From the UHGV virus genome UHGV-1482696: a stretch of DNA of 36,682 nt, one strand, 5' to 3'. This DNA is from a virus. Shown here in pieces: positions 1 through 36,682 of the stretch (positions within the stretch are counted from its first letter, which is position 1; the number at the start of each line of letters is the position of its first letter). Position numbers and translations under genes: made by a program. The notes below the pieces were generated by a model. The model searched no databases. It worked only from the letters and a program-made list of their open reading frames with translations, and was not told the origin of the DNA.

Positions 1-66
1 AAACAGATGAAGCTGAGCATTCTGGATAGATAATCCGAATTTTTGCATCAGATAGAAGGTGTAATA

Positions 67-71
67 GCTGC
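67..71. repeat. Left copy of 5-bp target-site duplication GCTGC
   Basis: GCTGC immediately precedes the phage left terminus TGTATTGATTCAC at 72; an identical pentamer follows the right terminus at 36630-36634. Confidence 0.85.
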
Positions 72-245
72 TGTATTGATTCACGAGAAGTACGAAAAAA
101 CCGGGAGGACATTGGATTATTCGGGATTTGACGGGATTAGATTTGGTGGGGCTTGCAAGCCTGTAGAGCAGATTTTAGTCGTTAAGCCTTGAAACGCGAA
201 AGATTGTTAAAAATGGCTTTTGTTTCATTAAAGATACGAAAAGCA
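72..245 (+). promoter_or_regulatory. attL: attL left transposon end with MuA binding sites L1-L3
   Basis: L1 at about 77-98 (TGATTCACGAGAAGTACGAAAA) matches the MuA end-site consensus; L2-like GAAACGCGAAAG near 190-202 and L3-like TGTTTCATTAAAGATACGAAAA near 220-243. Confidence 0.8.
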
Positions 246-410
246 ATTAATTCACACATCATTTCAATTTATGCTTCAAAAATGCTTCAAATCCGATAAC
301 AACCAGACCTTTGGCAAATGATGCATATCAAAAACAGCTTTTGCCGTTTCGGTATCTTACCCTCTTGGTTACTTGAGGGGAAGTGTGTGTTTTAGCTAGG
401 TTCCTGGTTG

Positions 411-926
411 TTATACGGCTTTTGTTACATCTTGTGGTTCTTGCGAAGGAGCTACAAGACCTTCCTGTTCATGAATACCATGCTCTGACAAAATCTCTTT
501 GCGCTCTTCTGCTGGTAAAGTTTCTAGCATTTGGGCGAGTTGTATGCACTCACGCGATACGCCGTGCAGAGATTGGATTTGAGTCTGATCAAAGATACTT
601 GGCATTAGTGCACTAAGTCCACCTTTGCTAAGTAGCTTTAGTGCCCTCTGGATTTCCTCTGGTTCTAACTCTGCAACCAAAGCCATTAACACAGAAGCTA
701 ACTTATAAGCTGACTTATCGTTATCTAATAACTGCGCCCCTCCTAATTCTGCCTGAGTAGCATCAGGTAATGAGCTAATATGGTATTCATAAGCAACACC
801 TTTTACTCCTTTGATCTGTCTCTTTTTCCATCCCTCATTAGTTGCTTTGCGGCTAATACTACTTGCTGAAGACGGAAGACCAGCAACCCCTTGTAGCTCT
901 TTAGCTGAAAACCATTCTTGTGTCAT
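411..926 (-). CDS. c: Immunity repressor c (D108-like N-terminal DNA-binding domain)
   Basis: Leftward ORF beside operator region; C-terminal half matches Mu repressor ([23 protein letters not shown]); N-terminal domain is homologous to the A N-terminus in this window; start placed at second ATG (926) with GAGG 6 nt upstream, alternative ATG at 956. Confidence 0.85.
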
Positions 927-956
927 CACAAACCTCGCTTTAAATACATCATGCAT

Positions 957-1126
957 TCAAAGAAATAAAAAACATATTCACTTTAAAATCATCGAGATAG
1001 ATGAATTTCAAATAAAATATTTGAATACACTATTGCATTGACAATGTATTCACACTAGCATTGCTGCATACCTTGTCAGCTACCTTGCGGCGTAGCTGAT
1101 GGCGTAGCTTGTGAGGATTGCATTTT
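957..1126. promoter_or_regulatory. Operator/early promoter region between c and ner (divergent Pc and Pe, transpositional enhancer)
   Basis: AT-rich intergenic region between divergent c and ner; repeated GTAGCT-type motifs at 1077-1083 (CAGCTAC), 1092-1098 and 1104-1109 just upstream of ner; position corresponds to Mu O1-O3/IAS. Confidence 0.65.
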
Positions 1127-1345
1127 ATGGCGATAAAGAAAAGTAAATGTGAAGACAAAAGCAGATACGACATTGTTGCTGATCTGCGCAAAAGAGGAAA
1201 AAGCCTAGCAGCTCTTGGTCGTGAGAACGGTCTCTCTATCTCTACGGTAAAAAATGCCTTGGATAAACCTTACCCTCGGGGGGAAAGAATCATTGCCGAT
1301 GCATTGGGAGTTGAGCCACGAGACATTTGGCCTTCGAGGTATTGA
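1127..1345 (+). CDS. ner: Ner-like DNA-binding negative regulator of early transcription
   Basis: 72-aa product [35 protein letters not shown]...IWPSRY with Ner family C-terminus (IWPSRY as in Mu Ner); GAGGA at 1113-1117 precedes ATG 1127 (track start 1118 is TTG). Confidence 0.85.
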
Positions 1346-1347
1346 AA

Positions 1348-3348
1348 ATGCAACCACAATGTAATGATTGGTTTTCTGCAAAGAAATTAGAAGGGCTGAT
1401 AGGTCTTCCAAAATCCTCTAGCGCGATCTCTCGTAAAGCAAGGTTAGAACAGTGGGTGTTTCGACAGATACACGGGGTAAGAGGAGTAGCCTATGAGTTT
1501 CATATCTCATCTTTACCAAAGGAAACACAAGCTGCGTTGTTACTTAGACAAGGAGAGATTGAAACAAGCCAGGGCCGTTTTGAAATCGCCCGCCCCACGC
1601 TGGAAGCCCACGATTACGATCGCGGGGCACTGTGGAGCAAATGGGATAAAGCCAGCGATTCCCAGCGCAGACTTGCTGAAAAATGGTTGCCTGCAGTTCA
1701 GGCCGCAGACGAAATGCTGAACCAGGGTATTTCAACAAAAACGGCTTTTGCGACCGTTGCAGGACATTACCAGGTCAGCGCATCCACTTTGCGAGACAAA
1801 TATTACCAGGTACAGAAGTTTGCGAAGCCTGACTGGGCGGCTGCGCTTGTTGATGGACGTGGTGCATCCCGTCGCAACGTTCACAAAAGTGAATTTGACG
1901 AGGATGCCTGGCAGTTTCTGATTGCAGATTATCTGCGACCGGAAAAACCCGCCTTTCGCAAATGTTATGAGCGTCTGGAACTGGCAGCACGTGAGCATGA
2001 CTGGAATATTCCCTCCCGTGCCACGGCCTTTCGCCGGATTCAGCAACTGGACGAGGCAATGGTTGTTGCCTGCCGTGAAGGTGAACATGCACTGATGCAT
2101 CTGATACCTGCACAGCAGCGAACTGTGGAACACCTGGACGCCATGCAGTGGATCAACGGCGACGGTTATCTGCATAACGTCTTTGTACGCTGGTTTAACG
2201 GTGATGTGATCCGCCCGAAAACATGGTTCTGGCAGGATGTGAAAACCCGAAAAATTCTGGGCTGGCGCTGCGATGTGAGCGAGAACATTGATTCAATTCG
2301 CCTCTCGTTCATGGATGTTGTGACTCGCTACGGTATCCCGGAGGATTTTCACATCACCATTGATAACACCCGTGGTGCAGCGAATAAATGGCTGACGGGA
2401 GGCGCGCCCAATCGCTACCGCTTTAAGGTGAAAGAAGACGATCCAAAGGGGGTGTTTTTACTGATGGGTGCGAAAATGCACTGGACAAGCGTTGTTGCCG
2501 GTAAAGGCTGGGGCCAGGCAAAACCTGTTGAACGTGCTTTCGGTGTTGGTGGGCTTGAGGAATACGTTGATAAGCATCCGGCACTGGCTGGCGCATATAC
2601 GGGGCCTAATCCGCAGGCAAAACCTGATAACTATGGCGACCGCGCTGTTGATGCAGAGCTGTTTCTGAAAACTCTTGCCGAAGGTGTGGCGATGTTCAAT
2701 GCCAGAACAGGCCGTGAAACAGAAATGTGCGGAGGCAAACTTTCGTTTGATGACGTTTTTGAGCGTGAATACGCCAGAACGATTGTGCGTAAGCCTACCG
2801 AAGAGCAAAAACGGATGCTGTTACTGCCTGCCGAGGCAGTGAACGTTTCACGTAAAGGCGAGTTCGCGCTTAAAGTTGGTGGCTCCCTTAAAGGTGCGAA
2901 AAACGTTTATTACAACATGGCGTTAATGAATGCCGGAGTGAAAAAAGTTGTGGTCAGATTTGATCCACAGCAGTTACACAGCACGGTTTATTGCTACACC
3001 CTGGACGGTCGGTTTATCTGTGAAGCGGAATGTCTGGCACCTGTTGCGTTTAATGATGCTGCGGCAGGCCGTGAATATCGCCGCCGCCAGAAACAACTGA
3101 AATCTGCGACGAAAGCAGCAATTAAGGCACAGAAACAAATGGATGCACTGGAAGTGGCAGAGCTGCTGCCGCAGATAGCCGCACCTGAAGCACCAGAATC
3201 ACGAATTGTCGGCATTTTCCGGCCTTCCGGTAATACGGAACGGGTGAAGAATCAGGAGCGTGATGATGAATACGAAACTGAGCGTGATGAATATCTGAAT
3301 CATTCGCTGGATATTCTGGAACAGAACAGACGTAAAAAAGCCATTTAA
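1348..3348 (+). CDS. A: DDE transposase MuA
   Basis: 666-aa product near-identical to Mu A from about residue 65 onward; N-terminal domain differs from Mu (D108-like); ATG 1348 preceded by GAGG; track start 1327 is TTG. Confidence 0.95.
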
Positions 3349-3386
3349 TTAACGTTTAAACAAAATTTAATTACGAGGTTATTCAG

Positions 3387-4325
3387 ATGAATATTTCCGA
3401 TATTCGCGCAGGACTGCGCACGCTTGTAGAAAATGAAGAAACCACTTTTAAACAAATTGCTCTTGAGAGCGGGCTTTCTACCGGAACTATCAGTAGTTTT
3501 ATCAATGATAAGTACAACGGGGATAACGAGCGTGTTTCACAAATTCTGCAACGCTGGCTGGAAAAATATCATGCAGTTGCAGAACTACCTGAACCGCCCC
3601 GCTTTGTGGAAACGCAGACGGTAAAACAAATCTGGACAAGTATGCGTTTTGCCAGCCTGACTGAAAGTATTGCTGTTGTATGTGGCAATCCTGGTGTGGG
3701 CAAAACCGAAGCGGCCCGTGAATATCGCCGCACCAATAACAATGTCTGGATGATCACCATTACGCCATCCTGTGCCAGCGTTCTGGAATGTCTTACTGAA
3801 CTGGCGTTTGAGCTGGGAATGAATGACGCACCCCGCCGTAAAGGGCCGCTCTCCCGCGCCCTGCGACGTCGCCTTGAAGGTACACAGGGGCTGGTTATCA
3901 TCGACGAAGCTGATCATCTTGGTGCCGAAGTTCTGGAAGAACTCCGCCTGTTACAGGAATCAACCCGCACTGGCCTTGTGCTGATGGGAAATCACCGGGT
4001 TTATTCAAATATGACGGGGGGTAACAGAACGGTTGAATTTGCCCGTCTGTTTTCCCGTATTGCAAAGCGCACTGCAATTAATAAAACCAAAAAAGCCGAT
4101 GTAAAAGCTATTGCGGATGCCTGGCAGATTAACGGCGAAAATGAACTGGAGTTATTACAGCAGATTGCGCAGAAACCAGGTGCGCTTCGCATTCTGAATC
4201 ATTCACTTCGCCTTGCCGCCATGACGGCTCACGGTAAAGGTGAGCGTGTTAACGAAGATTATCTGCGTCAGGCTTTCCGTGAATTAGACCTGGACGTTGA
4301 TATTTCAACGCTGCTGCGTAATTAA
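3387..4325 (+). CDS. B: MuB ATP-dependent target DNA activator
   Basis: 312 aa, MNISDIRAGLRTLVENEETTFKQIALESG..., Walker A GNPGVGKT, matches Mu B essentially throughout. Confidence 0.95.
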   Translation: MNISDIRAGLRTLVENEETTFKQIALESGLSTGTISSFINDKYNGDNERVSQILQRWLEKYHAVAELPEPPRFVETQTVKQIWTSMRFASLTESIAVVCGNPGVGKTEAAREYRRTNNNVWMITITPSCASVLECLTELAFELGMNDAPRRKGPLSRALRRRLEGTQGLVIIDEADHLGAEVLEELRLLQESTRTGLVLMGNHRVYSNMTGGNRTVEFARLFSRIAKRTAINKTKKADVKAIADAWQINGENELELLQQIAQKPGALRILNHSLRLAAMTAHGKGERVNEDYLRQAFRELDLDVDISTLLRN

Positions 4326-4340
4326 GAAGGAGAAGAAATT

Positions 4341-4568
4341 ATGATGGCCCGAAATATAAAAATGGCAACGGATGCGCAGAACTGGTTACAGGCGCGCGGG
4401 AGTCATGTAAATGAATCATATCTCGGCGTGGCGCGTCCGATTCTTGATATCACTTACCCACCGGTGGAACTGGTAAAAAACGCGGTCAGAATTATGGAGC
4501 ATAAGTCCGGGGTGGCCCGTTCTGTATGGACGGCCCGTCTTAATGGTTGTCAGATAATCTGGAGATAG
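4341..4568 (+). CDS. kil: Kil host-killing protein
   Basis: First ORF after B, small (75 aa), strong RBS AAGGAGAAG upstream; position and size match Mu kil. Confidence 0.7.
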
Positions 4569-4575
4569 TATTTAA

Positions 4576-4788
4576 ATGATTGTGATAAATATTCACGATA
4601 ATCTGGGAATCAGTAAGTTAATCAACCTTGATAATGTCAGTGTAATGGAAACGACTGTTGAGGGCGGTATTGCTTTTGAATTTATTGATGGTCGCCGGCT
4701 GGTCGTTCATGTCGGCAACCATCATCACGCAGAAGATGTGTTTTGTGAACTTAACAAAATCACAAATGCAACGCCCGTTAATCAATAA
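4576..4788 (+). CDS. Early hypothetical protein
   Basis: 70-aa ORF tightly packed after kil; synteny with Mu semi-essential early region. Confidence 0.5.
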   Translation: MIVINIHDNLGISKLINLDNVSVMETTVEGGIAFEFIDGRRLVVHVGNHHHAEDVFCELNKITNATPVNQ

Positions 4789-4801
4789 GCAGGTAATGAA
4801 A

Positions 4802-5071
4802 ATGGCAAAAGTAATCTTTGAATTTAACAATACAGGGAATATTGAGCTTCAGGAAAATGGAGGTTTTGCCGTAAATATGAATGTGCGACTGGAAGAATCC
4901 TCACCTGAGGACCAGACAGGACCACATGATGTAATGGCAGGCATCATCAAGAGCATGGCTCCTGAAATCATTAAAAAAGCGACCGAGGAGTTGTTGAAAT
5001 CAGCCAGGGAGCTTGGGCTGGAAGCCGAGGGGGAATTATTCAGCTATAACCCGAATGCAGCCAGACATTAA
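4802..5071 (+). CDS. Early hypothetical protein
   Basis: ORF in track 4658..5071 trimmed to ATG 4802 (MAKVIFEF...) which has RBS AGGT 7 nt upstream and does not overlap the preceding gene; alternative ATG 4796. Confidence 0.5.
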   Translation: MAKVIFEFNNTGNIELQENGGFAVNMNVRLEESSPEDQTGPHDVMAGIIKSMAPEIIKKATEELLKSARELGLEAEGELFSYNPNAARH

Positions 5072-5091
5072 TTCACAAAGGAACGCTGACA

Positions 5092-5511
5092 ATGAACGTC
5101 AAAATCCGAAATGAAATTCAGGCATTAATCCGAATTCAGGAACGCAATAACAACGGTGGTGAATTACGCGAGTTTATTTGCGCCCGAAAAGTTGATGATT
5201 GTGGTGAAAAGACTTACCTGATTGCTTTCGACCATTACAGCATCTGTGCGCGTTATTGCGGCGAAAGCATATCCCGCGCCATTGCATTTGGCGGTGCGTT
5301 CAACGTGGATTTATGGGAGTACGTCATGGACCGGGAATACATCTGCGCATCAGACCCTGAAGCCCGTGAAATGTGGCAGCGTATCTGGCGCGATTACCGG
5401 TTAATGGCAAAAGGCTGGGCGCGCTGCTGTTATTCCTCGCTTGCCCTGAAAGCGGTTCAGTTATCGCTGCGGCATATTCCGGCATCACTGCGCGAGCCTC
5501 TGCTGTACTGA
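5092..5511 (+). CDS. Early hypothetical protein, Cys-rich
   Basis: 139-aa ORF with RBS AAAGGA 9 nt upstream; multiple Cys (C-x5-C, C-x3-C) suggest a metal-binding fold. Confidence 0.55.
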   Translation: MNVKIRNEIQALIRIQERNNNGGELREFICARKVDDCGEKTYLIAFDHYSICARYCGESISRAIAFGGAFNVDLWEYVMDREYICASDPEAREMWQRIWRDYRLMAKGWARCCYSSLALKAVQLSLRHIPASLREPLLY

Positions 5512-5811
5512 ATGGTGGCTGACATGAAGTGTAATCGTAAGCGCTGGTCACGCGAAGACCGGGAATTTATCGAAGCCAACGTCGGGAAAATGACCGTTGA
5601 AGAAATGGCGGAAAAACTGAAAGTCGCCACAACCGCCCTCCGGGCACATGCCAGAAGGCACGGAATATCATTGTGTGTATACCGAATCAGTGAACACGAC
5701 AAATATTTATGTCGTGAACTTTATAAAGAAGGGCTGGATATTCATGTCATTGCCCGAAAGATGGAATTAAGCAATCGAGCTGTATCCAGCATTGTATACA
5801 GCGGATATTAA
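5512..5811 (+). CDS. Early hypothetical protein, predicted helix-turn-helix
   Basis: Start ATG overlaps upstream stop (TGAATG); basic, HTH-like segments (MTVEEMAEKLKVATTALRAHARRHGIS). Confidence 0.5.
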   Translation: MVADMKCNRKRWSREDREFIEANVGKMTVEEMAEKLKVATTALRAHARRHGISLCVYRISEHDKYLCRELYKEGLDIHVIARKMELSNRAVSSIVYSGY

Positions 5812-5830
5812 TTAACAGGAGCTTTAATTT

Positions 5831-6355
5831 ATGGCTAAACCAGCAAAACGTATCAAAAGTGCCGCAGCGGCTTATGTGCCACAAAACCGCGATGCGGTGA
5901 TTACCGATATTAAACGCATCGGGGATTTACAGCGCGAAGCATCACGTCTGGAAACGGAAATGAATGATGCCATCGCGGAAATTACGGAGAAATTTGCGGC
6001 CCGGATTGCACCGATTAAAACCGATATTGAAACCCTTTCAAAAGGCGTTCAGGGTTGGTGTGAAGCGAACCGCGACGAACTGACGAACGGCGGCAAAGTG
6101 AAGACGGCGAATCTTGTCACCGGTGATGTATCGTGGCGGGTCCGTCCACCATCAGTAAGTATTCGTGGTATGGATGCAGTGATGGAAACGCTGGAGCGTC
6201 TTGGCCTGCAACGCTTTATTCGCACGAAGCAGGAAATCAACAAGGAGGCGATTTTACTGGAACCAAAAGCCGTCGCAGGTGTTGCCGGAATTACGGTTAA
6301 ATCGGGAATTGAAGATTTTTCCATTATTCCGTTTGAACAGGAAGCCGGTATTTAA
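5831..6355 (+). CDS. gam: Gam host-nuclease inhibitor (Ku-like DNA end-binding protein)
   Basis: 174 aa MAKPAKRIKSAAAAYVPQNRDAVITDIKRIGDLQREASRLE... matches Mu Gam. Confidence 0.93.
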   Translation: MAKPAKRIKSAAAAYVPQNRDAVITDIKRIGDLQREASRLETEMNDAIAEITEKFAARIAPIKTDIETLSKGVQGWCEANRDELTNGGKVKTANLVTGDVSWRVRPPSVSIRGMDAVMETLERLGLQRFIRTKQEINKEAILLEPKAVAGVAGITVKSGIEDFSIIPFEQEAGI

Positions 6356-6452
6356 TACCACCATTAATATTTAATTAATTCACATTCGTTTAATTATGGC
6401 GCGATGCGTCAGGGGACTACTCGCGCCTTAATCAGAACCGGAGAGAATGAAA

Positions 6453-7001
6453 ATGAAAGCATGTGCTTATTTTAAACTGAGTGACGAAGCCGCTAACGGT
6501 TATACGATTCGCTGGCTGAAAGATGTTTCTGTTAAGCGTGGTGAGATTATTGAGTCATTACAGCAATCAGTGAAAGCAATCGGTGTGTCTTTGTCTGGTG
6601 ACAAAGGGCCTGAGAGGGTTACGCATGTCTGGTTTAGCTACTTACCACCGGAAGGATGGGAGATTAAATCAAGGACACTTTTCATTGGTGATATTCAGTT
6701 ATGGGGCGCAATGCCGGATATGACAATACCGGCAGGTCGTGAGTACGGGAAGCTCATCCGGGACTGTGAAAATCAGCTCGAAAAACACCCGGATTTTCAG
6801 CGCTGGCTGTGCAATGAACTTAACGTGGCTACCGACGTTGACCTGTTTGACATCAGGTCCGTGTGGAAAATGCACCACAGCCGTGACGGATTCAGCATTT
6901 TGTTTGCAGTGTACCTTCTGGCTGGCGAAGTGAAGGGACCGGTTCCCGCCGAATGCCAGCGCATTAAACATTCTGAATTTGTGGCGCTGACGGAGGAATA
7001 A
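6453..7001 (+). CDS. Early hypothetical protein
   Basis: ORF 6447..7001 trimmed to ATG 6453 with GGAGAG 7 nt upstream. Confidence 0.55.
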   Translation: MKACAYFKLSDEAANGYTIRWLKDVSVKRGEIIESLQQSVKAIGVSLSGDKGPERVTHVWFSYLPPEGWEIKSRTLFIGDIQLWGAMPDMTIPAGREYGKLIRDCENQLEKHPDFQRWLCNELNVATDVDLFDIRSVWKMHHSRDGFSILFAVYLLAGEVKGPVPAECQRIKHSEFVALTEE

Positions 7002-7004
7002 CCG

Positions 7005-7556
7005 GTGATTGATGCAAAGGTTCTGAATGGTGTCAGCACATTATTACGGGCTTACGGGCGTCTGACCTGCGGGGTTCTGGCTGAAAAAATGAAGATGCTG
7101 CCCTCGTCAATGGTTTATTTCCTGCGTGATGCGGTTGATGCCGGTGTGCTCACCGAATGCAACGGATTTTATGACGTTCCGCGCCCGCGTCCGACGCTGC
7201 CTGTAAGACGAAACGCAACTGAGCAGCCTGCTGTTGATGATGCGGTGTGGTGCAACTGGCGTCGCTCATTACCCTGGGTGGAAGGTAATACCATCCCCGC
7301 GCTGGCAAAAGAGTTTGCAACGGGCGTGCTGACCTGTGAATCCGTTCACATCGTTGCAGAAGTGGATAACAGGATGTGCGAACAGGGAATGCCCCGTTTT
7401 GTGATGGCTTATATCGATATCCGGCTGGGGCGTTTTATTTGCAGCTCAAGCGCATGGAATATTACCGACCATGTACTGCGCTATCTCATTCTTGACTGTT
7501 CTGACACACCAGTTATGGCGCTGGAACAGGCGGATGCAAACCATAATTTTCTTTGA
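7005..7556 (+). CDS. Early hypothetical protein with winged-helix-like N-terminus
   Basis: GTG start 7005 with GGAGGA 7 nt upstream; 183 aa. Confidence 0.5.
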   Translation: MIDAKVLNGVSTLLRAYGRLTCGVLAEKMKMLPSSMVYFLRDAVDAGVLTECNGFYDVPRPRPTLPVRRNATEQPAVDDAVWCNWRRSLPWVEGNTIPALAKEFATGVLTCESVHIVAEVDNRMCEQGMPRFVMAYIDIRLGRFICSSSAWNITDHVLRYLILDCSDTPVMALEQADANHNFL

Positions 7557-7609
7557 TTGTTCTGAATATGGCGGTGTTGCAGCACCGCCCCCTTTCCGGA
7601 GGTACGATC

Positions 7610-8161
7610 ATGAGTCGCACATCACTGATTAAATTAATCCATGTCGCCCGTCGGGAGCTACAACTCGACGATGACACTTACCGCGCGTTTCTGATGCAGA
7701 AAACGGGCAAAATCAGTTGCCGCGAGCTGACGGTCACGCAACTGGAACAGGTGTTCGATGCCATGAAAGAAAGCGGCTTTAAGAAGCAGAATAAACATCC
7801 ACGTCGCCGCTTTAAGGGACATGTTACCCCCCGCGAGAAGGTGTATAAAATCTGGCGGCAGATGGCAGAAGACGGTTTTATTGCCGATGACAGTGATACA
7901 GCACTGGACAAATACGTCGAACGACTGACTGCCAGACGTAATGGCGGACAGGGTGTTTCCACGCTGGCGTGGTGTCACGGAGAATCGTTGCAGGTTGTGC
8001 TTGAAACCCTGAAACAGTGGCACATCCGCTGTATTCGTGAGGCCTTTTCCCGTCACGGGCTTCCGTTGCCGGTCAGTCCATCCGGGCGTGAACTGCGCGG
8101 CTATGATGCCATGACGGCGGCTTATGCCCATGCCAGAAAGACACGGAGGATGGCACAATGA
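7610..8161 (+). CDS. gemA: GemA-like early protein
   Basis: ORF 7553..8161 trimmed to ATG 7610 (GGAGG 7 nt upstream) giving 183 aa (MSRTSLIKLIHVARRELQLDDDTYRAFLMQKTG...); located immediately upstream of mor as in Mu. Confidence 0.7.
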   Translation: MSRTSLIKLIHVARRELQLDDDTYRAFLMQKTGKISCRELTVTQLEQVFDAMKESGFKKQNKHPRRRFKGHVTPREKVYKIWRQMAEDGFIADDSDTALDKYVERLTARRNGGQGVSTLAWCHGESLQVVLETLKQWHIRCIREAFSRHGLPLPVSPSGRELRGYDAMTAAYAHARKTRRMAQ

Positions 8162-8547
8162 CGGAAGATTTATTTGGTGATTTGCAGGATGACACTATCC
8201 TGGCACATCTTGACAATCCCGCAGAGGATACGTCACGCTTTCCGGCACTGCTGGCGGAGCTGAACGATTTACTACGCGGGGAATTGTCCCGGCTGGGTGT
8301 TGATCCTGCCCATTCACTGGAGATTGTTGTGGCTATCTGTAAGCATCTGGGCGGCGGTCAGGTCTACATTCCACGCGGTCAGGTTCTGGATTCGCTGATT
8401 CGGGATTTGCGTATCTGGAATGATTTCAACGGTCGCAATGTTCACGAACTGGCAATCCGTCATGGTGTGACATTTAACACAGTCTATAAAGCCATCCGAC
8501 GAATGCGGCGTATAAAGTATCGTCAGTATTCCCCCCCTTTGTTTTAA
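8158..8547 (+). CDS. mor: Mor middle-operon transcription activator
   Basis: 129 aa; paralogous to C (shared ...FNGRN...EL....G motif region); overlaps gemA stop (ATGA). Confidence 0.88.
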   Translation: MTEDLFGDLQDDTILAHLDNPAEDTSRFPALLAELNDLLRGELSRLGVDPAHSLEIVVAICKHLGGGQVYIPRGQVLDSLIRDLRIWNDFNGRNVHELAIRHGVTFNTVYKAIRRMRRIKYRQYSPPLF

Positions 8548-8552
8548 ACAGT

Positions 8553-8577
8553 AAAGCCGGTTAATCCGGCTTTTTTT
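8553..8577 (+). terminator. Intrinsic terminator at end of early operon
   Basis: AAAGCCGG-TTAAT-CCGGCTTTTTTT: GC stem 8555-8560/8566-8571 followed by T7 run. Confidence 0.8.
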
Positions 8578-8629
8578 ACGCCCTCAATATTCTGTTGTGA
8601 CGATAAAACGTTCATGACAGGAGGGCAAC
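8578..8629 (+). promoter_or_regulatory. Probable Mor-dependent middle promoter Pm
   Basis: Only intergenic space between mor and the next operon; by Mu synteny the Mor-activated promoter for the C-containing transcript lies directly after the early terminator. Confidence 0.5.
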
Positions 8630-9190
8630 ATGCCTGAGTTTTCCCCTGCATTCCTTCATTCGCTGAATTTCGTTATACGCCCTGATGTTGAAGGTGGCTA
8701 TGTTAATGATCCTGCCGACCGTGGCGGCGAAACGAAATACGGCATTTCTGACCGTCGCGACGGCGTTATTGATGGCAAAACCGATGTTAACGGTGACGGA
8801 AAACCTGATACCCGCATTAAGGATTTAACCCGCGAACAGGCAGCGCAGATCTACTGGCGTGATTACTGGCTGGCGGCAAAGTGTAACGAATGGCCTGATG
8901 GTGTTTCCTTATTCGTCTTTGATGCTGCCGTTCAGCACGGTGTTAAACGCGCGATTCAAATCCTCCAGGCGGCAGCAGGTGTTGATGATGATGGCATCGT
9001 TGGCAAAAACACCCGCGCAGCCGTTCTGCGTGCCGACACTGACTGGCTGCTGTTGCAGTGTTTCCTGCGTCGTTCCCGCTATTACGCAGGGATTATCAAA
9101 TCCAGTGCCTCGCAGGGGAAATATCTGAACGGCTGGTTTAACCGTCTGGATCTGCTCGCCAGCGCCTGCCGGGAGGTTCTGCATGGGTAA
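8630..9190 (+). CDS. GH108-family muramidase-like protein with C-terminal peptidoglycan-binding domain
   Basis: N-terminal motif VEGGYVNDPADRGGETKYGIS typical of glycoside hydrolase family 108 (catalytic Glu in EGGY); C-terminal region resembles PG_binding_3; RBS GGAGGG upstream. Confidence 0.7.
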   Translation: MPEFSPAFLHSLNFVIRPDVEGGYVNDPADRGGETKYGISDRRDGVIDGKTDVNGDGKPDTRIKDLTREQAAQIYWRDYWLAAKCNEWPDGVSLFVFDAAVQHGVKRAIQILQAAAGVDDDGIVGKNTRAAVLRADTDWLLLQCFLRRSRYYAGIIKSSASQGKYLNGWFNRLDLLASACREVLHG

Positions 9191-9401
9191 AGGGTGGGAT
9201 GCGTCCTTTCAGTTCGGCAGGCGCGAACGTTTACGACAGGAGGTATTACATCGGGAGGCCGGAGGCCCGCCACCAAAGCCAATGGATTACACAGGGCACG
9301 ATGGCACCCACGGAAGTTATTACATGAAAGGCTGGCAGTCAGTTGATATGCCGGAAATTCTTCATCATTGCCTGCTTTACAGGGAGAAACATTATGTCTG
9401 A
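9183..9401 (+). CDS. Middle-operon hypothetical protein
   Basis: 72-aa ORF exactly filling the gap, start overlapping upstream stop (ATGGGTAA) and stop overlapping downstream start (ATGTCTGA). Confidence 0.5.
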   Translation: MGKGWDASFQFGRRERLRQEVLHREAGGPPPKPMDYTGHDGTHGSYYMKGWQSVDMPEILHHCLLYREKHYV

Positions 9402-9756
9402 GCGTTCTGCTCGTCAGTGGCCTGATTTTTTATCGGTGGTGTTACTGGCGCTGTTATTGTGGATAAGTCTGTTTTGTGGCTGGCGCGCGCTGATGTTTTG
9501 CTGTGCCTCGGTTTTCAGTGTTGCTTTATGTGTTGCCGCTGATTGTCTGGATGCGCTGATAATGAGCTGCCGGGTGCCTGAACATTTTGCCCGGTTCGTC
9601 TGGCCTCTGACCTGGCTGGGGAGTCTGTCCGGGCTGGGATTAGCCGTGATGGCAACGTCTCAACTGAAAACGGGTCCTGAGCATGTCATCTGGGCGCTGG
9701 CCGGATTGCTGACGTTCTGGCTCTCCTTTCGTTTTCGCGCTCGTCTGTTCGGGTAA
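9394..9756 (+). CDS. Middle-operon integral membrane protein
   Basis: ORF 9343..9756 trimmed to ATG 9394 (AGGGAG upstream); 120 aa with three to four hydrophobic helices (VVLLALLLWISLFCGW, VFSVALCVAADCL, LTWLGSLSGLGLAVMA, VIWALAGLLTFWL). Confidence 0.6.
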   Translation: MSERSARQWPDFLSVVLLALLLWISLFCGWRALMFCCASVFSVALCVAADCLDALIMSCRVPEHFARFVWPLTWLGSLSGLGLAVMATSQLKTGPEHVIWALAGLLTFWLSFRFRARLFG

Positions 9757-9765
9757 AGGGGCACC

Positions 9766-9885
9766 ATGTACAGAAAATTCAGTGATGAATGTTTCGGGCC
9801 GTCCACGCTGATTAATGCGATAAAAGTGATTGCCCTTGTGGTTCTGATAACCATCAGTGCCGTGGTGTATCTTTCTGTCTGTTAA
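9766..9885 (+). CDS. Small single-pass membrane peptide (39 aa), not in ORF track
   Basis: ATG 9766 preceded by AAGGGG; MYRKFSDECFGPSTLINAIKVIALVVLITISAVVYLSVC has one clear hydrophobic helix; fills the gap between the membrane ORF and C. Confidence 0.4.
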   Translation: MYRKFSDECFGPSTLINAIKVIALVVLITISAVVYLSVC

Positions 9886-9897
9886 CCGGGGGAAAAT

Positions 9898-10320
9898 ATG
9901 CAGCATGATTTATTTGAACACGATCCGGCAATTCGCCAGTTAATCGGACATATTGATAACATCCCGGCCCCGGAACTGGAATCACGCTGGCCCCGTTCGG
10001 TGGTTGATCTGATTGATGTTCTGGAAAACGAACTGAAACGCCAGAACGTCAGCAATCCCCGTGAGCTTGCCCGTAAACAGGCCGTTGCCCTGTCCTGTTT
10101 TCTGGGCGGGCGGCAGTTTTACATCCCCTGCGGCGATACGATCCTGACCGCGTTACGCGACGATTTGCTTTACTGCCAGTTCAATGGTCGTAACATGGAA
10201 GAACTGCGTCGCCAGTACCGCCTGTCCCAGCCGCAGATCTACCAGATTATTGCCCGCCAGAGAAAGCTGCATACACGACGTCATCAGCCTGATCTGTTCT
10301 CACCTGAAAGCCAGAAATAA
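9898..10320 (+). CDS. C: C late-gene transcription activator
   Basis: 140 aa MQHDLFEHDPAIRQLIGHIDNIPAPELESRW... matches Mu C; Mor paralogue. Confidence 0.93.
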   Translation: MQHDLFEHDPAIRQLIGHIDNIPAPELESRWPRSVVDLIDVLENELKRQNVSNPRELARKQAVALSCFLGGRQFYIPCGDTILTALRDDLLYCQFNGRNMEELRRQYRLSQPQIYQIIARQRKLHTRRHQPDLFSPESQK

Positions 10321-10343
10321 CCGGCATCCTGCCGGTTATTTCC
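10317..10343 (+). terminator. Hairpin terminator after C
   Basis: TAACCGGCA-TCC-TGCCGGTTA perfect 9-bp stem followed by TTTCC. Confidence 0.5.
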
Positions 10344-10411
10344 TGTCACCATAATCCCGCACCTGCCATCTGATTTTTTAGACTGCCATCAGAGCATTTT
10401 TTCAGGGAAGC

Positions 10412-10930
10412 ATGATGGCGGGGATACCAAAAAAACTGAAAGCCGCACTGCTGGCGGTAACGATTGCCGGTGGCGGTGTGGGTGGTTATCAGGAAATGAC
10501 CCGTCAGTCTCTGATCCATCTGGAAAATATCGCTTATCTGCCTTACCGCGATATTGCCGGTGTGCTTACGGTCTGTGTGGGACATACCGGGCCGGATATC
10601 GAAATGCGCCGTTACAGCCATGCGGAGTGTATGGCTCTCCTCGACAGTGATTTAAAACCGGTTTATGCGGTAATCGATCGTCTTGTCAGGGTGCCGCTGA
10701 CGCCATATCAGAAAACGGCGCTGGCAACGTTTATTTTCAACACCGGTGTTACCGCATTCAGTAAATCAACGCTGCTGAAAAAACTCAATGCCGGTGATTA
10801 CGCCGGAGCGCGTGACCAGATGGCCCGCTGGGTGTTTGCCGCAGGCCATAAATGGAAAGGACTGATGAACCGTCGCGAAGTGGAAATGGCAATCTGGAAT
10901 ATCAGGGGGGCGGATGACCTTCGCCAGTAA
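10412..10930 (+). CDS. lys: SAR endolysin (T4-lysozyme-like muramidase with signal-arrest-release N-terminus)
   Basis: 172 aa; weakly hydrophobic Gly/Ala-rich N-terminal segment LKAALLAVTIAGGGVGGY then catalytic E...D...T triad (ENIAYLPYRDIAGVLTVCVGHTG); matches Mu Lys. Confidence 0.92.
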   Translation: MMAGIPKKLKAALLAVTIAGGGVGGYQEMTRQSLIHLENIAYLPYRDIAGVLTVCVGHTGPDIEMRRYSHAECMALLDSDLKPVYAVIDRLVRVPLTPYQKTALATFIFNTGVTAFSKSTLLKKLNAGDYAGARDQMARWVFAAGHKWKGLMNRREVEMAIWNIRGADDLRQ

Positions 10931-11300
10931 AAGTTTACTGCTGGCAGCCGTGTTTGCCGCCGTTCTGTCCGGGGTGTTGTGGCACAGGCTGGACAGCACC
11001 CGCCACGATAACCAGACGCTGCGCCGTGAATTACAGACGGAGCAACAGGCCCGCAACACGGCTGAATGGTTGTTACACGGTCAGGAACAGACGATGCAGG
11101 TATTTTCTGCTATCCGTGCCGCAAATCGTGCCGCACGGCTGGCAGATGAGACAGAACATCATGATGCAAAAGAAAAAATTACAACAGCCATTACCGGTGA
11201 CAATTGCAGCACTCGTCCTGTGCCTGCCGTTGCTGCTGACAGGTTGCGGGAACTCGAAAAACGCACCCGTGCCATCGGTGGTGATCCTGCCCGAAACTGA
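10914..11300 (+). CDS. i-spanin (Rz-like inner-membrane spanin subunit)
   Basis: N-terminal TM helix LLLAAVFAAVLSGVLW followed by charged coiled-coil region (RRELQTEQQARNTAEW); directly after endolysin. Confidence 0.75.
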   Translation: MTFASKSLLLAAVFAAVLSGVLWHRLDSTRHDNQTLRRELQTEQQARNTAEWLLHGQEQTMQVFSAIRAANRAARLADETEHHDAKEKITTAITGDNCSTRPVPAVAADRLRELEKRTRAIGGDPARN

Positions 11301-11502
11301 TGCAGAACTGACGGAAGCAACGCCCGTTCCGCCCATGCCACAGCCCCTGACGTGGGGAGCATCCCTTCTCTGGAATGCTGACCTGTTGATGGCGCTCGGG
11401 CAGTGCAACCGCGACAAGGCATCAGTCCGGGAACAGGAGACCCGAAGGAAAGAAATTTATGAACGAAGACCAGAACCGGGCGGTGGCGCTGCTGCTCGCT
11501 GA
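11161..11502 (+). CDS. o-spanin (Rz1-like outer-membrane lipoprotein), overlapping i-spanin in another frame
   Basis: MMQKKKLQQPLPVTIAALVLCLPLLLTGC: lipoprotein signal peptide with lipobox LLTGC; Pro-rich mature region; 3-prime end uncertain. Confidence 0.6.
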   Translation: MMQKKKLQQPLPVTIAALVLCLPLLLTGCGNSKNAPVPSVVILPETDAELTEATPVPPMPQPLTWGASLLWNADLLMALGQCNRDKASVREQETRRKEIYERRPEPGGGAAAR

Positions 11503-11653
11503 ACTCTGGCAGGGGGATACCCGTGATATTCCCCGCCCGGCGGCGTATGACCCGCCTGTATTGTGTGCCGGTTGCGGTCGTGAGCTGCGGCCTGATGTGC
11601 TGAGACAGCAGCCGATGGCGAACTACTGCCACTGGTGCCGTGGAGCAGAATAA
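11459..11653 (+). CDS. TraR/DksA-type C4 zinc-finger protein
   Basis: 64 aa with C-x2-C-x17-C-x2-C (CAGCGRELRPDVLRQQPMANYCHWC). Confidence 0.65.
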   Translation: MNEDQNRAVALLLAELWQGDTRDIPRPAAYDPPVLCAGCGRELRPDVLRQQPMANYCHWCRGAE

Positions 11654-11952
11654 TGGATTTGATTTCAGTTTTAGCGTTATGGCCTTACCTGTTGCCTGTT
11701 GTGGCCGGTGGGGCCGTCTGGGCAATGCGTCGTAGTTTTGCCAGCACTGAGCGTGTGGAGCGTCTTGAAAACCGGATGACCGAAATGGAAACCCGCTACG
11801 CCAGCATCCCTGGCACAGAAGATGTACACGAAATGCGCCTGCGAATTGCGGAGCTGTCCGGCGATATCCGGGTGCTGTCCCAGCGGGTGCAGTCATTTTC
11901 CCATCAACTGGAGCTGCTGCTTGAAAACGCAGTAAACCGGAGTAATTCATGA
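11653..11952 (+). CDS. Small membrane protein, Mu gp25-like (lysis-associated)
   Basis: ATG overlaps upstream stop (TAATG); N-terminal TM helix LISVLALWPYLLPVVAGGAVWA then coiled coil; position matches Mu gp25. Confidence 0.65.
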   Translation: MDLISVLALWPYLLPVVAGGAVWAMRRSFASTERVERLENRMTEMETRYASIPGTEDVHEMRLRIAELSGDIRVLSQRVQSFSHQLELLLENAVNRSNS

Positions 11953-12239
11953 TTAACGATATTCTGACCGAAGACCGTCGTCTGGTCATCCTGCGTTCCC
12001 TGATGGACTGCAATAACGAAGCAAACGAGTCCATCCTTCAGGACTGTCTGGATGCATACGGACACAACGTTTCCCGCGATGTGGTTCGCGGCCAGATTGA
12101 CTGGCTGGCAGAGCAGCAACTGGTCACCGTGGAAAACCTGCGCGGCTTTTATGTCGTAACGCTGACCTCCCGAGGTCAGGATGTGGCGGAAGGCCGCGCC
12201 CGCGTTGCCGGTGTCAAGCGTCCGCGTCCCCGTGCATGA
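11949..12239 (+). CDS. Hypothetical protein (Mu gp26-like)
   Basis: 96-aa ORF, RBS GGAG 8 nt upstream, start overlaps upstream stop. Confidence 0.6.
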   Translation: MINDILTEDRRLVILRSLMDCNNEANESILQDCLDAYGHNVSRDVVRGQIDWLAEQQLVTVENLRGFYVVTLTSRGQDVAEGRARVAGVKRPRPRA

Positions 12240-12250
12240 CAGGAGGCGTG

Positions 12251-12826
12251 ATGGACAGGAAAACACGGGGCCGGGCTTCAAAAGTGGATTTACTGCCGGA
12301 AAACGTACGTAAAACGCTGCATGAAATGCTGCGTGATAAGGCGATCCCACAGGCCCGCATTCTGGAAGAAATTAACGCACTGATTGAAGACGCTGGCCTG
12401 CCGGATGAGATGAAACTCTCCCGTTCCGGTCTGAACCGTTACGCGACGAACGTCGAGCAGGTAGGCCATAACCTGCGACAGATGCGTGAAATGACGTCAG
12501 CACTGACCGCAGAACTTGGCGACAAGCCAATGGGAGAAACCACAAAGCTGATTCTGGAAATGGCCCGTAGCCAGCTTTTTAAGGCCATGATGCGGCAAAT
12601 CGAAAACCCGGAATCTGACGTGGATATTGACCTGCTGAAAAATGCCATGCTGGCGGCACAGCGTCTGGAATCCACGGCAATGTCCAGCCACCGGCGCGAG
12701 AAAGAAATCCGCCAGGCATTCGCAGAAGAAGCGGCAAACGCCGTCAGTGAAGAACTGCGCGGGCAGGATGGCATCAGCGAAGAGCTGGAGCAGCGTATCC
12801 GTGATGTGCTGCTGGGTAAGGCATGA
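12251..12826 (+). CDS. Probable terminase small subunit (Mu gp27-like)
   Basis: AGGAGG at 12241-12246 before ATG 12251; immediately upstream of large terminase. Confidence 0.65.
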   Translation: MDRKTRGRASKVDLLPENVRKTLHEMLRDKAIPQARILEEINALIEDAGLPDEMKLSRSGLNRYATNVEQVGHNLRQMREMTSALTAELGDKPMGETTKLILEMARSQLFKAMMRQIENPESDVDIDLLKNAMLAAQRLESTAMSSHRREKEIRQAFAEEAANAVSEELRGQDGISEELEQRIRDVLLGKA

Positions 12827-12833
12827 GAGGGTT

Positions 12834-14489
12834 ATGAACACCAGAGAAAACAACCTTAAAGCCCTTCATGCCCCCCGAAAAATCGACCTGCGTAAGGAAG
12901 CCGAACTGCTGGGCGTGAATATCGTGACCGATATCGGGGAAGCACAGCCCCGCAATGAACCGGTTTTTCTGGGCTATCAGCGCCGCTGGTTTGAGGATGA
13001 AAGCCAGATTTGCATTGCTGAAAAATCCCGTCGTACCGGTCTGACATGGGCCGAAGCGGGCCGCAATGTCATGACGGCAGCAAAGCCGCGCCGCCGTGGC
13101 GGTCGCAACGTCTTTTATGTGGGTTCCCGTCAGGAAATGGCGCTGGAATATATCGCCGCCTGTGCCCTGTTTGCCCGCGCCTTTAACCAGCTGGCAAAGG
13201 CTGATGTCTGGGAGCAGACCTTCTGGGACAGTGACAAAAAAGAAGAAATCCTCACTTATATGATCCGTTTCCCTAACAGCGGATTTAAGGTGCAGGCGCT
13301 GTCAAGCCGTCCGTCTAACCTGCGTGGTTTGCAGGGGGACGTGGTGATTGATGAGGCGGCATTTCATGAAGCCCTGGACGAACTCCTGAAAGCGGCCTTT
13401 GCTCTCACCATGTGGGGTGCCCGCGTGCGGATCATATCGACACATAACGGCGTCGATAACCTGTTTAACCAGTACATTCAGGATGCGCGCGAGGGGCGCA
13501 AGGATTACAGCGTTCACCGCATCACGCTGGATGATGCCATCGCTGACGGGTTGTACCGACGTATCTGTTACGTCACGAATCAGCCGTGGTCGCCGGAAGC
13601 GGAAAAAGCCTGGCGTGATGGCCTGTACCGGAATGCGCCGAATAAAGAAAGTGCCGACGAGGAATACGGCTGCATTCCTAAAAAATCCGGGGGCGCTTAT
13701 CTGTCACGCGTGCTGATTGAAGCCGCCATGACGCCAGCGCGGGATATCCCGATTCTGCGTTTTGAAGCCCCGGACGATTTTGAATCGCTGACACCACAAA
13801 TGCGCCACGGCATCGTTCAGGACTGGTGTGAACAGGAGCTGCTCCCGTTGCTCGATGCGCTGTCGCCGCTCAATAAACACGTACTGGGCGAAGACTTTGC
13901 ACGCCGTGGCGACCTGACGGTGTTTGTGCCGCTTGCCATCACGCCTGACTTACGCAAACACGAATGTTTCCGCGTGGAGCTGCGTAATGTGACCTATGAC
14001 CAGCAGCGACAAATCCTTTTATTCATTCTGTCCCGTTTGCCCCGTTTTACCGGCGCTGCATTTGATGCCACCGGTAACGGCGGTTATCTGGCAGAAGCCG
14101 CCCGTCTGATTTATGGCCCGGAGATGATCGACTGTGTGAATCTGACCGCATCCTGGTATCAGGAGTGGATGCCAAAACTGAAAGGCGAGTTTGAAGCGCA
14201 GAACATCACGATTGCCCGGCACCAGACCACACTTGATGACCTGCTCCACATCAGGGTGGACAAAGGTATTCCGCAGATTGATAAGGGGCGCACAAAAGAT
14301 GAAGGCGGTAAAGGCCGACGACATGGCGACTTTGCCGTGGCGCTCTGTATGGCTGTCAGGGCGTCTTATATGAATGGTTTTGTTATCGACGAGGACAGCA
14401 TACAGGCGCTGCCACCACGCCACCGTGGTGATGATGTTGATAACGATGATTTTGATGATTATCACCAGTTTGAACGAGGGGGCTGGTAA
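12834..14489 (+). CDS. Terminase large subunit (Mu gp28-like)
   Basis: ORF 12642..14489 trimmed to ATG 12834 (GAGAGG upstream, avoids overlap with the preceding gene); 551 aa with conserved nuclease-domain acidic motifs (VIDEA.., RGDLTVF..). Confidence 0.85.
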   Translation: MNTRENNLKALHAPRKIDLRKEAELLGVNIVTDIGEAQPRNEPVFLGYQRRWFEDESQICIAEKSRRTGLTWAEAGRNVMTAAKPRRRGGRNVFYVGSRQEMALEYIAACALFARAFNQLAKADVWEQTFWDSDKKEEILTYMIRFPNSGFKVQALSSRPSNLRGLQGDVVIDEAAFHEALDELLKAAFALTMWGARVRIISTHNGVDNLFNQYIQDAREGRKDYSVHRITLDDAIADGLYRRICYVTNQPWSPEAEKAWRDGLYRNAPNKESADEEYGCIPKKSGGAYLSRVLIEAAMTPARDIPILRFEAPDDFESLTPQMRHGIVQDWCEQELLPLLDALSPLNKHVLGEDFARRGDLTVFVPLAITPDLRKHECFRVELRNVTYDQQRQILLFILSRLPRFTGAAFDATGNGGYLAEAARLIYGPEMIDCVNLTASWYQEWMPKLKGEFEAQNITIARHQTTLDDLLHIRVDKGIPQIDKGRTKDEGGKGRRHGDFAVALCMAVRASYMNGFVIDEDSIQALPPRHRGDDVDNDDFDDYHQFERGGW

Positions 14490-16027
14490 TGGGCCGTATT
14501 CTGGATATTTCCGGGCAGCCGTTTGATTTTGACGATGAAATGCAGACCCGCAGTGATGAGCTGGCAATGGTCATGAAGCGCACGCAGGAGCATCCTTCCA
14601 GTGGTGTGACGCCGAACCGGGCCGCGCAGATGCTGCGTGATGCCGAACGCGGTGATCTGACAGCACAGGCTGACCTGGCCTTTGATATGGAAGAAAAGGA
14701 CACCCACCTTTTTTCCGAACTGAGCAAACGCCGCCTTGCCATTCAGGCGCTGGAATGGCGCATCGCTCCGGCACGTGATGCCAGCGCACAGGAGAAAAAA
14801 GACGCAGACATGCTGAATGAATATCTGCATGATGCGGCGTGGTTTGAAGATGCCCTGTTTGATGCCGGTGATGCCATTCTCAAGGGCTATTCCATGCAGG
14901 AGATTGAATGGGGCTGGCTGGGGAAAATGCGCGTGCCGGTGGCGCTGCATCATCGCGATCCGGCGCTGTTCTGCGCGAACCCCGACAATCTGAACGAATT
15001 ACGCCTGCGTGATGCGTCTTGGCACGGGCTGGAGCTGCAACCGTTCGGCTGGTTTATGCACCGGGCCAAATCCCGCACCGGGTATGTCGGCACCAATGGC
15101 CTTGTGCGCACGCTTATCTGGCCTTTTATTTTTAAAAACTATTCCGTGCGTGATTTTGCAGAGTTTCTGGAAATTTACGGACTCCCCATGCGCGTCGGTA
15201 AATATCCGACCGGCTCAACGAATCGCGAGAAAGCCACGCTGATGCAGGCCGTGATGGATATCGGGCGACGTGCCGGTGGCATTATTCCGATGGGGATGAC
15301 GCTGGATTTTCAGAGCGCCGCAGATGGTCAGTCAGACCCTTTTATGGCGATGATTGGCTGGGCAGAAAAAGCGATTTCAAAAGCCATTCTGGGCGGCACC
15401 CTGACCACAGAGGCTGGCGATAAAGGTGCGCGGTCGCTGGGTGAAGTGCATGATGAGGTTCGCCGGGAAATCCGTAACGCGGATGTGGGCCAGCTTGCCC
15501 GCAGTATTAACCGTGACCTGATTTATCCCCTGCTGGCACTGAACAGTGACAGCACCATTGATATTAACCGCCTGCCTGGCATTGTATTTGATACCAGTGA
15601 AGCGGGTGATATTACGGCACTGTCTGACGCCATTCCGAAACTGGCGGCGGGAATGCGTATTCCGGTCTCCTGGATACAGGAAAAACTCCATATTCCGCAG
15701 CCGGTCGGTGATGAAGCCGTGTTTACTGCTCAACCGGTCGTCATGGATAACGGTCCGCAGAAAGAGGCTGCATTATCCGCTGAAGATATCCCGCAGGAGG
15801 ATGATATCGACCGGATGGGCGTCTCACCGGAAGACTGGCAGCGTTCGGTTGATCCCCTGCTGAAACCCGTCATTTTTTCTGTGCTGAAAGATGGCCCGGA
15901 AGCCGCCATGAACAAAGCCGCTTCATTATATCCGCAGATGGATGATGCAGAACTTATCGACATGCTGACCCGTGCCATTTTTGTTGCCGATATATGGGGG
16001 CGTCTGGATGCCGCAGCAGACCATTGA
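14489..16027 (+). CDS. H: Portal protein
   Basis: 512 aa following terminase; start overlaps terminase stop (TAATG). Confidence 0.85.
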   Translation: MGRILDISGQPFDFDDEMQTRSDELAMVMKRTQEHPSSGVTPNRAAQMLRDAERGDLTAQADLAFDMEEKDTHLFSELSKRRLAIQALEWRIAPARDASAQEKKDADMLNEYLHDAAWFEDALFDAGDAILKGYSMQEIEWGWLGKMRVPVALHHRDPALFCANPDNLNELRLRDASWHGLELQPFGWFMHRAKSRTGYVGTNGLVRTLIWPFIFKNYSVRDFAEFLEIYGLPMRVGKYPTGSTNREKATLMQAVMDIGRRAGGIIPMGMTLDFQSAADGQSDPFMAMIGWAEKAISKAILGGTLTTEAGDKGARSLGEVHDEVRREIRNADVGQLARSINRDLIYPLLALNSDSTIDINRLPGIVFDTSEAGDITALSDAIPKLAAGMRIPVSWIQEKLHIPQPVGDEAVFTAQPVVMDNGPQKEAALSAEDIPQEDDIDRMGVSPEDWQRSVDPLLKPVIFSVLKDGPEAAMNKAASLYPQMDDAELIDMLTRAIFVADIWGRLDAAADH

Positions 16028-16892
16028 TCTGGCGTATGCCGCACGCCTCCCGCCAAAGGAGGCTGTCGCGTATTTCCGCGCCAAAGGCTACAACATCACC
16101 TGGAACTGGTACGAACAACTGGCAGACGCGCACGCCCGCGCCTTTACCGTTGCCAAAGCCACCCGGATGGATGTACTGACCACTATCCGTGAGGAAGTGG
16201 AGCGGGCTGTCAGTGAAGGCATCACCCGTGAGGAATTTACCCGCACACTGGCCCCCCGGCTGCAAAAACTCGGATGGTGGGGAAAACAAATCATCGTGGA
16301 TGCAGAGGGAAACGCGAAGGAAATCGAACTGGGCAGTCCGCGTCGTCTGGCAACCATTTATAACGTCAATACCCGTACGGCGTACGGGGCGGGACGTTAT
16401 GCACAGATGATGAATACCGCCGATTTGTACCCGTACTGGCAGTACGTTGCCGTTATGGATGGCAGAACACGCCCGGAACATGCGCGGCTGCACAATATGG
16501 TTTTCCGGTATGACGACATTTTCTGGCAGACGCATTACCCGCCCAATGGCTGGAACTGCCGCTGTCGCGTCCGGGCGCTGTCTGCGGCCCGCATGAAAGA
16601 ACTGGGGCTACAGGTCAGTTATGGTGCGTCATTCATGAATACCCGCGAAGTGGATGCCGGCACGGATGAAAGCACCGGAGAGATTTTCCGCACATCGTCA
16701 ACCACGTTTGACAACGGTCGGGTAAAAATGACGCCGGATGTGGGCTGGTCATATAACCCCGGTTCGGCGGCATTTGGTACGGATCAGGCACTGATTCGAA
16801 AACTGGTGGAAATTCGCGACGCGCAGTTGCGTGAGCAGGTTGTTCAGACGCTGAATAACAGCCGGGAGCGTTGCTTTTTCCCTCTGGCTTAA
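16008..16892 (+). CDS. F: Head morphogenesis protein F, N-terminal portion (ORF ends prematurely at a T5 run)
   Basis: ATG 16008 with GGGGG upstream; product has Mu-F/SPP1-gp7-like region; ends TAA 16890-16892 directly after TTTTT (16875-16879) while the +1 frame continues open to 17322. Confidence 0.7.
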   Translation: MPQQTIDLAYAARLPPKEAVAYFRAKGYNITWNWYEQLADAHARAFTVAKATRMDVLTTIREEVERAVSEGITREEFTRTLAPRLQKLGWWGKQIIVDAEGNAKEIELGSPRRLATIYNVNTRTAYGAGRYAQMMNTADLYPYWQYVAVMDGRTRPEHARLHNMVFRYDDIFWQTHYPPNGWNCRCRVRALSAARMKELGLQVSYGASFMNTREVDAGTDESTGEIFRTSSTTFDNGRVKMTPDVGWSYNPGSAAFGTDQALIRKLVEIRDAQLREQVVQTLNNSRERCFFPLA

Positions 16893-16944
16893 ACGTCTGG
16901 CGAAATCACGCCGGGCCGGACATGAGGTCCGTGCGCTGGGGTTT

Positions 16945-17322
16945 ATGACGGGATCCGTGGCGGAGGCCGTATATCAGCGCACCGGGAATATGCCAGCCCG
17001 TCTGCTTGTAATGAACAGGAAAAGTCTGGCGACCACTGCTGATGCCGCCCTGAAACCGGAAGATTTACAGCGTCTGCCGTCTCTGATGGCAGAACCACAG
17101 GCGGTATTGTGGGACAGAAAAAATCACCAGCTGCTGTACGTTGTGGCAACCCGTGACGGCACGGCCCAAATTGTGGTCAGAACATCACAGACAGTCGGCA
17201 GGCAGAATGACCGGGCGGATGTGCTGGTCAGTATCAGCCGCGTATCTGCACAGTCGCTTGAAGCCGCGATTGCTGACGGGATGATTGACGTACTGGAGGG
17301 GCATGTGGAGGTGAATAAGTGA
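16945..17322 (+). pseudogene. F: Probable C-terminal portion of F displaced into the +1 frame (no independent RBS)
   Basis: Frame is open from 16855 through 17322; ATG at 16945 lacks a convincing Shine-Dalgarno; ends at the G start (GTGA overlap), leaving no intergenic space as expected for one contiguous F gene. Confidence 0.45.
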
Positions 17323-17789
17323 GTCTTGATATGAACGTTGCCGTGGATGTGCGACGTATTCAGCTTGCACTGGATGAACTGGGAACCGTTACACGTGACC
17401 GCGCCATTCCCCGTGTGATGGCTGCGGCGCTTCTGTCATCCACGGAACAGGCATTTGAACGGCAGGCAGACCCGGATACAGGGAAAGGCTGGGAAGCGTG
17501 GAGCGATTCGTGGCTGGCATGGCGTCAGGATCATGGTTTTGTTCCGGGCAGTATCCTTACCCTGCATGGCGATCTGGCACGCAGCATTACCACCGATTAT
17601 GGACAGGATTATGCCCTGATTGGTTCGCCAAAAATTTATGCTGCCATTCATCAGTGGGGCGGTACACCCGATATGGCACCCCGCCCGGCAGGCGTTCCTG
17701 CGCGTCCTTATATGGGGCTGGATAAGACCGGGGAACAGGAAATTTTTGATGCCATCAGAAAACGCGTCAGCGCCGCTCTGAGGCAATAA
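17319..17789 (+). CDS. G: Virion morphogenesis protein G
   Basis: 156 aa; GTG start 17319 with GGAGG 8 nt upstream; matches Mu G size and position. Confidence 0.8.
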   Translation: MSLDMNVAVDVRRIQLALDELGTVTRDRAIPRVMAAALLSSTEQAFERQADPDTGKGWEAWSDSWLAWRQDHGFVPGSILTLHGDLARSITTDYGQDYALIGSPKIYAAIHQWGGTPDMAPRPAGVPARPYMGLDKTGEQEIFDAIRKRVSAALRQ

Positions 17790-17985
17790 ACGGAATCAGA
17801 CGTGAAATCAGCTGCACAGATTTTTTAAAACGCGCCACGGGATTTTTAAACCGGTATTTAACGGTGTATGAATCCCGTTTTATCTTCCTTCCACTTTCTT
17901 TCTCCAGTACTCAAATAGCATAACCCCAGATTTTCCCGCACCTCCCGCAAACTGACTGCTCACAAACCATGATGAGCAGCAGGAC
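17790..17985 (+). promoter_or_regulatory. G-I intergenic region: expected location of the central strong gyrase site and the late promoter PI
   Basis: Only sizeable non-coding stretch in the head region, near the midpoint of the prophage; contains a 7-bp inverted repeat CGGGATT (17838-17844) / AATCCCG (17871-17877). Confidence 0.5.
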
Positions 17986-19071
17986 ATGAAAAAACACGCG
18001 ATTGGCATTGCCGCACTGAGTGCGCTGTCCATTGACGATGACGGCTGGTGCCAGCTATTGCCTGCCGGTCATTTCAGTGCCCGTGATGGTCGTCCGTTTG
18101 ATGTGACAGGCGGTCAGGGGTGGTTCATCGACGGTGAGATTGCCGGGCGTCTGGTTGAAGGCGTTCGCGCGCTCAACCAGGACGTGCTGATTGATTACGA
18201 GCATAACCAGCTACGTAAGGACAAAGGATTACCCCCGGAACAACTCGTCGCGGCTGGCTGGTTTAACGCCGATGAAATGCAGTGGCGTGAAGGTGAAGGA
18301 TTATTTATCCACCCACGCTGGACGGCGGCGGCACAGCAGCGCATCGATGACGGCGAATTTGGTTATCTCTCTGCAGTTTTTCCGTATGACACCGCCACCG
18401 GTGCGGTGCTGCAAATCCGCCTTGCTGCGCTGACCAATGACCCCGGTGCCACCGGCATGAAAAAGCTGACCGCACTGGCGGCAGACCTTCCCGACATCCT
18501 TCAACAGGAGAACAAACCCATGAATGAAACGCTGCGCAAGCTGCTTGCGCGTCTTGGGGTGACGGTCCCCGAAAATGCAGACATCACCGATGAACAGGCA
18601 ACAGCGGCACTGACCGCGCTGGACACGCTGGAAAGTAACGCCGGGAAAGTGGCGGCGTTGTCTGCCGAACTGGAAAAGGCACAGAAAGCCGCCGTTGACC
18701 TGACGAAATACGTCCCGGTGGAAAGCTACAACGCCCTGCGTGATGAACTGGCACAGGCGACTGCACAAAGCGCCACAGCCAGCCTGAGCGCCGTTCTGGA
18801 CAAGGCGGAACAGGAAGGCCGCATTTTCAAAAGCGAACGTGCCTATCTGGAACAGCTTGGCGGCCAGATTGGCGTGGCGGCACTGTCGGCACAGCTTGAG
18901 AAAAAACAGCCCATCGCTGCGTTATCTGCCATGCAGACCACCACAGCGAAAATCCCGTCGCAGGAAAAAACGGCTGTGGCGGTGCTGTCTGCTGATGAAC
19001 AGGCAGCAGTGAAGGCGCTCGGCATTACAGAGGCTGAGTATCTGAAAATGAAACAGGAACAAGAAAAATGA
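17986..19071 (+). CDS. I: Head protease/scaffold protein I
   Basis: 361 aa MKKHAIGIAALSALSIDDDGWCQLLPAGHF...; Ala/Gln/Glu-rich coiled-coil C-terminal half. Confidence 0.88.
   Translation: MKKHAIGIAALSALSIDDDGWCQLLPAGHFSARDGRPFDVTGGQGWFIDGEIAGRLVEGVRALNQDVLIDYEHNQLRKDKGLPPEQLVAAGWFNADEMQWREGEGLFIHPRWTAAAQQRIDDGEFGYLSAVFPYDTATGAVLQIRLAALTNDPGATGMKKLTALAADLPDILQQENKPMNETLRKLLARLGVTVPENADITDEQATAALTALDTLESNAGKVAALSAELEKAQKAAVDLTKYVPVESYNALRDELAQATAQSATASLSAVLDKAEQEGRIFKSERAYLEQLGGQIGVAALSAQLEKKQPIAALSAMQTTTAKIPSQEKTAVAVLSADEQAAVKALGITEAEYLKMKQEQEK
18520..19071 (+). CDS. Z: Possible nested scaffold protein Z from in-frame internal start
   Basis: In-frame ATG 18520 (MNETLRKLLARLG...) preceded by AGGAG at 18506-18510; Mu expresses scaffold Z from within I. 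Confidence 0.4.
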   Translation: MNETLRKLLARLGVTVPENADITDEQATAALTALDTLESNAGKVAALSAELEKAQKAAVDLTKYVPVESYNALRDELAQATAQSATASLSAVLDKAEQEGRIFKSERAYLEQLGGQIGVAALSAQLEKKQPIAALSAMQTTTAKIPSQEKTAVAVLSADEQAAVKALGITEAEYLKMKQEQEK

Positions 19072-19985
19072 TTGTCACCCCGGCATCCATTAAAGCCCTG
19101 ATGACCTCCTGGCGTAAGGATTTTCAGGGCGGTCTTGAAGACGCCCCGTCGCAGTACAGCAAAATTGCAATGGTGGTGAACTCCTCCTCCCGCAGTAATA
19201 CCTATGGCTGGCTGGGTAAATTCCCTGCCATGAAAGAATGGGTGGGTAAGCGAACCATTCAGCAAATGGCAGCGCATGGCTACTCCATCGCCAATAAAAC
19301 GTTTGAAGGCACCGTGGGCGTAAGCCGTGATGACTTCGAGGATGACAATCTGGGCATTTATGCGCCGATGTTTCAGGAGATGGGCCGTTCTGCGGCAGTT
19401 CAGCCGGATGAGCTGATTTTTAAACTTCTGAAAGATGGCTTTACCCAGCCGTGCTATGACGGTCAGAACTTCTTCGACAAGGAGCATCCGGTATATCCGA
19501 ATGTGGACGGCACGGGCAGCGCGGTTAATACCTCCAACATCGTTGAGCAGGACAGCTTCAGCGGTCTGCCGTTCTATCTGCTGGACTGCTCCCGCGCAGT
19601 CAAACCGCTGATTTTCCAGGAGCGCCGCAAACCGGAACTGGTCGCACGTACCCGTATCGATGACGACCACGTTTTTATGGATAACGAGTTCCTGTTTGGT
19701 GCCAGCGCCCGCCGTGCTGCCGGTTACGGCTTCTGGCAGATGGCTGTCGCGGTAAAAGGTGATCTGACGCTGGATAACCTCTGGAAGGGCTGGCAACTGA
19801 TGCGTGCGTTTGAAGGTGATGGCGGTAAGAAGCTGGGCCTGAAGCCGACACATATCGTTGTACCGGTCGGGCTGGAAAAAGCCGCAGAGCAACTGCTTAA
19901 CCGTGAACTGTTCGCGGATGGCAATACCACCGTCTCCAACGAGATGAAGGGCAAGCTGCAACTGGTTGTCGCTGACTACCTGTAA
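19068..19985 (+). CDS. T: Major capsid protein T
   Basis: 305 aa following protease/scaffold; start overlaps I stop (ATGA). Confidence 0.88.
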   Translation: MIVTPASIKALMTSWRKDFQGGLEDAPSQYSKIAMVVNSSSRSNTYGWLGKFPAMKEWVGKRTIQQMAAHGYSIANKTFEGTVGVSRDDFEDDNLGIYAPMFQEMGRSAAVQPDELIFKLLKDGFTQPCYDGQNFFDKEHPVYPNVDGTGSAVNTSNIVEQDSFSGLPFYLLDCSRAVKPLIFQERRKPELVARTRIDDDHVFMDNEFLFGASARRAAGYGFWQMAVAVKGDLTLDNLWKGWQLMRAFEGDGGKKLGLKPTHIVVPVGLEKAAEQLLNRELFADGNTTVSNEMKGKLQLVVADYL

Positions 19986-19993
19986 CCGTCATT

Positions 19994-20017
19994 AAAAGGC
20001 GGTTCAGACCGCCTTTT
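19994..20017 (+). terminator. Hairpin terminator after major capsid gene
   Basis: AAAAGGCGGT-TCAG-ACCGCCTTTT perfect 10-bp stem. Confidence 0.7.
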
Positions 20018-20051
20018 AACCTGATTTAAAGGAAAAGGAGGAGCATGTGTT

Positions 20052-20462
20052 ATGTCAGGCACTTCGCTTAATTCACAACGGCTGGACACTTCTCGCATCA
20101 CTTGCACGGCGATTATTAAATGCCTTCGTCCGGTCTACCGCCGCGCCGGAATCGCCTTTACGCGTGGCGAAAACACCGTGGAAGTCACCGAAGAACAACT
20201 GGCGATCATTCGTGCCGACAGCGTGCTGTCTGTGGTATCTGCATCGTCAGCAGAAACGCTCGCTGAGGCTGGGGGGCTGGACGTTCTGGGTGTGGGCGAT
20301 CTGAATACCCGTATCTGTGCGACCGTTGCCGGTCTGGATAAGGCAAACCCGGAGCACTTTACCGCAGGGGGGGAACCCAAAGTGAAAGCCGTCAGTGCGG
20401 CGCTGGGGGAACCGGTGAGCAGTGCGCAAATCAAAGCGGCGCTGGCTGAGGCGGATGCATGA
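20052..20462 (+). CDS. Head-region hypothetical protein (Mu gp35-like)
   Basis: 136-aa ORF downstream of capsid gene. Confidence 0.6.
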   Translation: MSGTSLNSQRLDTSRITCTAIIKCLRPVYRRAGIAFTRGENTVEVTEEQLAIIRADSVLSVVSASSAETLAEAGGLDVLGVGDLNTRICATVAGLDKANPEHFTAGGEPKVKAVSAALGEPVSSAQIKAALAEADA

Positions 20463-20884
20463 ATTACGCGACGGTAAATGACCTGTGCGCCCGCTATACA
20501 CGTACGCGGCTGGATATTCTCACCCGCCCTAAAACAGCGGACGGTCAGCCGGATGATGCCGTGGCAGAACAGGCACTGGCAGATGCTTCGGCCTTTATTG
20601 ATGGCTATCTCGCCGCGCGCTTTGTTCTGCCGCTTACCGTCGTCCCCTCACTGCTGAAACGGCAGTGTTGCGTGGTGGCCTGGTTTTATCTGAATGAATC
20701 ACAACCCACCGAGCAGATCACCGCTGCCTACAGGGACACAGTGCACTGGCTGGAACAGGTGCGCGATGGAAAAACAGATCCCGGCGTGGAAAGCAGGACG
20801 GCAGCCTCGCCGGATGGTGAAAACCTTGTGCAGGTGCAGTCTGACGCGCCGGTCTTCTCACGAAAACAGAAGGGGTTTATCTGA
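20459..20884 (+). CDS. J: Head completion / neck protein J
   Basis: 141 aa; overlaps upstream stop; synteny. Confidence 0.75.
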   Translation: MNYATVNDLCARYTRTRLDILTRPKTADGQPDDAVAEQALADASAFIDGYLAARFVLPLTVVPSLLKRQCCVVAWFYLNESQPTEQITAAYRDTVHWLEQVRDGKTDPGVESRTAASPDGENLVQVQSDAPVFSRKQKGFI

Positions 20885-21432
20885 TGCTGGAAGAAACCGA
20901 AGCCGCACTACTGGCGCGCGTTCGTGAGTTGTTTGGGGCAACCCTGCGGCAGGTGGAACCCCTTACCGGCACATGGACTAACGAGGATGTGCACCGTCTC
21001 TTTCTGGCCCCGCCATCGGTATTTCTGGCATGGATGGGCTGTGGTGAGGGGCGTACGCGTCGGGAAGTTGAAAGTCGCTGGGCATTTTTTGTCGTGGCGG
21101 AGTTGCTGAACGGGGAACCGGTAAACCGGCCCGGTATTTATCAGATTGTGGAGCGACTGATTGCCGGTGTTAACGGTCAGACGTTTGGCCCGACCACCGG
21201 GATGAGACTGACGCAGGTCAGAAATCTTTGTGACGACAACCGTATCAATGCCGGTGTGGTGCTTTACGGCGTTCTGTTCAGTGGCACTACTCCGCTGCCG
21301 TCCGTGGTGGACATGGATTCGCTGGATGATTACGAGCGTCACTGGCAGACCTGGAAATTCCCGGACGAAACCCCGGAATTTGCCGCACATATCAATGTGA
21401 ATCAGGAAAAGGATCATGATGCTGAAAATTAA
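20884..21432 (+). CDS. K: Head-tail joining protein K
   Basis: 182 aa; ATG overlaps J stop (TGATG). Confidence 0.75.
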   Translation: MLEETEAALLARVRELFGATLRQVEPLTGTWTNEDVHRLFLAPPSVFLAWMGCGEGRTRREVESRWAFFVVAELLNGEPVNRPGIYQIVERLIAGVNGQTFGPTTGMRLTQVRNLCDDNRINAGVVLYGVLFSGTTPLPSVVDMDSLDDYERHWQTWKFPDETPEFAAHINVNQEKDHDAEN

Positions 21433-21622
21433 ACCCGCAGCGGGAAAAGCCATCCGTGACCCGCTCACGATGAAATTACTGGCGTCTGAGGGGGAAGAAA
21501 AGCCCCGTAACAGTTTCTGGATACGTCGCCTTGCAGCCGGTGATGTGGTTGAAGTCGGGAGCACCGAAAACACGGCGGATGATACCGACGCTGCGCCGAA
21601 AAAACGGAGTAAATCGAAATGA
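21416..21622 (+). CDS. Small tail-region protein (Mu gp38-like)
   Basis: 68-aa ORF, AAGGA RBS, bridging K and sheath gene. Confidence 0.55.
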
Positions 21623-23106
21623 GCGATATTTCATTTAACGCGATCCCGTCAGATGTTCGCGTTCCTCTGACGTATATCGAATTTGATAACAGTAATGCCG
21701 TCAGCGGAACACCGGCACCCCGTCAGCGCGTGCTGATGTTCGGGCAAAGCGGAAGTAAAGCCAGTGCGGCACCAAACGTGCCTGTCCGTATCCGTTCCGG
21801 CTCACAGGCCAGTGCGGCGTTTGGTCAGGGTTCCATGCTGGCACTGATGGCAGATGCATTCCTGAACGCTAACCGCGTGGCGGAGCTGTGGTGTATTCCG
21901 CAGGGGAACGGCACCGGTAATGCGGCTGTCGGTGAAATTTCACTGTCAGGAACGGCAGGCGAAAACGGCTCGCTTGTGACTTACATTGCCGGTCAGCGAC
22001 TGGCGGTATCTGTCGCAGCAGGTGCAACGGGAGCGGCGCTGGCTGACCTGCTGGTTGCCCGAATCAAAGGCCAGCCTGATTTACCGGTGACGGCAGAAGT
22101 TCGCGCAGACAGCGGGGATGATGACACCCATGCAGATGTGGTTCTGAGTGCAAAATTTACGGGTGCATTATCTGCCGTGGACGTGCGCTGGAACTATTAC
22201 GCGGGTGAAACGACCCCTTACGGGATTATCACGGCATTCAAAGCCGCCTCCGGGAAAAATGGCAACCCGGATATCAGCGCAAGTATCGCGGGAATGGGCG
22301 ATCTGCAATACAAATATATTGTGATGCCCTATACCGATGAACCGAACCTGAATTTGTTACGCACTGAATTGCAGGAACGCTGGGGACCGGTCAATCAGGC
22401 TGATGGCTTTGCTGTGACAGTGCTGTCCGGCACGTATGGGGACATTTCCACGTTTGGTGTCAGCCGTAATGACCATCTGATTTCCTGTATGGGGATTGCC
22501 GGTGCACCGGAACCGTCATATCTGTACGCCGCCACACTGTGTGCCGTTGCCAGCCAGGCGCTTTCCATCGACCCGGCGCGTCCACTCCAGACGCTGACGT
22601 TGCCCGGAAGAATGCCGCCTGCGGTGGGGGATCGTTTCACCTGGTCAGAACGTAATGCGCTGCTGTTTGACGGCATCTCCACGTTTAACGTGAATGATGG
22701 TGGTGAAATGCAGATTGAACGCATGATCACGATGTACCGCACAAACAAGTACGGTGACAGCGATCCGTCTTATCTGAACGTGAATACCATCGCCACGCTG
22801 AGTTATCTGCGTTATTCGCTGCGAACCCGCATCACGCAGAAATTCCCGAACTACAAGCTGGCAAGTGATGGCACCCGCTTTGCCACCGGTCAGGCCGTGG
22901 TGACGCCATCCGTGATCAAAACGGAGCTGCTGGCACTGTTTGAAGAATGGGAAAACGCCGGACTGGTCGAGGATTTCGACACGTTCAAAGAGGAGCTGTA
23001 TGTGGCACGTAACAAGGACGACAAAGACCGTCTTGATGTGCTGTGCGGCCCGAATCTGATTAACCAGTTCCGCATTTTCGCGGCACAAGTTCAGTTCATT
23101 CTGTAA
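21619..23106 (+). CDS. L: Contractile tail sheath protein L
   Basis: 495 aa, size and position of Mu L. Confidence 0.88.
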
Positions 23107-23115
23107 GGAGCATTT

Positions 23116-23472
23116 ATGGCTGGAAATCAGCGTCAGGGGGTGGCGTTCATCCGTGTCAATGGCATGGAGCTTGAAACGATGGAAGGTGCCTCCTTCACAC
23201 CTTCCGGCATCACCCGTGAAGAAGTGACCGGCTCGCGGGTTTATGGCTGGAAAGGTAAACCACGTGCCGCAAAGCTGGAATGCAAAATTCCGGGCGGTGG
23301 TGATATCGGTCTGGATGAAATCATCGGCTGGGAAAACATCACGGCAGAGTTTCAGGCAGACACCGGTGAAACCTGGATGATGGCGAATGCCTGGCAGGCA
23401 GATGAACCGAAAAACGACGGCGGCGAAATTTCGCTGGTACTGATGGCAAAACAAAGCAAACGCATTGCATAA
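23116..23472 (+). CDS. M: Tail tube protein M
   Basis: 118 aa directly after sheath, RBS AAGGAG. Confidence 0.85.
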   Translation: MAGNQRQGVAFIRVNGMELETMEGASFTPSGITREEVTGSRVYGWKGKPRAAKLECKIPGGGDIGLDEIIGWENITAEFQADTGETWMMANAWQADEPKNDGGEISLVLMAKQSKRIA

Positions 23473-23481
23473 GGGGAAACA

Positions 23482-23916
23482 ATGGACGAAATGAATTTAG
23501 GTCCTGAAGCACAGGAACTGCATGACAGCATTGTGGCAGAAATTCAGTCCGGAGTGCTGAAACTGAAAGACGGCCTGCCGTTCGGCACCGGTGACGAGAC
23601 TGAAATGCAGTATGACGTGACACTGCGTGAACTGACCGCAGGCGATATGATTGATGCACAGGCGGCTGCTGAAAAGCTTGTAATGAGCAAGGAAGGTCCG
23701 GTGCTGGTCAGTTCCCCGTCCCGGATGGGACTGGAAATGCTGCGCCGACAGATTGCCAGCGTGGGCTGCATCAAAGGCCCGTTGTCGATGGCGCTGATTC
23801 GTAAGCTGTCTGTCGATGACTTCCAGCGTCTGTCGCTGGCCACAGAAATGTACGACATGGCTGTGGCGGCATCGCTGACACAAGAACGGGGGCGAGTGGC
23901 TGCGGTGCCGGAATGA
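23482..23916 (+). CDS. Tail assembly chaperone (Mu gp41-like)
   Basis: 144-aa acidic ORF between tube and tape-measure genes. Confidence 0.65.
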   Translation: MDEMNLGPEAQELHDSIVAEIQSGVLKLKDGLPFGTGDETEMQYDVTLRELTAGDMIDAQAAAEKLVMSKEGPVLVSSPSRMGLEMLRRQIASVGCIKGPLSMALIRKLSVDDFQRLSLATEMYDMAVAASLTQERGRVAAVPE

Positions 23917-24060
23917 TATTGAGAAAGCGGCGACAGCGATTGGCGTTATTCTGAAAAGTGGCCCGGAATGGGCCTTGTCTCTCCCGCTGTCCCGCTTTTT
24001 CCGGCACTGCCAGCAGGCTAAAACCCTCTCTCAATATCACCGTTAAATCAGGAAATCTCT

Positions 24061-26121
24061 ATGACCGGGAAACGCTTAAAGGCGTCTGTCATTATTGATC
24101 TTAATGGCAATCTTTCCCGGCGTTCCCGCCAGTATTCGAACCAGATAAACGCCCTGTCCCGTAGCGGGCAAAGTTCCCTTCGTGCCCTGCGTATGGAGGT
24201 TGTGCGCGTTTCTGGTGCCATTGACAGAATGGGTTCACTGTCAACCCGTACATTCCGAATGCTGTCAGCCGGGGCGCTGGGTATCGCTGGTGTGGGTTAC
24301 ACCGCCAATAAACTGTTTATTGGTGCAGCCGCCCAGCGTGAGCAGCAAATTATCGCCATGAACTCGCTGTATCACGGCGATAAGGTCAGAGCGCAGGCCA
24401 TGATGGCCTGGGCAAAGCAGAACGCGAAGGACACCACGTGGGGGCTGAGTGGTGTTCTTGATGAGATCCGTTCGTCGAAAGGCTTCGGCATGACGGATGA
24501 ACAGACGAAACAGTTCATCACCATGTTGCAGGATCAGGGGGCCATGCACGGCTGGGATTTACCCACTGCACAGGGTGCCTCACTGCAACTGAAACAGATG
24601 TTTGCCCGCCAGCAAATCACAGCGGCGGATGCCAACCTGCTGACCGGTTACGGTATCAACGTTTATCAGGCGCTGGCGGATGCAACGGGAACGGACGTTA
24701 AAAAAATCCGTGATCTGGGTACAAAGGGCAAGCTGGGCATGAAATCCATTCTGACGGTATTCAGAACGCTGTCAGAACAGTCAAAAGGTGCACAGGCCAG
24801 TGCGATGAACTCCTGGGACGGGATGTTCGCCCAGATGGAAGCCAACCTGCTTGAATTTCGCATAAAGGTGGCAAACAGCGGCCCCTTTGAAGAAATCAAG
24901 AACGAGATGCGCCGGGTGCTTAACTGGCACGACATGGCGGATAAATCCGGGGAACTTGACGCCCTGGCAGAAAACATTGGTCAGAAATTTCTGACCACGT
25001 TCAGAACGGTAAAAATCGCGGCGCAGGAATTATGGCGCTGGCTGAAACCGGGTAAAGATGCGCTGGCATGGGTTGACCAGAATATTGTCAGCCTGAAAAA
25101 ACTGGCTGCTGTTCTGGTGTCTGTCTGGCTTGCCAATAAAGCCCTGAGAGCAGGCTGGGCCGTGGCAAAACCCTCATGGCAGGTTGCCAGTTATCCGTTT
25201 AAAACCGGGCGTCGTATGTGGCGCTGGATGCGAAACCGCAAACGTGGGCAGGCAGGTCTGCCGGTCCCGGATGCCATGACGTCTGAGACGCTGTTGCAGG
25301 GTATCGGCATTCAGCGTGTGTTTGTCATCAACTGGCCCCGTGGATTTGGTGGCTACGGGAGTGGCGGACGGAGCGGCGGAAGAATGGCACCGCTGTTACC
25401 CCGCCAGCCGTTATTGCTGTCCGGGCCACAGCCGCTGGCATTACCTGCACCACGCCCTGTACTGGCATTACCCCCACCCGGCGTACCGGTAACAGCACGG
25501 CCTGCACCATTACCTTTACCCGGTAAATCCGGTCTTCTGAGCAGGCTTGCAGGCAGTGCTGCCGGGCAACTGGTTACGGGAACGGTCGGAAAGCTGGCTG
25601 ATGCCGGGCGTGCTGTTGGCGGGTGGTTTTCCGGTATCGGAAACAAACTTGCAGGCAGTGCGATCGGTCGGGTTGTGACAAAAGGGGCCGGGGCGCTGGG
25701 CTGGATGGGAAAAGGTGCCGGTCGTGCGTTGTCACGTCTGGGTGGCCCGGTAATGGGGGCACTCCAGCTTGCCCCCGTCCTGATGGATGAGCAGGCGTCA
25801 ACCCATGAAAAAGCAGGCGCAATTGGCAGTACAGCCGGTGCATGGCTCGGCGGTGCCGTTGGCAGCCTTGCCGGACCGCTGGGTACGGTTGCCGGTGCCA
25901 CGCTGGGCAGTGTCGCCGGGGAGTATCTGGGCGGTTTTGTAACCGACCTGTATCAGAAATGGACGGCCCCGGATAAGGAACCGCAGGAACAAAAAGTGAA
26001 TGCGGAAGCCTCGCTGCGCGTCGAACTTGGCGAGGGGTTACGTCTGGCCAGTTCCCGTGTCACCGAGGATGGTATGGGGCTGAATATTTATGCGGGCGAT
26101 AACTACATTACAGGCTGGTAA
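24061..26121 (+). CDS. Y: Tail tape measure protein Y
   Basis: 686 aa; Gly/Ala/Pro-rich low-complexity C-terminal half with glycine-zipper-like repeats; position after chaperone. Confidence 0.88.
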   Translation: MTGKRLKASVIIDLNGNLSRRSRQYSNQINALSRSGQSSLRALRMEVVRVSGAIDRMGSLSTRTFRMLSAGALGIAGVGYTANKLFIGAAAQREQQIIAMNSLYHGDKVRAQAMMAWAKQNAKDTTWGLSGVLDEIRSSKGFGMTDEQTKQFITMLQDQGAMHGWDLPTAQGASLQLKQMFARQQITAADANLLTGYGINVYQALADATGTDVKKIRDLGTKGKLGMKSILTVFRTLSEQSKGAQASAMNSWDGMFAQMEANLLEFRIKVANSGPFEEIKNEMRRVLNWHDMADKSGELDALAENIGQKFLTTFRTVKIAAQELWRWLKPGKDALAWVDQNIVSLKKLAAVLVSVWLANKALRAGWAVAKPSWQVASYPFKTGRRMWRWMRNRKRGQAGLPVPDAMTSETLLQGIGIQRVFVINWPRGFGGYGSGGRSGGRMAPLLPRQPLLLSGPQPLALPAPRPVLALPPPGVPVTARPAPLPLPGKSGLLSRLAGSAAGQLVTGTVGKLADAGRAVGGWFSGIGNKLAGSAIGRVVTKGAGALGWMGKGAGRALSRLGGPVMGALQLAPVLMDEQASTHEKAGAIGSTAGAWLGGAVGSLAGPLGTVAGATLGSVAGEYLGGFVTDLYQKWTAPDKEPQEQKVNAEASLRVELGEGLRLASSRVTEDGMGLNIYAGDNYITGW

Positions 26122-26124
26122 ACC

Positions 26125-27612
26125 ATGTTTGAAGATGCTTTAAATGCCGTTAATGCTGTCCGGGATAAAATCAGCGGTGGTAAGAAAACAACCGGCAAAG
26201 GCACGTTCCGTAACGTGCCGTTTCTCGTCATCGAGGAGCAAAAACAGGCTGGCGGACGTCGCCTGGTTAAACGCGAGTACCCGTTACGTGATACCGGCGG
26301 CGTCAATGACCTGGGGAAAAAGCTTCGCTCCCGTACATTCAGCGCCTGCATTCTGAACAGCAACGCAGAAACAGCCAGAGATGAAGCGGGTGCGCTGATG
26401 GATGCTCTTGATGCTCCGGGTAGCGGTGAGCTGGTACATCCTGATTTCGGCACTGTGGACGTCATGGTGGATTCATGGGAATGCCGCACTAAAGCGGATG
26501 AACTGAATTATTACGCGTTCACCGTTACCGTTTATCCGTCGTTGCAGGATACTGCCCCGGACGCAGAGACAGACACCAGTGCAGCCGTACCGGCACAGGC
26601 CGTTGCTGTAACCGGTTCTCTGGGAGATACGCTGTCCTCTGTCTGGCAGACCGTAAAAGATGGCACTGCGGCGGCAACCGCCGTGATGGAAGCTGTAACC
26701 GGTGTCATCGATGATATCAGTGATGCGGTGGACAATCTGGGGGTTACGCAGACTGTCAGCGGTCTGATGGGATCGCTTTCTGCGATGAAAGGCTCTGTGA
26801 CCAGCCTGATTAACCAGCCTGCCATGCTGGCCTCCTCGCTGATGGGGGCGCTGTCCGGCGTTTCATCGTTATGCGATACCCGGACAGCATTTTCCACCTG
26901 GAACCGTCTGGCGCAGCGATTCGAACGTCGCCATGCCGCCACTGCAGGCAGACAGGGAACAATCACAACCTCGTACAACAGTCCGGTTGCAGAAAAAAAT
27001 ATTGCCACACTGAACTACGTCATGCTGGCAGCGGCGCAGACATACCGGGCAGAAGCTGCCAGCCAGGCACTGACTGCGGCACTGGATTTCAGTCGCCGGA
27101 TGGATAATGCCGCCCGTGCACCTGTACTGGATGCTCCGTCCACCACAACCGGCACAGCCAGCGGGGCCAGCAGCACATCTGCTACCGTCACACAGGGACA
27201 GTTACAGTTAACTGCCATAACCCCGGACGGCGGCTTTTCACAGGTATCCTTTTCAGACAGTGGTACAGCCACGCCCCCGGTATTTGAAAGTGTGTCCGAT
27301 ATCGGAAAAACAGCCGCCATGCTGGGAGCTGCACTGGATACCGTCATTCTGACGGCATCTGAGCAGGGCTTTTCGACAGACAGCGTTCAGCTTACGCAAC
27401 TGCGTCTGCTGGTTGTTGCCGACCTGGAAAAACGCGGGCTGCAACTGGCGGGCAGTGAAATGCACCGCCTGCCGGAGACGATGCCTGCAATGGTGGCCCT
27501 GTACCGTTACACAGGAAACAGCCGGAACTGGCAACGGCTGGCCCGCAGGAACGGTATCAGCAACCCGTTGTTTGTTCCCGGTGGTGTCAGTATTGAGGTG
27601 ATTAATGAGTAA
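26125..27612 (+). CDS. N: DNA circularization protein N
   Basis: 495 aa, matches Mu N. Confidence 0.85.
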
Positions 27613-28744
27613 TACCGTCACGCTGCGAACGGATGGCAGGCTTTTTACCGGCTGGACGTCAGTCTCTGTCACCCGCTCCATTGAATCCGTAGCCGGATAT
27701 TTTGAGCTGGGGGTGAATGTGCCACCGGGTACAGATTTATCCGGGCTGGCACCGGGGAAGGCGTTCACGCTGGAAATCGACGGGCAGATTGTCTGCACCG
27801 GTTATATCGATTCGCGGCGACGCCAGATGACCGCTGACAGCATGAAAATCACTGTCGCCGGACGTGACAAAACGGCTGACCTGATTGACTGTGCTGCCGT
27901 TTACAGTGGCGGACAGTGGAAAAACCGCACACTGGAGCAGATTGCGCGTGACCTGAGCGCCCCTTATGGCGTTACCGTTCGCTGGGAGCTTTCCGATAAG
28001 GAAAGTTCGGCAGCTTTTCCCGGCTTCACGCTGGACCATTCAGAAACCGTTTATGAGGCGCTGGTGCGTGCCTCCCGCGCACGCGGTGTACTGATGACCA
28101 GCAATGCCGCCGGAGAGCTGGTATTCAGCCGGGCTGCCAGCACAGCCACTGATGAGCTGGTTCTCGGAGAAAATCTGCTGACACTGGATTTTGAGGAAGA
28201 CTTCCGCGACCGGTTCAGCGAATACACCGTCAAGGGGTATGCCCGCGCAAACGGTGCTGAGGGTGATGATATTGATGCGAAAAGTATCGTCTCCCGGAAA
28301 GGGACCGCCACTGACAGTGATGTGACCCGTTACAGACCGATGATCATCATTGCCGACAGCAAAATTACGGCGAAGGATGCACAGGCCCGCGCCCTGCGTG
28401 AGCAACGTCGCAGACTGGCAAAATCCATCACCTTTGAGGCAGAAATTGACGGATGGACACGCAAGGACGGGCAACTCTGGATGCCGAACCTGCTGGTCAC
28501 TATTGATGCCTCGAAATATGCCATCAAAACCACAGAATTACTGGTCAGCAAAGTCACCCTGATACTGAATGACCAGGACGGGCTGAAAACCCGCGTCAGC
28601 CTTGCACCACGCGAAGGCTTTCTGGTGCCGGTTGAAAGCGACCGTAAAAACAGGAAAGGCGGCGACAGTAACGGCGGTATTGATGCGCTGGTTGAAGATT
28701 ATTATCGCAGACACCCGGAGAAAACGCCGCCGTGGAAAGAGTAA
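27605..28744 (+). CDS. P: Baseplate hub protein P
   Basis: 379 aa, synteny and similarity to Mu P. Confidence 0.85.
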
Positions 28745-29325
28745 ATGATTCCGCCCTGAACCGCCTGCTGACGCCGCTGATGCGTCGTGTGCGCCTGATG
28801 CTTGCGCGCGCTGTTGTTAACGTGATTAACGACGGGCGAAAGGTTCAGAACCTGCAGGTCGGCCTGCTGGATGATGAGGAATCTGATGAAGTGGAGCGCC
28901 TGCAAAATTACGGGCATTTCAGCGTTCCCCTGCCGGGAGCAGAGGCGCTGATTGCCTGTGTGGGCGCACAACGTGATCAGGGGATTGCTGTTGTGGTGGA
29001 AGACCGCCGCTACCGCCCGACAAATCTTGAACCGGGTGATGCAGGCATTTACCACCACGAGGGGCATCGTATCAGGCTGACAAAGGACGGACGCTGCATC
29101 ATTACCTGTAAAACGGTTGAGGTTTACGCTGATGAAAGTATGACCGTTGACACACCCAGAACCACGTTTACCGGCGACGTTGAGATCCAGAAAGGTCTGG
29201 GCGTTAAAGGTAAAAGCCAGTTCGACAGCAATATTACTGCCCCGGATGCCATCATCAATGGCAAATCGACGGATAAGCATATCCACCGTGGCGACAGCGG
29301 CGGAACCACGGGGCCAATGCAATGA
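28732..29325 (+). CDS. Q: Baseplate spike / central puncturing protein Q
   Basis: 197 aa; Mu gp45-like. Confidence 0.8.
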   Translation: MERVNDSALNRLLTPLMRRVRLMLARAVVNVINDGRKVQNLQVGLLDDEESDEVERLQNYGHFSVPLPGAEALIACVGAQRDQGIAVVVEDRRYRPTNLEPGDAGIYHHEGHRIRLTKDGRCIITCKTVEVYADESMTVDTPRTTFTGDVEIQKGLGVKGKSQFDSNITAPDAIINGKSTDKHIHRGDSGGTTGPMQ

Positions 29326-29759
29326 CCGATTTAGCCATTATCTGGACGAACGGACGCGGCGATATTGCACAGGATGGCATTGATATGCTGACCGACGACA
29401 GCCTGACAACCGATGTGACAATCTCCCTGTTTACCGACCGGCGCGCGCTGGATTCTGACACGCTGCCGGATGGTTCAGATGATCGCCGTGGATGGTGGGG
29501 TGACAGTTACCGCGACCGCCCCATCGGTTCGCGGTTGTGGCTGTTATCACGTGAAAAAGCCACACCGGATACGCTGGAACGCGCCAGAGGGTATGCCGAA
29601 GAGGCGCTGGAATGGCTGAAAACAGCGGGCCGGGTAAGTGCGATTAACGTCAGAGCGGAACAGTTACATCAGGGCTGGTTATACCTCTACATTGCACTGA
29701 CATTACCGGATGGTTCCGTTATTCCTTATGAGTTTAAAGCAGCATTTAACGGGGTTTAA
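29322..29759 (+). CDS. V: Baseplate protein V (Mu gp46-like)
   Basis: 145 aa; ATGA overlap with Q. Confidence 0.8.
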   Translation: MTDLAIIWTNGRGDIAQDGIDMLTDDSLTTDVTISLFTDRRALDSDTLPDGSDDRRGWWGDSYRDRPIGSRLWLLSREKATPDTLERARGYAEEALEWLKTAGRVSAINVRAEQLHQGWLYLYIALTLPDGSVIPYEFKAAFNGV

Positions 29760-30842
29760 ATGGCTTATTCACCACCGACATTATCATCGCTGATTGCCCG
29801 TACAGAACAGAATATTGAACAGCGCCTGCCGGGTAGCTGGCCTCAGGCCCGTGAAAAAACGCTGAGTGCCATTGCTTATGCTCAGGCAGGCCTTGCTGCC
29901 GGTTGTCACGAGCATATTTCATGGGTTGGACGGCAGATTATCCCGTCGACAGCAGATGAAGATGAGTTGCTGGAGCACTGCCGGTTCTGGGGCGTGCGCC
30001 GCAAACAGGCGACAGCCGCCAGCGGCCCGCTGACTGTCACCACATCGGCAGCGACCACCATTCCTGCCGGTACACGCTGGCAGCGTGCTGATGGTGTGGT
30101 TTACAGCCTGGCTGATGCCATTGTGATTGACCGTGCAGGAACGACGGAAATTACCGTTACCGCACTGGCTGCCGGTGAAGCAGGAAATACCGGTGAGAAT
30201 ACCCTTTTAACGTTGATCACCCCGGTTGCCTGTGTTGTTTCCGATGCCATCACTGTAAAAGGGTTTTCCGGTGGGGCTGATATTGAGAGTGCAGCGGAGC
30301 TGCTGTCACGGCTGGAATATCGTGTCCAGTATCCTCCGTTCGGCGGTAATCAGTTTGATTACGTCCGCTGGGCACGTGAAGTCAGCGGCGTTACCCGTGC
30401 CTGGTGTTTTCCGACATGGAAAGGCGGTGGCACAGTCGGGGTGACGTTTGTTATGGATAACCGGAGCAATATTTTTCCACAACCGGCAGACGTGGAACGC
30501 GTGGCAGATTATATCGCCGGTCATACTGACCCGATCACCGGTCTGATTGTCGGACAGCCTGACGGTGTAAATGTCACTGTATTTGCGCCAAAGGCAAAGC
30601 CGGTAAATCCACGGATTTATATATCACCGAAGACAGCCGAACTGAAACAGGCTATTACCCACGCCATTAATACCATGTTTTTTAATGAGGTGACGCCGGG
30701 CGGCGCACTTGCCCCCTCCCGTATTATCCGTGCGGTGGCAGGTGTTACCGGTCTGGATGATTTTGAAGTGCGTTTCCCGACAGAGATCCAGCGTTCGGAG
30801 AATACGGAACTGTTAACACCGGGGACAATTGAATGGCTGTAA
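29760..30842 (+). CDS. W: Baseplate wedge protein W (J-like)
   Basis: 360 aa, Mu gp47-like. Confidence 0.85.
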   Translation: MAYSPPTLSSLIARTEQNIEQRLPGSWPQAREKTLSAIAYAQAGLAAGCHEHISWVGRQIIPSTADEDELLEHCRFWGVRRKQATAASGPLTVTTSAATTIPAGTRWQRADGVVYSLADAIVIDRAGTTEITVTALAAGEAGNTGENTLLTLITPVACVVSDAITVKGFSGGADIESAAELLSRLEYRVQYPPFGGNQFDYVRWAREVSGVTRAWCFPTWKGGGTVGVTFVMDNRSNIFPQPADVERVADYIAGHTDPITGLIVGQPDGVNVTVFAPKAKPVNPRIYISPKTAELKQAITHAINTMFFNEVTPGGALAPSRIIRAVAGVTGLDDFEVRFPTEIQRSENTELLTPGTIEWL

Positions 30843-31375
30843 CACCCTATCAGACGGCCTTTCTGCAATTACTGCCGTCAGGGCTTGCCTGGAATAAAAG
30901 CCCCGACAGCAAATTATCTGCGCTGGCGCAGGCCATCAGCGACGTGATTGCCACTGCGGCGGATGATGCGCGGCAAATGCTGCGGGAGCGTTTCCCGTCC
31001 ACATCCCGCTGGTATCTGGGGGAGTGGGAATCATTTCTGGGGTTGCCGGACTGTACCAGCGAAAACGGCACCCTGTCCGAACGCCAGCGGGCTGCCGCGA
31101 ATAAAATGCGTATGACCGGCAATCTGAGTCGGCGCTTTTATGAATGGCTGGCTGCGCAGTACGGTTTTACCGTCAGGCTGACGGATTCCACAGAAGGCCA
31201 GTGGGTTACGCAGGTCAATATTTACGGTATTAAAAATTATCGCAACGCAACGGTGCTGGATAATGTTCTGACGCCGTTACGTGTTTATGAATCGGGTGCG
31301 CTGGAATGTTTACTGGAGAAATATAAACCCGCGCATCAGATTTATAAATTTGTTTACCATGACGGAGATAACTAA
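30833..31375 (+). CDS. R: Baseplate / tail-fibre attachment protein R (Mu gp48-like)
   Basis: 180 aa; overlaps W stop. Confidence 0.8.
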   Translation: MAVTPYQTAFLQLLPSGLAWNKSPDSKLSALAQAISDVIATAADDARQMLRERFPSTSRWYLGEWESFLGLPDCTSENGTLSERQRAAANKMRMTGNLSRRFYEWLAAQYGFTVRLTDSTEGQWVTQVNIYGIKNYRNATVLDNVLTPLRVYESGALECLLEKYKPAHQIYKFVYHDGDN

Positions 31376-32883
31376 TGTTTTATATTGATAACGACAGCGG
31401 CGTAACCGTCATGCCGCCCGTATCCGCCCAGCGTAGTGCTATCGTTCGCTGGTTTTCAGAAGGTGACGGGAATAATGTTATCACATGGCCCGGCATGGAC
31501 TGGTTTAATATTGTGCAGGCGGAGTTATTAAACACGCTGGAAGAAGCCGGTATTCAACCGGATAAAACAAAATTAAACCAGCTTGCACTGTCCATTAAAG
31601 CCATTATGAGCAATAACGCGCTGCTGATAAAAAATAACCTCAGCGAAATTAAAACTGCCGGGGCATCAGCACAGCGTACAGCACGTGAAAATCTGGATAT
31701 CTATGATGCCAGCCTGAACAAAAAAGGACTCGTTCAGCTAACCAGTGCCACTGACAGCCCCAGTGAAACGCTGGCAGCCACCGCAAAAGCGGTGAAAATT
31801 GCGATGGATAATGCCAGTGCCCGTCTGGCAAAAGACCGGAACGGAGCAGATATTCCCAATAAGCCGCTGTTTATCCAAAACCTCGGTTTACAGGAAACGG
31901 TAAACAAGGCTGGTAACGCCGTCCAAAAGACAGGCGATATCTTGTCCGGTGGGCTTACTTTTGAAAACGACTCAATCCTTGCCTGGATTCGGAATACTGA
32001 CTGGGCAAAGATTGGTTTTAAAAATGATGCCGACAGCGATACTGATTCATACATGTGGTTTGAAACAGGCGACAACGGCAATGAATATTTCAAATGGAGA
32101 AGCCGCCAGAGCACCACAACAAAAGACCTGATGAATCTTAAATGGGATGCTTTGTATGTTCTTGTTAAAGCTCTTTTCAGCAGTGAAGTAAAAATATCGA
32201 CAGTCAATGCACTGAGGATATTTAATTCATCTTTTGGTGCTATTTTTCGCCGTTCTGAAGAATGTCTTCATATCATCCCTACCCGAGAAAATGAGGGGGA
32301 AAATGGCGATATAGGGCCACTACGCCCCTTTACGCTTAATCTCAGAACTGGTCGCATAACTATGGGGCATGGTCTGGATGTTACAGGAGATATATTTGCA
32401 AACCGTTTTTTAATTAACAGCAGTACAGGCATGTGGATTCATATGCGTGACCAGAACGTTATTATGGGACGTAATGCGGTATCCACTGATGGTGCTCAGG
32501 CTTTGCTCCGTCAGGACCATGCCGACCGCAAATTTATGATTGGCGGTCTGGGAAATAAGCAATTTGGCATCTACATGATTAATAATTCAAGGACAGCCAA
32601 TGGCACCGATGGTCAGGCGTACATGGATAATAACGGGAACTGGCTTTGCGGCTCGCAAGTTATTCCCGGCAACTATGGCAATTTTGACTCACGCTATGTG
32701 AGAGATGTCCGACTTGGCACACGTGTTGTTCAATTGATGGCGCGTGGAGGACGTTATGAAATAGCCGGACACGCACTTACTGGATTAAGAATTATTGGCG
32801 AAGTTGATGGCGATGATGAAGCTATTTTCAGGCCGATACAAAAATACATCAATGGCATATGGTATAACGTCGCACAGGTGTAA
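31375..32883 (+). CDS. S: Tail fibre protein S (constant part Sc fused to variable part Sv, G(+) orientation)
   Basis: 502 aa; reading frame passes through gixL at 31871-31904 (..ADIPNKPLFIQNLGLQETVNK..). Confidence 0.9.
   Translation: MFYIDNDSGVTVMPPVSAQRSAIVRWFSEGDGNNVITWPGMDWFNIVQAELLNTLEEAGIQPDKTKLNQLALSIKAIMSNNALLIKNNLSEIKTAGASAQRTARENLDIYDASLNKKGLVQLTSATDSPSETLAATAKAVKIAMDNASARLAKDRNGADIPNKPLFIQNLGLQETVNKAGNAVQKTGDILSGGLTFENDSILAWIRNTDWAKIGFKNDADSDTDSYMWFETGDNGNEYFKWRSRQSTTTKDLMNLKWDALYVLVKALFSSEVKISTVNALRIFNSSFGAIFRRSEECLHIIPTRENEGENGDIGPLRPFTLNLRTGRITMGHGLDVTGDIFANRFLINSSTGMWIHMRDQNVIMGRNAVSTDGAQALLRQDHADRKFMIGGLGNKQFGIYMINNSRTANGTDGQAYMDNNGNWLCGSQVIPGNYGNFDSRYVRDVRLGTRVVQLMARGGRYEIAGHALTGLRIIGEVDGDDEAIFRPIQKYINGIWYNVAQV
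31871..31904. repeat. gixL recombination site (left inverted repeat of G segment)
   Basis: TTATCCAAAACCTCGGTTTACAGGAAACGGTAAA; inverted copy at 34916-34949 with one mismatch. Confidence 0.9.
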
Positions 32884-32886
32884 ATC

Positions 32887-33414
32887 ATGCAGCACTTAAA
32901 AAATATCAGGTCAGGAAACCCAAAGACAAAAGAGCAATACCAATTGACAAAGAATTTTGACGTAATCTGGTTGTGGTCAGAAGACGAAAAAAACTGGTAC
33001 GAGGAATTAAAAAACTTTCAGCCAGACACAATAAAGATTGTTTACGATGCAAATAATATTATTGTCGCCATCACTAAAGATGCCTCCACGCTTAACCCTG
33101 AAGGTTTTAGCGTCGTTGAGGTCCCCGATATAACAGCCAACCGCCGCGCTGATGATTCAGGAAAGTGGATGTTTAAGGATGGAGCTGTAGTTAAACGGAT
33201 TTATACGGCAGACGAACAGCAACAACAGGCCGAATCACAAAAGGCCGCGTTACTTTCCGAAGCAGAAAGTGTTATTCAGCCACTGGAACGCGCTGTCAGG
33301 CTGAATATGGCAACAGACGAGGAACGCACACGACTGGAAGCATGGGAACGCTACAGTGTTCTGGTCAGCCGTGTGGATACGGCAAATCCTGAATGGCCAC
33401 AAAAGCCTGAATAA
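32887..33414 (+). CDS. U: Tail fibre assembly chaperone U
   Basis: 175 aa; paralogous to the minus-strand U' ORF (shared [42 protein letters not shown]). Confidence 0.9.
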
Positions 33415-33442
33415 AAATTAAGGCCCGATAGCGGGCCTTGTT

Positions 33443-33976
33443 TCATTCTGGTTGTTCTGGAAACGTTACTGGCAGGCTGGAGGTGTCTGTGGATTCGACC
33501 TTCTGCGCATAGAGCATCCACTCGGTTAATTTTTGTTTATTCTCGTCGGAAATGATGCCCAGCCGTAGCTGTGAGTCCCATAGCTGGGTTTTATCCCTGA
33601 CAAGTTGCAACAGGCTTTGCTTTTCATTCTCTGCCTGCTGCCTCTGTTCCTCCTCGGTATAAGTTCGCTTTATCACTACGCCATCTTTGAACATCCATTT
33701 ACCCGAAATATCAGCCCGGCGATTTGCTGTAATATCAGGTAATTCAACGACGCTTGCGCCTTCCGGATTAATTGCTGAAACATCCTTTTCAATACAAATA
33801 ATAACGCCGTTATGGTCATAGACCATTTTCAAAGTGTCTGGCTGGAAATTCTTTTGTTCCTCATACCAGTTTTTTCCATCATCTGAATAAAGCCATTTGA
33901 TGTTAAATTGCTTTGTTAGCTGGTATTGCTCTTTTGTTTTAGGGTTGCCAGCAGTAATGTTTTTTAAGTGCATCAT
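33443..33976 (-). CDS. U': Alternative tail fibre assembly chaperone U'
   Basis: 177 aa on opposite strand inside G segment; paralogue of U. Confidence 0.88.
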   Translation of the reverse strand: MMHLKNITAGNPKTKEQYQLTKQFNIKWLYSDDGKNWYEEQKNFQPDTLKMVYDHNGVIICIEKDVSAINPEGASVVELPDITANRRADISGKWMFKDGVVIKRTYTEEEQRQQAENEKQSLLQLVRDKTQLWDSQLRLGIISDENKQKLTEWMLYAQKVESTDTSSLPVTFPEQPE

Positions 33977-33978
33977 CG

Positions 33979-34915
33979 TTAAATACTCCCCGCGTTATAC
34001 CACGTCCCATTAATGCAATACTGAATTGGCCTTGCCTGTGTTGTATCAATTAATTCATCACGGTTTCCGTTAACTGAACCCGTAACGACATAACCTGACC
34101 TGTCAGACCAGCCGGGACCATTCCATGTCTGAACAGATGACAGACCGCCAAGGCGAATACCTGTAATAAACCTTGAGTTACATTCTGCCCGCGTATATGC
34201 ACCAACATCTCCCGCAGAGGGTTTGCGGGTTGTGGTGTAAAACTCTGACCAGTCAGCTTCAAAGCCATAACCATCACGCGCTGAACGATAAAAGATTCCG
34301 CCATTTCTGTAATTCACGCGGAACTGTACAGCAGGGCAACTCCCCGCATTCATATTAAAGTGGAGGATTAATGTCGATGCACCACTGATATCTGCATCAT
34401 AAACGCCGCTATTCCAGTTCCAGCCAACAGCTTTATCATTTGCAACCCTGCTTCCTGTTTGCCCTAAAGCAAATGCAGGCTGCTGATTTTTCGTGTTGTA
34501 GTCTCGTCGCCAGCCAGGAGAATAACCATCACCATGATTAATATAAGTGAATTGAGCGTTAGTAGTTCCGCCACCGCTGGACGTGCTCGGCGTGGTAACG
34601 CGTATGGTCATTGCGCCGCGGGTTCCCATAACCTCAATCACGGCTCCGGCAAGGCAGATATTTCCACAACCGGTATCCGTAATAACCCTGTTTCTGGCAT
34701 AGGACCATGACCCTTTACACATCCAGTATGGATGTCGGAAAGCTCCGTTATTCTCCAGCCACGAGATAAATGCAACTGTCGACCATTCACCTTGTGAACC
34801 ATCGATATCAGTCTGACCGCTAAATGCACGACAGGCCCCTGTGTTTTGTATGAATTTATCTTTATTCGGAATATCTGCACCGTTCTGGTTTTTCTGCAAT
34901 GCGCCAGAAGCCTGA
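33979..34915 (-). CDS. S': Alternative tail-fibre variable segment S'v (no own start; expressed only after G inversion as Sc-S'v fusion)
   Basis: Minus-strand frame is open from gixR to the stop at 33979 and is in frame with Sc across the gix site (..QETVNQASGALQKNQNGADIPNK..); track start 34899 is TTG, no ATG or RBS. Confidence 0.8.
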
Positions 34916-34949
34916 TTTACCGTTTCCTGTAAACCGAGGTTTTAGATAA
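34916..34949. repeat. gixR recombination site (right inverted repeat of G segment)
   Basis: TTTACCGTTTCCTGTAAACCGAGGTTTTAGATAA = reverse complement of gixL with a single G/A difference. Confidence 0.9.
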
Positions 34950-35003
34950 TGGCCGTTTCCGGCCTGCATGGCATGATTTGCGCTTTTGGACGGGAGATTC
35001 AGC

Positions 35004-35597
35004 GTGCTGATTGGCTATGTAAGGGTATCAACAAATGACCAGAATACAGACCTGCAACGAAACGCTCTTGTTTGTGCAGGATGTGAACAAATATTTGAAG
35101 ATAAATTAAGCGGGACAAAGACAGACCGACCGGGATTAAAACGCGCTTTAAAGCGCCTTCAAAAAGGTGACACGCTGGTTGTCTGGAAACTGGATCGCCT
35201 CGGGCGAAGCATGAAACATTTGATTTCTCTCGTAGGGGAATTACGAGAGCGAGGGATTAATTTTCGCAGTCTTACTGACAGTATTGATACGTCATCTCCA
35301 ATGGGGCGTTTTTTCTTCCACGTTATGGGTGCCCTGGCTGAAATGGAACGAGAACTAATCATCGAGCGAACGATGGCTGGACTTGCTGCCGCCAGAAATA
35401 AAGGCCGTATCGGTGGGCGACCACCTAAACTAACCAAAGCGGAATGGGAGCAGGCCGGGCGTTTATTAGCACAAGGAATCCCCCGCAAGCAGGTCGCATT
35501 GATCTACGATGTGGCCCTGTCAACGCTGTATAAAAAACACCCCGCCAAACGAACGCATATAGAAAACGACGATCGAATCAATCAAATCGATCGGTAA
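35004..35597 (+). CDS. gin: Gin serine recombinase (G-segment DNA invertase)
   Basis: LIGYVRVSTNDQNTDLQRNAL... resolvase/invertase catalytic domain with active-site Ser and C-terminal HTH; likely GTG start 35004 with GGGAG 7 nt upstream (track start 34986 is TTG). Confidence 0.93.
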   Translation: MLIGYVRVSTNDQNTDLQRNALVCAGCEQIFEDKLSGTKTDRPGLKRALKRLQKGDTLVVWKLDRLGRSMKHLISLVGELRERGINFRSLTDSIDTSSPMGRFFFHVMGALAEMERELIIERTMAGLAAARNKGRIGGRPPKLTKAEWEQAGRLLAQGIPRKQVALIYDVALSTLYKKHPAKRTHIENDDRINQIDR

Positions 35598-35679
35598 TAC
35601 AGATCGATTATGCCCCAATAACCACACTCAACCCACGATGTTTTTTAAGATAGTGGCGAATTGATGCAAAGGAGGTGAA
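35571..35679 (+). promoter_or_regulatory. mom operon control region: three Dam GATC sites, T6-containing promoter Pmom
   Basis: GATC at 35571-35574, 35589-35592 and 35602-35605 (overlapping the gin 3-prime end); T6 run at 35641-35646 upstream of the com RBS GGAGG. Confidence 0.75.
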
Positions 35680-35868
35680 ATGAAATCAATTCGCTGTAAA
35701 AACTGCAACAAACTGTTATTTAAGGCGGATTCCTTTGATCACATTGAAATCAGGTGTCCGCGTTGCAAACGTCACATCATAATGCTGAATGCCTGCGAGC
35801 ATCCCACGGAGAAACATTGTGGGAAAAGAGAAAAAATCACGCATTCTGACGAAACCGTGCGTTATTGA
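35680..35868 (+). CDS. com: Com zinc-finger translational activator of mom
   Basis: 62 aa [34 protein letters not shown]: C-x2-C ... C-x2-C zinc ribbon; overlaps mom. Confidence 0.92.
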
Positions 35869-36514
35869 GTATGAAGGCCAGATTGTTGGCTATGGTTCAA
35901 AGGAGCTGCGCGTTGAAACCATATCCTGCTGGCTGGCCCGCACAATTATTCAGACAAAGCACTATTCCCGCCGTTTTGTGAATAACTCTTACCTCCACCT
36001 GGGAGTATTCAGCGGACGCGATCTGGTTGGCGTTCTCCAGTGGGGATATGCCCTTAACCCCAACTCAGGTCGTCGTGTCGTGCTTGAAACGGATAACCGG
36101 GGCTATATGGAGTTGAACCGCATGTGGCTACACGATGACATGCCCCGCAACTCTGAATCACGGGCCATCAGTTATGCACTGAAAACCATCAGGTTACTGT
36201 ATCCGTCAGTGGAGTGGGTTCAGTCCTTTGCAGACGAACGCTGCGGACGCGCAGGCGTTGTGTATCAGGCGTCGAATTTTGATTTTATTGGCAGTCATGA
36301 AAGTACATTCTACGAGCTGGATGGTGAGTGGTATCACGAGATAACGATGAACGCGATTAAGCGAGGTGGACAACGAGGCGTGTATTTACGGGCTAATAAA
36401 GAGCGTGCCGTGGTGCACAAATTTAATCAGTATCGCTACATCAGATTCCTGAACAAGCGAGCAAGGAAGCGGCTAAATACCAAACTATTCAAGGTTCAGC
36501 CATACCCTAAGTGA
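35819..36514 (+). CDS. mom: Mom DNA modification enzyme (adenine N6 carbamoylmethyl-type modification, anti-restriction)
   Basis: ORF open 35789..36514; start uncertain between ATG 35789 and in-frame GTG 35819; product with acyltransferase-like core, last gene before attR as in Mu. Confidence 0.85.
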
Positions 36515-36534
36515 TCCCCATGTAATGAATAAAA

Positions 36535-36560
36535 AGCAGTAATTAATACTGCTGTTTCAT
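36535..36560 (+). terminator. Hairpin terminator after mom
   Basis: AGCAGTA-ATTAA-TACTGCT stem followed by GTTTCATTT. Confidence 0.55.
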
Positions 36561-36629
36561 TTGAAGCGCGAAAGCTAAAGTTTTCGCATTTATCGTGAAA
36601 CGCTTTCGCGTTTTTCGTGCGCCGCTTCA
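36555..36629 (+). promoter_or_regulatory. attR: attR right transposon end with MuA binding sites R1-R3
   Basis: Three tandem CGAAA-containing MuA-type sites (GAAGCGCGAAAGC.., TTTTCGCATTTATCGTGAAACGC, TTTCGCGTTTTTCGTGCGCCGCTTCA) ending in terminal CA at 36629. Confidence 0.8.
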
Positions 36630-36634
36630 GCTGC
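36630..36634. repeat. Right copy of 5-bp target-site duplication GCTGC
   Basis: Identical to 67-71; immediately follows terminal CA of the phage right end. Confidence 0.85.
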
Positions 36635-36682
36635 TGATGCTCGCCATATAGAAATATTTCGAGAAAATGAGGATTAACAGAA

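Follow-up and report, generated by a model that had tools for sequence, protein, structure and literature searches.

A mosaic Mu-like prophage bounded by a five-base-pair target duplication within fsr of an apparent Escherichia coli/Shigella-type host

Overview

The stretch of DNA analysed here (the window, 36,682 nucleotides) carries a Mu-like temperate transposable phage (Muvirus) which, with very little doubt, became integrated in the middle of the fsr gene of an E. coli/Shigella-type host by MuA transposition. Its ends, the target duplication, the rebuilt empty site, the MuA-binding sites and the scattered insertion sites of its relatives agree on this point, and they bear out the first-pass annotation, which had proposed a transpositional insertion and not a site-specific integration. 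The biology is that of ordinary textbook Mu, cleanly resolved. The element provides a clean natural example of Mu transposition, found in a metagenome and resolved to the base, of little significance beyond bookkeeping, and one more mosaic for the limited collection of Muvirus genomes from E. coli; the knockout of fsr and the frameshift in the head gene F, both discussed below, are strain-level details. The coordinates of all features are collected in Table 1.

Table 1. Features of the window, with positions, strand and the evidence on which each is based
Feature	Position	Strand	Evidence
Host DNA from codon 247 of fsr onward (nt 740-810), left GCTGC included	1-71	-	rebuilt site against fsr
Target-site duplication, left copy GCTGC	67-71	.	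read directly
Mu-like prophage, 36,558 bp, 5'-TG...CA-3', collinear with Mu	72-36629	+	nucleotide alignment and Mu proteins
MuA-binding site L1	82-98	+	0 mismatches to consensus
MuA-binding site L2	186-202	+	consensus match
MuA-binding site L3	226-242	+	consensus match
c repressor, third immunity type	411-956	-	HTH_Tnp_Mu_1; 94.5% identity to PhiR68_1
ner-like early repressor	1118-1345	+	HTH_35; 50% identity to Mu Ner
MuA transposase, intact	1327-3348	+	Pfam domains and alignment; 93% identical to Mu A
MuB target-capture ATPase (AAA+), adjoining A	3387-4325	+	99% identical to Mu B across the full 312 aa
Extra gene, GH108 + PG_binding_3 peptidoglycan hydrolase, between mor and gp18	8630-9190	+	domain search
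Minor head protein gene F/gp30, cut short at 294 aa	16008-16892	+	compared with 439 aa in Mu
Rest of F (MuF_C region), out of frame, as a separate ORF of 125 codons	16945-17322	+	comparison with Mu F; domains
Central intergenic region with the Mu strong gyrase site	17790-17985	+	alignment; annotation of the Mu record
Invertible G segment	31871-34949	.	inverted gix repeats, 31871-31928 and 34892-34949
gin DNA invertase	35004-35597	+	98% identical to Mu Gin
com and mom (DNA modification)	35680-36514	+	100% and 99.6% identical to Mu
MuA-binding site R3, inverted	36558-36574	+	consensus match
MuA-binding site R2	36581-36597	-	consensus match
MuA-binding site R1	36603-36619	-	consensus match
Target-site duplication, right copy GCTGC	36630-36634	.	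read directly
Host DNA as far as codon 248 of fsr (nt 692-744)	36630-36682	-	match to fsr

The Interrupted Host Gene

Removal of the element together with one GCTGC copy restores the host site, as had been proposed: the two flanks, joined with a single GCTGC, form a 119-bp sequence that is contiguous in fsr at 100% identity and corresponds to nt 692-810 of the gene in E. coli UMNK88 and in thousands of other genomes. The unoccupied site is abundant, being held once (at 80% coverage or more) by 5,410 of the 5,426 complete E. coli genomes, in many of them at 100% identity. Two given 5-mers match by chance with a probability of about 1/1024; the rebuilt contiguous site is decisive for the reality of the duplication. 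Neither occupied junction, and no Mu-type element at the fsr site, was found in the 5,426 complete genomes; a search of IMG/VR and of the GTDB species representatives with the left occupied junction gave 0 matches, as did a search of the JGI metagenome contigs with the right one, in which the window's own contig was also not returned.

The interrupted locus, fsr, is a fosmidomycin-resistance MFS efflux gene of 406 codons located on the minus strand of the window; it and the early genes of the phage run in opposite directions. Its expected neighbours in the chromosome are ybaL on one side and ushA on the other. The duplicated pentamer is fsr nt 740-744, within codons 247-248, which places the insertion in the middle of the gene and not, as initially suggested, at the 5' end of one. 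The ATG in ATGGCGAGC... was rejected as a gene start, because the frame continues open upstream of it and codons 232-270 of fsr match the sequence; it is the internal codon Met243. The fsr frame that leaves the right flank enters an in-frame TGA made by the terminal bases of the phage, and Fsr is cut after Ser248, from which it follows that the transporter would almost certainly be inactivated. As the window comprises one entire metagenome contig, ending 71 and 53 bp past the phage ends, the host was identified from 119 bp only; these bases point to E. coli or a Shigella-type relative, with the linkage to the chromosome presumed. The case shows that about 120 bp of flank is enough to determine both the host and the insertion site of such contigs.

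Ends of the Element and Register of the Duplication

Both ends can be read directly from the window. On the left, GCTGC is followed by the element start TGTATTGATTCAC at 72-84, of which 72-73 are the terminal TG, and on the right the element end GCCGCTTCA at 36621-36629, closing with CA at 36628-36629, is followed by the second GCTGC; the Mu-type termini and the base-exact duplication reported on first pass are thereby confirmed. The direct repeat is in fact 8 bp long when coincident bases are counted (AGCTGCTG, 66-73 and 36629-36636): the host A at 66 is the same base as the terminal A of the phage, and the host TG at 36635-36636 repeats its terminal TG. Because of these coincidences the sequence alone allows the 5-bp duplication to be placed in four registers. 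The GCTGC register, with ends at 72 and 36629, was chosen on the basis of the ends of the phage records and of 15 other insertions that diverge past GCCGCTTCA. The alignments of the Mu, D108 and SfMu records begin with base 1 of each record at window position 72, and those of Mu and SfMu reach the last base of the record at 36629; phage homology beyond either position, which would have spoken against the proposed boundaries, is absent. An 8-bp duplication and the other registers were rejected on this comparative definition of the ends, which includes the duplication around the prophage of NZ_LR882057.1 described below.

Transposition Machinery

Seven matches to the MuA-binding consensus YMYNWRAARYRCGAAAR (at most one mismatch) were found against 0.38 expected, and six of the seven are located within 172 bp of the ends. 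There are three sites per end in the Mu layout, with L1 near the tip, L2 and L3 further in, and R1-R3 contiguous. The transposase contains the Pfam domains DDE_2 (E = 2.8e-136), HTH_Tnp_Mu_1, HTH_Tnp_Mu_2 and Mu-transpos_C; its N-terminal operator/enhancer-binding domain diverges from that of Mu A, and the blocks containing the catalytic D-D-E residues, at what we take to be their positions in Mu A, are identical to Mu. Judged in this way the transposition machinery looks intact. Following the established biochemistry of Mu, a MuA tetramer would have assembled on both ends and exposed the 3'-OH of each terminal CA, the exposed 3'-OHs would have been joined to phosphates staggered by 5 bp in a target captured by MuB, and repair of the two 5-nt gaps by the host would have generated the 5-bp duplication. 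Lysogeny would be maintained by the c repressor of the PhiR68_1 type.

Gene Content and Mosaic Structure

A tblastn inventory with 54 Mu proteins recovered 48, arranged as in Mu, of which 45 show 90-100% identity. The overall architecture of Mu is present: c, ner, A and B, the semi-essential early region, mor, C, the lysis, head and tail genes, the G segment with gin, and com and mom. In the G segment S and U lie on the plus strand and S' and U' on the minus strand, which is the G(+) orientation. The region of the gyrase site has a mean column identity of 99% with Mu and D108. The gene of the GH108 hydrolase is absent from both of these phages, and the c repressor is only 39-46% identical to those of Mu, D108 and SfMu. 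The element is a mosaic that combines PhiR68_1-type immunity, late genes of the Mu/D108 kind and a GH108 module, and its closest phages by nucleotide comparison are PhiR68_1, D108 and Mu (about 96-97% identity over 89-99% of the query).

The best overall phage match is PhiR68_1 (PV340575.1), with 91% and 99% coverage at about 97% identity and a repressor of the same type (94.5% identity). It does not contain the GH108 module in the form found here, giving only a partial match across 8400-9450, and it is the genome of an isolated phage with no insertion in fsr. Mu itself (NC_000929.1 / AF083977.1) has the same TG...CA ends, gene order and 5-bp duplication, a right end that agrees down to its last base, and the same L1-L3/R1-R3 layout, gyrase-site region and G segment; protein identity is mostly 93-100% for its late genes and for B, gam, C, lys, gin, com and mom. 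It differs in the immunity region, where c is 46% identical (local tblastn), ner 50%, and the N-terminus of A divergent; the left 330 bp of the element are about 83% identical to the Mu-type left ends found in E. coli genomes. Moreover, Mu gp6, gp7 and gp12-15 are replaced in the element, the GH108 gene is additional, the S tail-fibre protein is 79% identical, and F is frameshifted. D108 (NC_013594.1), a heteroimmune sibling of Mu, follows the same mosaic logic, with a different c, ner and A N-terminus and common late genes. It shares about 97% nucleotide identity over 90-97% of the query, but its repressor is only 39% identical to that of the element and it carries gene 56, absent here, between mom and the right end.

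Two further relatives each share one part of the element. The prophage located in fic of E. coli 2014-01-7375 (NZ_LR882057.1) is 94% identical over window positions 70-4570, which comprise the left end, c, ner, A and B, and 100% identical over the left 330 bp, whereas its late region is that of another Mu-like lineage, one more distantly related, and its host site is another one. Conversely, the Yersinia phages vB_YpM_5 and vB_YpM_6 (MT374853, MT374854) have the same mor-GH108-gp18 module (97.6% identity) and a late region about 98% identical, but the match starts only at window position 3256, and neither the left end nor the immunity region is shared.

The Frameshifted Head Gene and the Present State of the Prophage

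The earlier description of the element as a full-length prophage stands for its size (36,558 bp, against 36,717 bp in Mu) and gene order; it needs qualifying at F, whose frameshift means that the prophage may not be intact. The frameshift results from a 5-bp deletion (TCAGC) between 16870 and 16871, which splits the gene into an ORF with the Phage_Mu_F domain and a separate MuF_C ORF. The same deletion allele is found in ENA ERZ1314608 NODE_927, a contig 99.94% identical to the window over 20.9 kb, and its presence in two assemblies indicates a real allele. Owing to this frameshift the prophage may be defective: with such a private deletion in F it would probably still transpose and may not form infectious particles, and the production of virions is doubtful.

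This raises the question of whether the element is a decayed, immobile remnant rather than the recent insertion of a working element, a reading that we take seriously while leaning against it. It draws on the frameshifting deletion in an essential head gene and on the occurrence of the allele in NODE_927, which suggests that the prophage has persisted by vertical descent in a host lineage. Against it, 47 of the 48 genes with Mu counterparts are full length, F being the exception, and have no internal gaps other than in-frame ones; no damage is seen in the ends, the MuA sites, A, B or the gyrase site; and the perfect duplication, together with the absence of the insertion from all 5,426 complete genomes, indicates a young event. 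Decay concerns the present state of the prophage, not its arrival, and is compatible with transposition as the mode of insertion. Another view of the real split-F allele, which we consider improbable, is that it marks a viable Mu variant, or a prophage kept by the host for functions apart from the making of virions, such as transposition, Mom or the lysin, the loss of fsr perhaps being selected and not neutral.

Origin of the Flanks and Insertion Sites of Related Elements

Packaged Mu DNA carries host DNA at both ends, and the contig stops shortly past both phage ends; it could therefore be asked whether the flanks are random host DNA packaged in a virion, or an assembler chimera, with a coincidental 5-bp identity. 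This is very unlikely. Packaged flanks stem from many sites and would be adjacent only if derived from one insertion, whereas here removal of one GCTGC joins the flanks seamlessly in fsr, at 100% identity over 119 bp, as expected of one insertion in situ, and the chance of a 5-mer match combined with a rebuilt contiguous gene is negligible. The shortness of the flanks is probably better explained by branching of the assembly graph where fsr alleles with and without the insertion, or further strains of E. coli, coexist.

That a phage integrase inserted the element site-specifically, using a conserved att site in fsr with GCTGC or AGCTGCTG as its core, is scarcely credible: the 8-bp repeat and a serine recombinase gene could be cited in its favour, but the recombinase is Gin, the only site-specific one found, which lies beside its own gix-bounded G segment and acts on that segment, not in integration; no tyrosine or other integrase was detected among the Mu-collinear genes or the scanned non-Mu ORFs; no Mu-type element occupies the fsr site in the complete E. 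coli genomes; and relatives with identical ends are found at 15 or more unrelated loci, with no conserved attB common to independent lysogens, as the site differs in every relative examined.

The insertion sites of these relatives are in keeping with transposition. In all 15 other genomes whose Mom or S protein is identical, the sequence is invariant through ...GCCGCTTCA and unrelated from the next base, in 15 different host neighbourhoods. A look-up with the S tail-fibre protein contributed five independent insertion sites, and in complete genomes the left end was matched in fic, torS, malG, mhpC and other loci; the related prophage in fic of NZ_LR882057.1 has its own perfect 5-bp duplication, GTGGC. 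Mu is known to recognise a 5-bp target with a preference for CYSRG, which is about 7-fold and not a requirement (PMC7350765). The flanking pentamers of 12 of the 15 other insertions fit N-Y-S-R-N. When GCTGC is set against N-Y-(G/C)-R-N or CYSRG, only the Y and R at positions 2 and 4 fit, and the central T is not G/C, a departure from the approximately 7-fold preference. The same pentamer, GCTGC, is used at a different locus by another genome (L016).

Insertion Site and Duplication

The host gene interrupted by the Mu-like prophage is fsr, and the first-pass annotation was right both in its observation and in its central interpretation. The rebuilt empty site (1-71 joined to 36635-36682; 119 bp, one copy of GCTGC kept) was compared by megablast with 5,426 complete E. 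coli genomes, where it is single per genome, is covered over at least 80% of its length in 5,410 and in many is full-length at 100% identity. The BLAST search proposed earlier thus found it unoccupied in those 5,410 genomes and named the locus, the annotation over the matches always being 'fsr: fosmidomycin MFS transporter'. The 1,221-nt fsr of E. coli UMNK88 is flanked by ybaL and ushA. It lies on the minus strand of the window, and the duplicated GCTGC corresponds to its nt 740-744 (codons 247-248 of 406). The suggestion that the 5' end of a host gene had been hit does not hold: the presumed start ATG is an in-frame internal Met243, upstream of which the frame is open and matches Fsr, so the insertion lies mid-gene. 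With the phage in place, the frame of Fsr runs through ...M-A-S-I-S-S into a TGA, which the terminal phage bases contribute as their complement (36627-36637, minus strand). Since this stop follows codon 248 directly and in frame, truncated Fsr ends at residue 248 with no phage-encoded tail.

Among the complete E. coli genomes, searches with window 1-400 and 36300-36682 revealed no occupied junction, left or right; the best matches cover the phage part only and are sited in other genes. Junction searches of three public collections (IMG/VR, GTDB species representatives, and JGI metagenome contigs) gave no match, and the window's own contig was likewise not returned. The window is the entire contig Ga0495776_127086 of JGI metagenome 3300045988, which reaches 71 bp past the left phage end and 53 bp past the right. 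Such short flanks suggest branching of the assembly graph where phage-free fsr sequence coexists with the occupied allele.

Read directly, the window has GCTGC at 67-71, TGTATTGATTCAC starting at 72, GCCGCTTCA ending at 36629, and GCTGC again at 36630-36634, so that the repeats abut both termini exactly as first described. The direct repeat in full is 8 bp long, AGCTGCTG, at 66-73 and 36629-36636: host A66 is the same base as the last of the phage, and host TG at 36635-36636 the same as its first two. Because of these coincidences the window by itself permits four registers of a 5-bp duplication. The register is fixed at 72/36629 by the phage records, as base 1 of Mu, D108, and SfMu aligns at 72 and the last base of Mu and SfMu at 36629, and by insertions in 15 other bacterial genomes, chosen as encoding an identical Mom or S protein, in all of which the sequence is constant up to and including ...GCCGCTTCA and bears no relation from the very next position.

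Transposition Machinery and Target Choice

In phage-database searches, Escherichia phages PhiR68_1, D108, and Mu match 89-99% of the query at 96-97% nucleotide identity. Of 54 annotated Mu proteins, 48 were located by tblastn, in Mu order, 45 of them at 90-100% identity; these include B (99%), Gam (100%), sheath (100%), Gin (98%), Com (100%), and Mom (99.6%), as well as C, Lys, terminase, portal, and baseplate proteins. The MuA transposase is full length and 93% identical to that of Mu, with the DDE_2, both Mu DNA-binding, and C-terminal domains; in the catalytic blocks the two transposases are identical. The published MuA-site consensus, with at most one mismatch, has seven matches against 0.38 expected, six of which form the classic L1-L3/R1-R3 pattern. 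The intergenic region with the strong gyrase site of Mu is 99% conserved. No integrase was found among the Mu-collinear genes or the non-Mu ORFs scanned, the sole recombinase being Gin.

Features of the prophage (window positions)
Feature	Position	Remark
MuA site L1	82-98	consensus match
MuA site L2	186-202	consensus match
MuA site L3	226-242	consensus match
GH108 + PG_binding_3 peptidoglycan-hydrolase gene	8630-9190	between mor and gp18
Mu-type lysozyme gene	10415-10927	additional to the GH108 gene
Gene F/gp30, minor head protein	16008-17322	split by 5-bp deletion
Tape-measure gene	24061-26121	686 aa vs 690 aa in Mu; in-frame 12-nt indel
gix-type inverted repeats bounding the G segment	31871-31928, 34892-34949	G(+) orientation
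MuA site R3	36558-36574	consensus match, inverted
MuA site R2	36581-36597	consensus match
MuA site R1	36603-36619	consensus match

Almost all E. coli have an unoccupied fsr site, and the relatives are found at unrelated ones; a perfect 5-bp duplication of another sequence, GTGGC, flanks the related prophage of NZ_LR882057.1, located in fic. Together with the ends, the duplication, and the intact transposition genes and sites, this bears out a Mu-type transpositional insertion rather than a site-specific one. By analogy with established Mu biochemistry (general background and PMC7350765), MuA bound to both ends would attach the 3'-OH groups of the termini to target phosphates with a 5-bp stagger, and gap repair would then produce the 5-bp duplication. 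The preference of Mu for the target pentamer CYSRG / N-Y-S-R-N is about 7-fold and not absolute (PMC7350765). GCTGC agrees with it at Y and R only; 12 of the 15 other insertion sites fit N-Y-S-R-N. The same non-consensus GCTGC stands beside the right end of an independent Mu-like insertion in GCA_014052185.1 (positions 3842-3846 of locus L016), which adjoins multidrug-resistance (Multi_Drug_Res family) genes, a locus different from fsr.

Frameshift in Gene F

The description of the prophage as full-length is correct as to size (36,558 bp vs 36,717 bp in Mu) but needs qualifying as to intactness, since the head gene F is frameshifted. In the tblastn result, 16008-16871 corresponds to Mu residues 1-288, and residues 290-439 fall in a different frame, at 16870-17319. 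When the segment is aligned to the Mu and D108 sequences, five bases (TCAGC) prove to be deleted between 16870 and 16871. The first product, of 294 aa, retains the Phage_Mu_F domain, and the second piece forms an ORF of its own, 125 codons long, that matches MuF_C weakly. The five bases are present in every one of the 41 complete E. coli genomes carrying the F segment. An exact-protein look-up found the truncated F also in contig NODE_927 of ENA ERZ1314608, which shares 20.9 kb with the window at 99.94% identity and differs there in just one mismatch and the 12-nt indel in the tape-measure gene. With the same allele in this second assembly the deletion is probably real, although the two assemblies may not be independent. 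The prophage may therefore be unable to make heads.

Mosaic Modules

Nothing in the element is without precedent in Mu, D108, PhiR68_1, or related prophages. Its c repressor shares 94.5% identity with the PhiR68_1 repressor and only 39-46% with the Mu, D108, and SfMu repressors; Ner shares 50% with its Mu counterpart, and A departs from Mu A over its first ~60 residues. Divergence of c, Ner, and the start of A is the known heteroimmunity pattern of Mu versus D108, and judged by its sequence the immunity region (72-1400: left end, c, ner, and start of A) represents a third type besides those of Mu and D108. The prophage of E. coli NZ_LR882057.1 matches window 70-4570 at 94% identity, with the left 330 bp 100% identical, while its late genes come from a different Mu-like lineage; such comparisons indicate that the immunity cassette is swapped as a module.

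For Mu gp6, gp7, and gp12-15, tblastn with the Mu proteins found no match in the window. Their positions (4576-5071 and 6447-7001) are taken by ORFs whose only matches are to PHROG families without assigned function (phrog_3375, 2230, and 2260), a replacement typical of the variability of the semi-essential early region. Yersinia phages vB_YpM_5 and vB_YpM_6 share the GH108 + PG_binding_3 module; the two lysin genes of the element sit in different operons. In the variable parts of the tail fibres, S and S' (31375-32883 and 33979-34962) are 79% and 87% identical to Mu, respectively. Many draft genomes of E. coli encode an identical S protein, at differing insertion sites.

Follow-up and report, generated by a model that had tools for sequence, protein, structure and literature searches.

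It is textbook knowledge that immunity and transposition in phage Mu are coupled via a DNA-binding domain common to the repressor and the transposase; only two natural specificities of this shared-domain coupling, those of Mu and D108, have been studied. The DNA-binding domain shared by repressor c and transposase A is known in both phages (Harshey et al. 1985; Mizuuchi, Weisberg and Mizuuchi 1986; references 51–52 of PMC3820752). Phage SfMu belongs to the D108 class, its c and Ner being 89 and 98% identical to those of D108 (PMC4406740); by alignment, the DNA-binding domains of D108 and SfMu are 95–96% identical. A further relative, Escherichia phage PhiR68_1 (PV340575.1), is recorded as an isolated phage with host E. 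coli C. No published analysis of its immunity was found in the literature searched, where PhiR68 appeared only as the name of another phage, PhiR68.2, in a defence-system preprint.

A divergent immunity block in a complete Mu-like prophage

The window (the whole 36,682-nucleotide stretch of UHGV-1482696) carries an integrated Mu-like prophage of E. coli that is complete. Within attL (the left prophage end; 72..242, +), the Mu left-end sequence TGTATTGATTCAC begins at position 72, and three transposase end-binding sites (L1 at 82–98, L2 at 186–202 and L3 at 226–242) match the consensus YMYNWRAARYRCGAAAR; their mirror counterparts R3, R2 and R1 are found at 36558–36619, which makes six end sites in total, with 0–1 mismatches at the matched sites. 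GCTGC is present at both prophage ends as a perfect 5-bp target duplication. In this 36.6-kb prophage c, ner, A and B are all intact, with c divergent from ner-A-B, Ner of the HTH_35 type (ORF list and Pfam) and B (3387–4325; 99–100% identical in DNA to Mu and D108) encoding the MuB ATPase after the DDE transposase. Outside the immunity block, the DNA is 95–100% identical to Mu and D108 in most 500-bp bins. An Rfam scan of positions 1–4000 (E up to 0.1) returned no match.

The divergent immunity block was delimited at 510..1550 by sliding identity in a five-way MAFFT alignment and by megablast. Its DNA is either unalignable with or 40–65% identical to that of Mu, D108 and SfMu, yet 92–100% identical to that of PhiR68_1 in most 50-bp bins, and PhiR68_1 alone covers it in megablast. 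At about position 1553, identity to Mu, D108 and SfMu is back to 0.84–0.96. The initial annotation had described a D108-like mosaic: the mosaic structure, a divergent block in a Mu/D108 backbone, was borne out, but the D108 type was not. We instead read the module, with a probability of roughly 80%, as the early control region of a Mu-like prophage of a third immunity class apart from Mu and D108, such that a lysogen would be expected to lack immunity to either phage. This best reading makes it a third class of a well-known system, in a little-studied version; in the literature searched, neither immunity, binding or transcription experiments on this module nor any discussion of a third Mu immunity type was found.

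A mosaic repressor and its paralogue in transposase A

Repressor c (171 aa; 411..926, −) was identified from the ORF list and from matches to Pfam PF02316 (HTH_Tnp_Mu_1; 4.8e-23), PHROG 7148 (transcriptional repressor; 1.7e-48) and PDB, where its N-terminus matches 1TNS, the solved I-alpha domain of MuA (6.6e-7), and 1G4D/1QPM, the DNA-binding domain of the Mu repressor (1.1e-6). It is thus a leftward repressor with an N-terminal winged-helix DNA-binding domain of Mu type, as is characteristic of Muvirus early control. The ORF spans 411–956 (−) and includes an ATG further upstream, at 956; translation likely starts at the second Met (926), which has GAGG 6 nt upstream of it and is the start given in RefSeq and in the PhiR68_1 annotation. 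An NCBIfam search matched no model to c or A. The repressor is 99% identical to protein cluster P0001 (844 contigs), and one private substitution was seen near the C-terminus (DVTKAV; DVKKAV in the cluster representative).

Three parts of c compare differently with the known phages. The DNA-binding domain (residues 1–62; nt 741–926, −) is 53% identical to D108 and 37% to Mu by per-domain identity (56 and 33% in the domain matrix), whereas the oligomerisation-like middle (residues 81–135, −) is 24% identical to D108 and 49% to Mu, and the Mu-like C-terminal tail (residues 136–171; nt 411–518, −) 47 and 72%, respectively. As judged from sequence identity, the repressor is accordingly itself a mosaic, closer to D108 in its DNA-binding domain and to Mu in its middle and tail.

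Transposase A (666 aa) starts at 1348 and matches Pfam PF02316 (2.4e-43) as well as HTH_Tnp_Mu_2, DDE_2 and Mu-transpos_C. Its domain I-alpha (residues 1–68; 1348..1551, +) is a paralogue of the c DNA-binding domain, and the rest (I-beta/gamma, DDE core and C-terminal domain; 1552..3348, +) is of the backbone type. Over residues 1–75, identity is 52% with D108 and 48% with Mu (49 and 42%, respectively, for I-alpha in the domain matrix); over residues 76–666 it rises to 98.6% with Mu and 99.0% with D108, and beyond I-alpha it is 98.3–99.0% across Mu, D108, SfMu and PhiR68_1. These values agree with the initial annotation, which had held that the DNA-binding domain is not that of Mu and that A from about residue 65 onwards, like the rest of the phage, is Mu-like.

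The homology that it had proposed between the N-terminal domains of c and A, in an arrangement known from Mu and D108, was likewise confirmed: both quoted peptides occur in the translations exactly as given, both proteins match PF02316, and BLASTP aligned 39 identical and 47 similar of 60 residues, with no gaps (E = 5e-23, for a single comparison). Within-phage identity of the two domains is 68% in the window, 54% in D108 and 43% in Mu. By codon position (1/2/3), the c and A domains of the window are 0.70, 0.75 and 0.30 identical, a pattern that indicates an old paralogy held by selection at the protein level. A recent conversion event between the two genes was considered as the source of the 68% identity and rejected, as third positions are only 30% identical. 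In a tree of ten DNA-binding domains, Mu c and Mu A form a clade with 99% bootstrap, whereas the grouping of window c with window A is supported at 34%; hence no concerted evolution is claimed for the third class.

A different reading would make the module a remnant undergoing decay within a cryptic prophage, its c/A likeness having no present function. Nothing specific favours this, the private substitution in c being the one feature that could be cited. Against it stand the intact c, ner, A and B, the completeness of the prophage (six end sites and a perfect target duplication), the presence of the same module in an isolated phage, PhiR68_1, and the concentration of c/A likeness in the first two codon positions, a sign of purifying selection. 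We regard decay as the least probable of the readings considered.

Assignment to the D108 immunity type, as in the initial annotation, would predict a lysogen that is immune to D108 as well as SfMu but remains sensitive to Mu. The three DNA-binding parts do lie somewhat nearer D108 than Mu (53 versus 37% for the c domain, 64 versus 47% for Ner and 52 versus 48% for the A N-terminus), c and A have the shorter wing loop of D108, lacking the one-residue insertion of Mu, and the control-region DNA is 58–64% identical to D108 as against 36–38% to Mu. However, the preference for D108 holds only for these three parts: whole c is nearer Mu (45%, 127 bits) than D108 (39%, 109 bits) by BLASTP, so the alignment with both phages suggested in the initial annotation came out for D108 only in part. 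Moreover, values of 39% for c, 64% for Ner and 52% for the A N-terminus fall far below the within-class level, for which SfMu sets the benchmark (89% for c and 98% for Ner, with 95–96% for the domains). Membership of the D108 type is, on these and the operator data below, very improbable.

Candidate operators and early promoter

Between c and ner, two candidate operator/enhancer elements were located, for which a regulatory role is predicted. Element 1 (O1-like; 939..961) comprises inverted half-sites TTTAAATACA-tca-TGCATTCAAA, that is, copies of TGTATTCAAA with ≤1 mismatch at 939–948 (−) and 952–961 (+), and is largely kept, with single-base variants, in divergent class members. Element 2 (O2-like; 1020..1054) comprises inverted half-sites TTTGAATACA-N15-TGTATTCACA, which bracket the −35 of a putative early promoter and are kept in class members. 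Both candidates, together with the Ner box described below, persist in class members whose repressors are 83–86% identical. One conserved AAAATCA, resembling the D108 half-site, lies between the two elements.

The putative early promoter (−35 TTGCAT at 1033–1038; −10 TAGCAT at 1056–1061) was placed by eye, by positional match to the D108 promoter TTGATT-17-TACATT. A promoter scan of 850–1200 did not call it (7/12 by our own count, against a threshold of 9) and gave one minus-strand site (1044–1016), equal to the chance expectation.

Motif counts separate the classes. The half-site TGTATTCAAA, which was derived from the very sequence in which its copies were then counted, occurs four times in the window and four times in PhiR68_1 but not in Mu, D108 or SfMu; in the whole 36.7-kb window, four of its six matches with ≤1 mismatch fall inside 939–1054. 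The D108-type motif TGAAATCA, derived in this analysis by comparing D108 with SfMu at the sequence level rather than from footprint data, occurs six times in D108, five in SfMu, once (a weak match) in the window and not in Mu. CTTTTYAGTAA, which we take to be the known Mu operator motif, occurs six times in Mu and nowhere else among these phages. The single copy of TGAAATCA, where D108-class phages have five or six, argues further against the D108 type, and the window departs from the Mu class as well (c 45%, Ner 47%, A N-terminus 48%, Mu motif 0 versus 6). An unbiased 8-mer enrichment test on the control region was not significant, 25% of shuffles being as good; the same test was also weak on Mu (9% of shuffles) and is therefore underpowered. 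A scan of the whole window for the IHF consensus WATCAANNNNTTR with one mismatch gave 19 matches against 28 expected, so that the sole match in the control region (1011–1023) is not evidence of a site.

Ner and its candidate operator

The early negative regulator Ner (72 aa; 1127..1345, +; Pfam HTH_35, 2.1e-25) is 98.6% identical to that of PhiR68_1, 64% to that of D108 and 47% to that of Mu; in NCBIfam it gave a below-cutoff match to SfsB and nothing else. Its candidate operator, TCAGCTAC-N8-GTAGCTGA (1076..1099), is a perfect 8-bp inverted repeat with an 8-bp spacer that occurs once in the window (chance expectation 0.08), and a third GTAGCT stands beside it at 1104–1109. Across the third class the half-sites are kept (one with G for the final A) and the spacer is variable. 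The core AGCTAC-N8-GTAGCT is common to the window, D108 and SfMu and is not found in Mu. Relative to the D108 Ner operator CCGTGAGCTAC-N8-GTAGCTCACGG, the window has the core and lacks the extended arms. The extended D108 Ner box GTGAGCTAC-N8-GTAGCTCAC was not found in the window; its absence speaks against the D108 type and the common core for it.

Since the Ner-box core is identical to that of D108, the window Ner could cross-react with D108. A broader version of this idea is that, for all its sequence divergence, the module has kept some functional cross-reaction, with Ner or even c, for instance, reading D108 sites and conferring partial or one-way immunity. The common core with the same spacer length in D108, SfMu and the window, the 64% identity of the two Ner proteins and the D108-half-site-like AAAATCA would fit such an arrangement. 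On the other side, the bases beside the core differ on both arms (TTGTC versus CCGTG), half-sites of the repressor type do not cross-occur between classes, and a triple lysogen of the three types exists (below). Functional overlap of this kind appears unlikely, although it is the foremost of the alternatives to a separate third class.

Distribution and co-residence of the three types

The third-type module was found on 844 public contigs and in 15 of 5,426 complete E. coli genomes. Of these complete genomes, 89 have the A backbone, 15 the third type, 27 the Mu type and 45 the D108 type; about one in six Mu-backbone prophages in them carries the third class. Both there and in the protein collection, the third-type module is labelled only 'DNA-binding protein'. 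D108-class repressors were not returned by the large protein search, whose word index limits sensitivity and thus makes it unusable for counting immunity classes.

Strain 22KM0354 harbours three full-length, near-isogenic Mu-like prophages with backbones 98–99.7% identical, whose 440–1480 blocks represent one immunity type each (third, Mu and D108); the full-length D108-type and third-type prophages residing together there weigh against their being a single type. Strain MIN10 carries the third type plus the Mu type. Co-residence is circumstantial as a sign of separate immunity: strain cS51a has two third-type module matches in one chromosome, and two copies of one type can therefore coexist too.

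A proposed switch and its comparison with known systems

In the switch that we propose for the third class, the winged-helix domain of c would bind repeated sites in the ~200-bp c-ner intergenic region and silence the rightward early promoter of ner, A and B. Ner would bind the inverted repeat just 5′ of ner and lower both early and repressor transcription, and A I-alpha would bind the same operator DNA as transpositional enhancer, such that the repressor could stop both the synthesis and the action of A. Because repressor, operator/enhancer and A I-alpha must match, they would be inherited and exchanged as one block (about 510–1550); its left junction falls inside the 3′ part of c and its right junction in the linker past A residue 65–68. 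A more far-reaching proposal, which we hold at somewhat better than even odds, is that E. coli Mu-like phages possess three or more co-evolved sets of repressor, operator/enhancer and I-alpha that are heteroimmune to one another, on a backbone otherwise nearly identical, the third being independent of Mu and D108 in both repression and enhancer-dependent transposition. That third set would be marked by TGTATTCAAA-type palindromes and by the closest match (68%) between the c and A domains, and its Ner may cross-talk with D108.

If so, a third natural specificity on the same backbone would add one more combination of repressor, operator/enhancer and transposase domain that fit one another, would help to work out how recognition by a winged helix evolves jointly in two paralogues bound by a common constraint, and could serve independent Mu-based transposition or repression tools. 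In any case, not every non-Mu immunity region can safely be labelled 'D108-like'.

Compared with Mu, the window has the same gene order, orientation and Pfam domains, a winged-helix DNA-binding domain likewise shared by the repressor and the transposase N-terminus, a c with a middle 49% and a C-terminal tail 72% alike, and a backbone 95–100% identical after A residue 68. It differs in its DNA-binding domains (33–42% identical to their Mu counterparts), in a c whose N-terminus is 25 residues shorter and whose wing loop is one residue shorter, in a Ner 47% identical, and in having neither the Mu operator motif CTTTTYAGTAA nor a Mu-type Ner site. With D108 and SfMu it has in common the short c N-terminus and short wing loop, a Ner 64% identical, the Ner operator core AGCTAC-N8-GTAGCT and a right-hand recombination junction at the same place in A; it differs from D108 in c (39% overall, 24% in the middle) and A I-alpha (49–52%), and from both phages in its operator half-site (TGTATTCAAA versus TGAAATCA) and Ner-box flanks. 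PhiR68_1, the only record with this repressor among 50,697 phage records, is of the same immunity class: its c, Ner and A N-terminus are 95.3, 98.6 and 98.7% identical to those of the window, and its half-sites and Ner box are the same, whereas its early accessory genes differ (at about 4500–5000, 6450–7000 and 8500–9500) and its right end has a D108-specific gene.

The prophage and its early control region

The window holds a complete, integrated Mu-like prophage of 36,558 bp (72-36629), in which the Mu left-end sequence begins at 72 and the right end closes at 36629, and which is bounded at both ends by a perfect 5-bp target-site duplication (GCTGC; 67-71 and 36630-36634). The transposase end-site consensus is matched six times, at the classical positions: L1-L3 within 82-242 and R3-R1 within 36558-36619. 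The host flanks (1-71 and 36630-36682) place the insertion in E. coli fsr (fosmidomycin MFS transporter), and the empty site rebuilt from them matches fsr at 100% in thousands of genomes.

The early control region comprises the repressor gene c (ORF 411-956, minus strand), ner (1127-1345; 72 aa), the transposase gene A (1348-3348; 666 aa) and, downstream of A, B (3387-4325). Translation of c probably starts at the second Met (926), with GAGG ahead, giving 171 aa; this start is also annotated in RefSeq and in the record of Escherichia phage PhiR68_1 (PV340575.1). The Mu DNA-binding domain (PF02316) is found in both c and A, the latter also carrying HTH_Tnp_Mu_2, DDE_2 and Mu-transpos_C, and Ner is an HTH_35 protein. 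The c N-terminus matches the solved winged-helix structures of MuA I-alpha (1TNS) and the Mu repressor DNA-binding domain (1G4D/1QPM). Mu c itself is annotated in RefSeq (NC_000929.1) as 174 aa (339-863); read from a TTG at 929 (339-929), its ORF gives 196 aa, the length of Mu-type repressor clusters (for example, P0008).

A probable third immunity class

A divergent DNA block extends from ~510 to ~1550. In this part of the prophage, D108 is nearer than Mu in the DNA-binding domain of c (53 versus 37% identity), in Ner (64 versus 47%) and in A residues 1-75 (52 versus 48%), whereas Mu is nearer than D108 in the middle (49 versus 24%) and C-terminal tail (72 versus 47%) of c. From residue 76 to its end, A is 99.0% identical to D108 and 98.6% to Mu. 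By BLASTP, whole c matches D108 c at 39% (109 bits) and full-length Mu c at 45% (127 bits), identities against the RefSeq Mu c CDS (174 aa) understating the N-terminal comparison. The corresponding identities to PhiR68_1 are 95.3% (whole c), 98.6% (Ner) and 98.7% (A residues 1-75). As a benchmark, the accepted D108-class phage SfMu has a c 89% and a Ner 98% identical to those of D108 (PMC4406740), and the DNA-binding domains of these two phages are 95-96% identical. On the per-part identities and this benchmark, the module is about equidistant from Mu and D108, and c is itself mosaic. Thus, of the heteroimmune D108-like mosaic proposed in the initial annotation, the mosaic stands on identities and block boundaries and heteroimmunity is probable, but the D108 label, at 39, 64 and 52% for c, Ner and A residues 1-75, does not survive. 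The best reading of these sequences is a third immunity class within a system that is well understood.

The block boundaries fall within genes. At its 3′ end, c closes with 100 nt (411-510) of Mu-like DNA (~82-88%). On the right, identity to all references resumes at ~1553, in the linker that follows A residue 65-68. The exchanged block would have its left junction in the 3′ part of c and its right one in the linker between I-alpha and I-beta of A, with the Mu-like tail of c lying outside the predicted specificity block. The tail of P0007, a Mu-type repressor, is identical to that of the third-class cluster representative and one residue off that of the window. P0007 and P0005, each a 196-aa repressor of Mu type with a Mu DNA-binding domain, both end in a third-class tail, that of P0005 being a related variant; such tails point to recombination between immunity classes inside the 3′ end of c, with which the P0007 sequence is consistent. 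The window tail (411-470) bears a private K-to-T change (DVTKAV).

Paralogy of repressor and transposase

The proposal that c and A share a homologous N-terminal domain was borne out by BLASTP of c against A (39/60 identical, gapless, E = 5e-23), and both peptides originally quoted are exact in the translations. The homology is real and far beyond chance. Such sharing has long been established for both Mu and D108, having reportedly been described by Harshey and colleagues in 1985 and by Mizuuchi, Weisberg and Mizuuchi in 1986 (both as cited in PMC3820752). Identity between the c and A domains is 68% in the third class, 54% in D108 and 43% in Mu. In the window, identity at codon positions 1, 2 and 3 is 0.70, 0.75 and 0.30, indicating that synonymous sites are saturated; the third-position value rules out recent gene conversion between c and A. 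The similarity is an old paralogy kept by protein-level selection, as expected if both proteins must read the same DNA.

Distribution and co-resident prophages

By megablast the block was covered in PhiR68_1 only. Among 50,697 phage records compared at the protein level, no other phage exceeded 46% identity to c. The window c falls in a 90%-identity cluster of 109 member sequences (844 contigs) that includes E. coli and Salmonella entries, named only ‘DNA-binding protein'; variants at 86 and 83% identity exist outside it. The A backbone is present in 89 of 5,426 complete E. coli genomes; a Mu-type block was found in 27, a D108-type block in 45 and the third-type block in 15. The third type is present in public data and in one sequenced phage, but a literature search found no paper analysing it. 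In five E. coli genomes the immunity block is D108-like but only 86.8% identical at the DNA level, and could be a sub-variant of D108 or yet another class; its repressor is annotated ‘DNA-binding protein', not MerR family.

E. coli 22KM0354 (NZ_CP151071.1) harbours three full-length Mu-like prophages on one chromosome, of 36,610, 36,740 and 36,688 bp, in all of which c, ner, A and B are intact. Across their backbones they are 98-99.7% identical, and many of their proteins share an accession. Positions 440-1480 are unalignable among the three, and their blocks are of third, Mu and D108 type, respectively. E. coli MIN10 carries a third and a Mu type. Such co-residence agrees, circumstantially, with heteroimmunity. 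It is weakened as proof by E. coli cS51a (NZ_CM176585.1), where two third-type block and two A-backbone matches on one chromosome could reflect a double lysogen of one immunity type or a duplication; laboratory strains with two Mu-type copies also occur. In 22KM0354, the 5-bp duplications match for the third-type (ACCAC) and Mu-type (CTCGC) copies; the unmatched flanks of the D108-type copy (ACCAG versus GCGGC) suggest later rearrangement. In the Mu-type copy, the DNA-circularization (gene N-like) CDS is interrupted by an internal stop.

Other mosaic patches

Mosaicism is also seen elsewhere in the window. Just after mor, 8630-9190 (plus strand) encodes a 186-aa protein (Glyco_hydro_108 and PG_binding_3; PHROG 315 endolysin) for whose DNA Mu, D108 and PhiR68_1 give no match. 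The gene seems to be a second one for a muramidase-like protein, besides the region 99% identical to Mu around lys. A 184-aa ORF at 6447-7001 (plus strand; PHROG 2260, no Pfam match), immediately upstream of a Gp11_C-domain protein (7005-7556), lies in a segment likewise unmatched in these three phages. All three match the gp6/gp7 region (4500-5000) only in part; it includes a 70-aa ORF at 4576-4788 (PHROG 3375). At 32000-33000, the variable portion of tail-fibre gene S resembles PhiR68_1 (96-98%) rather than Mu (54-75%).

Class-specific sites and the Mu/D108 model

The c-ner intergenic region contains four 10-bp candidate half-sites resembling TGTATTCAAA, at 939-948 (minus), 952-961 (plus), 1020-1029 (minus) and 1045-1054 (plus), which form two inverted pairs ~87 bp apart; only two further matches (≤1 mismatch) occur in the whole 36.7-kb window. 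In class members with repressors only 83-86% identical, the half-sites are mostly kept, with single-base variants, and the A/T-rich spacer separating the pairs is variable. CTTTTYAGTAA, the Mu-type operator consensus, occurs six times in Mu and in none of D108, SfMu, the window and PhiR68_1. The counts of the D108-type TGAAATCA (Mu 0, D108 6, SfMu 5, window 1, PhiR68_1 1) and of the third-class TGTATTCAAA (0, 0, 0, 4 and 4) come from the very sequences that served to define these two motifs. The reciprocal counts separate the classes cleanly. An unbiased 8-mer repeat test of the control region was not significant and had little power. A putative early promoter (TTGCAT-17-TAGCAT, 1033-1061) was positioned by homology, a promoter scan lending it no support, and an IHF-site scan found no convincing site.

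The observed gene order, domain content, c/A paralogy, block boundaries, class-specific repeats and distribution can be set beside the established Mu/D108 model, from which the binding steps of c, A and Ner are inferred. By analogy, c would bind the two inverted pairs and repress the rightward early promoter, and A I-alpha would bind the same DNA, which would act as the transpositional enhancer, so that c would block both synthesis and action of A. The repressor, its sites and A I-alpha would travel as one block because they must match one another. Ner would bind TCAGCTAC-N8-GTAGCTGA (1076-1099), a repeat unique in the window. It has the same core and spacer length as the inverted repeat CCGTGAGCTAC-N8-GTAGCTCACGG of D108 and SfMu, which in D108 is the Ner operator, but differs from it in the outer bases.

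Follow-up and report, generated by a model that had tools for sequence, protein, structure and literature searches.

What does a soluble muramidase gene do in a phage that already encodes a SAR endolysin and has no holin? The question is raised by the window, a stretch of 36,682 nt (UHGV-1482696) that is a Muvirus prophage and carries a gene of the GH108 family at the front of its middle operon. The genes gp18, gp19 and gp20 next to it are already annotated in phage Mu, and GH108 is itself an ordinary gene family; what is unusual is the holin-less setting.

Organization of the middle operon

A middle operon of Mu type opens with this region, which runs from the middle promoter Pm through GH108, gp18, gp19 and gp20 to C. 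Its features, and those of the lysis block downstream, are:

8545-8600, + strand: Mor-dependent middle promoter Pm, 52 of 56 nt identical to the Mu promoter (AF083977, 9163-9233)
8630-9190, + strand: GH108-family N-acetylmuramidase with a C-terminal PG_binding_3 domain, 186 aa (Pfam, PHROG and PDB homologues)
9183-9401, + strand: gp18 orthologue, 72 aa, soluble three-helix protein, 90% identical to Mu gp18
9394-9756, + strand: gp19 orthologue, 120 aa, multi-pass inner-membrane protein, 100% identical to Mu gp19
9766-9885, + strand: gp20 orthologue, 39 aa, single-TMD peptide, 100% identical to Mu gp20 (PHROG 19823)
9898-10320, + strand: C, Mor-family activator of late promoters and last gene of the middle operon (Pfam Mor, E 9e-34), 99% identical to Mu C
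10415-10930, + strand: gp22, SAR endolysin of T4-lysozyme type (Pfam Phage_lysozyme, E 4e-37), 99% identical to Mu gp22
10914-11502, + strand: i-spanin gp23 (10914-11300; 98% identical to Mu) and o-spanin gp23.1 (about 11161-11502; Mu annotation)
11653-11952, + strand: gp25, releasin (Pfam DUF2730; Mu annotation)

The four ORFs from GH108 to gp20 all lie on the + strand at these coordinates, each with a Shine-Dalgarno sequence 4-8 nt upstream. The order of gp18, gp19 and gp20 followed by C is that of Mu, and the three proteins match PHROGs 2121, 4975 and 19823, respectively. The placing of GH108 as first gene after the middle promoter, proposed in the initial annotation, agrees with a Pm sequence that differs from the Mor-dependent promoter of Mu at 4 positions; by analogy with Mu, Pm should be active here. 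Inside the Pm region lies the dyad GCCGGTTAATCCGGC (8556-8570) with a T-run, which may double as terminator of the early transcript, as in Mu; the PSS-15 and Kp4866-3 lineages keep the dyad 5' of GH108 as well. A scan for consensus promoters and terminators picked up neither Pm nor the dyad. This is expected of an activator-dependent promoter, and homology with the mapped promoter of Mu was therefore used.

The start of gp18 (9183) overlaps the stop codon of GH108 (ATGGGTAA), and translation of the 72-aa ORF is coupled, as had been noted. Its dN/dS between the window and Mu is 0.05, and homologues stand directly after GH108 in Mu-like phages of E. coli (PSS-15), Klebsiella, Vibrio and Shewanella; the conserved companion of GH108 is gp18. 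An AF2 model of gp18 (pLDDT 86.7) has three helices, and a Foldseek search of the PDB with this model returned only noise (best E 1.9, TM 0.25-0.35). In the PHROG 2121 profile (284 positions), gp18 covers positions 3-73 and a holin-like protein of about 200 aa from related phages covers 89-281. The fusion of the two suggested by this profile found no confirmation: all 60 gp18 homologues recovered from a set of 5.8 billion proteins are 51-96 aa long, and the fused coverage may be a clustering artefact. The initial annotation overlooked gp18 as a conserved partner.

The description of 9394-9756 as a multi-pass membrane protein holds: Mu gp19 is annotated with 4 TMDs (N-in, C-in), and the hydropathy scan here gave three clear peaks. 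The 39-aa ORF at 9766-9885 is a single-TMD peptide as described, but it is not a new ORF, since the Mu record (AF083977) already lists it as gp20; only PGAP's annotation of the elppa5 prophage omits it. Experiments in Mu gave no depolarisation-triggered lethality with gp19, gp20 or the pair, and lysis was unaffected by inactivating them, both being dispensable (PMC9239132, citing Mathee & Howe 1993). The suggestion of a holin-like partner of the lysis system finds no support in the Mu experiments, in which gp19, gp20 and gp25 were not holins (PMC9239132).

The GH108 protein

The product of 8630-9190 is confirmed, by sequence comparison, as a member of the GH108 muramidase family with its catalytic Glu/Asp/Thr intact. 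A Pfam search gave the two domains that had been predicted, Glyco_hydro_108 (PF05838; 87.4 bits, E 9e-25, residues 20-104; cut-off 21.2 bits) and its usual partner PG_binding_3 (52.3 bits, residues 107-173; cut-off 24.6 bits). The protein also matches PHROG 315 'endolysin' (E 1e-51) and has PDB homologues 2IKB, 7DNP and 6V3Z. The signature motif VEGGYVNDPADRGGETKYGIS is present, and the EGGY motif starts at the catalytic E21. Residues E21, D30 and T35 align to Glu17/Asp26/Thr31 of Brucella SagA (PDB 7DNP), its catalytic residues, which form a T4-lysozyme-like triad (PMC8334348); the catalytic Glu on which the earlier assignment turned is therefore in place.

By sequence the protein is predicted to be soluble, with signal peptide, SAR domain and TMD all absent. 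Its highest 17-aa hydropathy is 1.02, versus 1.46 for the SAR segment of gp22 (residues 9-25), which served as positive control in the same scan. Identity as a SAR endolysin was rejected, the N-terminus MPEFSPAFLHSLNFVIRPDVEGGY belonging to the catalytic domain and having no hydrophobic stretch. The gene keeps a strong Shine-Dalgarno sequence (AGGAGG) and has the same sequence as its counterpart in E. coli elppa5. A second muralytic gene, separate from the SAR endolysin at 10412/10415, is supported.

The lysis block and the absence of a holin

The gp22 protein, established by experiment as the late lysin of Mu, has K6, K7 and its catalytic region intact in the window, and the overlapping spanin frame (gp23.1) contains the lipobox LLTGC. 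The releasin function of gp25 was demonstrated in Mu by Chamblee et al. (2022; PMC9239132), who describe Mu as holin-less; the earlier remark that no canonical holin is present in the window is consistent with this. A search of the window for a homologue of the holin-like protein of about 200 aa gave none (best tblastn E 0.08-0.29). Measured against holin-dependent soluble endolysins, GH108 likewise has no secretion signal, but its phage offers no cognate holin. Nor would it be co-transcribed late with the lysis genes, as it lies behind the Mor-dependent Pm, upstream of C and Plys. By analogy with Mu it would be expressed at middle times.

Distribution among Mu-like phages

In Mu, D108 and SfMu about 575 bp are missing exactly between Pm and gp18, so that Mu has a leader of about 20 nt where the window has the 561-bp GH108 gene; phage vB_YpM_5 carries these 575 bp or so. 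Other than in this gene, the window resembles Mu closely, with orthologous promoter, gp18-gp20, C, gp22 and gp23. Besides the window prophage, Yersinia phages vB_YpM_5/6 retain GH108, as do about ten contigs in IMG/VR.

A survey of 80 gp18 loci in viral contigs gave three arrangements: 57 are hol200-type and carry GH108, and the C-type loci divide into 10 with and 13 without it. The hol200-type order, driven by a single activator of Mor type, is Mor, GH108, gp18, in some cases a 4-TMD protein, the holin-like protein of about 200 aa, TraR and DUF2730. This order is also found in Mu-like phages of Vibrio, Shewanella and Klebsiella, and the series from Mor through GH108 and a gp18-like gene to DUF2730 was seen in E. 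coli PSS-15 and STEC383 prophages, Klebsiella Kp4866-3, Vibrio 1.028.O and Shewanella MuM16-2. None of the 80 loci combined the holin-like gene with the C/lys22 block. Hol200-type loci contain neither C nor any other lysin, which makes GH108 the endolysin of these relatives, and Table S1 of Chamblee et al. (PMC9239132) gives GH108 + PG-binding proteins as the endolysins of nine Mu-like phages from Vibrio. On sequence, the protein of about 200 aa is best called 'holin-like' only: GTA_holin_3TM is a recurrent match (8 of 17 members), always below threshold (at most 20.4, gathering 24.8), and a PDB profile search was uninformative. That the GH108 block is the main lysis cassette in most relatives was overlooked in the initial annotation.

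The proposal of a second cell-wall module stands as far as the second muralytic gene is concerned and fails for GH108 and the membrane proteins as one dedicated unit: gp19 and gp20 occur in Mu without GH108, of the 10 C-type loci with GH108, 7 have no gp19, and gp20 occurs irrespective of GH108.

Origin and selection

Gammaproteobacterial Mu-like phages have GH108 in common as a soluble endolysin, probably an ancestral one, which narrows a role earlier considered not evident from sequence. Amino acid identities between the window and hol200-type phages are 72-74% for GH108, 68-74% for gp18, 61-63% for Mor and 59-61% for gp26; divergence of GH108 about equal to that of the other three suggests a vertical history. 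Most simply, Mu, D108 and SfMu would have lost GH108 rather than the window having regained it, a direction that rests on phylogenetic distribution and co-divergence. The junction itself gives no direction for the indel, the Mu leader and the 3' end of GH108 sharing little beyond the gp18 Shine-Dalgarno sequence. In the Muvirus lineage C, the SAR endolysin and the spanins appear to have taken the place of the holin-like gene. Mor, GH108 and the 5' segment of gp18 in the window are of vB_YpM_5 type, with a crossover inside gp18. Origin as a foreign island (moron) was rejected on the flat GC across GH108, the lack of a promoter or terminator of its own and the translational coupling to gp18.

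GH108 is under strong purifying selection. Among six copies there are 13-24 synonymous and 0-3 non-synonymous differences (dN/dS 0.02-0.04). The 10 C-type copies all encode the full 186 aa, with E21/D30/T35 invariant, and neither frameshifts nor stop codons were found in these IMG/VR copies or in the E. coli and Yersinia-phage copies compared.

Comparison with known systems

The closest counterparts are endolysins of other Mu-like phages. The GH108 proteins of E. coli PSS-15-type prophages and Klebsiella Kp4866-3 are 72-74% identical to that of the window, and those of Vibrio 1.028.O (NVP1028O_20) and Shewanella MuM16-2 (p20), of the same GH108 + PG_binding_3 two-domain family, are 43% identical. 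All occupy the same position 3' of Mor and the conserved dyad, with a gp18 homologue next. In hol200-type relatives GH108 is the sole lysin, followed by the holin-like protein and with no C, whereas the window is missing the holin-like gene and has the SAR endolysin, spanins and C. Coliphage N4 gp61, the founding GH108 N-acetylmuramidase, is alike by family definition (cited in PMC13284979), sharing the EGGY motif and muramidase family; unlike GH108 here, it acts late and is the only lysin of its phage, a virulent podophage.

Salmonella Typhi TtsA (T10SS) and the Brucella abortus T4SS-associated autolysin SagA share the GH108-type fold, the C-terminal PG-binding domain and the Glu/Asp/Thr triad, and TtsA, like the window protein, has no secretion signal. 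Both are only distantly similar to the window protein (E 7e-6 to 2e-17), SagA carries a TMD at its C-terminus that the window protein does not, and the two are chromosomally encoded and aid secretion without lysis, neither being a lytic-cycle gene of a phage. Assignment as a TtsA-type T10SS muramidase (NCBIfam NF040573, holin_dep_muram) was rejected at 71.2 bits against a cut-off of 240, in a lytic-cycle operon context with no cargo gene.

Possible roles of GH108

We infer the expression timing, cytoplasmic location, enzyme activity and auxiliary role of GH108 as follows. Mor would switch on Pm, and from middle times on GH108 would build up in the cytoplasm, where the lack of both an export signal and a holin would keep it harmless. 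C would next activate gp22, gp23/23.1 and gp25. As gp25 frees the SAR endolysin and the envelope begins to fail, GH108 would gain access to the murein and supply a second muramidase activity on DAP-type peptidoglycan, finishing or speeding dissolution of the sacculus. We give about an even chance to GH108 being an auxiliary soluble muramidase of this kind, acting after the gp22/gp25/spanin pathway has breached the envelope. Its contribution would be dispensable, since over half the C-type phages sampled are without GH108 and Mu lyses well in its absence. An auxiliary lysin acting after envelope failure should face weak selection, yet the dN/dS is very low, which better fits a role that matters to fitness.

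Strong selection in holin-less C-type phages would be easier to explain if the enzyme met its substrate in time, that is, if GH108 were exported before lysis by a holin-independent route (gp25 DUF2730 or gp20) and took part in the initiation or timing of lysis. A DUF2730 gene does lie downstream of GH108 in every hol200-type locus, and DUF2730 proteins pair with cytoplasmic endolysins, where their role is an open question (Chamblee et al., PMC9239132); TtsA, a GH108 enzyme without a signal sequence, enters the periplasm via a holin as yet unidentified. Mu gp25, however, gave neither lethality nor hole formation, the gp25 of the window is only 26-31% identical to hol200-type DUF2730 proteins, the hol200-type phages own a holin-like gene able to do the export there, and gp20 is present with or without GH108. 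Pre-lysis export is rather unlikely. A combined reading, in which Mu gp18-gp20 are the remnant of an ancestral lysis cassette and GH108 is kept in holin-less Muvirus lineages for holin-independent access to the wall, with the DUF2730 'releasin', possibly together with gp18, as the most interesting candidate route, seems quite unlikely too.

The absence of GH108 from Mu, D108, SfMu and 13 of the 23 sampled C-type loci at no obvious cost, the disappearance of its presumed holin partner and the variable deletion of the adjoining gp19 would suit a functionless evolutionary leftover, carried along by its place between a promoter and a gene, C, that are both essential. Such a leftover is decidedly improbable given the low dN/dS over up to 24 synonymous changes between copies, the intact reading frames with an invariant triad and the strong Shine-Dalgarno sequence that has been kept.

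A non-lytic function with gp19 and gp20 in wall remodelling or secretion, like that of TtsA or SagA, or, as initially suggested, one tied at middle times to superinfection or to remodelling of the envelope, draws on the Salmonella and Brucella precedents, the membrane-protein genes directly downstream and expression ahead of the late genes; it is very improbable in view of the TtsA-type equivalog score (about 71 bits, cut-off 240), closest relatives that are all Mu-like phage endolysins at the same genomic position, the absence of gp19 from most GH108-carrying C-type phages and the occurrence of gp19/gp20 without GH108, the lack of a cargo gene, and the dispensability and non-holin behaviour of gp19 and gp20 in Mu.

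Implications

Mu is the model 'holin-less' phage, and the mechanism of the DUF2730 releasin is an open question, notably beside soluble endolysins (Chamblee et al. 2022). The window prophage and the plaque-forming phages vB_YpM_5/6 combine a soluble GH108 under strong selection with a SAR endolysin, a type I releasin and no holin. The distribution of the locus offers an evolutionary account of Mu gp18-gp20, as survivors of an earlier lysis cassette, built on GH108, which the C/SAR-endolysin/spanin block has overwritten. Should GH108 be merely a redundant second lysin, the arrangement would be ordinary mosaicism; if export via DUF2730 is true, DUF2730 proteins would serve generally in endolysin export, of the soluble and the SAR kind alike. 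The window prophage and vB_YpM_5/6 are a ready genetic system for asking whether a soluble endolysin is usable without a holin and what purpose gp18, a widely conserved gene, serves.

Identity of the GH108 protein and its neighbours

The initial annotation described four ORFs, the first encoding a GH108-type muramidase-like protein with a peptidoglycan-binding-like region. All four exist on the plus strand, each with a Shine-Dalgarno sequence, and the gp18 start overlaps the GH108 stop.

ORFs of the middle operon
8630-9190, plus strand: GH108 gene; Pfam Glyco_hydro_108 and PG_binding_3
9183-9401, plus strand: gp18 orthologue, 90% amino acid identity to Mu gp18
9394-9756, plus strand: gp19 orthologue, 100% identical to Mu gp19 (4-TMD in the current Mu GenBank record)
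9766-9885, plus strand: gp20 orthologue, 100% identical to Mu gp20 (1-TMD in the same record)
After gp20: C, 99% identical to Mu C

Profile searches bear out the enzymatic assignment, with both Pfam domains above cut-off (Glyco_hydro_108, 87.4 bits against 21.2; PG_binding_3, 52.3 bits against 24.6) and a match to PHROG 315 'endolysin' (E 1e-51). Solved GH108-type structures matched are NMB1012 (2IKB), Brucella SagA (7DNP) and the TtsA homologues 6V3Z and 6V40. SagA residues Glu17, Asp26 and Thr31 form a catalytic triad shared with T4 lysozyme (PMC8334348). In the HMMER alignment E21, D30 and T35 of the window protein align with them, so the catalytic Glu, whose loss had been named as grounds for rejecting the assignment, is kept. 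A hydrophobic N-terminus is absent by 17-residue Kyte-Doolittle scan (maximum mean 1.02, in an internal helix); comparison values are 1.46 for the SAR segment of gp22 and 2.3-2.8 for the TMDs of gp19, gp20 and gp23. A ~14-residue insertion (protein residues ~41-62 of the window's copy, SDRRDGVIDGKTDVNGDGKPDT) marks enterobacterial Mu-like GH108 proteins; neither the Vibrio and Shewanella orthologues nor the PDB homologues have it. Within it, the sequence DVNGDGKPD is reminiscent of a DxNxDGxxD calcium-binding loop of dockerin or EF-hand type.

The 39-aa ORF, first noted as absent from the ORF track, is already gp20 in the updated Mu record AF083977. The RefSeq/PGAP annotation of the E. coli elppa5 prophage, identical in sequence to the window, omits both gp20 and the o-spanin gp23.1 (intervals 5127-5269 and 6672-6831 of that locus), each of which is in AF083977.

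GH108 loci in Mu-like phages

The Mor-to-C region (8100-10400) matches Muvirus phages: Yersinia phages vB_YpM_5/6 over 84% of its length at 97.9% identity, and Mu, D108 and SfMu over 57-75% at ~94%. In E. coli strain elppa5 a prophage carries a GH108 gene 100% identical to that of the window, and PGAP already labels it 'glycoside hydrolase family 108 protein'. When window, vB_YpM_5, Mu and SfMu are aligned, the Pm-to-gp18 gap is a ~20 nt leader in Mu and SfMu versus ~575 bp with the GH108 gene in the other two. The paper describing vB_YpM_5/6 does not mention a GH108 second lysin, and the supplementary table of Chamblee et al. 2022 (PMC9239132) enters them with a PF00959 lysin only, the second lysin being unremarked. 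The same table lists GH108 plus PG-binding proteins as the endolysins of nine Vibrio Mu-like phages.

A GH108 gene with 76% nucleotide identity occurs in four other E. coli genomes, in a different type of Mu-like prophage. The order in PSS-15/STEC383 is GemA, Mor, GH108 (198 aa, 74% amino acid identity), a 75-aa protein (74% to gp18), a 136-aa membrane protein, a 202-aa protein, a TraR-type zinc finger, DUF2730 and terminase genes; C and a Phage_lysozyme gene are both absent from these loci. Klebsiella phage Kp4866-3 shares this order. So do Vibrio phage 1.028.O and Shewanella phage MuM16-2, except that they lack the additional membrane protein; in both, the ORF right after GH108 starts MGRNWEF or MGKNWDY and aligns with gp18.

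A search of IMG/VR with a gp18 alignment gave 80 loci, which were sorted into classes by tblastn, with window and reference-locus proteins as queries. Loci with C and a late lysin block are termed C-type, and those with a ~200-aa holin-like protein and without C, hol200-type.

Architectures of gp18 loci
57 loci: Mor, GH108, gp18, (gp19-like), ~200-aa protein, TraR, DUF2730
10 loci: GH108 with C and a late lysin, as in the window (2 of them SE11-type)
13 loci: Mu-type, C and lys22 without GH108
1 locus: hol200-type without GH108

Across the 80 loci the ~200-aa protein never co-occurs with the C/lys22/spanin block, and the window has no homologue of it. Hydrophobic segments at its C-terminal end, and recurrent sub-threshold matches to GTA_holin_3TM (8/17 members, maximum 20.4 bits, cut-off 24.8), make it a possible, unproven holin-like protein. 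The window-type GH108 allele is present in 8 of 5,426 complete E. coli genomes, and a Mu-type C gene in 41.

A third architecture occurs in the E. coli TUM9757 and SE11 prophages (1801-4161): Mor, GH108, gp18, a 126-aa gp19-like protein, a 41-aa ORF, a 136-aa C-like activator and a 142-aa Phage_lysozyme-family protein, with DUF2730 directly after and no spanin gene annotated between these last two.

Promoter region

Window 8545-8600 (56 nt), within which the dyad GCCGGTTAATCCGGC sits, has 4 mismatches to the Mor-activated promoter annotated in Mu; this homology points to GH108 as the probable first cistron of the Pm transcript. Downstream of mor, a dyad AAGCCGGT(T/A)AATCCGGC with a T-run is kept upstream of GH108 in the window (8556-8577), PSS-15 (~5895-5915) and Kp4866-3 (~3405-3425) lineages. 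In Mu (L001 1957-1978), which has no GH108, the dyad precedes gp18; it falls there inside the Pm region annotated as Mor-activated and carries a second annotation as a predicted terminator. Its conservation suggests that the promoter driving the whole lysis cassette in hol200-type phages may be homologous to Pm.

Between Mor and GH108, the Vibrio and Shewanella phages carry a ~150-aa ORF with a signal-peptide-like N-terminus (L007, Vibrio, 2917-3369; L008, Shewanella, 2922-3371), and Kp4866-3 an unrelated 110-aa membrane-protein ORF (3053-3385). The position following mor therefore resembles an insertion site for variable genes.

The gp18 family

The ORF truly travelling with GH108 is gp18, yet it is kept in Mu under purifying selection (dN/dS 0.05) and must therefore have a GH108-independent function. 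All 60 detected homologues (51-96 aa) carry the recent, precomputed Pfam family PF26867; those with a named source come from Enterobacterales, Vibrio, Aliivibrio and Shewanella. The AF2 model predicts a three-helix protein (pLDDT 86.7), for which a structure search of the PDB gave no significant neighbour. The family lies directly 3' of GH108 in E. coli (window 9183-9401; PSS-15 6566-6793), Klebsiella (Kp4866-3 4070-4288), Vibrio (L007 4016-4279) and Shewanella (L008 4035-4295) Mu-like phages. PHROG 2121 is one 284-position profile whose first 70 positions match gp18 (window 9183-9398) and whose remainder matches the ~200-aa holin-like protein (PSS-15 7175-7780; L007 4264-4851). In Vibrio and Shewanella these two ORFs share a 16-nt overlap, each in its own frame; no fused or frameshifted form is present among the 60 homologues.

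Selection and recombination

Six GH108 copies were compared: those of the window and vB_YpM_5, plus four from E. coli prophages, with three different downstream backgrounds. They show 13-24 synonymous versus 0-3 non-synonymous differences (dN/dS 0.02-0.04). The C-type IMG/VR copies are all intact (10/10, 186 aa, E-x8-D-x4-T pattern kept). They share at least 97.8% identity among themselves, and none exceeds 76% with a hol200-type copy. GH108, gp18, Mor and gp26 have diverged from their hol200-type counterparts to a similar extent, and GC content is flat. Taken together, these data speak for long co-residence of GH108 with its flanking genes and against both recent insertion of foreign DNA and pseudogene decay.

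Against Mu, dS is 0.36 for Mor and 1.1 for the 5' part of gp18, and at most 0.07 from mid-gp18 through gp23, which places a recombination joint inside gp18 at ~9314-9341. On the upstream side of this joint (Mor, GH108, 5' gp18) the window resembles vB_YpM_5; on the downstream side (3' gp18 through gp23) it is almost identical to Mu and distinct from vB_YpM_5, which lacks gp19.

Possible role of GH108

Experiments in Mu established gp22 as a SAR endolysin, gp23 and gp23.1 as spanins, and gp25 (DUF2730) as a releasin required for gp22 release (PMC9239132). Mu gp19, gp20 and gp25 are not holins, giving no DNP-triggered lethality alone or together, and inactivating gp19 and gp20 leaves Mu lysis unaffected (PMC9239132, citing Mathee & Howe 1993). 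Of the C-type loci with GH108, 3 also have gp19 or a gp19-like gene and 7 do not, and in 8 C-type loci gp19 is present without GH108; GH108 and gp19 are therefore not linked. The proposal that GH108 and the membrane proteins form one module or a holin partnership thus finds little support.

As GH108 is a soluble muramidase without a holin, the simplest mechanism, to which we give an even chance, is that it would accumulate harmlessly in the cytoplasm from middle times, gain access to the wall once the gp22/gp25/spanin pathway compromises the envelope, and then act as a second muramidase. A late redundant role sits awkwardly with such strong purifying selection. The main rival, rather unlikely, is export by a holin-independent route, with the DUF2730 family the obvious suspect because it is conserved beside soluble GH108 endolysins throughout hol200-type phages. 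That GH108 is a functionless relic is improbable and is disfavoured by its dN/dS. More doubtful still is that GH108 works with gp19 and gp20 in a non-lytic, T10SS- or SagA-like role, given a T10SS equivalog score of 71 versus 240 bits, the lack of linkage with gp19, and close relatives that are all phage endolysins.

The GH108 gene encodes the endolysin that Mu-like phages share, kept here as an additional lysin by a holin-less Muvirus. Its family and position are already known, and this copy is a further member; what makes it of interest is that a soluble endolysin and the releasin system are naturally paired, and that it offers an evolutionary account of Mu's gp18-gp20.

Follow-up and report, generated by a model that had tools for sequence, protein, structure and literature searches.

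A 5-bp deletion frameshifts the head gene F of an otherwise intact Mu-like prophage

Introduction

Gene F of bacteriophage Mu is essential, was defined by amber (conditional-lethal) mutants and is needed in head morphogenesis; its product is reportedly a minor head protein. In both Mu (gp30, AAF01108.1, 'minor head protein') and D108 (gene 30), F is a single 1320-nt gene encoding 439 aa, which overlaps the portal gene H by 20 nt and the downstream gene G through a GTGA tetranucleotide. This arrangement agrees with the preliminary description of the DNA studied here, which had assumed an F protein of roughly 440 aa and no further gene between F and G.

More generally, MuF domains belong to the phage head and frequently have cargo domains fused to them (Iyer et al. 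2017, PMC5512222; Jamet et al. 2017, PMC5576092). The C-terminus of Mu F itself, termed 'MuF-C', has the phage BECR RNase fold in a catalytically inactive form (Iyer et al. 2017, PMC5512222). In many phages the C-terminal extensions of MuF proteins are modular cargo, and solo PBECR domains also exist (PMC5512222). The short MuF protein gp7 of phage SPP1, which lacks a C-terminal extension, occurs in each capsid in 1-2 copies (PMC5576092) and is dispensable for assembly, with ~25% of gp7-less virions remaining infectious (PMC6316719).

Here we examine the F locus of a 36,682-nt stretch of viral DNA (UHGV-1482696, hereafter the window), a contig from a short-read metagenome assembly (JGI 3300045988 Ga0495776_127086), in which F appeared to be interrupted by a change of reading frame, and we trace the interruption to the loss of five bases.

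Results

The window holds a complete Mu-like prophage at positions 72..36629 (+ strand), collinear in blastn comparisons with phage Mu 1-36717 (window 72 corresponds to Mu 1 and window 36629 to Mu 36717) and bounded by Mu-type TG...CA ends, which read TGTATTGATTCAC... at 72 and ...CGCCGCTTCA at 36629. The ends are flanked by two copies of a 5-bp target-site duplication, GCTGC, neither of which is assigned a strand: the left one (67..71) lies in the host gene fsr, and the junction at the right one (36630..36634) also occurs in a second contig, IMGVR_UViG_3300045988_125570. When the empty site is rebuilt from the two flanks and one GCTGC copy, it matches fsr of many E. coli genomes with 100% identity across 119 nt, and we therefore regard the window as prophage DNA from a lysogen rather than virion DNA. 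Together with the Mu gene order, in which 46 of the 53 queried Mu proteins are matched by tblastn, the terminal dinucleotides and the 5-bp duplication identify a Mu-like transposable prophage (Muvirus) in E. coli fsr, otherwise intact and, in our reading, recently integrated. Across the Mu proteome, F alone is split between frames in these tblastn searches; every other matched protein is recovered as a single unbroken stretch.

The contig stops just 71 nt and 53 nt past the two prophage ends, and the second contig is 1 nt longer on the right; such breaks near the junctions suggest a branch in the assembly graph, for instance an empty fsr site that is also present in the same sample.

The F locus occupies the same place between H and G as in Mu and D108 and retains the same overlaps with both neighbors. 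The portal gene H (gp29; 14489..16027, + strand) is intact, as Mu residues 1-512 align in one stretch with 99.0% identity, and its end overlaps the start of F, whose ATG at 16008 is that used in Mu. Gene G (gp31; 17319..17789, + strand) is likewise intact, starts with GTG at 17319 and encodes a protein 100% identical to Mu G. Between them, F is shortened to 16008..16892 (+ strand), with 294 codons of which 288 are native and the last six read CFFPLA, followed by TAA at 16890-16892; a run of five T residues (T5) stands shortly upstream, at 16875..16879. The remainder of the gene lies in the +1 frame, which is open from 16855 to the TGA at 17320-17322 (+ strand), covers Mu F residues 290-439 including the MuF-C region, and ends in the GTGA overlap with G. 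Accordingly, a Mu F query divides into residues 1-288 in frame 3 and residues 290-439 in frame 1, with protein identities to Mu F of 99.3% and 94%, respectively. The stop position, the T5 run, the extent of the open +1 frame and its junction with G had all been read correctly in the preliminary description.

The first ATG, GTG or TTG codon of the +1 frame is the ATG at 16945, from which the only conventional distal ORF (16945..17322, + strand) would encode 125 aa with a weak MuF_C match. Its best anti-Shine-Dalgarno pairing reaches -5.4 kcal/mol, a value that 21% of the window's ATGs attain, and the weak SD-like GGGG ends almost at the ATG, leaving very short spacing. The earlier judgment that this start has no convincing ribosome-binding site thus holds, and since its SD score is at chance level the distal codons are left in the +1 frame with no credible start of their own; independent expression of the distal ORF is unsupported. 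Existing gene calls for this ORF differ, at 125 aa in ENA and 103 aa in JGI.

In Mu and D108, F reads through this site in one frame with no stop, which establishes that the interruption in the window is real. Its cause, however, is not the T5 homopolymer at which the preliminary description had placed the frame change. Alignments to Mu, D108 and the prophage of E. coli 2020C08-115 show that five bases, TCAGC, are absent between 16870 and 16871, four bases 5' of the T-run; owing to a flanking T the placement is ambiguous by one base, so that the missing bases can equally be written CAGCT, one base rightward. The intact form of the site reads GAGCGTCAGCTTGC. Natively, ...CGT CAG CTT GCT TTT TCC CTC TGG CTT AAA... 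encodes R Q L A F S L W L K, whereas the window reads ...CGT TGC TTT TTC CCT CTG GCT TAA, or R C F F P L A followed by the stop. A count of the T-run, as had been proposed, gives T5 in the window, in Mu and D108 and in the two closest E. coli prophages (elppa5 and 2020C08-115), so this is the ancestral length, an extra T is ruled out, and a homopolymer sequencing error is excluded as the cause. The suggestion that removal of one T would reunite the two pieces is right as far as the frame goes (a net change of -6), but it would not recreate wild-type F, in which RQLAFSLW stands in place of the resulting RCFSLW.

Re-insertion of TCAGC, in turn, yields a gene identical at 1320/1320 positions to an intact F of 439 aa (WP_186170203.1) that is found in E. 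coli elppa5 and 2020C08-115, two blood isolates from Taiwan. The window is thus nucleotide-identical to that gene over all 1315 shared bases and differs from it, as from Mu and D108, in that five missing nucleotides after codon 288 distribute F over two frames. The prophages of these two isolates, with F intact, are inserted elsewhere (between fucP and fucI; in ygfK) rather than in fsr. The same length difference extends to wider searches: 5426 complete E. coli genomes yielded 44 full-length F matches, all of 1320 nt, and each of the 13 full-length phage matches exceeds the window query by 5 nt. The distal piece carries no further change relative to the intact relatives, which indicates that the deletion is very recent. 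Flanking microhomology amounts to 1 nt (the T) and no 5-nt direct repeat is present, so a slipped-strand origin of the TCAGC loss is disfavored.

The identical 294-aa product and deletion junction recur in a second, 33105-nt contig (ENA ERZ1314608 NODE_927, the same as IMGVR_UViG_3300045988_125570), which is also the sole other carrier of the junction (in IMG/VR and ENA): the junction was not found in GTDB representative genomes, in JGI metagenome contigs or in the 5426 complete E. coli genomes. This sibling contig shares the Mu-end/GCTGC/fsr junction, and from 25556 to 36682 of the window the two sequences agree at 100% identity; a 12-bp indel and a single SNP, both in the tape-measure gene (Mu gp42/Y), nevertheless set them apart. 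At window 25363-25364 the window lacks 12 bp in frame, CGGTCGTCGCGG, between GCGG direct repeats, which removes four residues from the tape-measure protein and looks, from the repeats, like a slipped-strand event; the 12 bp are retained in Mu, in E. coli 2020C08-115 and in the sibling contig. Conversely, the SNP, at window 25380, is private to the sibling contig, the window agreeing there with 2020C08-115 and Mu. Each contig therefore combines a private change of its own with the common F deletion, and a deletion common to two slightly diverged contigs of one lysogen lineage is an inherited one.

It is against this background that a sequencing or assembly artefact, with the true DNA carrying an intact F, has to be weighed. 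The deletion rests on two assemblies, evidently of one lysogen lineage, the sibling contig has a k-mer coverage of only ~3x, the window itself comes from short-read metagenome assembly, and the absence of the junction from the genome collections searched would also fit an error. On the other hand, TCAGC is neither a homopolymer nor a simple repeat and the neighboring T5 is unchanged; the deletion is the same in two contigs that differ in length and elsewhere in sequence, which argues against the assembly error that the preliminary description had offered as an option; and no further frameshifted gene is present across 36.6 kb. Furthermore, over 22.6 kb (9315-31904) the window differs from the prophage in the finished 2020C08-115 genome by 2 SNPs, the repeat-mediated 12-bp in-frame deletion and the 5-bp F deletion, and by nothing else. 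We consequently hold an artefact to be very improbable.

Consensus errors in the assembly are probably what underlies the annotation of the elppa5 prophage, the closest relative in a complete genome, where PGAP calls the portal, tape-measure and baseplate J genes 'frameshifted' although all three are intact in the window and in 2020C08-115; frameshift calls in Mu-like prophages should accordingly be checked one by one. Separately, a 142-aa C-terminal F fragment annotated as 'partial' (MEL3523160.1) lies within an E. coli contig of 2.03 Mb, so that F may have been disrupted independently, at a comparable position, in another isolate.

At the protein level, the 294-aa product keeps the whole Phage_Mu_F/SPP1 gp7 domain (residues 59-188), with scores of 112.2 bits for PF04233 (cut-off 29.6) and 56.3 bits for TIGR01641 (cut-off 39.65), and its gene directly follows the portal gene in the head module, as befits the MuF/SPP1 gp7 family. 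The two pieces match consecutive parts of phrog_220, the N-terminal one at profile positions 889-1141 and the distal one at 1151-1266. With PF18819 (MuF_C), neither the distal piece (24.4 bits) nor intact Mu F (21 bits) reaches the cut-off of 27.6, and the MuF-C homology of the distal piece becomes clear only through alignment with Mu-like relatives. A search for a relative of Mu F in the PDB returned none.

To place the break, we aligned five F proteins, from the E. coli relative, Mu, a Mu-like element in an Stx phage, Shewanella MuM16-1 and Pasteurella Pmp9, which range from 98 to 44% identity and are all encoded by single ORFs of 439-445 aa. In all five, the position of the break falls inside an invariant motif, LNNSxER-QLAF-xW (N283, N284, S285 and R288 before it, F292 and W295 after it), rather than within the variable linker, which starts a few residues further on; F292 and W295 are missing from both pieces. 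What the window lacks is thus the single ORF of 439-445 aa that joins core, motif and MuF-C in an intact Mu-type F (gp30). Among the intact relatives, the distal 150 codons have a dN/dS of ~0.18-0.22, calculated from small counts, which indicates that they are under purifying selection. Nor did we find naturally split MuF genes: in all 17 phage records that contain the C-terminal region, it lies inside the F gene.

Discussion

Taken together, these results favor the interpretation, to which we assign a probability of about 0.8, that a heritable 5-bp TCAGC deletion between 16870 and 16871 frameshifts F in an otherwise intact Mu-like prophage and abolishes or strongly reduces F function. They bear out the suggestion of a genuine frameshift mutation, which is the best of the readings proposed at the outset. 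Translation from the ATG at 16008 yields the 288 native residues plus CFFPLA and terminates at 16890, leaving the other 150 codons in the +1 frame with no credible independent start. Such a product should retain the MuF core, the part represented in the same family by the portal-binding SPP1 gp7, and would lose both the F292/W295 part of the motif and the entire C-terminal MuF-C (inactive PBECR-like) domain. From the sequence, the frameshift is predicted to uncouple the MuF core from its conserved MuF-C module and to remove conserved residues at their junction. F function would then be gone or much lowered, and an induced lysogen would be expected to release few or no infectious particles even though the transposition, lysis and other morphogenesis genes are intact. 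Because Mu F mutants are conditional-lethal, this prophage has most likely lost, wholly or in large part, the ability to produce infectious particles.

The resemblance of the shortened protein to SPP1 gp7 and other short MuF proteins (PF04233/TIGR01641) raises the question of whether the split could be tolerated, with the 294-aa core sufficing and MuF-C either dispensable or made from ATG 16945 by reinitiation, so that the phage stays viable. The PF04233 domain is complete, the 288 native residues approximate the size of proteins such as gp7, which is not needed for assembly, and the break lies near the junction at which MuF polymorphic toxins (Jamet 2017) and MuF-C/PBECR proteins (Iyer 2017) are modular, in keeping with the modular cargo and solo PBECR domains known from other phages (PMC5512222). 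The dispensability of gp7 and the inactive, accessory nature of MuF-C imply that a shortened F could keep part of its role, and the lineage has lasted long enough for one further private change in each contig. Yet gp7 is native and complete, whereas the window F is cut in an invariant Mu-type motif, not in the variable linker, and ends in six aberrant residues. Moreover, in MuF cargo systems the covalent fusion is thought to be the route into the capsid, and it is precisely this fusion that is destroyed here. F is one ORF in every Mu-like relative examined, including the 44 E. coli and 13 phage copies, and purifying selection acts on its distal part in relatives that keep the gene intact; ATG 16945, 52 nt beyond the stop, has its chance-level and badly spaced SD; and persistence of a prophage in its host lineage requires no phage viability. 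On balance, we regard a tolerated split as unlikely.

Translational slippage, which the preliminary description had called less likely and for which the T5 run is the sole support, would require a +1 slip on TTT_TTC, helped by an upstream GGGAG, that produces a little near-full-length F, perhaps enough for a protein needed at low copy. On T5, tRNA-Phe can indeed re-pair perfectly one base forward, the native frame is reached ahead of the stop, and MuF proteins are low-copy, as the 1-2 gp7 molecules per SPP1 capsid illustrate. However, the A-site offers neither a stop nor a rare codon, and the SD-like GGGAG is spaced by 6 nt, as compared with the 3 nt of prfB. The site is also unselected for slippage, as all relatives read across it in one frame and the 44 E. 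coli, 13 phage and 3 distant copies provide no conserved two-frame arrangement of the kind that marks a recoding site. The product, with RCFSLW for RQLAFSLW, would in addition remain two residues short in the invariant motif. Rescue by slippage thus appears extremely improbable. Considering any route to function as a whole, be it the gp7-like core alone, low-level +1 slippage or a separately made MuF-C, a functional shortened or split F seems to us unlikely; if true, it would mean that Mu-type particles can form without the conserved C-terminal MuF-C/PBECR module of F and that the window carries a natural separation-of-function allele of a protein with a poorly defined role.

Under the favored interpretation of a loss-of-function frameshift, the significance of the lesion is mostly limited to annotation. 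The ORFs called by ENA and JGI (294 aa plus 125 or 103 aa) are better annotated as a single F gene disrupted by a 5-bp deletion, and the contig, though complete end to end, should not be tallied among fully functional phage genomes. The F frameshift is ordinary prophage decay, a known route of structural gene inactivation, caught at a clean first step in which one private lesion affects a head gene that looks essential and the remaining 36.5 kb, still intact, hardly differ from prophages with an undamaged F. Should the lysogen be isolated, the allele would provide a ready-made C-terminal truncation for probing the role of MuF-C in Mu F.

Outside F, the prophage shows the following variation relative to its relatives. 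The immunity and early regions (window 414-914 and about 4570-9180) are mosaic, with a repressor 45% identical to Mu c and a Ner protein 50% identical to Mu Ner, and the segments 6436-6990 and 8595-9182 have no match to Mu or 2020C08-115 and are common to the elppa5 prophage. Mu genes 6, 7, 12, 13, 14 and 54 have no counterpart in the window. The variable part of the tail-fibre gene S shares only ~79% identity with Mu S, and the invertible G segment (window 31871-34949) is in the orientation of the Mu reference (G+), opposite to that in the 2020C08-115 prophage.

Follow-up and report, generated by a model that had tools for sequence, protein, structure and literature searches.

The region between positions 31,871 and 34,949 of the window (the whole stretch of DNA analyzed, 36,682 nucleotides) is almost certainly a Mu-type G segment, that is, a tail-fiber inversion switch catalyzed by Gin and dependent on Fis and a recombinational enhancer. 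This identity is assigned because Gin, the gix sites, and the orthology and order of S, U, U', and S'v match those of Mu. The anatomy of the segment, its reading frames, an intact Gin, and, in public genomes, both orientations of this exact sequence were directly observed. An initial annotation had read the region as a Gin-invertible G segment with paired fiber and chaperone genes, and all the elements that it named are present and match their Mu counterparts.

Genomic context and organization of the G segment

The whole window is a complete Mu-like (Muvirus) prophage (72-36629), with Mu-type ends (TG...CA) at 72 and 36629 and a 5-bp target duplication (GCTGC at 67-71 and 36630-36634). Its insertion site is E. 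coli fsr, to which the reconstructed empty site has 100% identity. The Mu gene set is collinear in this prophage, and Mu, D108, and PhiR68_1 are ~97% identical to the window, the identity to Mu/D108 having been measured over ~90% of the first 25 kb. The prophage in fsr is intact and apparently active. A whole-window Rfam scan gave no match.

The elements follow each other as Sc, gixL, Sv-U, a putative bidirectional terminator, U'-S'v on the opposite strand, gixR, and gin (Table 1), with com and then mom downstream of gin, as in Mu. The present assembly is in the G(+) state, with S/U in the expressed orientation. The gene coordinates thus confirm the earlier placement of S (Sc+Sv) and U in that orientation and of U' and S'v on the opposite strand.

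Table 1. Coordinates of the features of the G segment and its surroundings in the window.
Feature	Position	Strand	Description
S	31375-32883	+	ORF made of Sc and Sv
Sc	31375-31870	+	Constant N-terminal part of S, codons 1-165, outside the invertible segment
gixL	31871-31904	+	Left 34-bp inverted repeat; identical to gixL of Mu
gixL core	31871-31896	+	26 bp; TTATCCAAAACC TC GGTTTACAGGAA
Sv	31905-32883	+	Variable C-terminal part of S; the part expressed in G(+), the present state
U	32887-33414	+	Tail-fiber assembly chaperone paired with Sv; Caudo_TAP (Pfam), E 1e-37
Hairpin	33419-33440		GC-rich, T-runs on both strands; between convergent U and U'
U'	33443-33976	-	Alternative chaperone, silent in the present orientation; Caudo_TAP, E 6e-37
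S'v	33979-34915	-	Alternative variable fiber segment; frame 33979-34941 to the TAA in gixR
gixR	34916-34949	-	Right 34-bp inverted repeat; T at position 6, outer half-site
gin	35004-35597	+	Serine DNA invertase, 197 aa, GTG start, catalytic Ser9
Putative recombinational enhancer	35004-35300		sis, Fis-binding sites; near-identity with Mu, 5' part of gin

Recombination sites, Gin, and the enhancer

Two 34-bp inverted repeats with one mismatch, bracketing about 3.08 kb, had been described and were recovered by a repeat search. The left 34-mer, TTATCCAAAACCTCGGTTTACAGGAAACGGTAAA, has its partner on the minus strand with a single mismatch at position 6 (C versus T), and the segment spans 3,079 bp between the outer repeat ends; the pair had 0 matches in 100 dinucleotide-preserving shuffles. 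The gix cores, TTATCC/TAAAACC-TC-GGTTTACAGGAA, lie at 31871-31896 (+) and 34949-34924 (-) and are inverted, imperfect 26-bp dyads with a common central TC (31883-31884 in gixL). In G(+) as well as in G(-) relatives, the T variant is at the site next to gin, and the C/T difference at position 6 remains with the flanks in either orientation, as expected for a crossover at the center of gix. Allowing as many as 6 substitutions in the 26-bp core, no third gix-like site was found in the window, and a loose half-site pattern, TTNTCNNAAACC, matched the two outer half-sites only. A multi-inversion system of the Min or shufflon type was rejected, as there are no further gix-like sites.

As judged from its sequence, Gin is intact, being full length with Ser9 present within VLIGYVRVS. 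This serine is the active residue of Gin according to a passage of PMC3575834 that cites Klippel 1988. The protein contains a Resolvase domain (E 2e-50) and a C-terminal helix-turn-helix domain (HTH_7, E 2e-17), matches the Mu Gin structures 3UJ3 and 4M6F (E 1e-124), and is ~98% identical to Mu Gin, from which it departs by 2 aligned differences and a 4-aa C-terminal extension. Residues Q, R, and L in helix 1 of the DNA-binding domain, which are conserved among invertases, are present as EQAGRLL. The GTG start, with its Shine-Dalgarno (SD) sequence GGGAGA at 34992-34997, is preferred for gin; the upstream TTG at 34986 given by the ORF finder is an unlikely start.

The first ~300 bp of gin, up to 35300, have 4 differences from Mu DNA. 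Three Fis sites have been reported in the coding region of Mu gin (PMC3378877), and a crude G-N13-C scan returned Fis-like sites at 35097-35111 and 35143-35157, 46 bp apart. The enhancer is therefore probably located inside the 5' part of gin, as in Mu.

Fiber and chaperone modules

Sc, with 99.7-100% DNA identity to Mu and relatives, has a Phage_fiber_2 repeat at aa 113-153 and an SD-like GGAG 5' of the S ATG, and it provides the start codon, the ribosome-binding site, and transcription to both fiber versions. Reading the frames directly, Sc and S'v are in one reading frame through gix, as are Sc and Sv. Furthermore, the in-silico fusion of Sc and S'v is 488 aa long and aligns without gaps, 1-488 to 1-488, with PDB 8JU3 (Mu S'). 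Both the frames and this collinearity bear out the claim that S'v is in frame with Sc across the recombination site.

S'v is ~90% identical to Mu S'v. S of the window aligns over 1-501 with chain A of 5YVQ; its identity to Mu S is 78.5%, and its Sv part is mosaic, with two replaced, non-Mu patches in the middle (~aa 265-360) and in the last ~55 aa. Over the last 72 aa of Sv, identity is 100% with phage P88, 97% with P1 S, and 90% with P2 gpH, and the tip of Sv is of the P1/P2/P88 type and not of the Mu type. Sv and S'v are related to each other solely in their last ~70 aa (37% identity, E 1e-6), in agreement with the strong sequence difference that had been pointed out between the variable parts.

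Each fiber variant has its own chaperone directly after it (Sv-U and S'v-U'). U aligns over 1-175 with chain B of PDB 5YVQ, which is Mu U, and has 93.7% identity to Mu U, and U' is 97.7% identical to Mu U'. The two chaperones are 58% identical (E 5e-76) and both belong to Caudo_TAP, which substantiates their proposed paralogy. Terminator-like sites are found between them on both strands (33419-33440 and 33439-33420), and this hairpin reads as a bidirectional terminator that would end the fiber operon in either orientation.

Proposed mechanism

Late tail operon transcription would run through Sc into the G segment. In G(+), Sc continues in frame into Sv, with U next, after which the central hairpin would halt transcription; U' and S'v would be silent because they lack a promoter and S'v is without a start codon. 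It is established for Gin and Hin that invertase dimers bind two 26-bp core sites (gix for Gin) and synapse with the Fis-bound enhancer, located inside gin, and that the DNA is then cleaved at the 2 central bp, with Ser9 forming a phosphoserine link, before rotation by 180 degrees and religation. Recombination by Gin would flip the 3 kb between the gix sites and fuse Sc in frame to S'v, followed by U'. G(-) particles would then carry the other receptor-binding tip and have another host range.

The recombination chemistry, its dependence on Fis, and the change in host range are expectations carried over from Mu, in which the two orientations give different host ranges (PMC4406740). A host-range switch would be expected here since, for most of their length, Sv and S'v show no relationship.

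Evidence for inversion and alternative explanations

Whether both orientations are detectable was answered from public assemblies. The prophage of E. coli 2020C08-115 (NZ_CM132302.1) is practically the same phage as that of the window, in G(-) orientation. The inverted junction has 100% identity over 869 bp in this strain, and with G flipped in silico the window has 2 mismatches to its prophage in 11,132 bp (99.98%), the G interior being identical. Additionally, the exact S protein is found on 20 public contigs and the exact Sc+S'v fusion on 11. A further set of prophages (L010-L017) has an S protein identical to that of the window, with the same genes at the same positions in 7 of 8 loci; the chromosomal insertion sites of these and of the 2020C08-115 prophage differ from the window's. 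In E. coli W, the assemblies NC_017635 and NC_017664 have the same prophage at the same site in opposite G orientations. The two G segments, of 3,084 bp each, show 100% identity once one is inverted, and the assemblies otherwise differ by two 1-bp indels only. On this evidence, both orientations occur for exactly the window's sequence across public genomes, and within one strain for the close relative in E. coli W.

These observations make it very improbable that the lineage has kept the architecture of the G segment but lost inversion, through the gixR mismatch or poor gin expression, and makes only S and U. Prophages with exactly the window's gixL/gixR pair and the same G interior are found in either orientation, the exact S' fusion being present on 11 contigs, and Gin is full length with Ser9. 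The one mismatch between the repeats might suggest such a loss, and the authors of the SfMu study voiced the same worry over a 1-bp inverted-repeat mutation in SfMu (PMC4406740), but it lies at position 6 of the outer half-site, distant from the central dinucleotide. The spacer between gixR and gin (34950-35003) also fits a loss, as 13 of its 54 positions differ from Mu and no sigma-70-like site was found in it, where the gin promoter is expected.

With inversion as the preferred reading, S'v is expected to be silent in G(+), and it has no usable start of its own, as had been claimed. Its sole early start-like codon is an in-frame TTG at 34899, listed by the ORF finder (306 aa), which has no match to an SD sequence and whose anti-SD duplex is -2.5 kcal/mol versus -6.6 to -12.9 for S, U', gin, and com. 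The first ATG in frame after it is codon 74, at 34722, which has no SD sequence; internal starts further on, at codons 101-111, are preceded by weak SD-like sequences and would yield fragments without Sc. An independent start for S'v was rejected on these grounds. Neither was a promoter-like site found on the minus strand near gixR, between gin and S'v. Consequently, it is extremely improbable that S'v and U' are made from the minus strand without inversion, from TTG 34899 or an internal start, with two fiber types produced together. ORF finders and PGAP do call the 306-aa CDS from TTG 34899 (also in L003, L010, L013, and L017), and U' has a good SD sequence (-7.6 kcal/mol); however, the product from this TTG would miss the fiber-anchoring Sc part, a TAA in gixR stops any read-in to S'v from outside, and other pipelines label the S'v stretch "incomplete; missing N-terminus."

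That the opposite orientations in databases are assembly artifacts has a negligible probability: assemblers can be misled by inverted repeats, and the E. coli W pair differs just in G orientation and the two indels, but 34-bp repeats are shorter than any sequencing read, so that single reads span each junction, both junction types recur across many independent assemblies and insertion sites, and Gin inversion itself predicts a mixed population with both junctions.

The stop codon in gixR

The S'v frame had been described as open right up to gixR. It is open, but it does not end at the border of the repeat, continuing 26 nt inside gixR to a TAA at 34944-34942. This TAA exists because of the single C-to-T mismatch, which changes the TTATCC of Mu to TTATCT in the fiber frame. 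Mu, PhiR68_1, and the E. coli W prophage have an ATG between gixR and gin whose frame continues through gixR into the cassette that is silent at the time, forming a 331-aa "headless fiber" ORF that is called by annotators. In the window's lineage and many relatives, the T-derived TAA closes this ORF. The C-to-T change might then be non-neutral, with the TAA selected for silencing a dominant-negative or decoy fiber fragment; we regard this as improbable, and if true it presupposes translation from the outside ATG in Mu.

Mosaicism and relation to known inversion systems

Programmed DNA inversion in the Mu G segment, together with phage host-range switching, has been textbook knowledge since about 1980, and solved structures exist for Gin, S/U, and S'. 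The Mu-type G segment found here is already known in kind, ordinary and long understood. The initial annotation likewise claimed no excess novelty for it, the system being the known Mu switch. The window shares with Mu (AF083977 / NC_000929) the genus, the genome position, the order Sc-gixL-Sv-U-U'-S'v-gixR-gin-com-mom, the strands, an identical gixL, and an S' length of 488 aa. The differences from Mu are the mosaic Sv with its non-Mu tip, the gixR change to TAA where the Mu frame is open from an ATG outside the segment, and the longer Gin C terminus.

Homologous Sv/U/U'/S'v cassettes, with ~91-94% DNA identity over ~3 kb, are found in the C segment/Cin system of phages P1 and P7 and in their relatives D6 and RCS47, and the S tip of P1 is the 97% match to the window's Sv tip noted above. 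These systems follow the logic of the window, with a constant fiber part outside the segment and alternative tips inside; the genome around the cassettes of P1/P7, D6, and RCS47, however, is that of an unrelated plasmid prophage. The inverted repeats of P1 are long (~0.6 kb), and cix lies at their ends. Hin/H of Salmonella, Pin/P of prophage e14, and Min of plasmid p15B belong to the recombinase subfamily of Gin and are Fis/enhancer-dependent, with the same type of reaction at 26-bp sites and with the enhancer placed within the invertase gene. Hin, however, flips a flagellin promoter, whereas the Gin segment of the window flips fiber coding sequence. Min has several crossover sites, unlike the window with its two gix-like sites only (<=6 substitutions).

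Base composition had been presented as a mark of the segment, described as more AT-rich than the baseplate genes. The G segment does have a lower G+C content (0.45 versus 0.551), but low values extend from S to mom, with 0.482 in Sc, 0.475 in gin, and 0.479 in com-mom. The AT-rich block takes in the entire right end of the prophage, where G+C is lowest in G, and we rejected low G+C as a feature of the G segment alone. The proposal that the cassettes are horizontally exchanged is supported by comparison with relatives, in which the flanks are 99.5-100% identical and Sv, U, U', and S'v behave as modules, varying independently of one another.

For annotation, these results mean that the silent S'v should be described as the 3' part of an alternative S' gene and not as a 306-aa TTG CDS or a pseudogene. 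The relatives illustrate the independent exchange of the two halves of the G segment between phages. Since the tip of Sv is of the P1/P2/P88 type and not of the Mu type, the G(+) host range of this phage may differ from that of Mu, and the two should not be equated.

The G segment and its inversion system

Two inverted repeats had been proposed to bracket the fibre and chaperone genes, and both are present: the 34-mer TTATCCAAAACCTCGGTTTACAGGAAACGGTAAA (gixL, 31871-31904, plus strand) recurs on the minus strand at 34916-34949 (gixR) with a single mismatch at position 6 (C versus T), the pair spanning 3,079 bp. No match to this repeat was found in 100 dinucleotide-preserving shuffles of the window. 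Weaker complementarity extends about 24 nt further inward, reflecting the relatedness of the opening codons of Sv and S'v, the alternative variable parts of the fibre gene. The genes of the initial annotation were recovered on the same strands, and their order, namely, Sc (the constant 5' part of S), G boundary, Sv, U, U' and S'v on the opposite strand, G boundary, gin, com, and mom, is that annotated for Mu (AF083977). Pfam assignments were Phage_fiber_2 and Gp34_trimer for S, Caudo_TAP for both U and U', gp37_C for S'v, Resolvase and HTH_7 for Gin, Zn_ribbon_Com for Com, and Mom for Mom. The chaperones U and U' are indeed paralogous (58% identical), and the likeness between Sv and S'v is confined to a C-terminal stretch of about 70 aa (37% identity).

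Features of the Mu-like prophage and its G segment
Feature	Coordinates	Strand	Remarks
GCTGC pentamer duplicated on both flanks	67-71 and 36630-36634		
Mu-type left end	72		TGTATTG...
Repressor c	411-956	-	Mu-type
ner	1118-1345		Mu-type Ner
186-aa ORF, peptidoglycan hydrolase	8630-9190	+	GH108 and PG_binding_3 domains
S	31375-32883	+	ORF
U	32887-33414	+	ORF
Hairpin, GC-rich, T-runs on both strands	33419-33440		Between convergent chaperone genes U and U'
U'	33443-33976	-	ORF
S'v open frame	33979-34941	-	ORF
gin start (GTG)	35004	+	Homology; GGGAGA upstream
Mu-type right end	36629		...CGCTTCA

Gin has Ser9 and departs from the Mu protein at two aligned positions; the Q, R, and L of helix 1 that invertases conserve are found as EQAGRLL, and only 4 positions distinguish the first ~300 bp of gin from Mu. 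The C terminus is four residues longer than that of Mu Gin (QIDR, 35583-35597). Gin dimers bind gix sites, a Fis-bound enhancer inside gin activates the synaptic tetramer, DNA is cleaved via a phosphoserine at residue 9, and one dimer rotates by 180 degrees before strand religation (PMC3575834, PMC3798978, PMC3378877). The window appears to hold all of the sequence parts needed for this inversion, with putative Fis sites and enhancer.

Immediately outside gixL, 32 nt of Sc (31831-31862, KDRNGADIPNK) resemble a stretch just inside gixR in S'v (34862-34893, KNQNGADIPNK; 88% identity), so that S' would have the motif twice, about 30 aa apart. After the inner copy comes a 9/12 match to the outer gix half-site, the relic reaching to about 34828. 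This repeat, of which Mu has a weaker version, looks like a remnant of an earlier junction or duplication.

Both orientations in public genomes

A search with the junction expected after inversion (Sc, gix, and 435 nt from the start of S'v; 869 bp) gave a match of 100% identity in Escherichia coli 2020C08-115 and matches of 85-90% identity in the phages SfMu and Mu_3F6 and in other prophages. When 31884-34936 was flipped in silico, the match between 25500-36631 and the 2020C08-115 prophage, whose insertion site differs, extended over 11,132 bp and contained 2 mismatches, neither of them within G. At the protein level, the exact S is on record in 20 contigs and the exact in silico S' fusion in 11, from E. 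coli and Salmonella; the eight G(+) loci that were read encode an identical S in eight different chromosomal contexts. Furthermore, two assemblies of E. coli W share a related prophage and its insertion site, but their G segments (3,084 bp), 100% identical in sequence, lie in opposite orientations. Both orientations are therefore found across public genomes, which is evidence at the level of populations.

Whichever cassette adjoins, the T at gix position 6 lies on the gin side in 13 to 16 relatives and in the window, a constancy that fits exchange at the gix center. In PhiR68_1 (sites 1272-1297 and 4325-4350), a G occurs at position 12 of gixL, beside the central dinucleotide, and another in the inner half-site of gixR; unlike the mismatch in the window, these changes are placed where recombination could be affected.

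Reading frames and the silent cassette

The S frame reads ...PLFIQNLGLQETVNKAG... across gixL (plus strand), and the same frame reads II*NLGLQETVNQASG... across gixR (minus strand). The shared gix sequence joins Sc and S'v in one reading frame, as had been claimed, and the product of inversion in silico, a protein of 488 aa, aligns without gaps to the solved Mu S' chain 8JU3 (residues 1-488 to 1-488). The description of S'v as open right up to gixR needs qualification: the frame is open but is closed by a TAA (34944-34942) within the outer half of gixR, which arises from the one gix mismatch. The codon is instead CAA in Mu, in PhiR68_1, and in the E. coli W prophage, where an ATG ten codons further out (34974-34972 in window numbering, minus strand) opens a 331-aa ORF that passes gixR into the silent cassette, hence the 331-aa "tail fiber" CDSs of some annotations. 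It is very improbable that the TAA polymorphism functions in silencing this outside-initiated ORF.

The only early in-frame start-like codon of S'v in the window is a TTG at 34899. The 20 nt that precede it pair with the anti-Shine-Dalgarno sequence at only -2.5 kcal/mol, versus -6.6 to -12.9 kcal/mol for S, U', gin, and com, and no promoter-like site was found on the minus strand between gin and S'v; consequently, the statement that S'v has no start of its own stands. Across the public loci compared (elppa5 prophage L003, 2072-5170; L005, L006, L007, and L008; and L010-L017, prophages with identical S), the silent cassette is annotated inconsistently: some records start a 306-aa CDS at the TTG, some start a 331-aa CDS at the outside ATG, some give a pseudogene "missing N-terminus," and some leave the cassette uncalled.

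The prophage and its differences from Mu

By its sequence, the whole window is a Mu-like prophage. Compared with Mu, D108, PhiR68_1, and Yersinia Mu-like phages, 72-25000 shows ~97% identity over ~90% of its length, and the right 5.4 kb shows 93-96% identity. Joining both flanks through a single GCTGC copy reconstructed an empty site of 119 bp, which is uninterrupted E. coli fsr (100% identity; at least 80% query coverage in 5,410 of 5,426 genomes). Together with the Mu-type ends and the pentamer repeat, this indicates insertion by Mu-type transposition in fsr, the fosmidomycin MFS transporter gene, which the prophage disrupts.

No alignment to Mu DNA was obtained for the immunity region (530-1510: repressor c, ner, and the beginning of A), and the immunity type is probably different from that of Mu. 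In the early region, segments 4567-5077, 6436-6990, and about 7500-7550 have no Mu counterpart, ORFs 4576-4788, 4658-5071, and 6447-7001 match only PHROGs of unknown function, and Mu 6921-8170 is absent from the window. Mu likewise has no counterpart of the 186-aa hydrolase ORF at that place; this ORF is additional to 9182-11935, which aligns with the part of Mu holding the endolysin gene, and the ORF upstream of it (8158-8547) should be a mor homologue. Relative to the mom start given in the Mu record, the ORF here begins 10 codons earlier (35789-35818), and public annotations use both starts (231 or 241 aa).

Mosaic cassettes and host range

Cassette exchange is an established observation for the fibres of Mu, P1, and P2. 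Among eight relatives, gp48 plus Sc (99.5-100% identity to the window) and gin and com-mom (96.5-100%) are conserved, and each of the four modules within G varies on its own. The prophage of elppa5 matches U' and S'v exactly but carries a different Sv that shows no match to the tip; the Z0117EC0098 prophage has an identical Sv with unrelated S'v/U'; and Mu is without the Sv patch 32171-32361 and the tip. The last 72 aa of S (32665-32883) share 100% identity with phage P88, 97% with P1 S, and 90% with P2 gpH, and the predicted receptor-binding tip is not of the Mu type. These conserved flanks, independent modules, and non-Mu tip support the proposal of horizontally exchanged host-range cassettes. 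In elppa5, two separate CDSs cover S and gp47 has a frameshift; the gin gene of Z0117EC0098 has one as well. G does have the lowest G+C (0.45, versus 0.551 in the baseplate genes and 0.521 overall), but the AT-rich block is wider than described, as Sc, gin, and com-mom are also low (0.475-0.482).

The initial observation is confirmed and its interpretation supported. Three small corrections apply: gixR contains a TAA, ORF finders pick up a TTG, and the AT-rich block extends beyond G. The phage is closely related to Mu, and the region is the G segment already known from Mu. In Mu, G(+) gives S/U and G(-) gives S'/U', with different host ranges (PMC4406740), and by analogy the phage in this window would switch host range upon inversion. 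Given its P88/P1/P2-like tip, the G(+) host range may follow that of P1 and P2 rather than that of Mu.

Follow-up and report, generated by a model that had tools for sequence, protein, structure and literature searches.

A probable Mu-type control region of the com-mom operon at the end of gin in an Escherichia coli prophage

Dam, OxyR, C and Com together control the toxic phage gene mom, and this has been a textbook example of layered control since the 1980s. In Mu, a hairpin at the mom start acts as a block of translation that is relieved by Com. The promoter of the operon, Pmom, is governed by Dam and OxyR (PMC3378877) and, according to earlier works as these are cited in PMC3378877, binding of OxyR in Mu is lost on full methylation. 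An OxyR half-site takes the form ATAGnTnnnAnCTAT (PMC2909390). Pmom has ACCACA as its -35 element followed by a spacer of 19 bp, and the dyad to which C binds is centred at -43.5, the protein protecting about -30 to -55 (PMC2582627). The poor -35 element, the sub-optimal spacing and a stretch of T residues render Pmom dependent on C, and RNA polymerase that is left without C occupies a divergent promoter, momP2 (PMC3378877). A stretch of six Ts is common to Plys and Pmom, and the tin7 mutation in this stretch (T to G, giving tttGtt) allows RNA polymerase to be recruited without C (PMC4461284). Both beta-clamp-binding motifs of C are required for transcription from Pmom (2026 PNAS paper), and Com is required for the translation of mom (PMC3378877).

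Two other switches of this kind served as a reference for our analysis. The operator of E. coli agn43 (flu) reads ATAGaataaaaCGATC...atcGATCgtttatatcGATCgat, which can be written as ATAG-N7-CGATC ... GATCG-N7-CGATC. At agn43 OxyR is a repressor that is excluded by methylation, as it is at mom in Mu; the agn43 operator, however, is located downstream of the promoter, and it gives rise to heritable ON/OFF phase variation. The cryptic prophage CP4-44 contains this operator (locus L251; E. coli K-12 positions 2071300-2071360), so that the two OxyR operators known to have three GATCs, those of mom and agn43, are both prophage-borne. In the gtr system of Salmonella and P22, pairs of GATC sites that are 13 bp apart fall within single OxyR half-sites, the pairs of P22 being located at -110/-97 and -46/-33 (PMC2909390). 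The spacing of the gtr half-sites, about 32 bp, is that of reduced OxyR. With three half-sites, four GATCs and an occupancy that alternates between activating and repressing, gtr differs from mom, which has two half-sites and three GATCs and for which repression is the only known effect.

The DNA analyzed here is a stretch of 36,682 nucleotides, referred to below as the window. It consists of a Mu-like prophage (72-36629) between short flanking stretches of host DNA. The left end of Mu, TGTATTGATTCAC..., begins at position 72 and the Mu right end, ...CGCCGCTTCA, finishes at position 36629, while a direct repeat of 5 bp, GCTGC, is present on both sides of the prophage, at the junctions (67-72 and 36629-36634). 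When the flanks were joined with one copy of the repeat, the reconstructed empty site of 119 nt matched E. coli fsr at 100% and was present in 5,420 of 5,426 complete genomes. The prophage is inserted in E. coli fsr, the gene for a fosmidomycin MFS transporter, with GCTGC as its 5-bp target duplication. Since the identity of the right-hand 1.7 kb is 97.6% to phage Mu and 98.0% to SfMu, the element is a relative of Mu and not Mu itself. Strain elppa5 was considered as the source of the window and rejected: its control region is identical, but its prophage resides in fucI and not in fsr. Insertion of like prophages in these two genes is as expected for the random transposition of Mu. The G segment (32887-34899) contains a U-like ORF on the plus strand (32887-33414) and two ORFs on the minus strand, one U'-like (33443-33976) and one S'-like (33979-34899). 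This orientation is that of the Mu reference record, G(+).

Our analysis centred on the region between the end of gin and the start of com. Based on the comparisons described below, the stretch from 35559 to 35680 is very probably the control region of the com-mom operon of this prophage, and it would work as in Mu. The features on which this conclusion depends are listed in Table 1.

Table 1. Features of the gin-com-mom region and of the C gene in the window. Positions are those of the window; relative positions refer to the predicted operon start.
Feature	Position	Strand	Remarks and evidence
gin, serine DNA invertase, 197 aa	35004..35597	+	GTG start, TAA stop at 35595-97; ORF, Pfam, identity to Mu
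Gin C-terminal tail, codons 182-197	35547..35594	+	past the end of HTH_7; only coding sequence that overlaps the operator
Putative OxyR half-site 1, ATAGaaaacgaCGAT	35559..35573		7/10 to ATAGnTnnnAnCTAT; right arm overlaps GATC1
GATC1 (Dam site)	35571..35574		-87 to -84; sequence, alignments
GATC2 (Dam site)	35589..35592		-69 to -66; sequence, alignments
Putative OxyR half-site 2, ATCGgtaatacAGAT	35590..35604		7/10; arms overlap GATC2 and GATC3
GATC3 (Dam site)	35602..35605		-56 to -53, adjoins the C dyad; sequence, alignments
C-activator dyad, TTATgccccaATAA	35608..35621		centre 35614.5; TTAT-N6-ATAA
Pmom proposed -35, ACCACA	35621..35626	+	named in PMC2582627
T6 run	35641..35646	+	at the 3' side of the 19-bp spacer; the -10 begins with its last T
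Pmom -10, TAAGAT	35646..35651	+	19 bp from ACCACA; invariant in 8 phages
Predicted mom operon start (+1)	35658	+	dyad centre 35614.5 + 43.5; 7 nt past the -10
com, zinc-ribbon translational activator of mom, 62 aa	35680..35868	+	Pfam Zn_ribbon_Com; Shine-Dalgarno AGGAGG at 35670-75
Predicted hairpin, CCCAC...GUGGG	35802..35824	+	encloses the mom GUG (35819-21); MFE and centroid structures
mom, DNA adenine modification enzyme, 231 aa from GUG	35819..36514	+	Pfam Mom family, 253 bits
C, late-gene activator required by Pmom, 140 aa	9898..10320	+	Pfam Mor family, 116 bits

The genes that take part in the control of mom are all present. Gin contains the Pfam Resolvase domain (PF00239, residues 3-135, 171 bits) and the HTH_7 domain (PF02796, residues 138-181, 63 bits), the N-terminal and C-terminal parts of the domain set of the Gin/Hin family of serine DNA invertases, and it is 98% identical to Gin of Mu. 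The same coding sequence of 594 nt is annotated in RefSeq for strain elppa5. Com is 100% identical to its counterpart in Mu, and Mom is 99.1% identical, with a GUG start equivalent to that in the Mu record; the com and mom ORFs overlap. The fold of a 71-nt segment around the mom start has a z-score of -0.55, which is not significant, so that the predicted hairpin is consistent with the Com mechanism and goes no further than that. C retains both beta-clamp-binding motifs, with L5 in MQHDLF and L133 in QPDLF. Plys follows the C gene at 10349-10384; it has one mismatch to the published oligonucleotide and a T6 run of its own. C, com and mom are all intact in this element. In the RefSeq record with the identical control region, mom is labelled 'hypothetical protein' and begins at the ATG at 35789 (241 aa, 35789-36514), so that the mom start differs between this record and that of Mu, where it is the GUG equivalent to 35819. 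A scan of 35400-36682 against Rfam returned only a sub-threshold chance match to CcsR1 (17 bits versus a gathering score of 65).

The mom control region of Mu (GenBank AF083977, about 35640-35770) has the same elements as the window in the same order. Common to both are the GATC sites at 18 and 13 bp, the TTAT-N6-ATAA dyad, ACCACA, the 19-bp spacer with its T6 run, TAAGAT, the Shine-Dalgarno sequence and ATG of com, and the mom GUG in a hairpin. From the end of gin to com, the two sequences differ at three bases only (35583, 35636 and 35679), none of which lies in a recognised element, and just the first two of these fall between half-site 1 and the -10. At 35583, in the spacer between the half-sites, the window has a C and Mu has a T. 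The TAA of Mu is a CAA here, and Gin is therefore 197 aa long and not 193 aa as in Mu. The gin stop of Mu is located 12 nt earlier, between GATC1 and GATC2, which leaves one GATC coding, whereas the stop in the window lies between GATC2 and GATC3 and two GATCs are coding. At 35636, in the promoter spacer, a C replaces the T of Mu, and at 35679, just before the ATG of com, an A replaces the G.

To judge the conservation of these elements, we aligned eight Mu-like phages, including Mu, SfMu, D108, PhiR68_1, Mu_3F6 and two Yersinia Mu-like phages. No differences occur among the eight in the three GATCs, the T6 run, the TTAT and ATAA arms, ACCACA or TAAGAT, but with a mean column identity of about 98% this invariance is weakly informative, and more diverged Mom loci were added for that reason (see below). 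Among 39 collinear loci with 17 distinct sequences, none of the 12 GATC columns varies, compared to 30 of the 140 columns overall (P about 0.05 within the Mu-type lineage); the T6 run, both hexamers and the arms of the dyad likewise do not vary in the 39 loci. The 17 distinct Mu-type sequences show no variation at 35559-35578 either. The preliminary description of this DNA had stated that the three sites and the T6 run are conserved, and it had proposed a comparison with Mu; they do occur at the same positions in Mu, and the GATC sites have not been lost. It had also concluded that the switch is intact, which it apparently is, judged from the near-identity to Mu and from the intact C, com and mom.

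The differences from Mu could nevertheless mean that the switch is present in an altered form, the change from T to C at 35636 or from G to A at 35679 modifying the dependence on C or the translation of com. Both differences are real, and the A at 35679 is rare, being found in a few loci and in two E. coli genomes. However, the C at 35636 also occurs in SfMu, which forms plaques, and in several others; no column of the region is more polymorphic than this one, which falls outside the dyad, the T6 run and both hexamers. Position 35679, in turn, is located between the Shine-Dalgarno sequence and the ATG, in a stretch that usually tolerates any base. We therefore consider an altered switch very unlikely, and we retain the reading that the region works as in Mu.

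The promoter region has the make-up of a Mu-type Pmom. It includes a dyad at -43.5, a poor -35 element, a 19-bp spacer with T6 and a -10 element, with three GATCs directly upstream of the C site, com and mom downstream, and a C gene in the same element. The arms of the dyad are invariant among relatives and its central spacer is variable, and other lineages, too, have an ATAAnCCC half-site after the GATC cluster. A generic sigma-70 promoter scan of 35500-35900 gave no promoter, as expected for an activator-dependent promoter, and terminator prediction over the same interval gave none between gin and com. The T6 run is unremarkable by itself, there being 14 runs of at least six Ts on this strand of the window. 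Its proposed role in making the promoter dependent on C probably applies here as well, in line with PMC3378877 and with the behaviour of tin7 (PMC4461284). The positions previously given for the T6 run (35641-35646) and the ribosome-binding site of com were exact (AGGAGG at 35670-75, com ATG at 35680), as were those of the GATC sites (35571, 35589 and 35602) and of the gin stop (35595-35597).

Upstream of the promoter, the GATC sites coincide with two sequences that resemble OxyR half-sites. In the window, half-site 1 is ATAGAAAACGACGAT and half-site 2 is ATCGGTAATACAGAT, each agreeing with the consensus at 7 of 10 positions, and the second starts 31 bp after the start of the first. GATCs are found in three of the four half-site arms: site 1 contains GATC1 in its right arm, and site 2 contains one GATC in each arm, GATC2 and GATC3. 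The pair is the sole composite match in the window, where about 0.3 (0.32) would be expected by chance; the register of the half-sites was picked after the data had been seen, and this motif score is therefore supportive and not decisive. When representatives of 16 lineages were anchored on GATC2, their consensus read At.g-N7-CgAT at -30 to -16 and ATCG-N7-cGAT at +1 to +15. The geometry is close to that of agn43, with GATC gaps of 18 and 13 bp versus 19 and 13 bp and an offset between half-sites of 31 bp versus 32 bp. Half-site 2, with its two GATCs, also resembles the single half-sites of gtr. From these features we infer two OxyR-type half-sites and membership in the Dam/OxyR operator type to which mom, agn43 and gtr belong. 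The preliminary description had proposed that methylation of the GATC sites controls the binding of a repressor. The near-identity to Mu and the literature support this proposal, and the repressor would be OxyR.

Since the operator extends into gin, we examined whether the switch belongs to gin or to com-mom. GATC1 and GATC2 are read in frame as GAT-C in the Asp-Arg codons 190-191 and 196-197 of gin, and GATC3 begins 5 nt past the gin stop. Overall, the last 12 to 13 codons of gin (186-197) overlap half-site 1, GATC1 and GATC2. The serine invertases Gin, Hin, Cin and Pin have the Resolvase and HTH_7 domains in common, and Gin of the window shows about 80% identity to many phage invertases, but these align to it only as far as residues 181-185, and only in the Mu-type lineage does an extra C-terminal tail extend into the mom operator. 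The tail varies within this lineage. Among 43 Mu-type loci, Gin is 197 aa long in 19, at most 193 aa long in 12 (ending with TAA or TGA) and 205 aa long in 3, while gin is absent or deleted in 8. The 205-aa form, found in Mu_3F6-type elements, reads through all three GATCs into the C dyad. With the drift of the stop codon, the number of GATCs inside the gin ORF ranges from 0 to 3 among relatives. In four identical loci (L028 and three others) gin is internally deleted, approximately codon 55 being joined directly to sequence immediately ahead of the operator; operator, promoter, com and mom are all kept in these loci.

For a wider view we collected about 160 further Mom-encoding loci, with 52-100% protein identity, and grouped their upstream regions into 39 lineages. 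These lineages are related by descent, so that P values calculated over lineages overstate their independence and the counts given here reflect conservation of a homologous element. Where Mom identity is at least 72%, 16 of 20 lineages show two or more GATCs within 150 nt upstream of com, and the density of GATC there is 14.7 per kb versus 1.7 per kb inside mom, about 9 times as high. In the four exceptions com was not detected and the anchor point was guessed, and they are thus uninformative. Below 72% identity, none of the 19 lineages has two GATCs upstream. The gaps between adjacent GATCs are 13 (n = 12), 18 (n = 10), 19 (n = 1), 31 (n = 3) and 32 (n = 1).

At many of these loci the operator occurs without gin (L009, L014, L027, L051, L111 and others). 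L009 has a tail-fibre-assembly-like gene upstream and no gin, and its three GATCs are intergenic, at exactly 18 and 13 bp. L014 and L027 contain the whole Mu-type operator and promoter; the homology to gin breaks off about 20 nt before GATC1, and no ORF was found across the operator in either. In L050 a Gin-like invertase ends 19 nt upstream of GATC1. Conversely, among 75 loci with an invertase of the gin family, the GATC triplet around the stop is present in all 10 that have com or mom downstream and in none of the 65 without mom; 24 of the latter have two sites about 85 bp apart. Since the operator is kept without gin and is absent from invertases without mom, it belongs to com-mom, and in these comparisons the switch is part of the com-mom module and not of gin.

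Two further groups of loci have operators of another composition. In 24 loci (L025, L033, L101-L103 and about 20 more) Mom is 94-98% identical, while the upstream region is wholly different, with no gin, no T6 and another promoter; two GATCs are located 18 bp apart and the third position is CATC. This group indicates a mosaic exchange of com-mom cassettes between phages and what would be a two-site variant of the operator. In a large lineage made up of L057-L082 and related loci (about 41, Mom about 79%) only a palindromic pair with a 13-bp spacing is found, tcGATCgtttttgtcGATCgatt, at -67 and -54 from com. This pair is predicted to form one OxyR half-site of seemingly perfect form, ATCG-N7-CGAT.

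The cluster might instead serve gin, through control by Dam of invertase expression or 3' end formation or through a constraint on the Asp-Arg tail of Gin; this idea can draw on the in-frame GAT-C codons and on the lack of a predicted terminator between gin and com. We rejected it on the 10/10 versus 0/65 comparison, however: where mom is missing, the invertase is in most cases 184 aa long, and the triplet is absent. In addition, mom cassettes without gin retain the cluster, the invertase of L050 stops before GATC1, the gin stop drifts (193, 197 or 205 aa; TAA or TGA) while the GATCs stay fixed, and the tail lies outside the HTH domain. A function in gin is thus extremely improbable. The overlap of gin with the operator is probably unconstrained at the protein level and specific to this lineage. 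The preliminary description had presented the 3' end of gin as doubling as the switch; the overlap is real, but the coupling was overstated, because the tail lies beyond the HTH domain and the switch travels with com-mom, with or without gin.

The clustering of the GATC sites was also considered by itself. The three GATCs within 31 bp are the tightest triple in the window, the runner-up spanning 88 bp. GATC is strongly depleted across the window, with 69 sites observed versus about 131 expected, and all 100 shuffles of the prophage gave more GATC than observed. A 4.4-kb stretch spanning the invertible G segment (30789-35192) has no GATC at all, and the right-end 1.7 kb are comparatively rich, with 8 sites. 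Under a uniform null model, an equally tight cluster would be found anywhere in the 36.7 kb with a P value of about 0.10. We therefore set aside clustering statistics as the sole argument: taken alone, the clustering is weak evidence, and it is position and conservation that carry the case. That the cluster is due to chance, has no regulatory role and is conserved only through the roughly 98% identity of the compared phages has next to no likelihood, for although the window-wide P value, the weak invariance of the eight phages and the P value within the Mu-type lineage would permit it, the 18/13 spacing (or 19/13, 13 or 18) recurs in lineages that have diverged beyond alignment, the density of GATC is about 9 times that inside mom, the geometry fits the experimentally studied operators of agn43 and gtr, and the published genetics of Mu support a regulatory role (PMC3378877).

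For the control region at 35559-35680, the anatomy of the sequence, its near-identity to Mu, the conserved geometry of the GATCs and their association with mom and not with gin are observations. On homology and on published work we base OxyR binding and its sensitivity to methylation, as well as the dependence on C and the placement of +1. Taken together, they suggest the following mode of control. As long as the GATCs are unmethylated, OxyR of the host would bind both half-sites and the operon would be repressed; methylation by Dam would exclude OxyR. Directly downstream, the phage activator C would bind the dyad at 35608-21 and offset the defects of the promoter, namely the ACCACA -35 and the 19-bp spacer that ends in T6, upstream of TAAGAT. 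Because a promoter with these defects depends on C, transcription would start near 35658 only late in lytic growth. Finally, Com would permit translation of mom from the GUG that is buried in the hairpin. The overlap with gin would be a by-product, its reading frame simply running on into the operator of the com-mom module.

In kind, nothing in this locus is new: a further prophage has its own copy of the textbook control region of mom. One may speculate further that Dam/OxyR operators form a portable module whose geometry is fixed (ATAG-N7-CGATC, about 14 bp, GATCG-N7-CGATC) and which is carried along with prophage cargo that is toxic or alters the surface, such as com-mom, gtr and, in CP4-44, agn43. 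On this reading, Mu-type lysogens may hold a heritable state, methylated or unmethylated, and Mom-modified phage would be made by only some of the induced cells, as a form of bet-hedging. We regard this reading as unlikely; if it were true, the drift of the gin stop would be the visible trace of splicing next to gin. On the present comparisons, the overlap with gin is an evolutionary happenstance and not a case of constrained dual coding. For annotation, the value of this locus is that an E. coli prophage whose mom is labelled 'hypothetical protein' in RefSeq contains a complete and apparently functional mom system. The conserved geometry of the GATC sites, which matches that of agn43, provides a simple signature with which cargo genes under Dam/OxyR control may be found.
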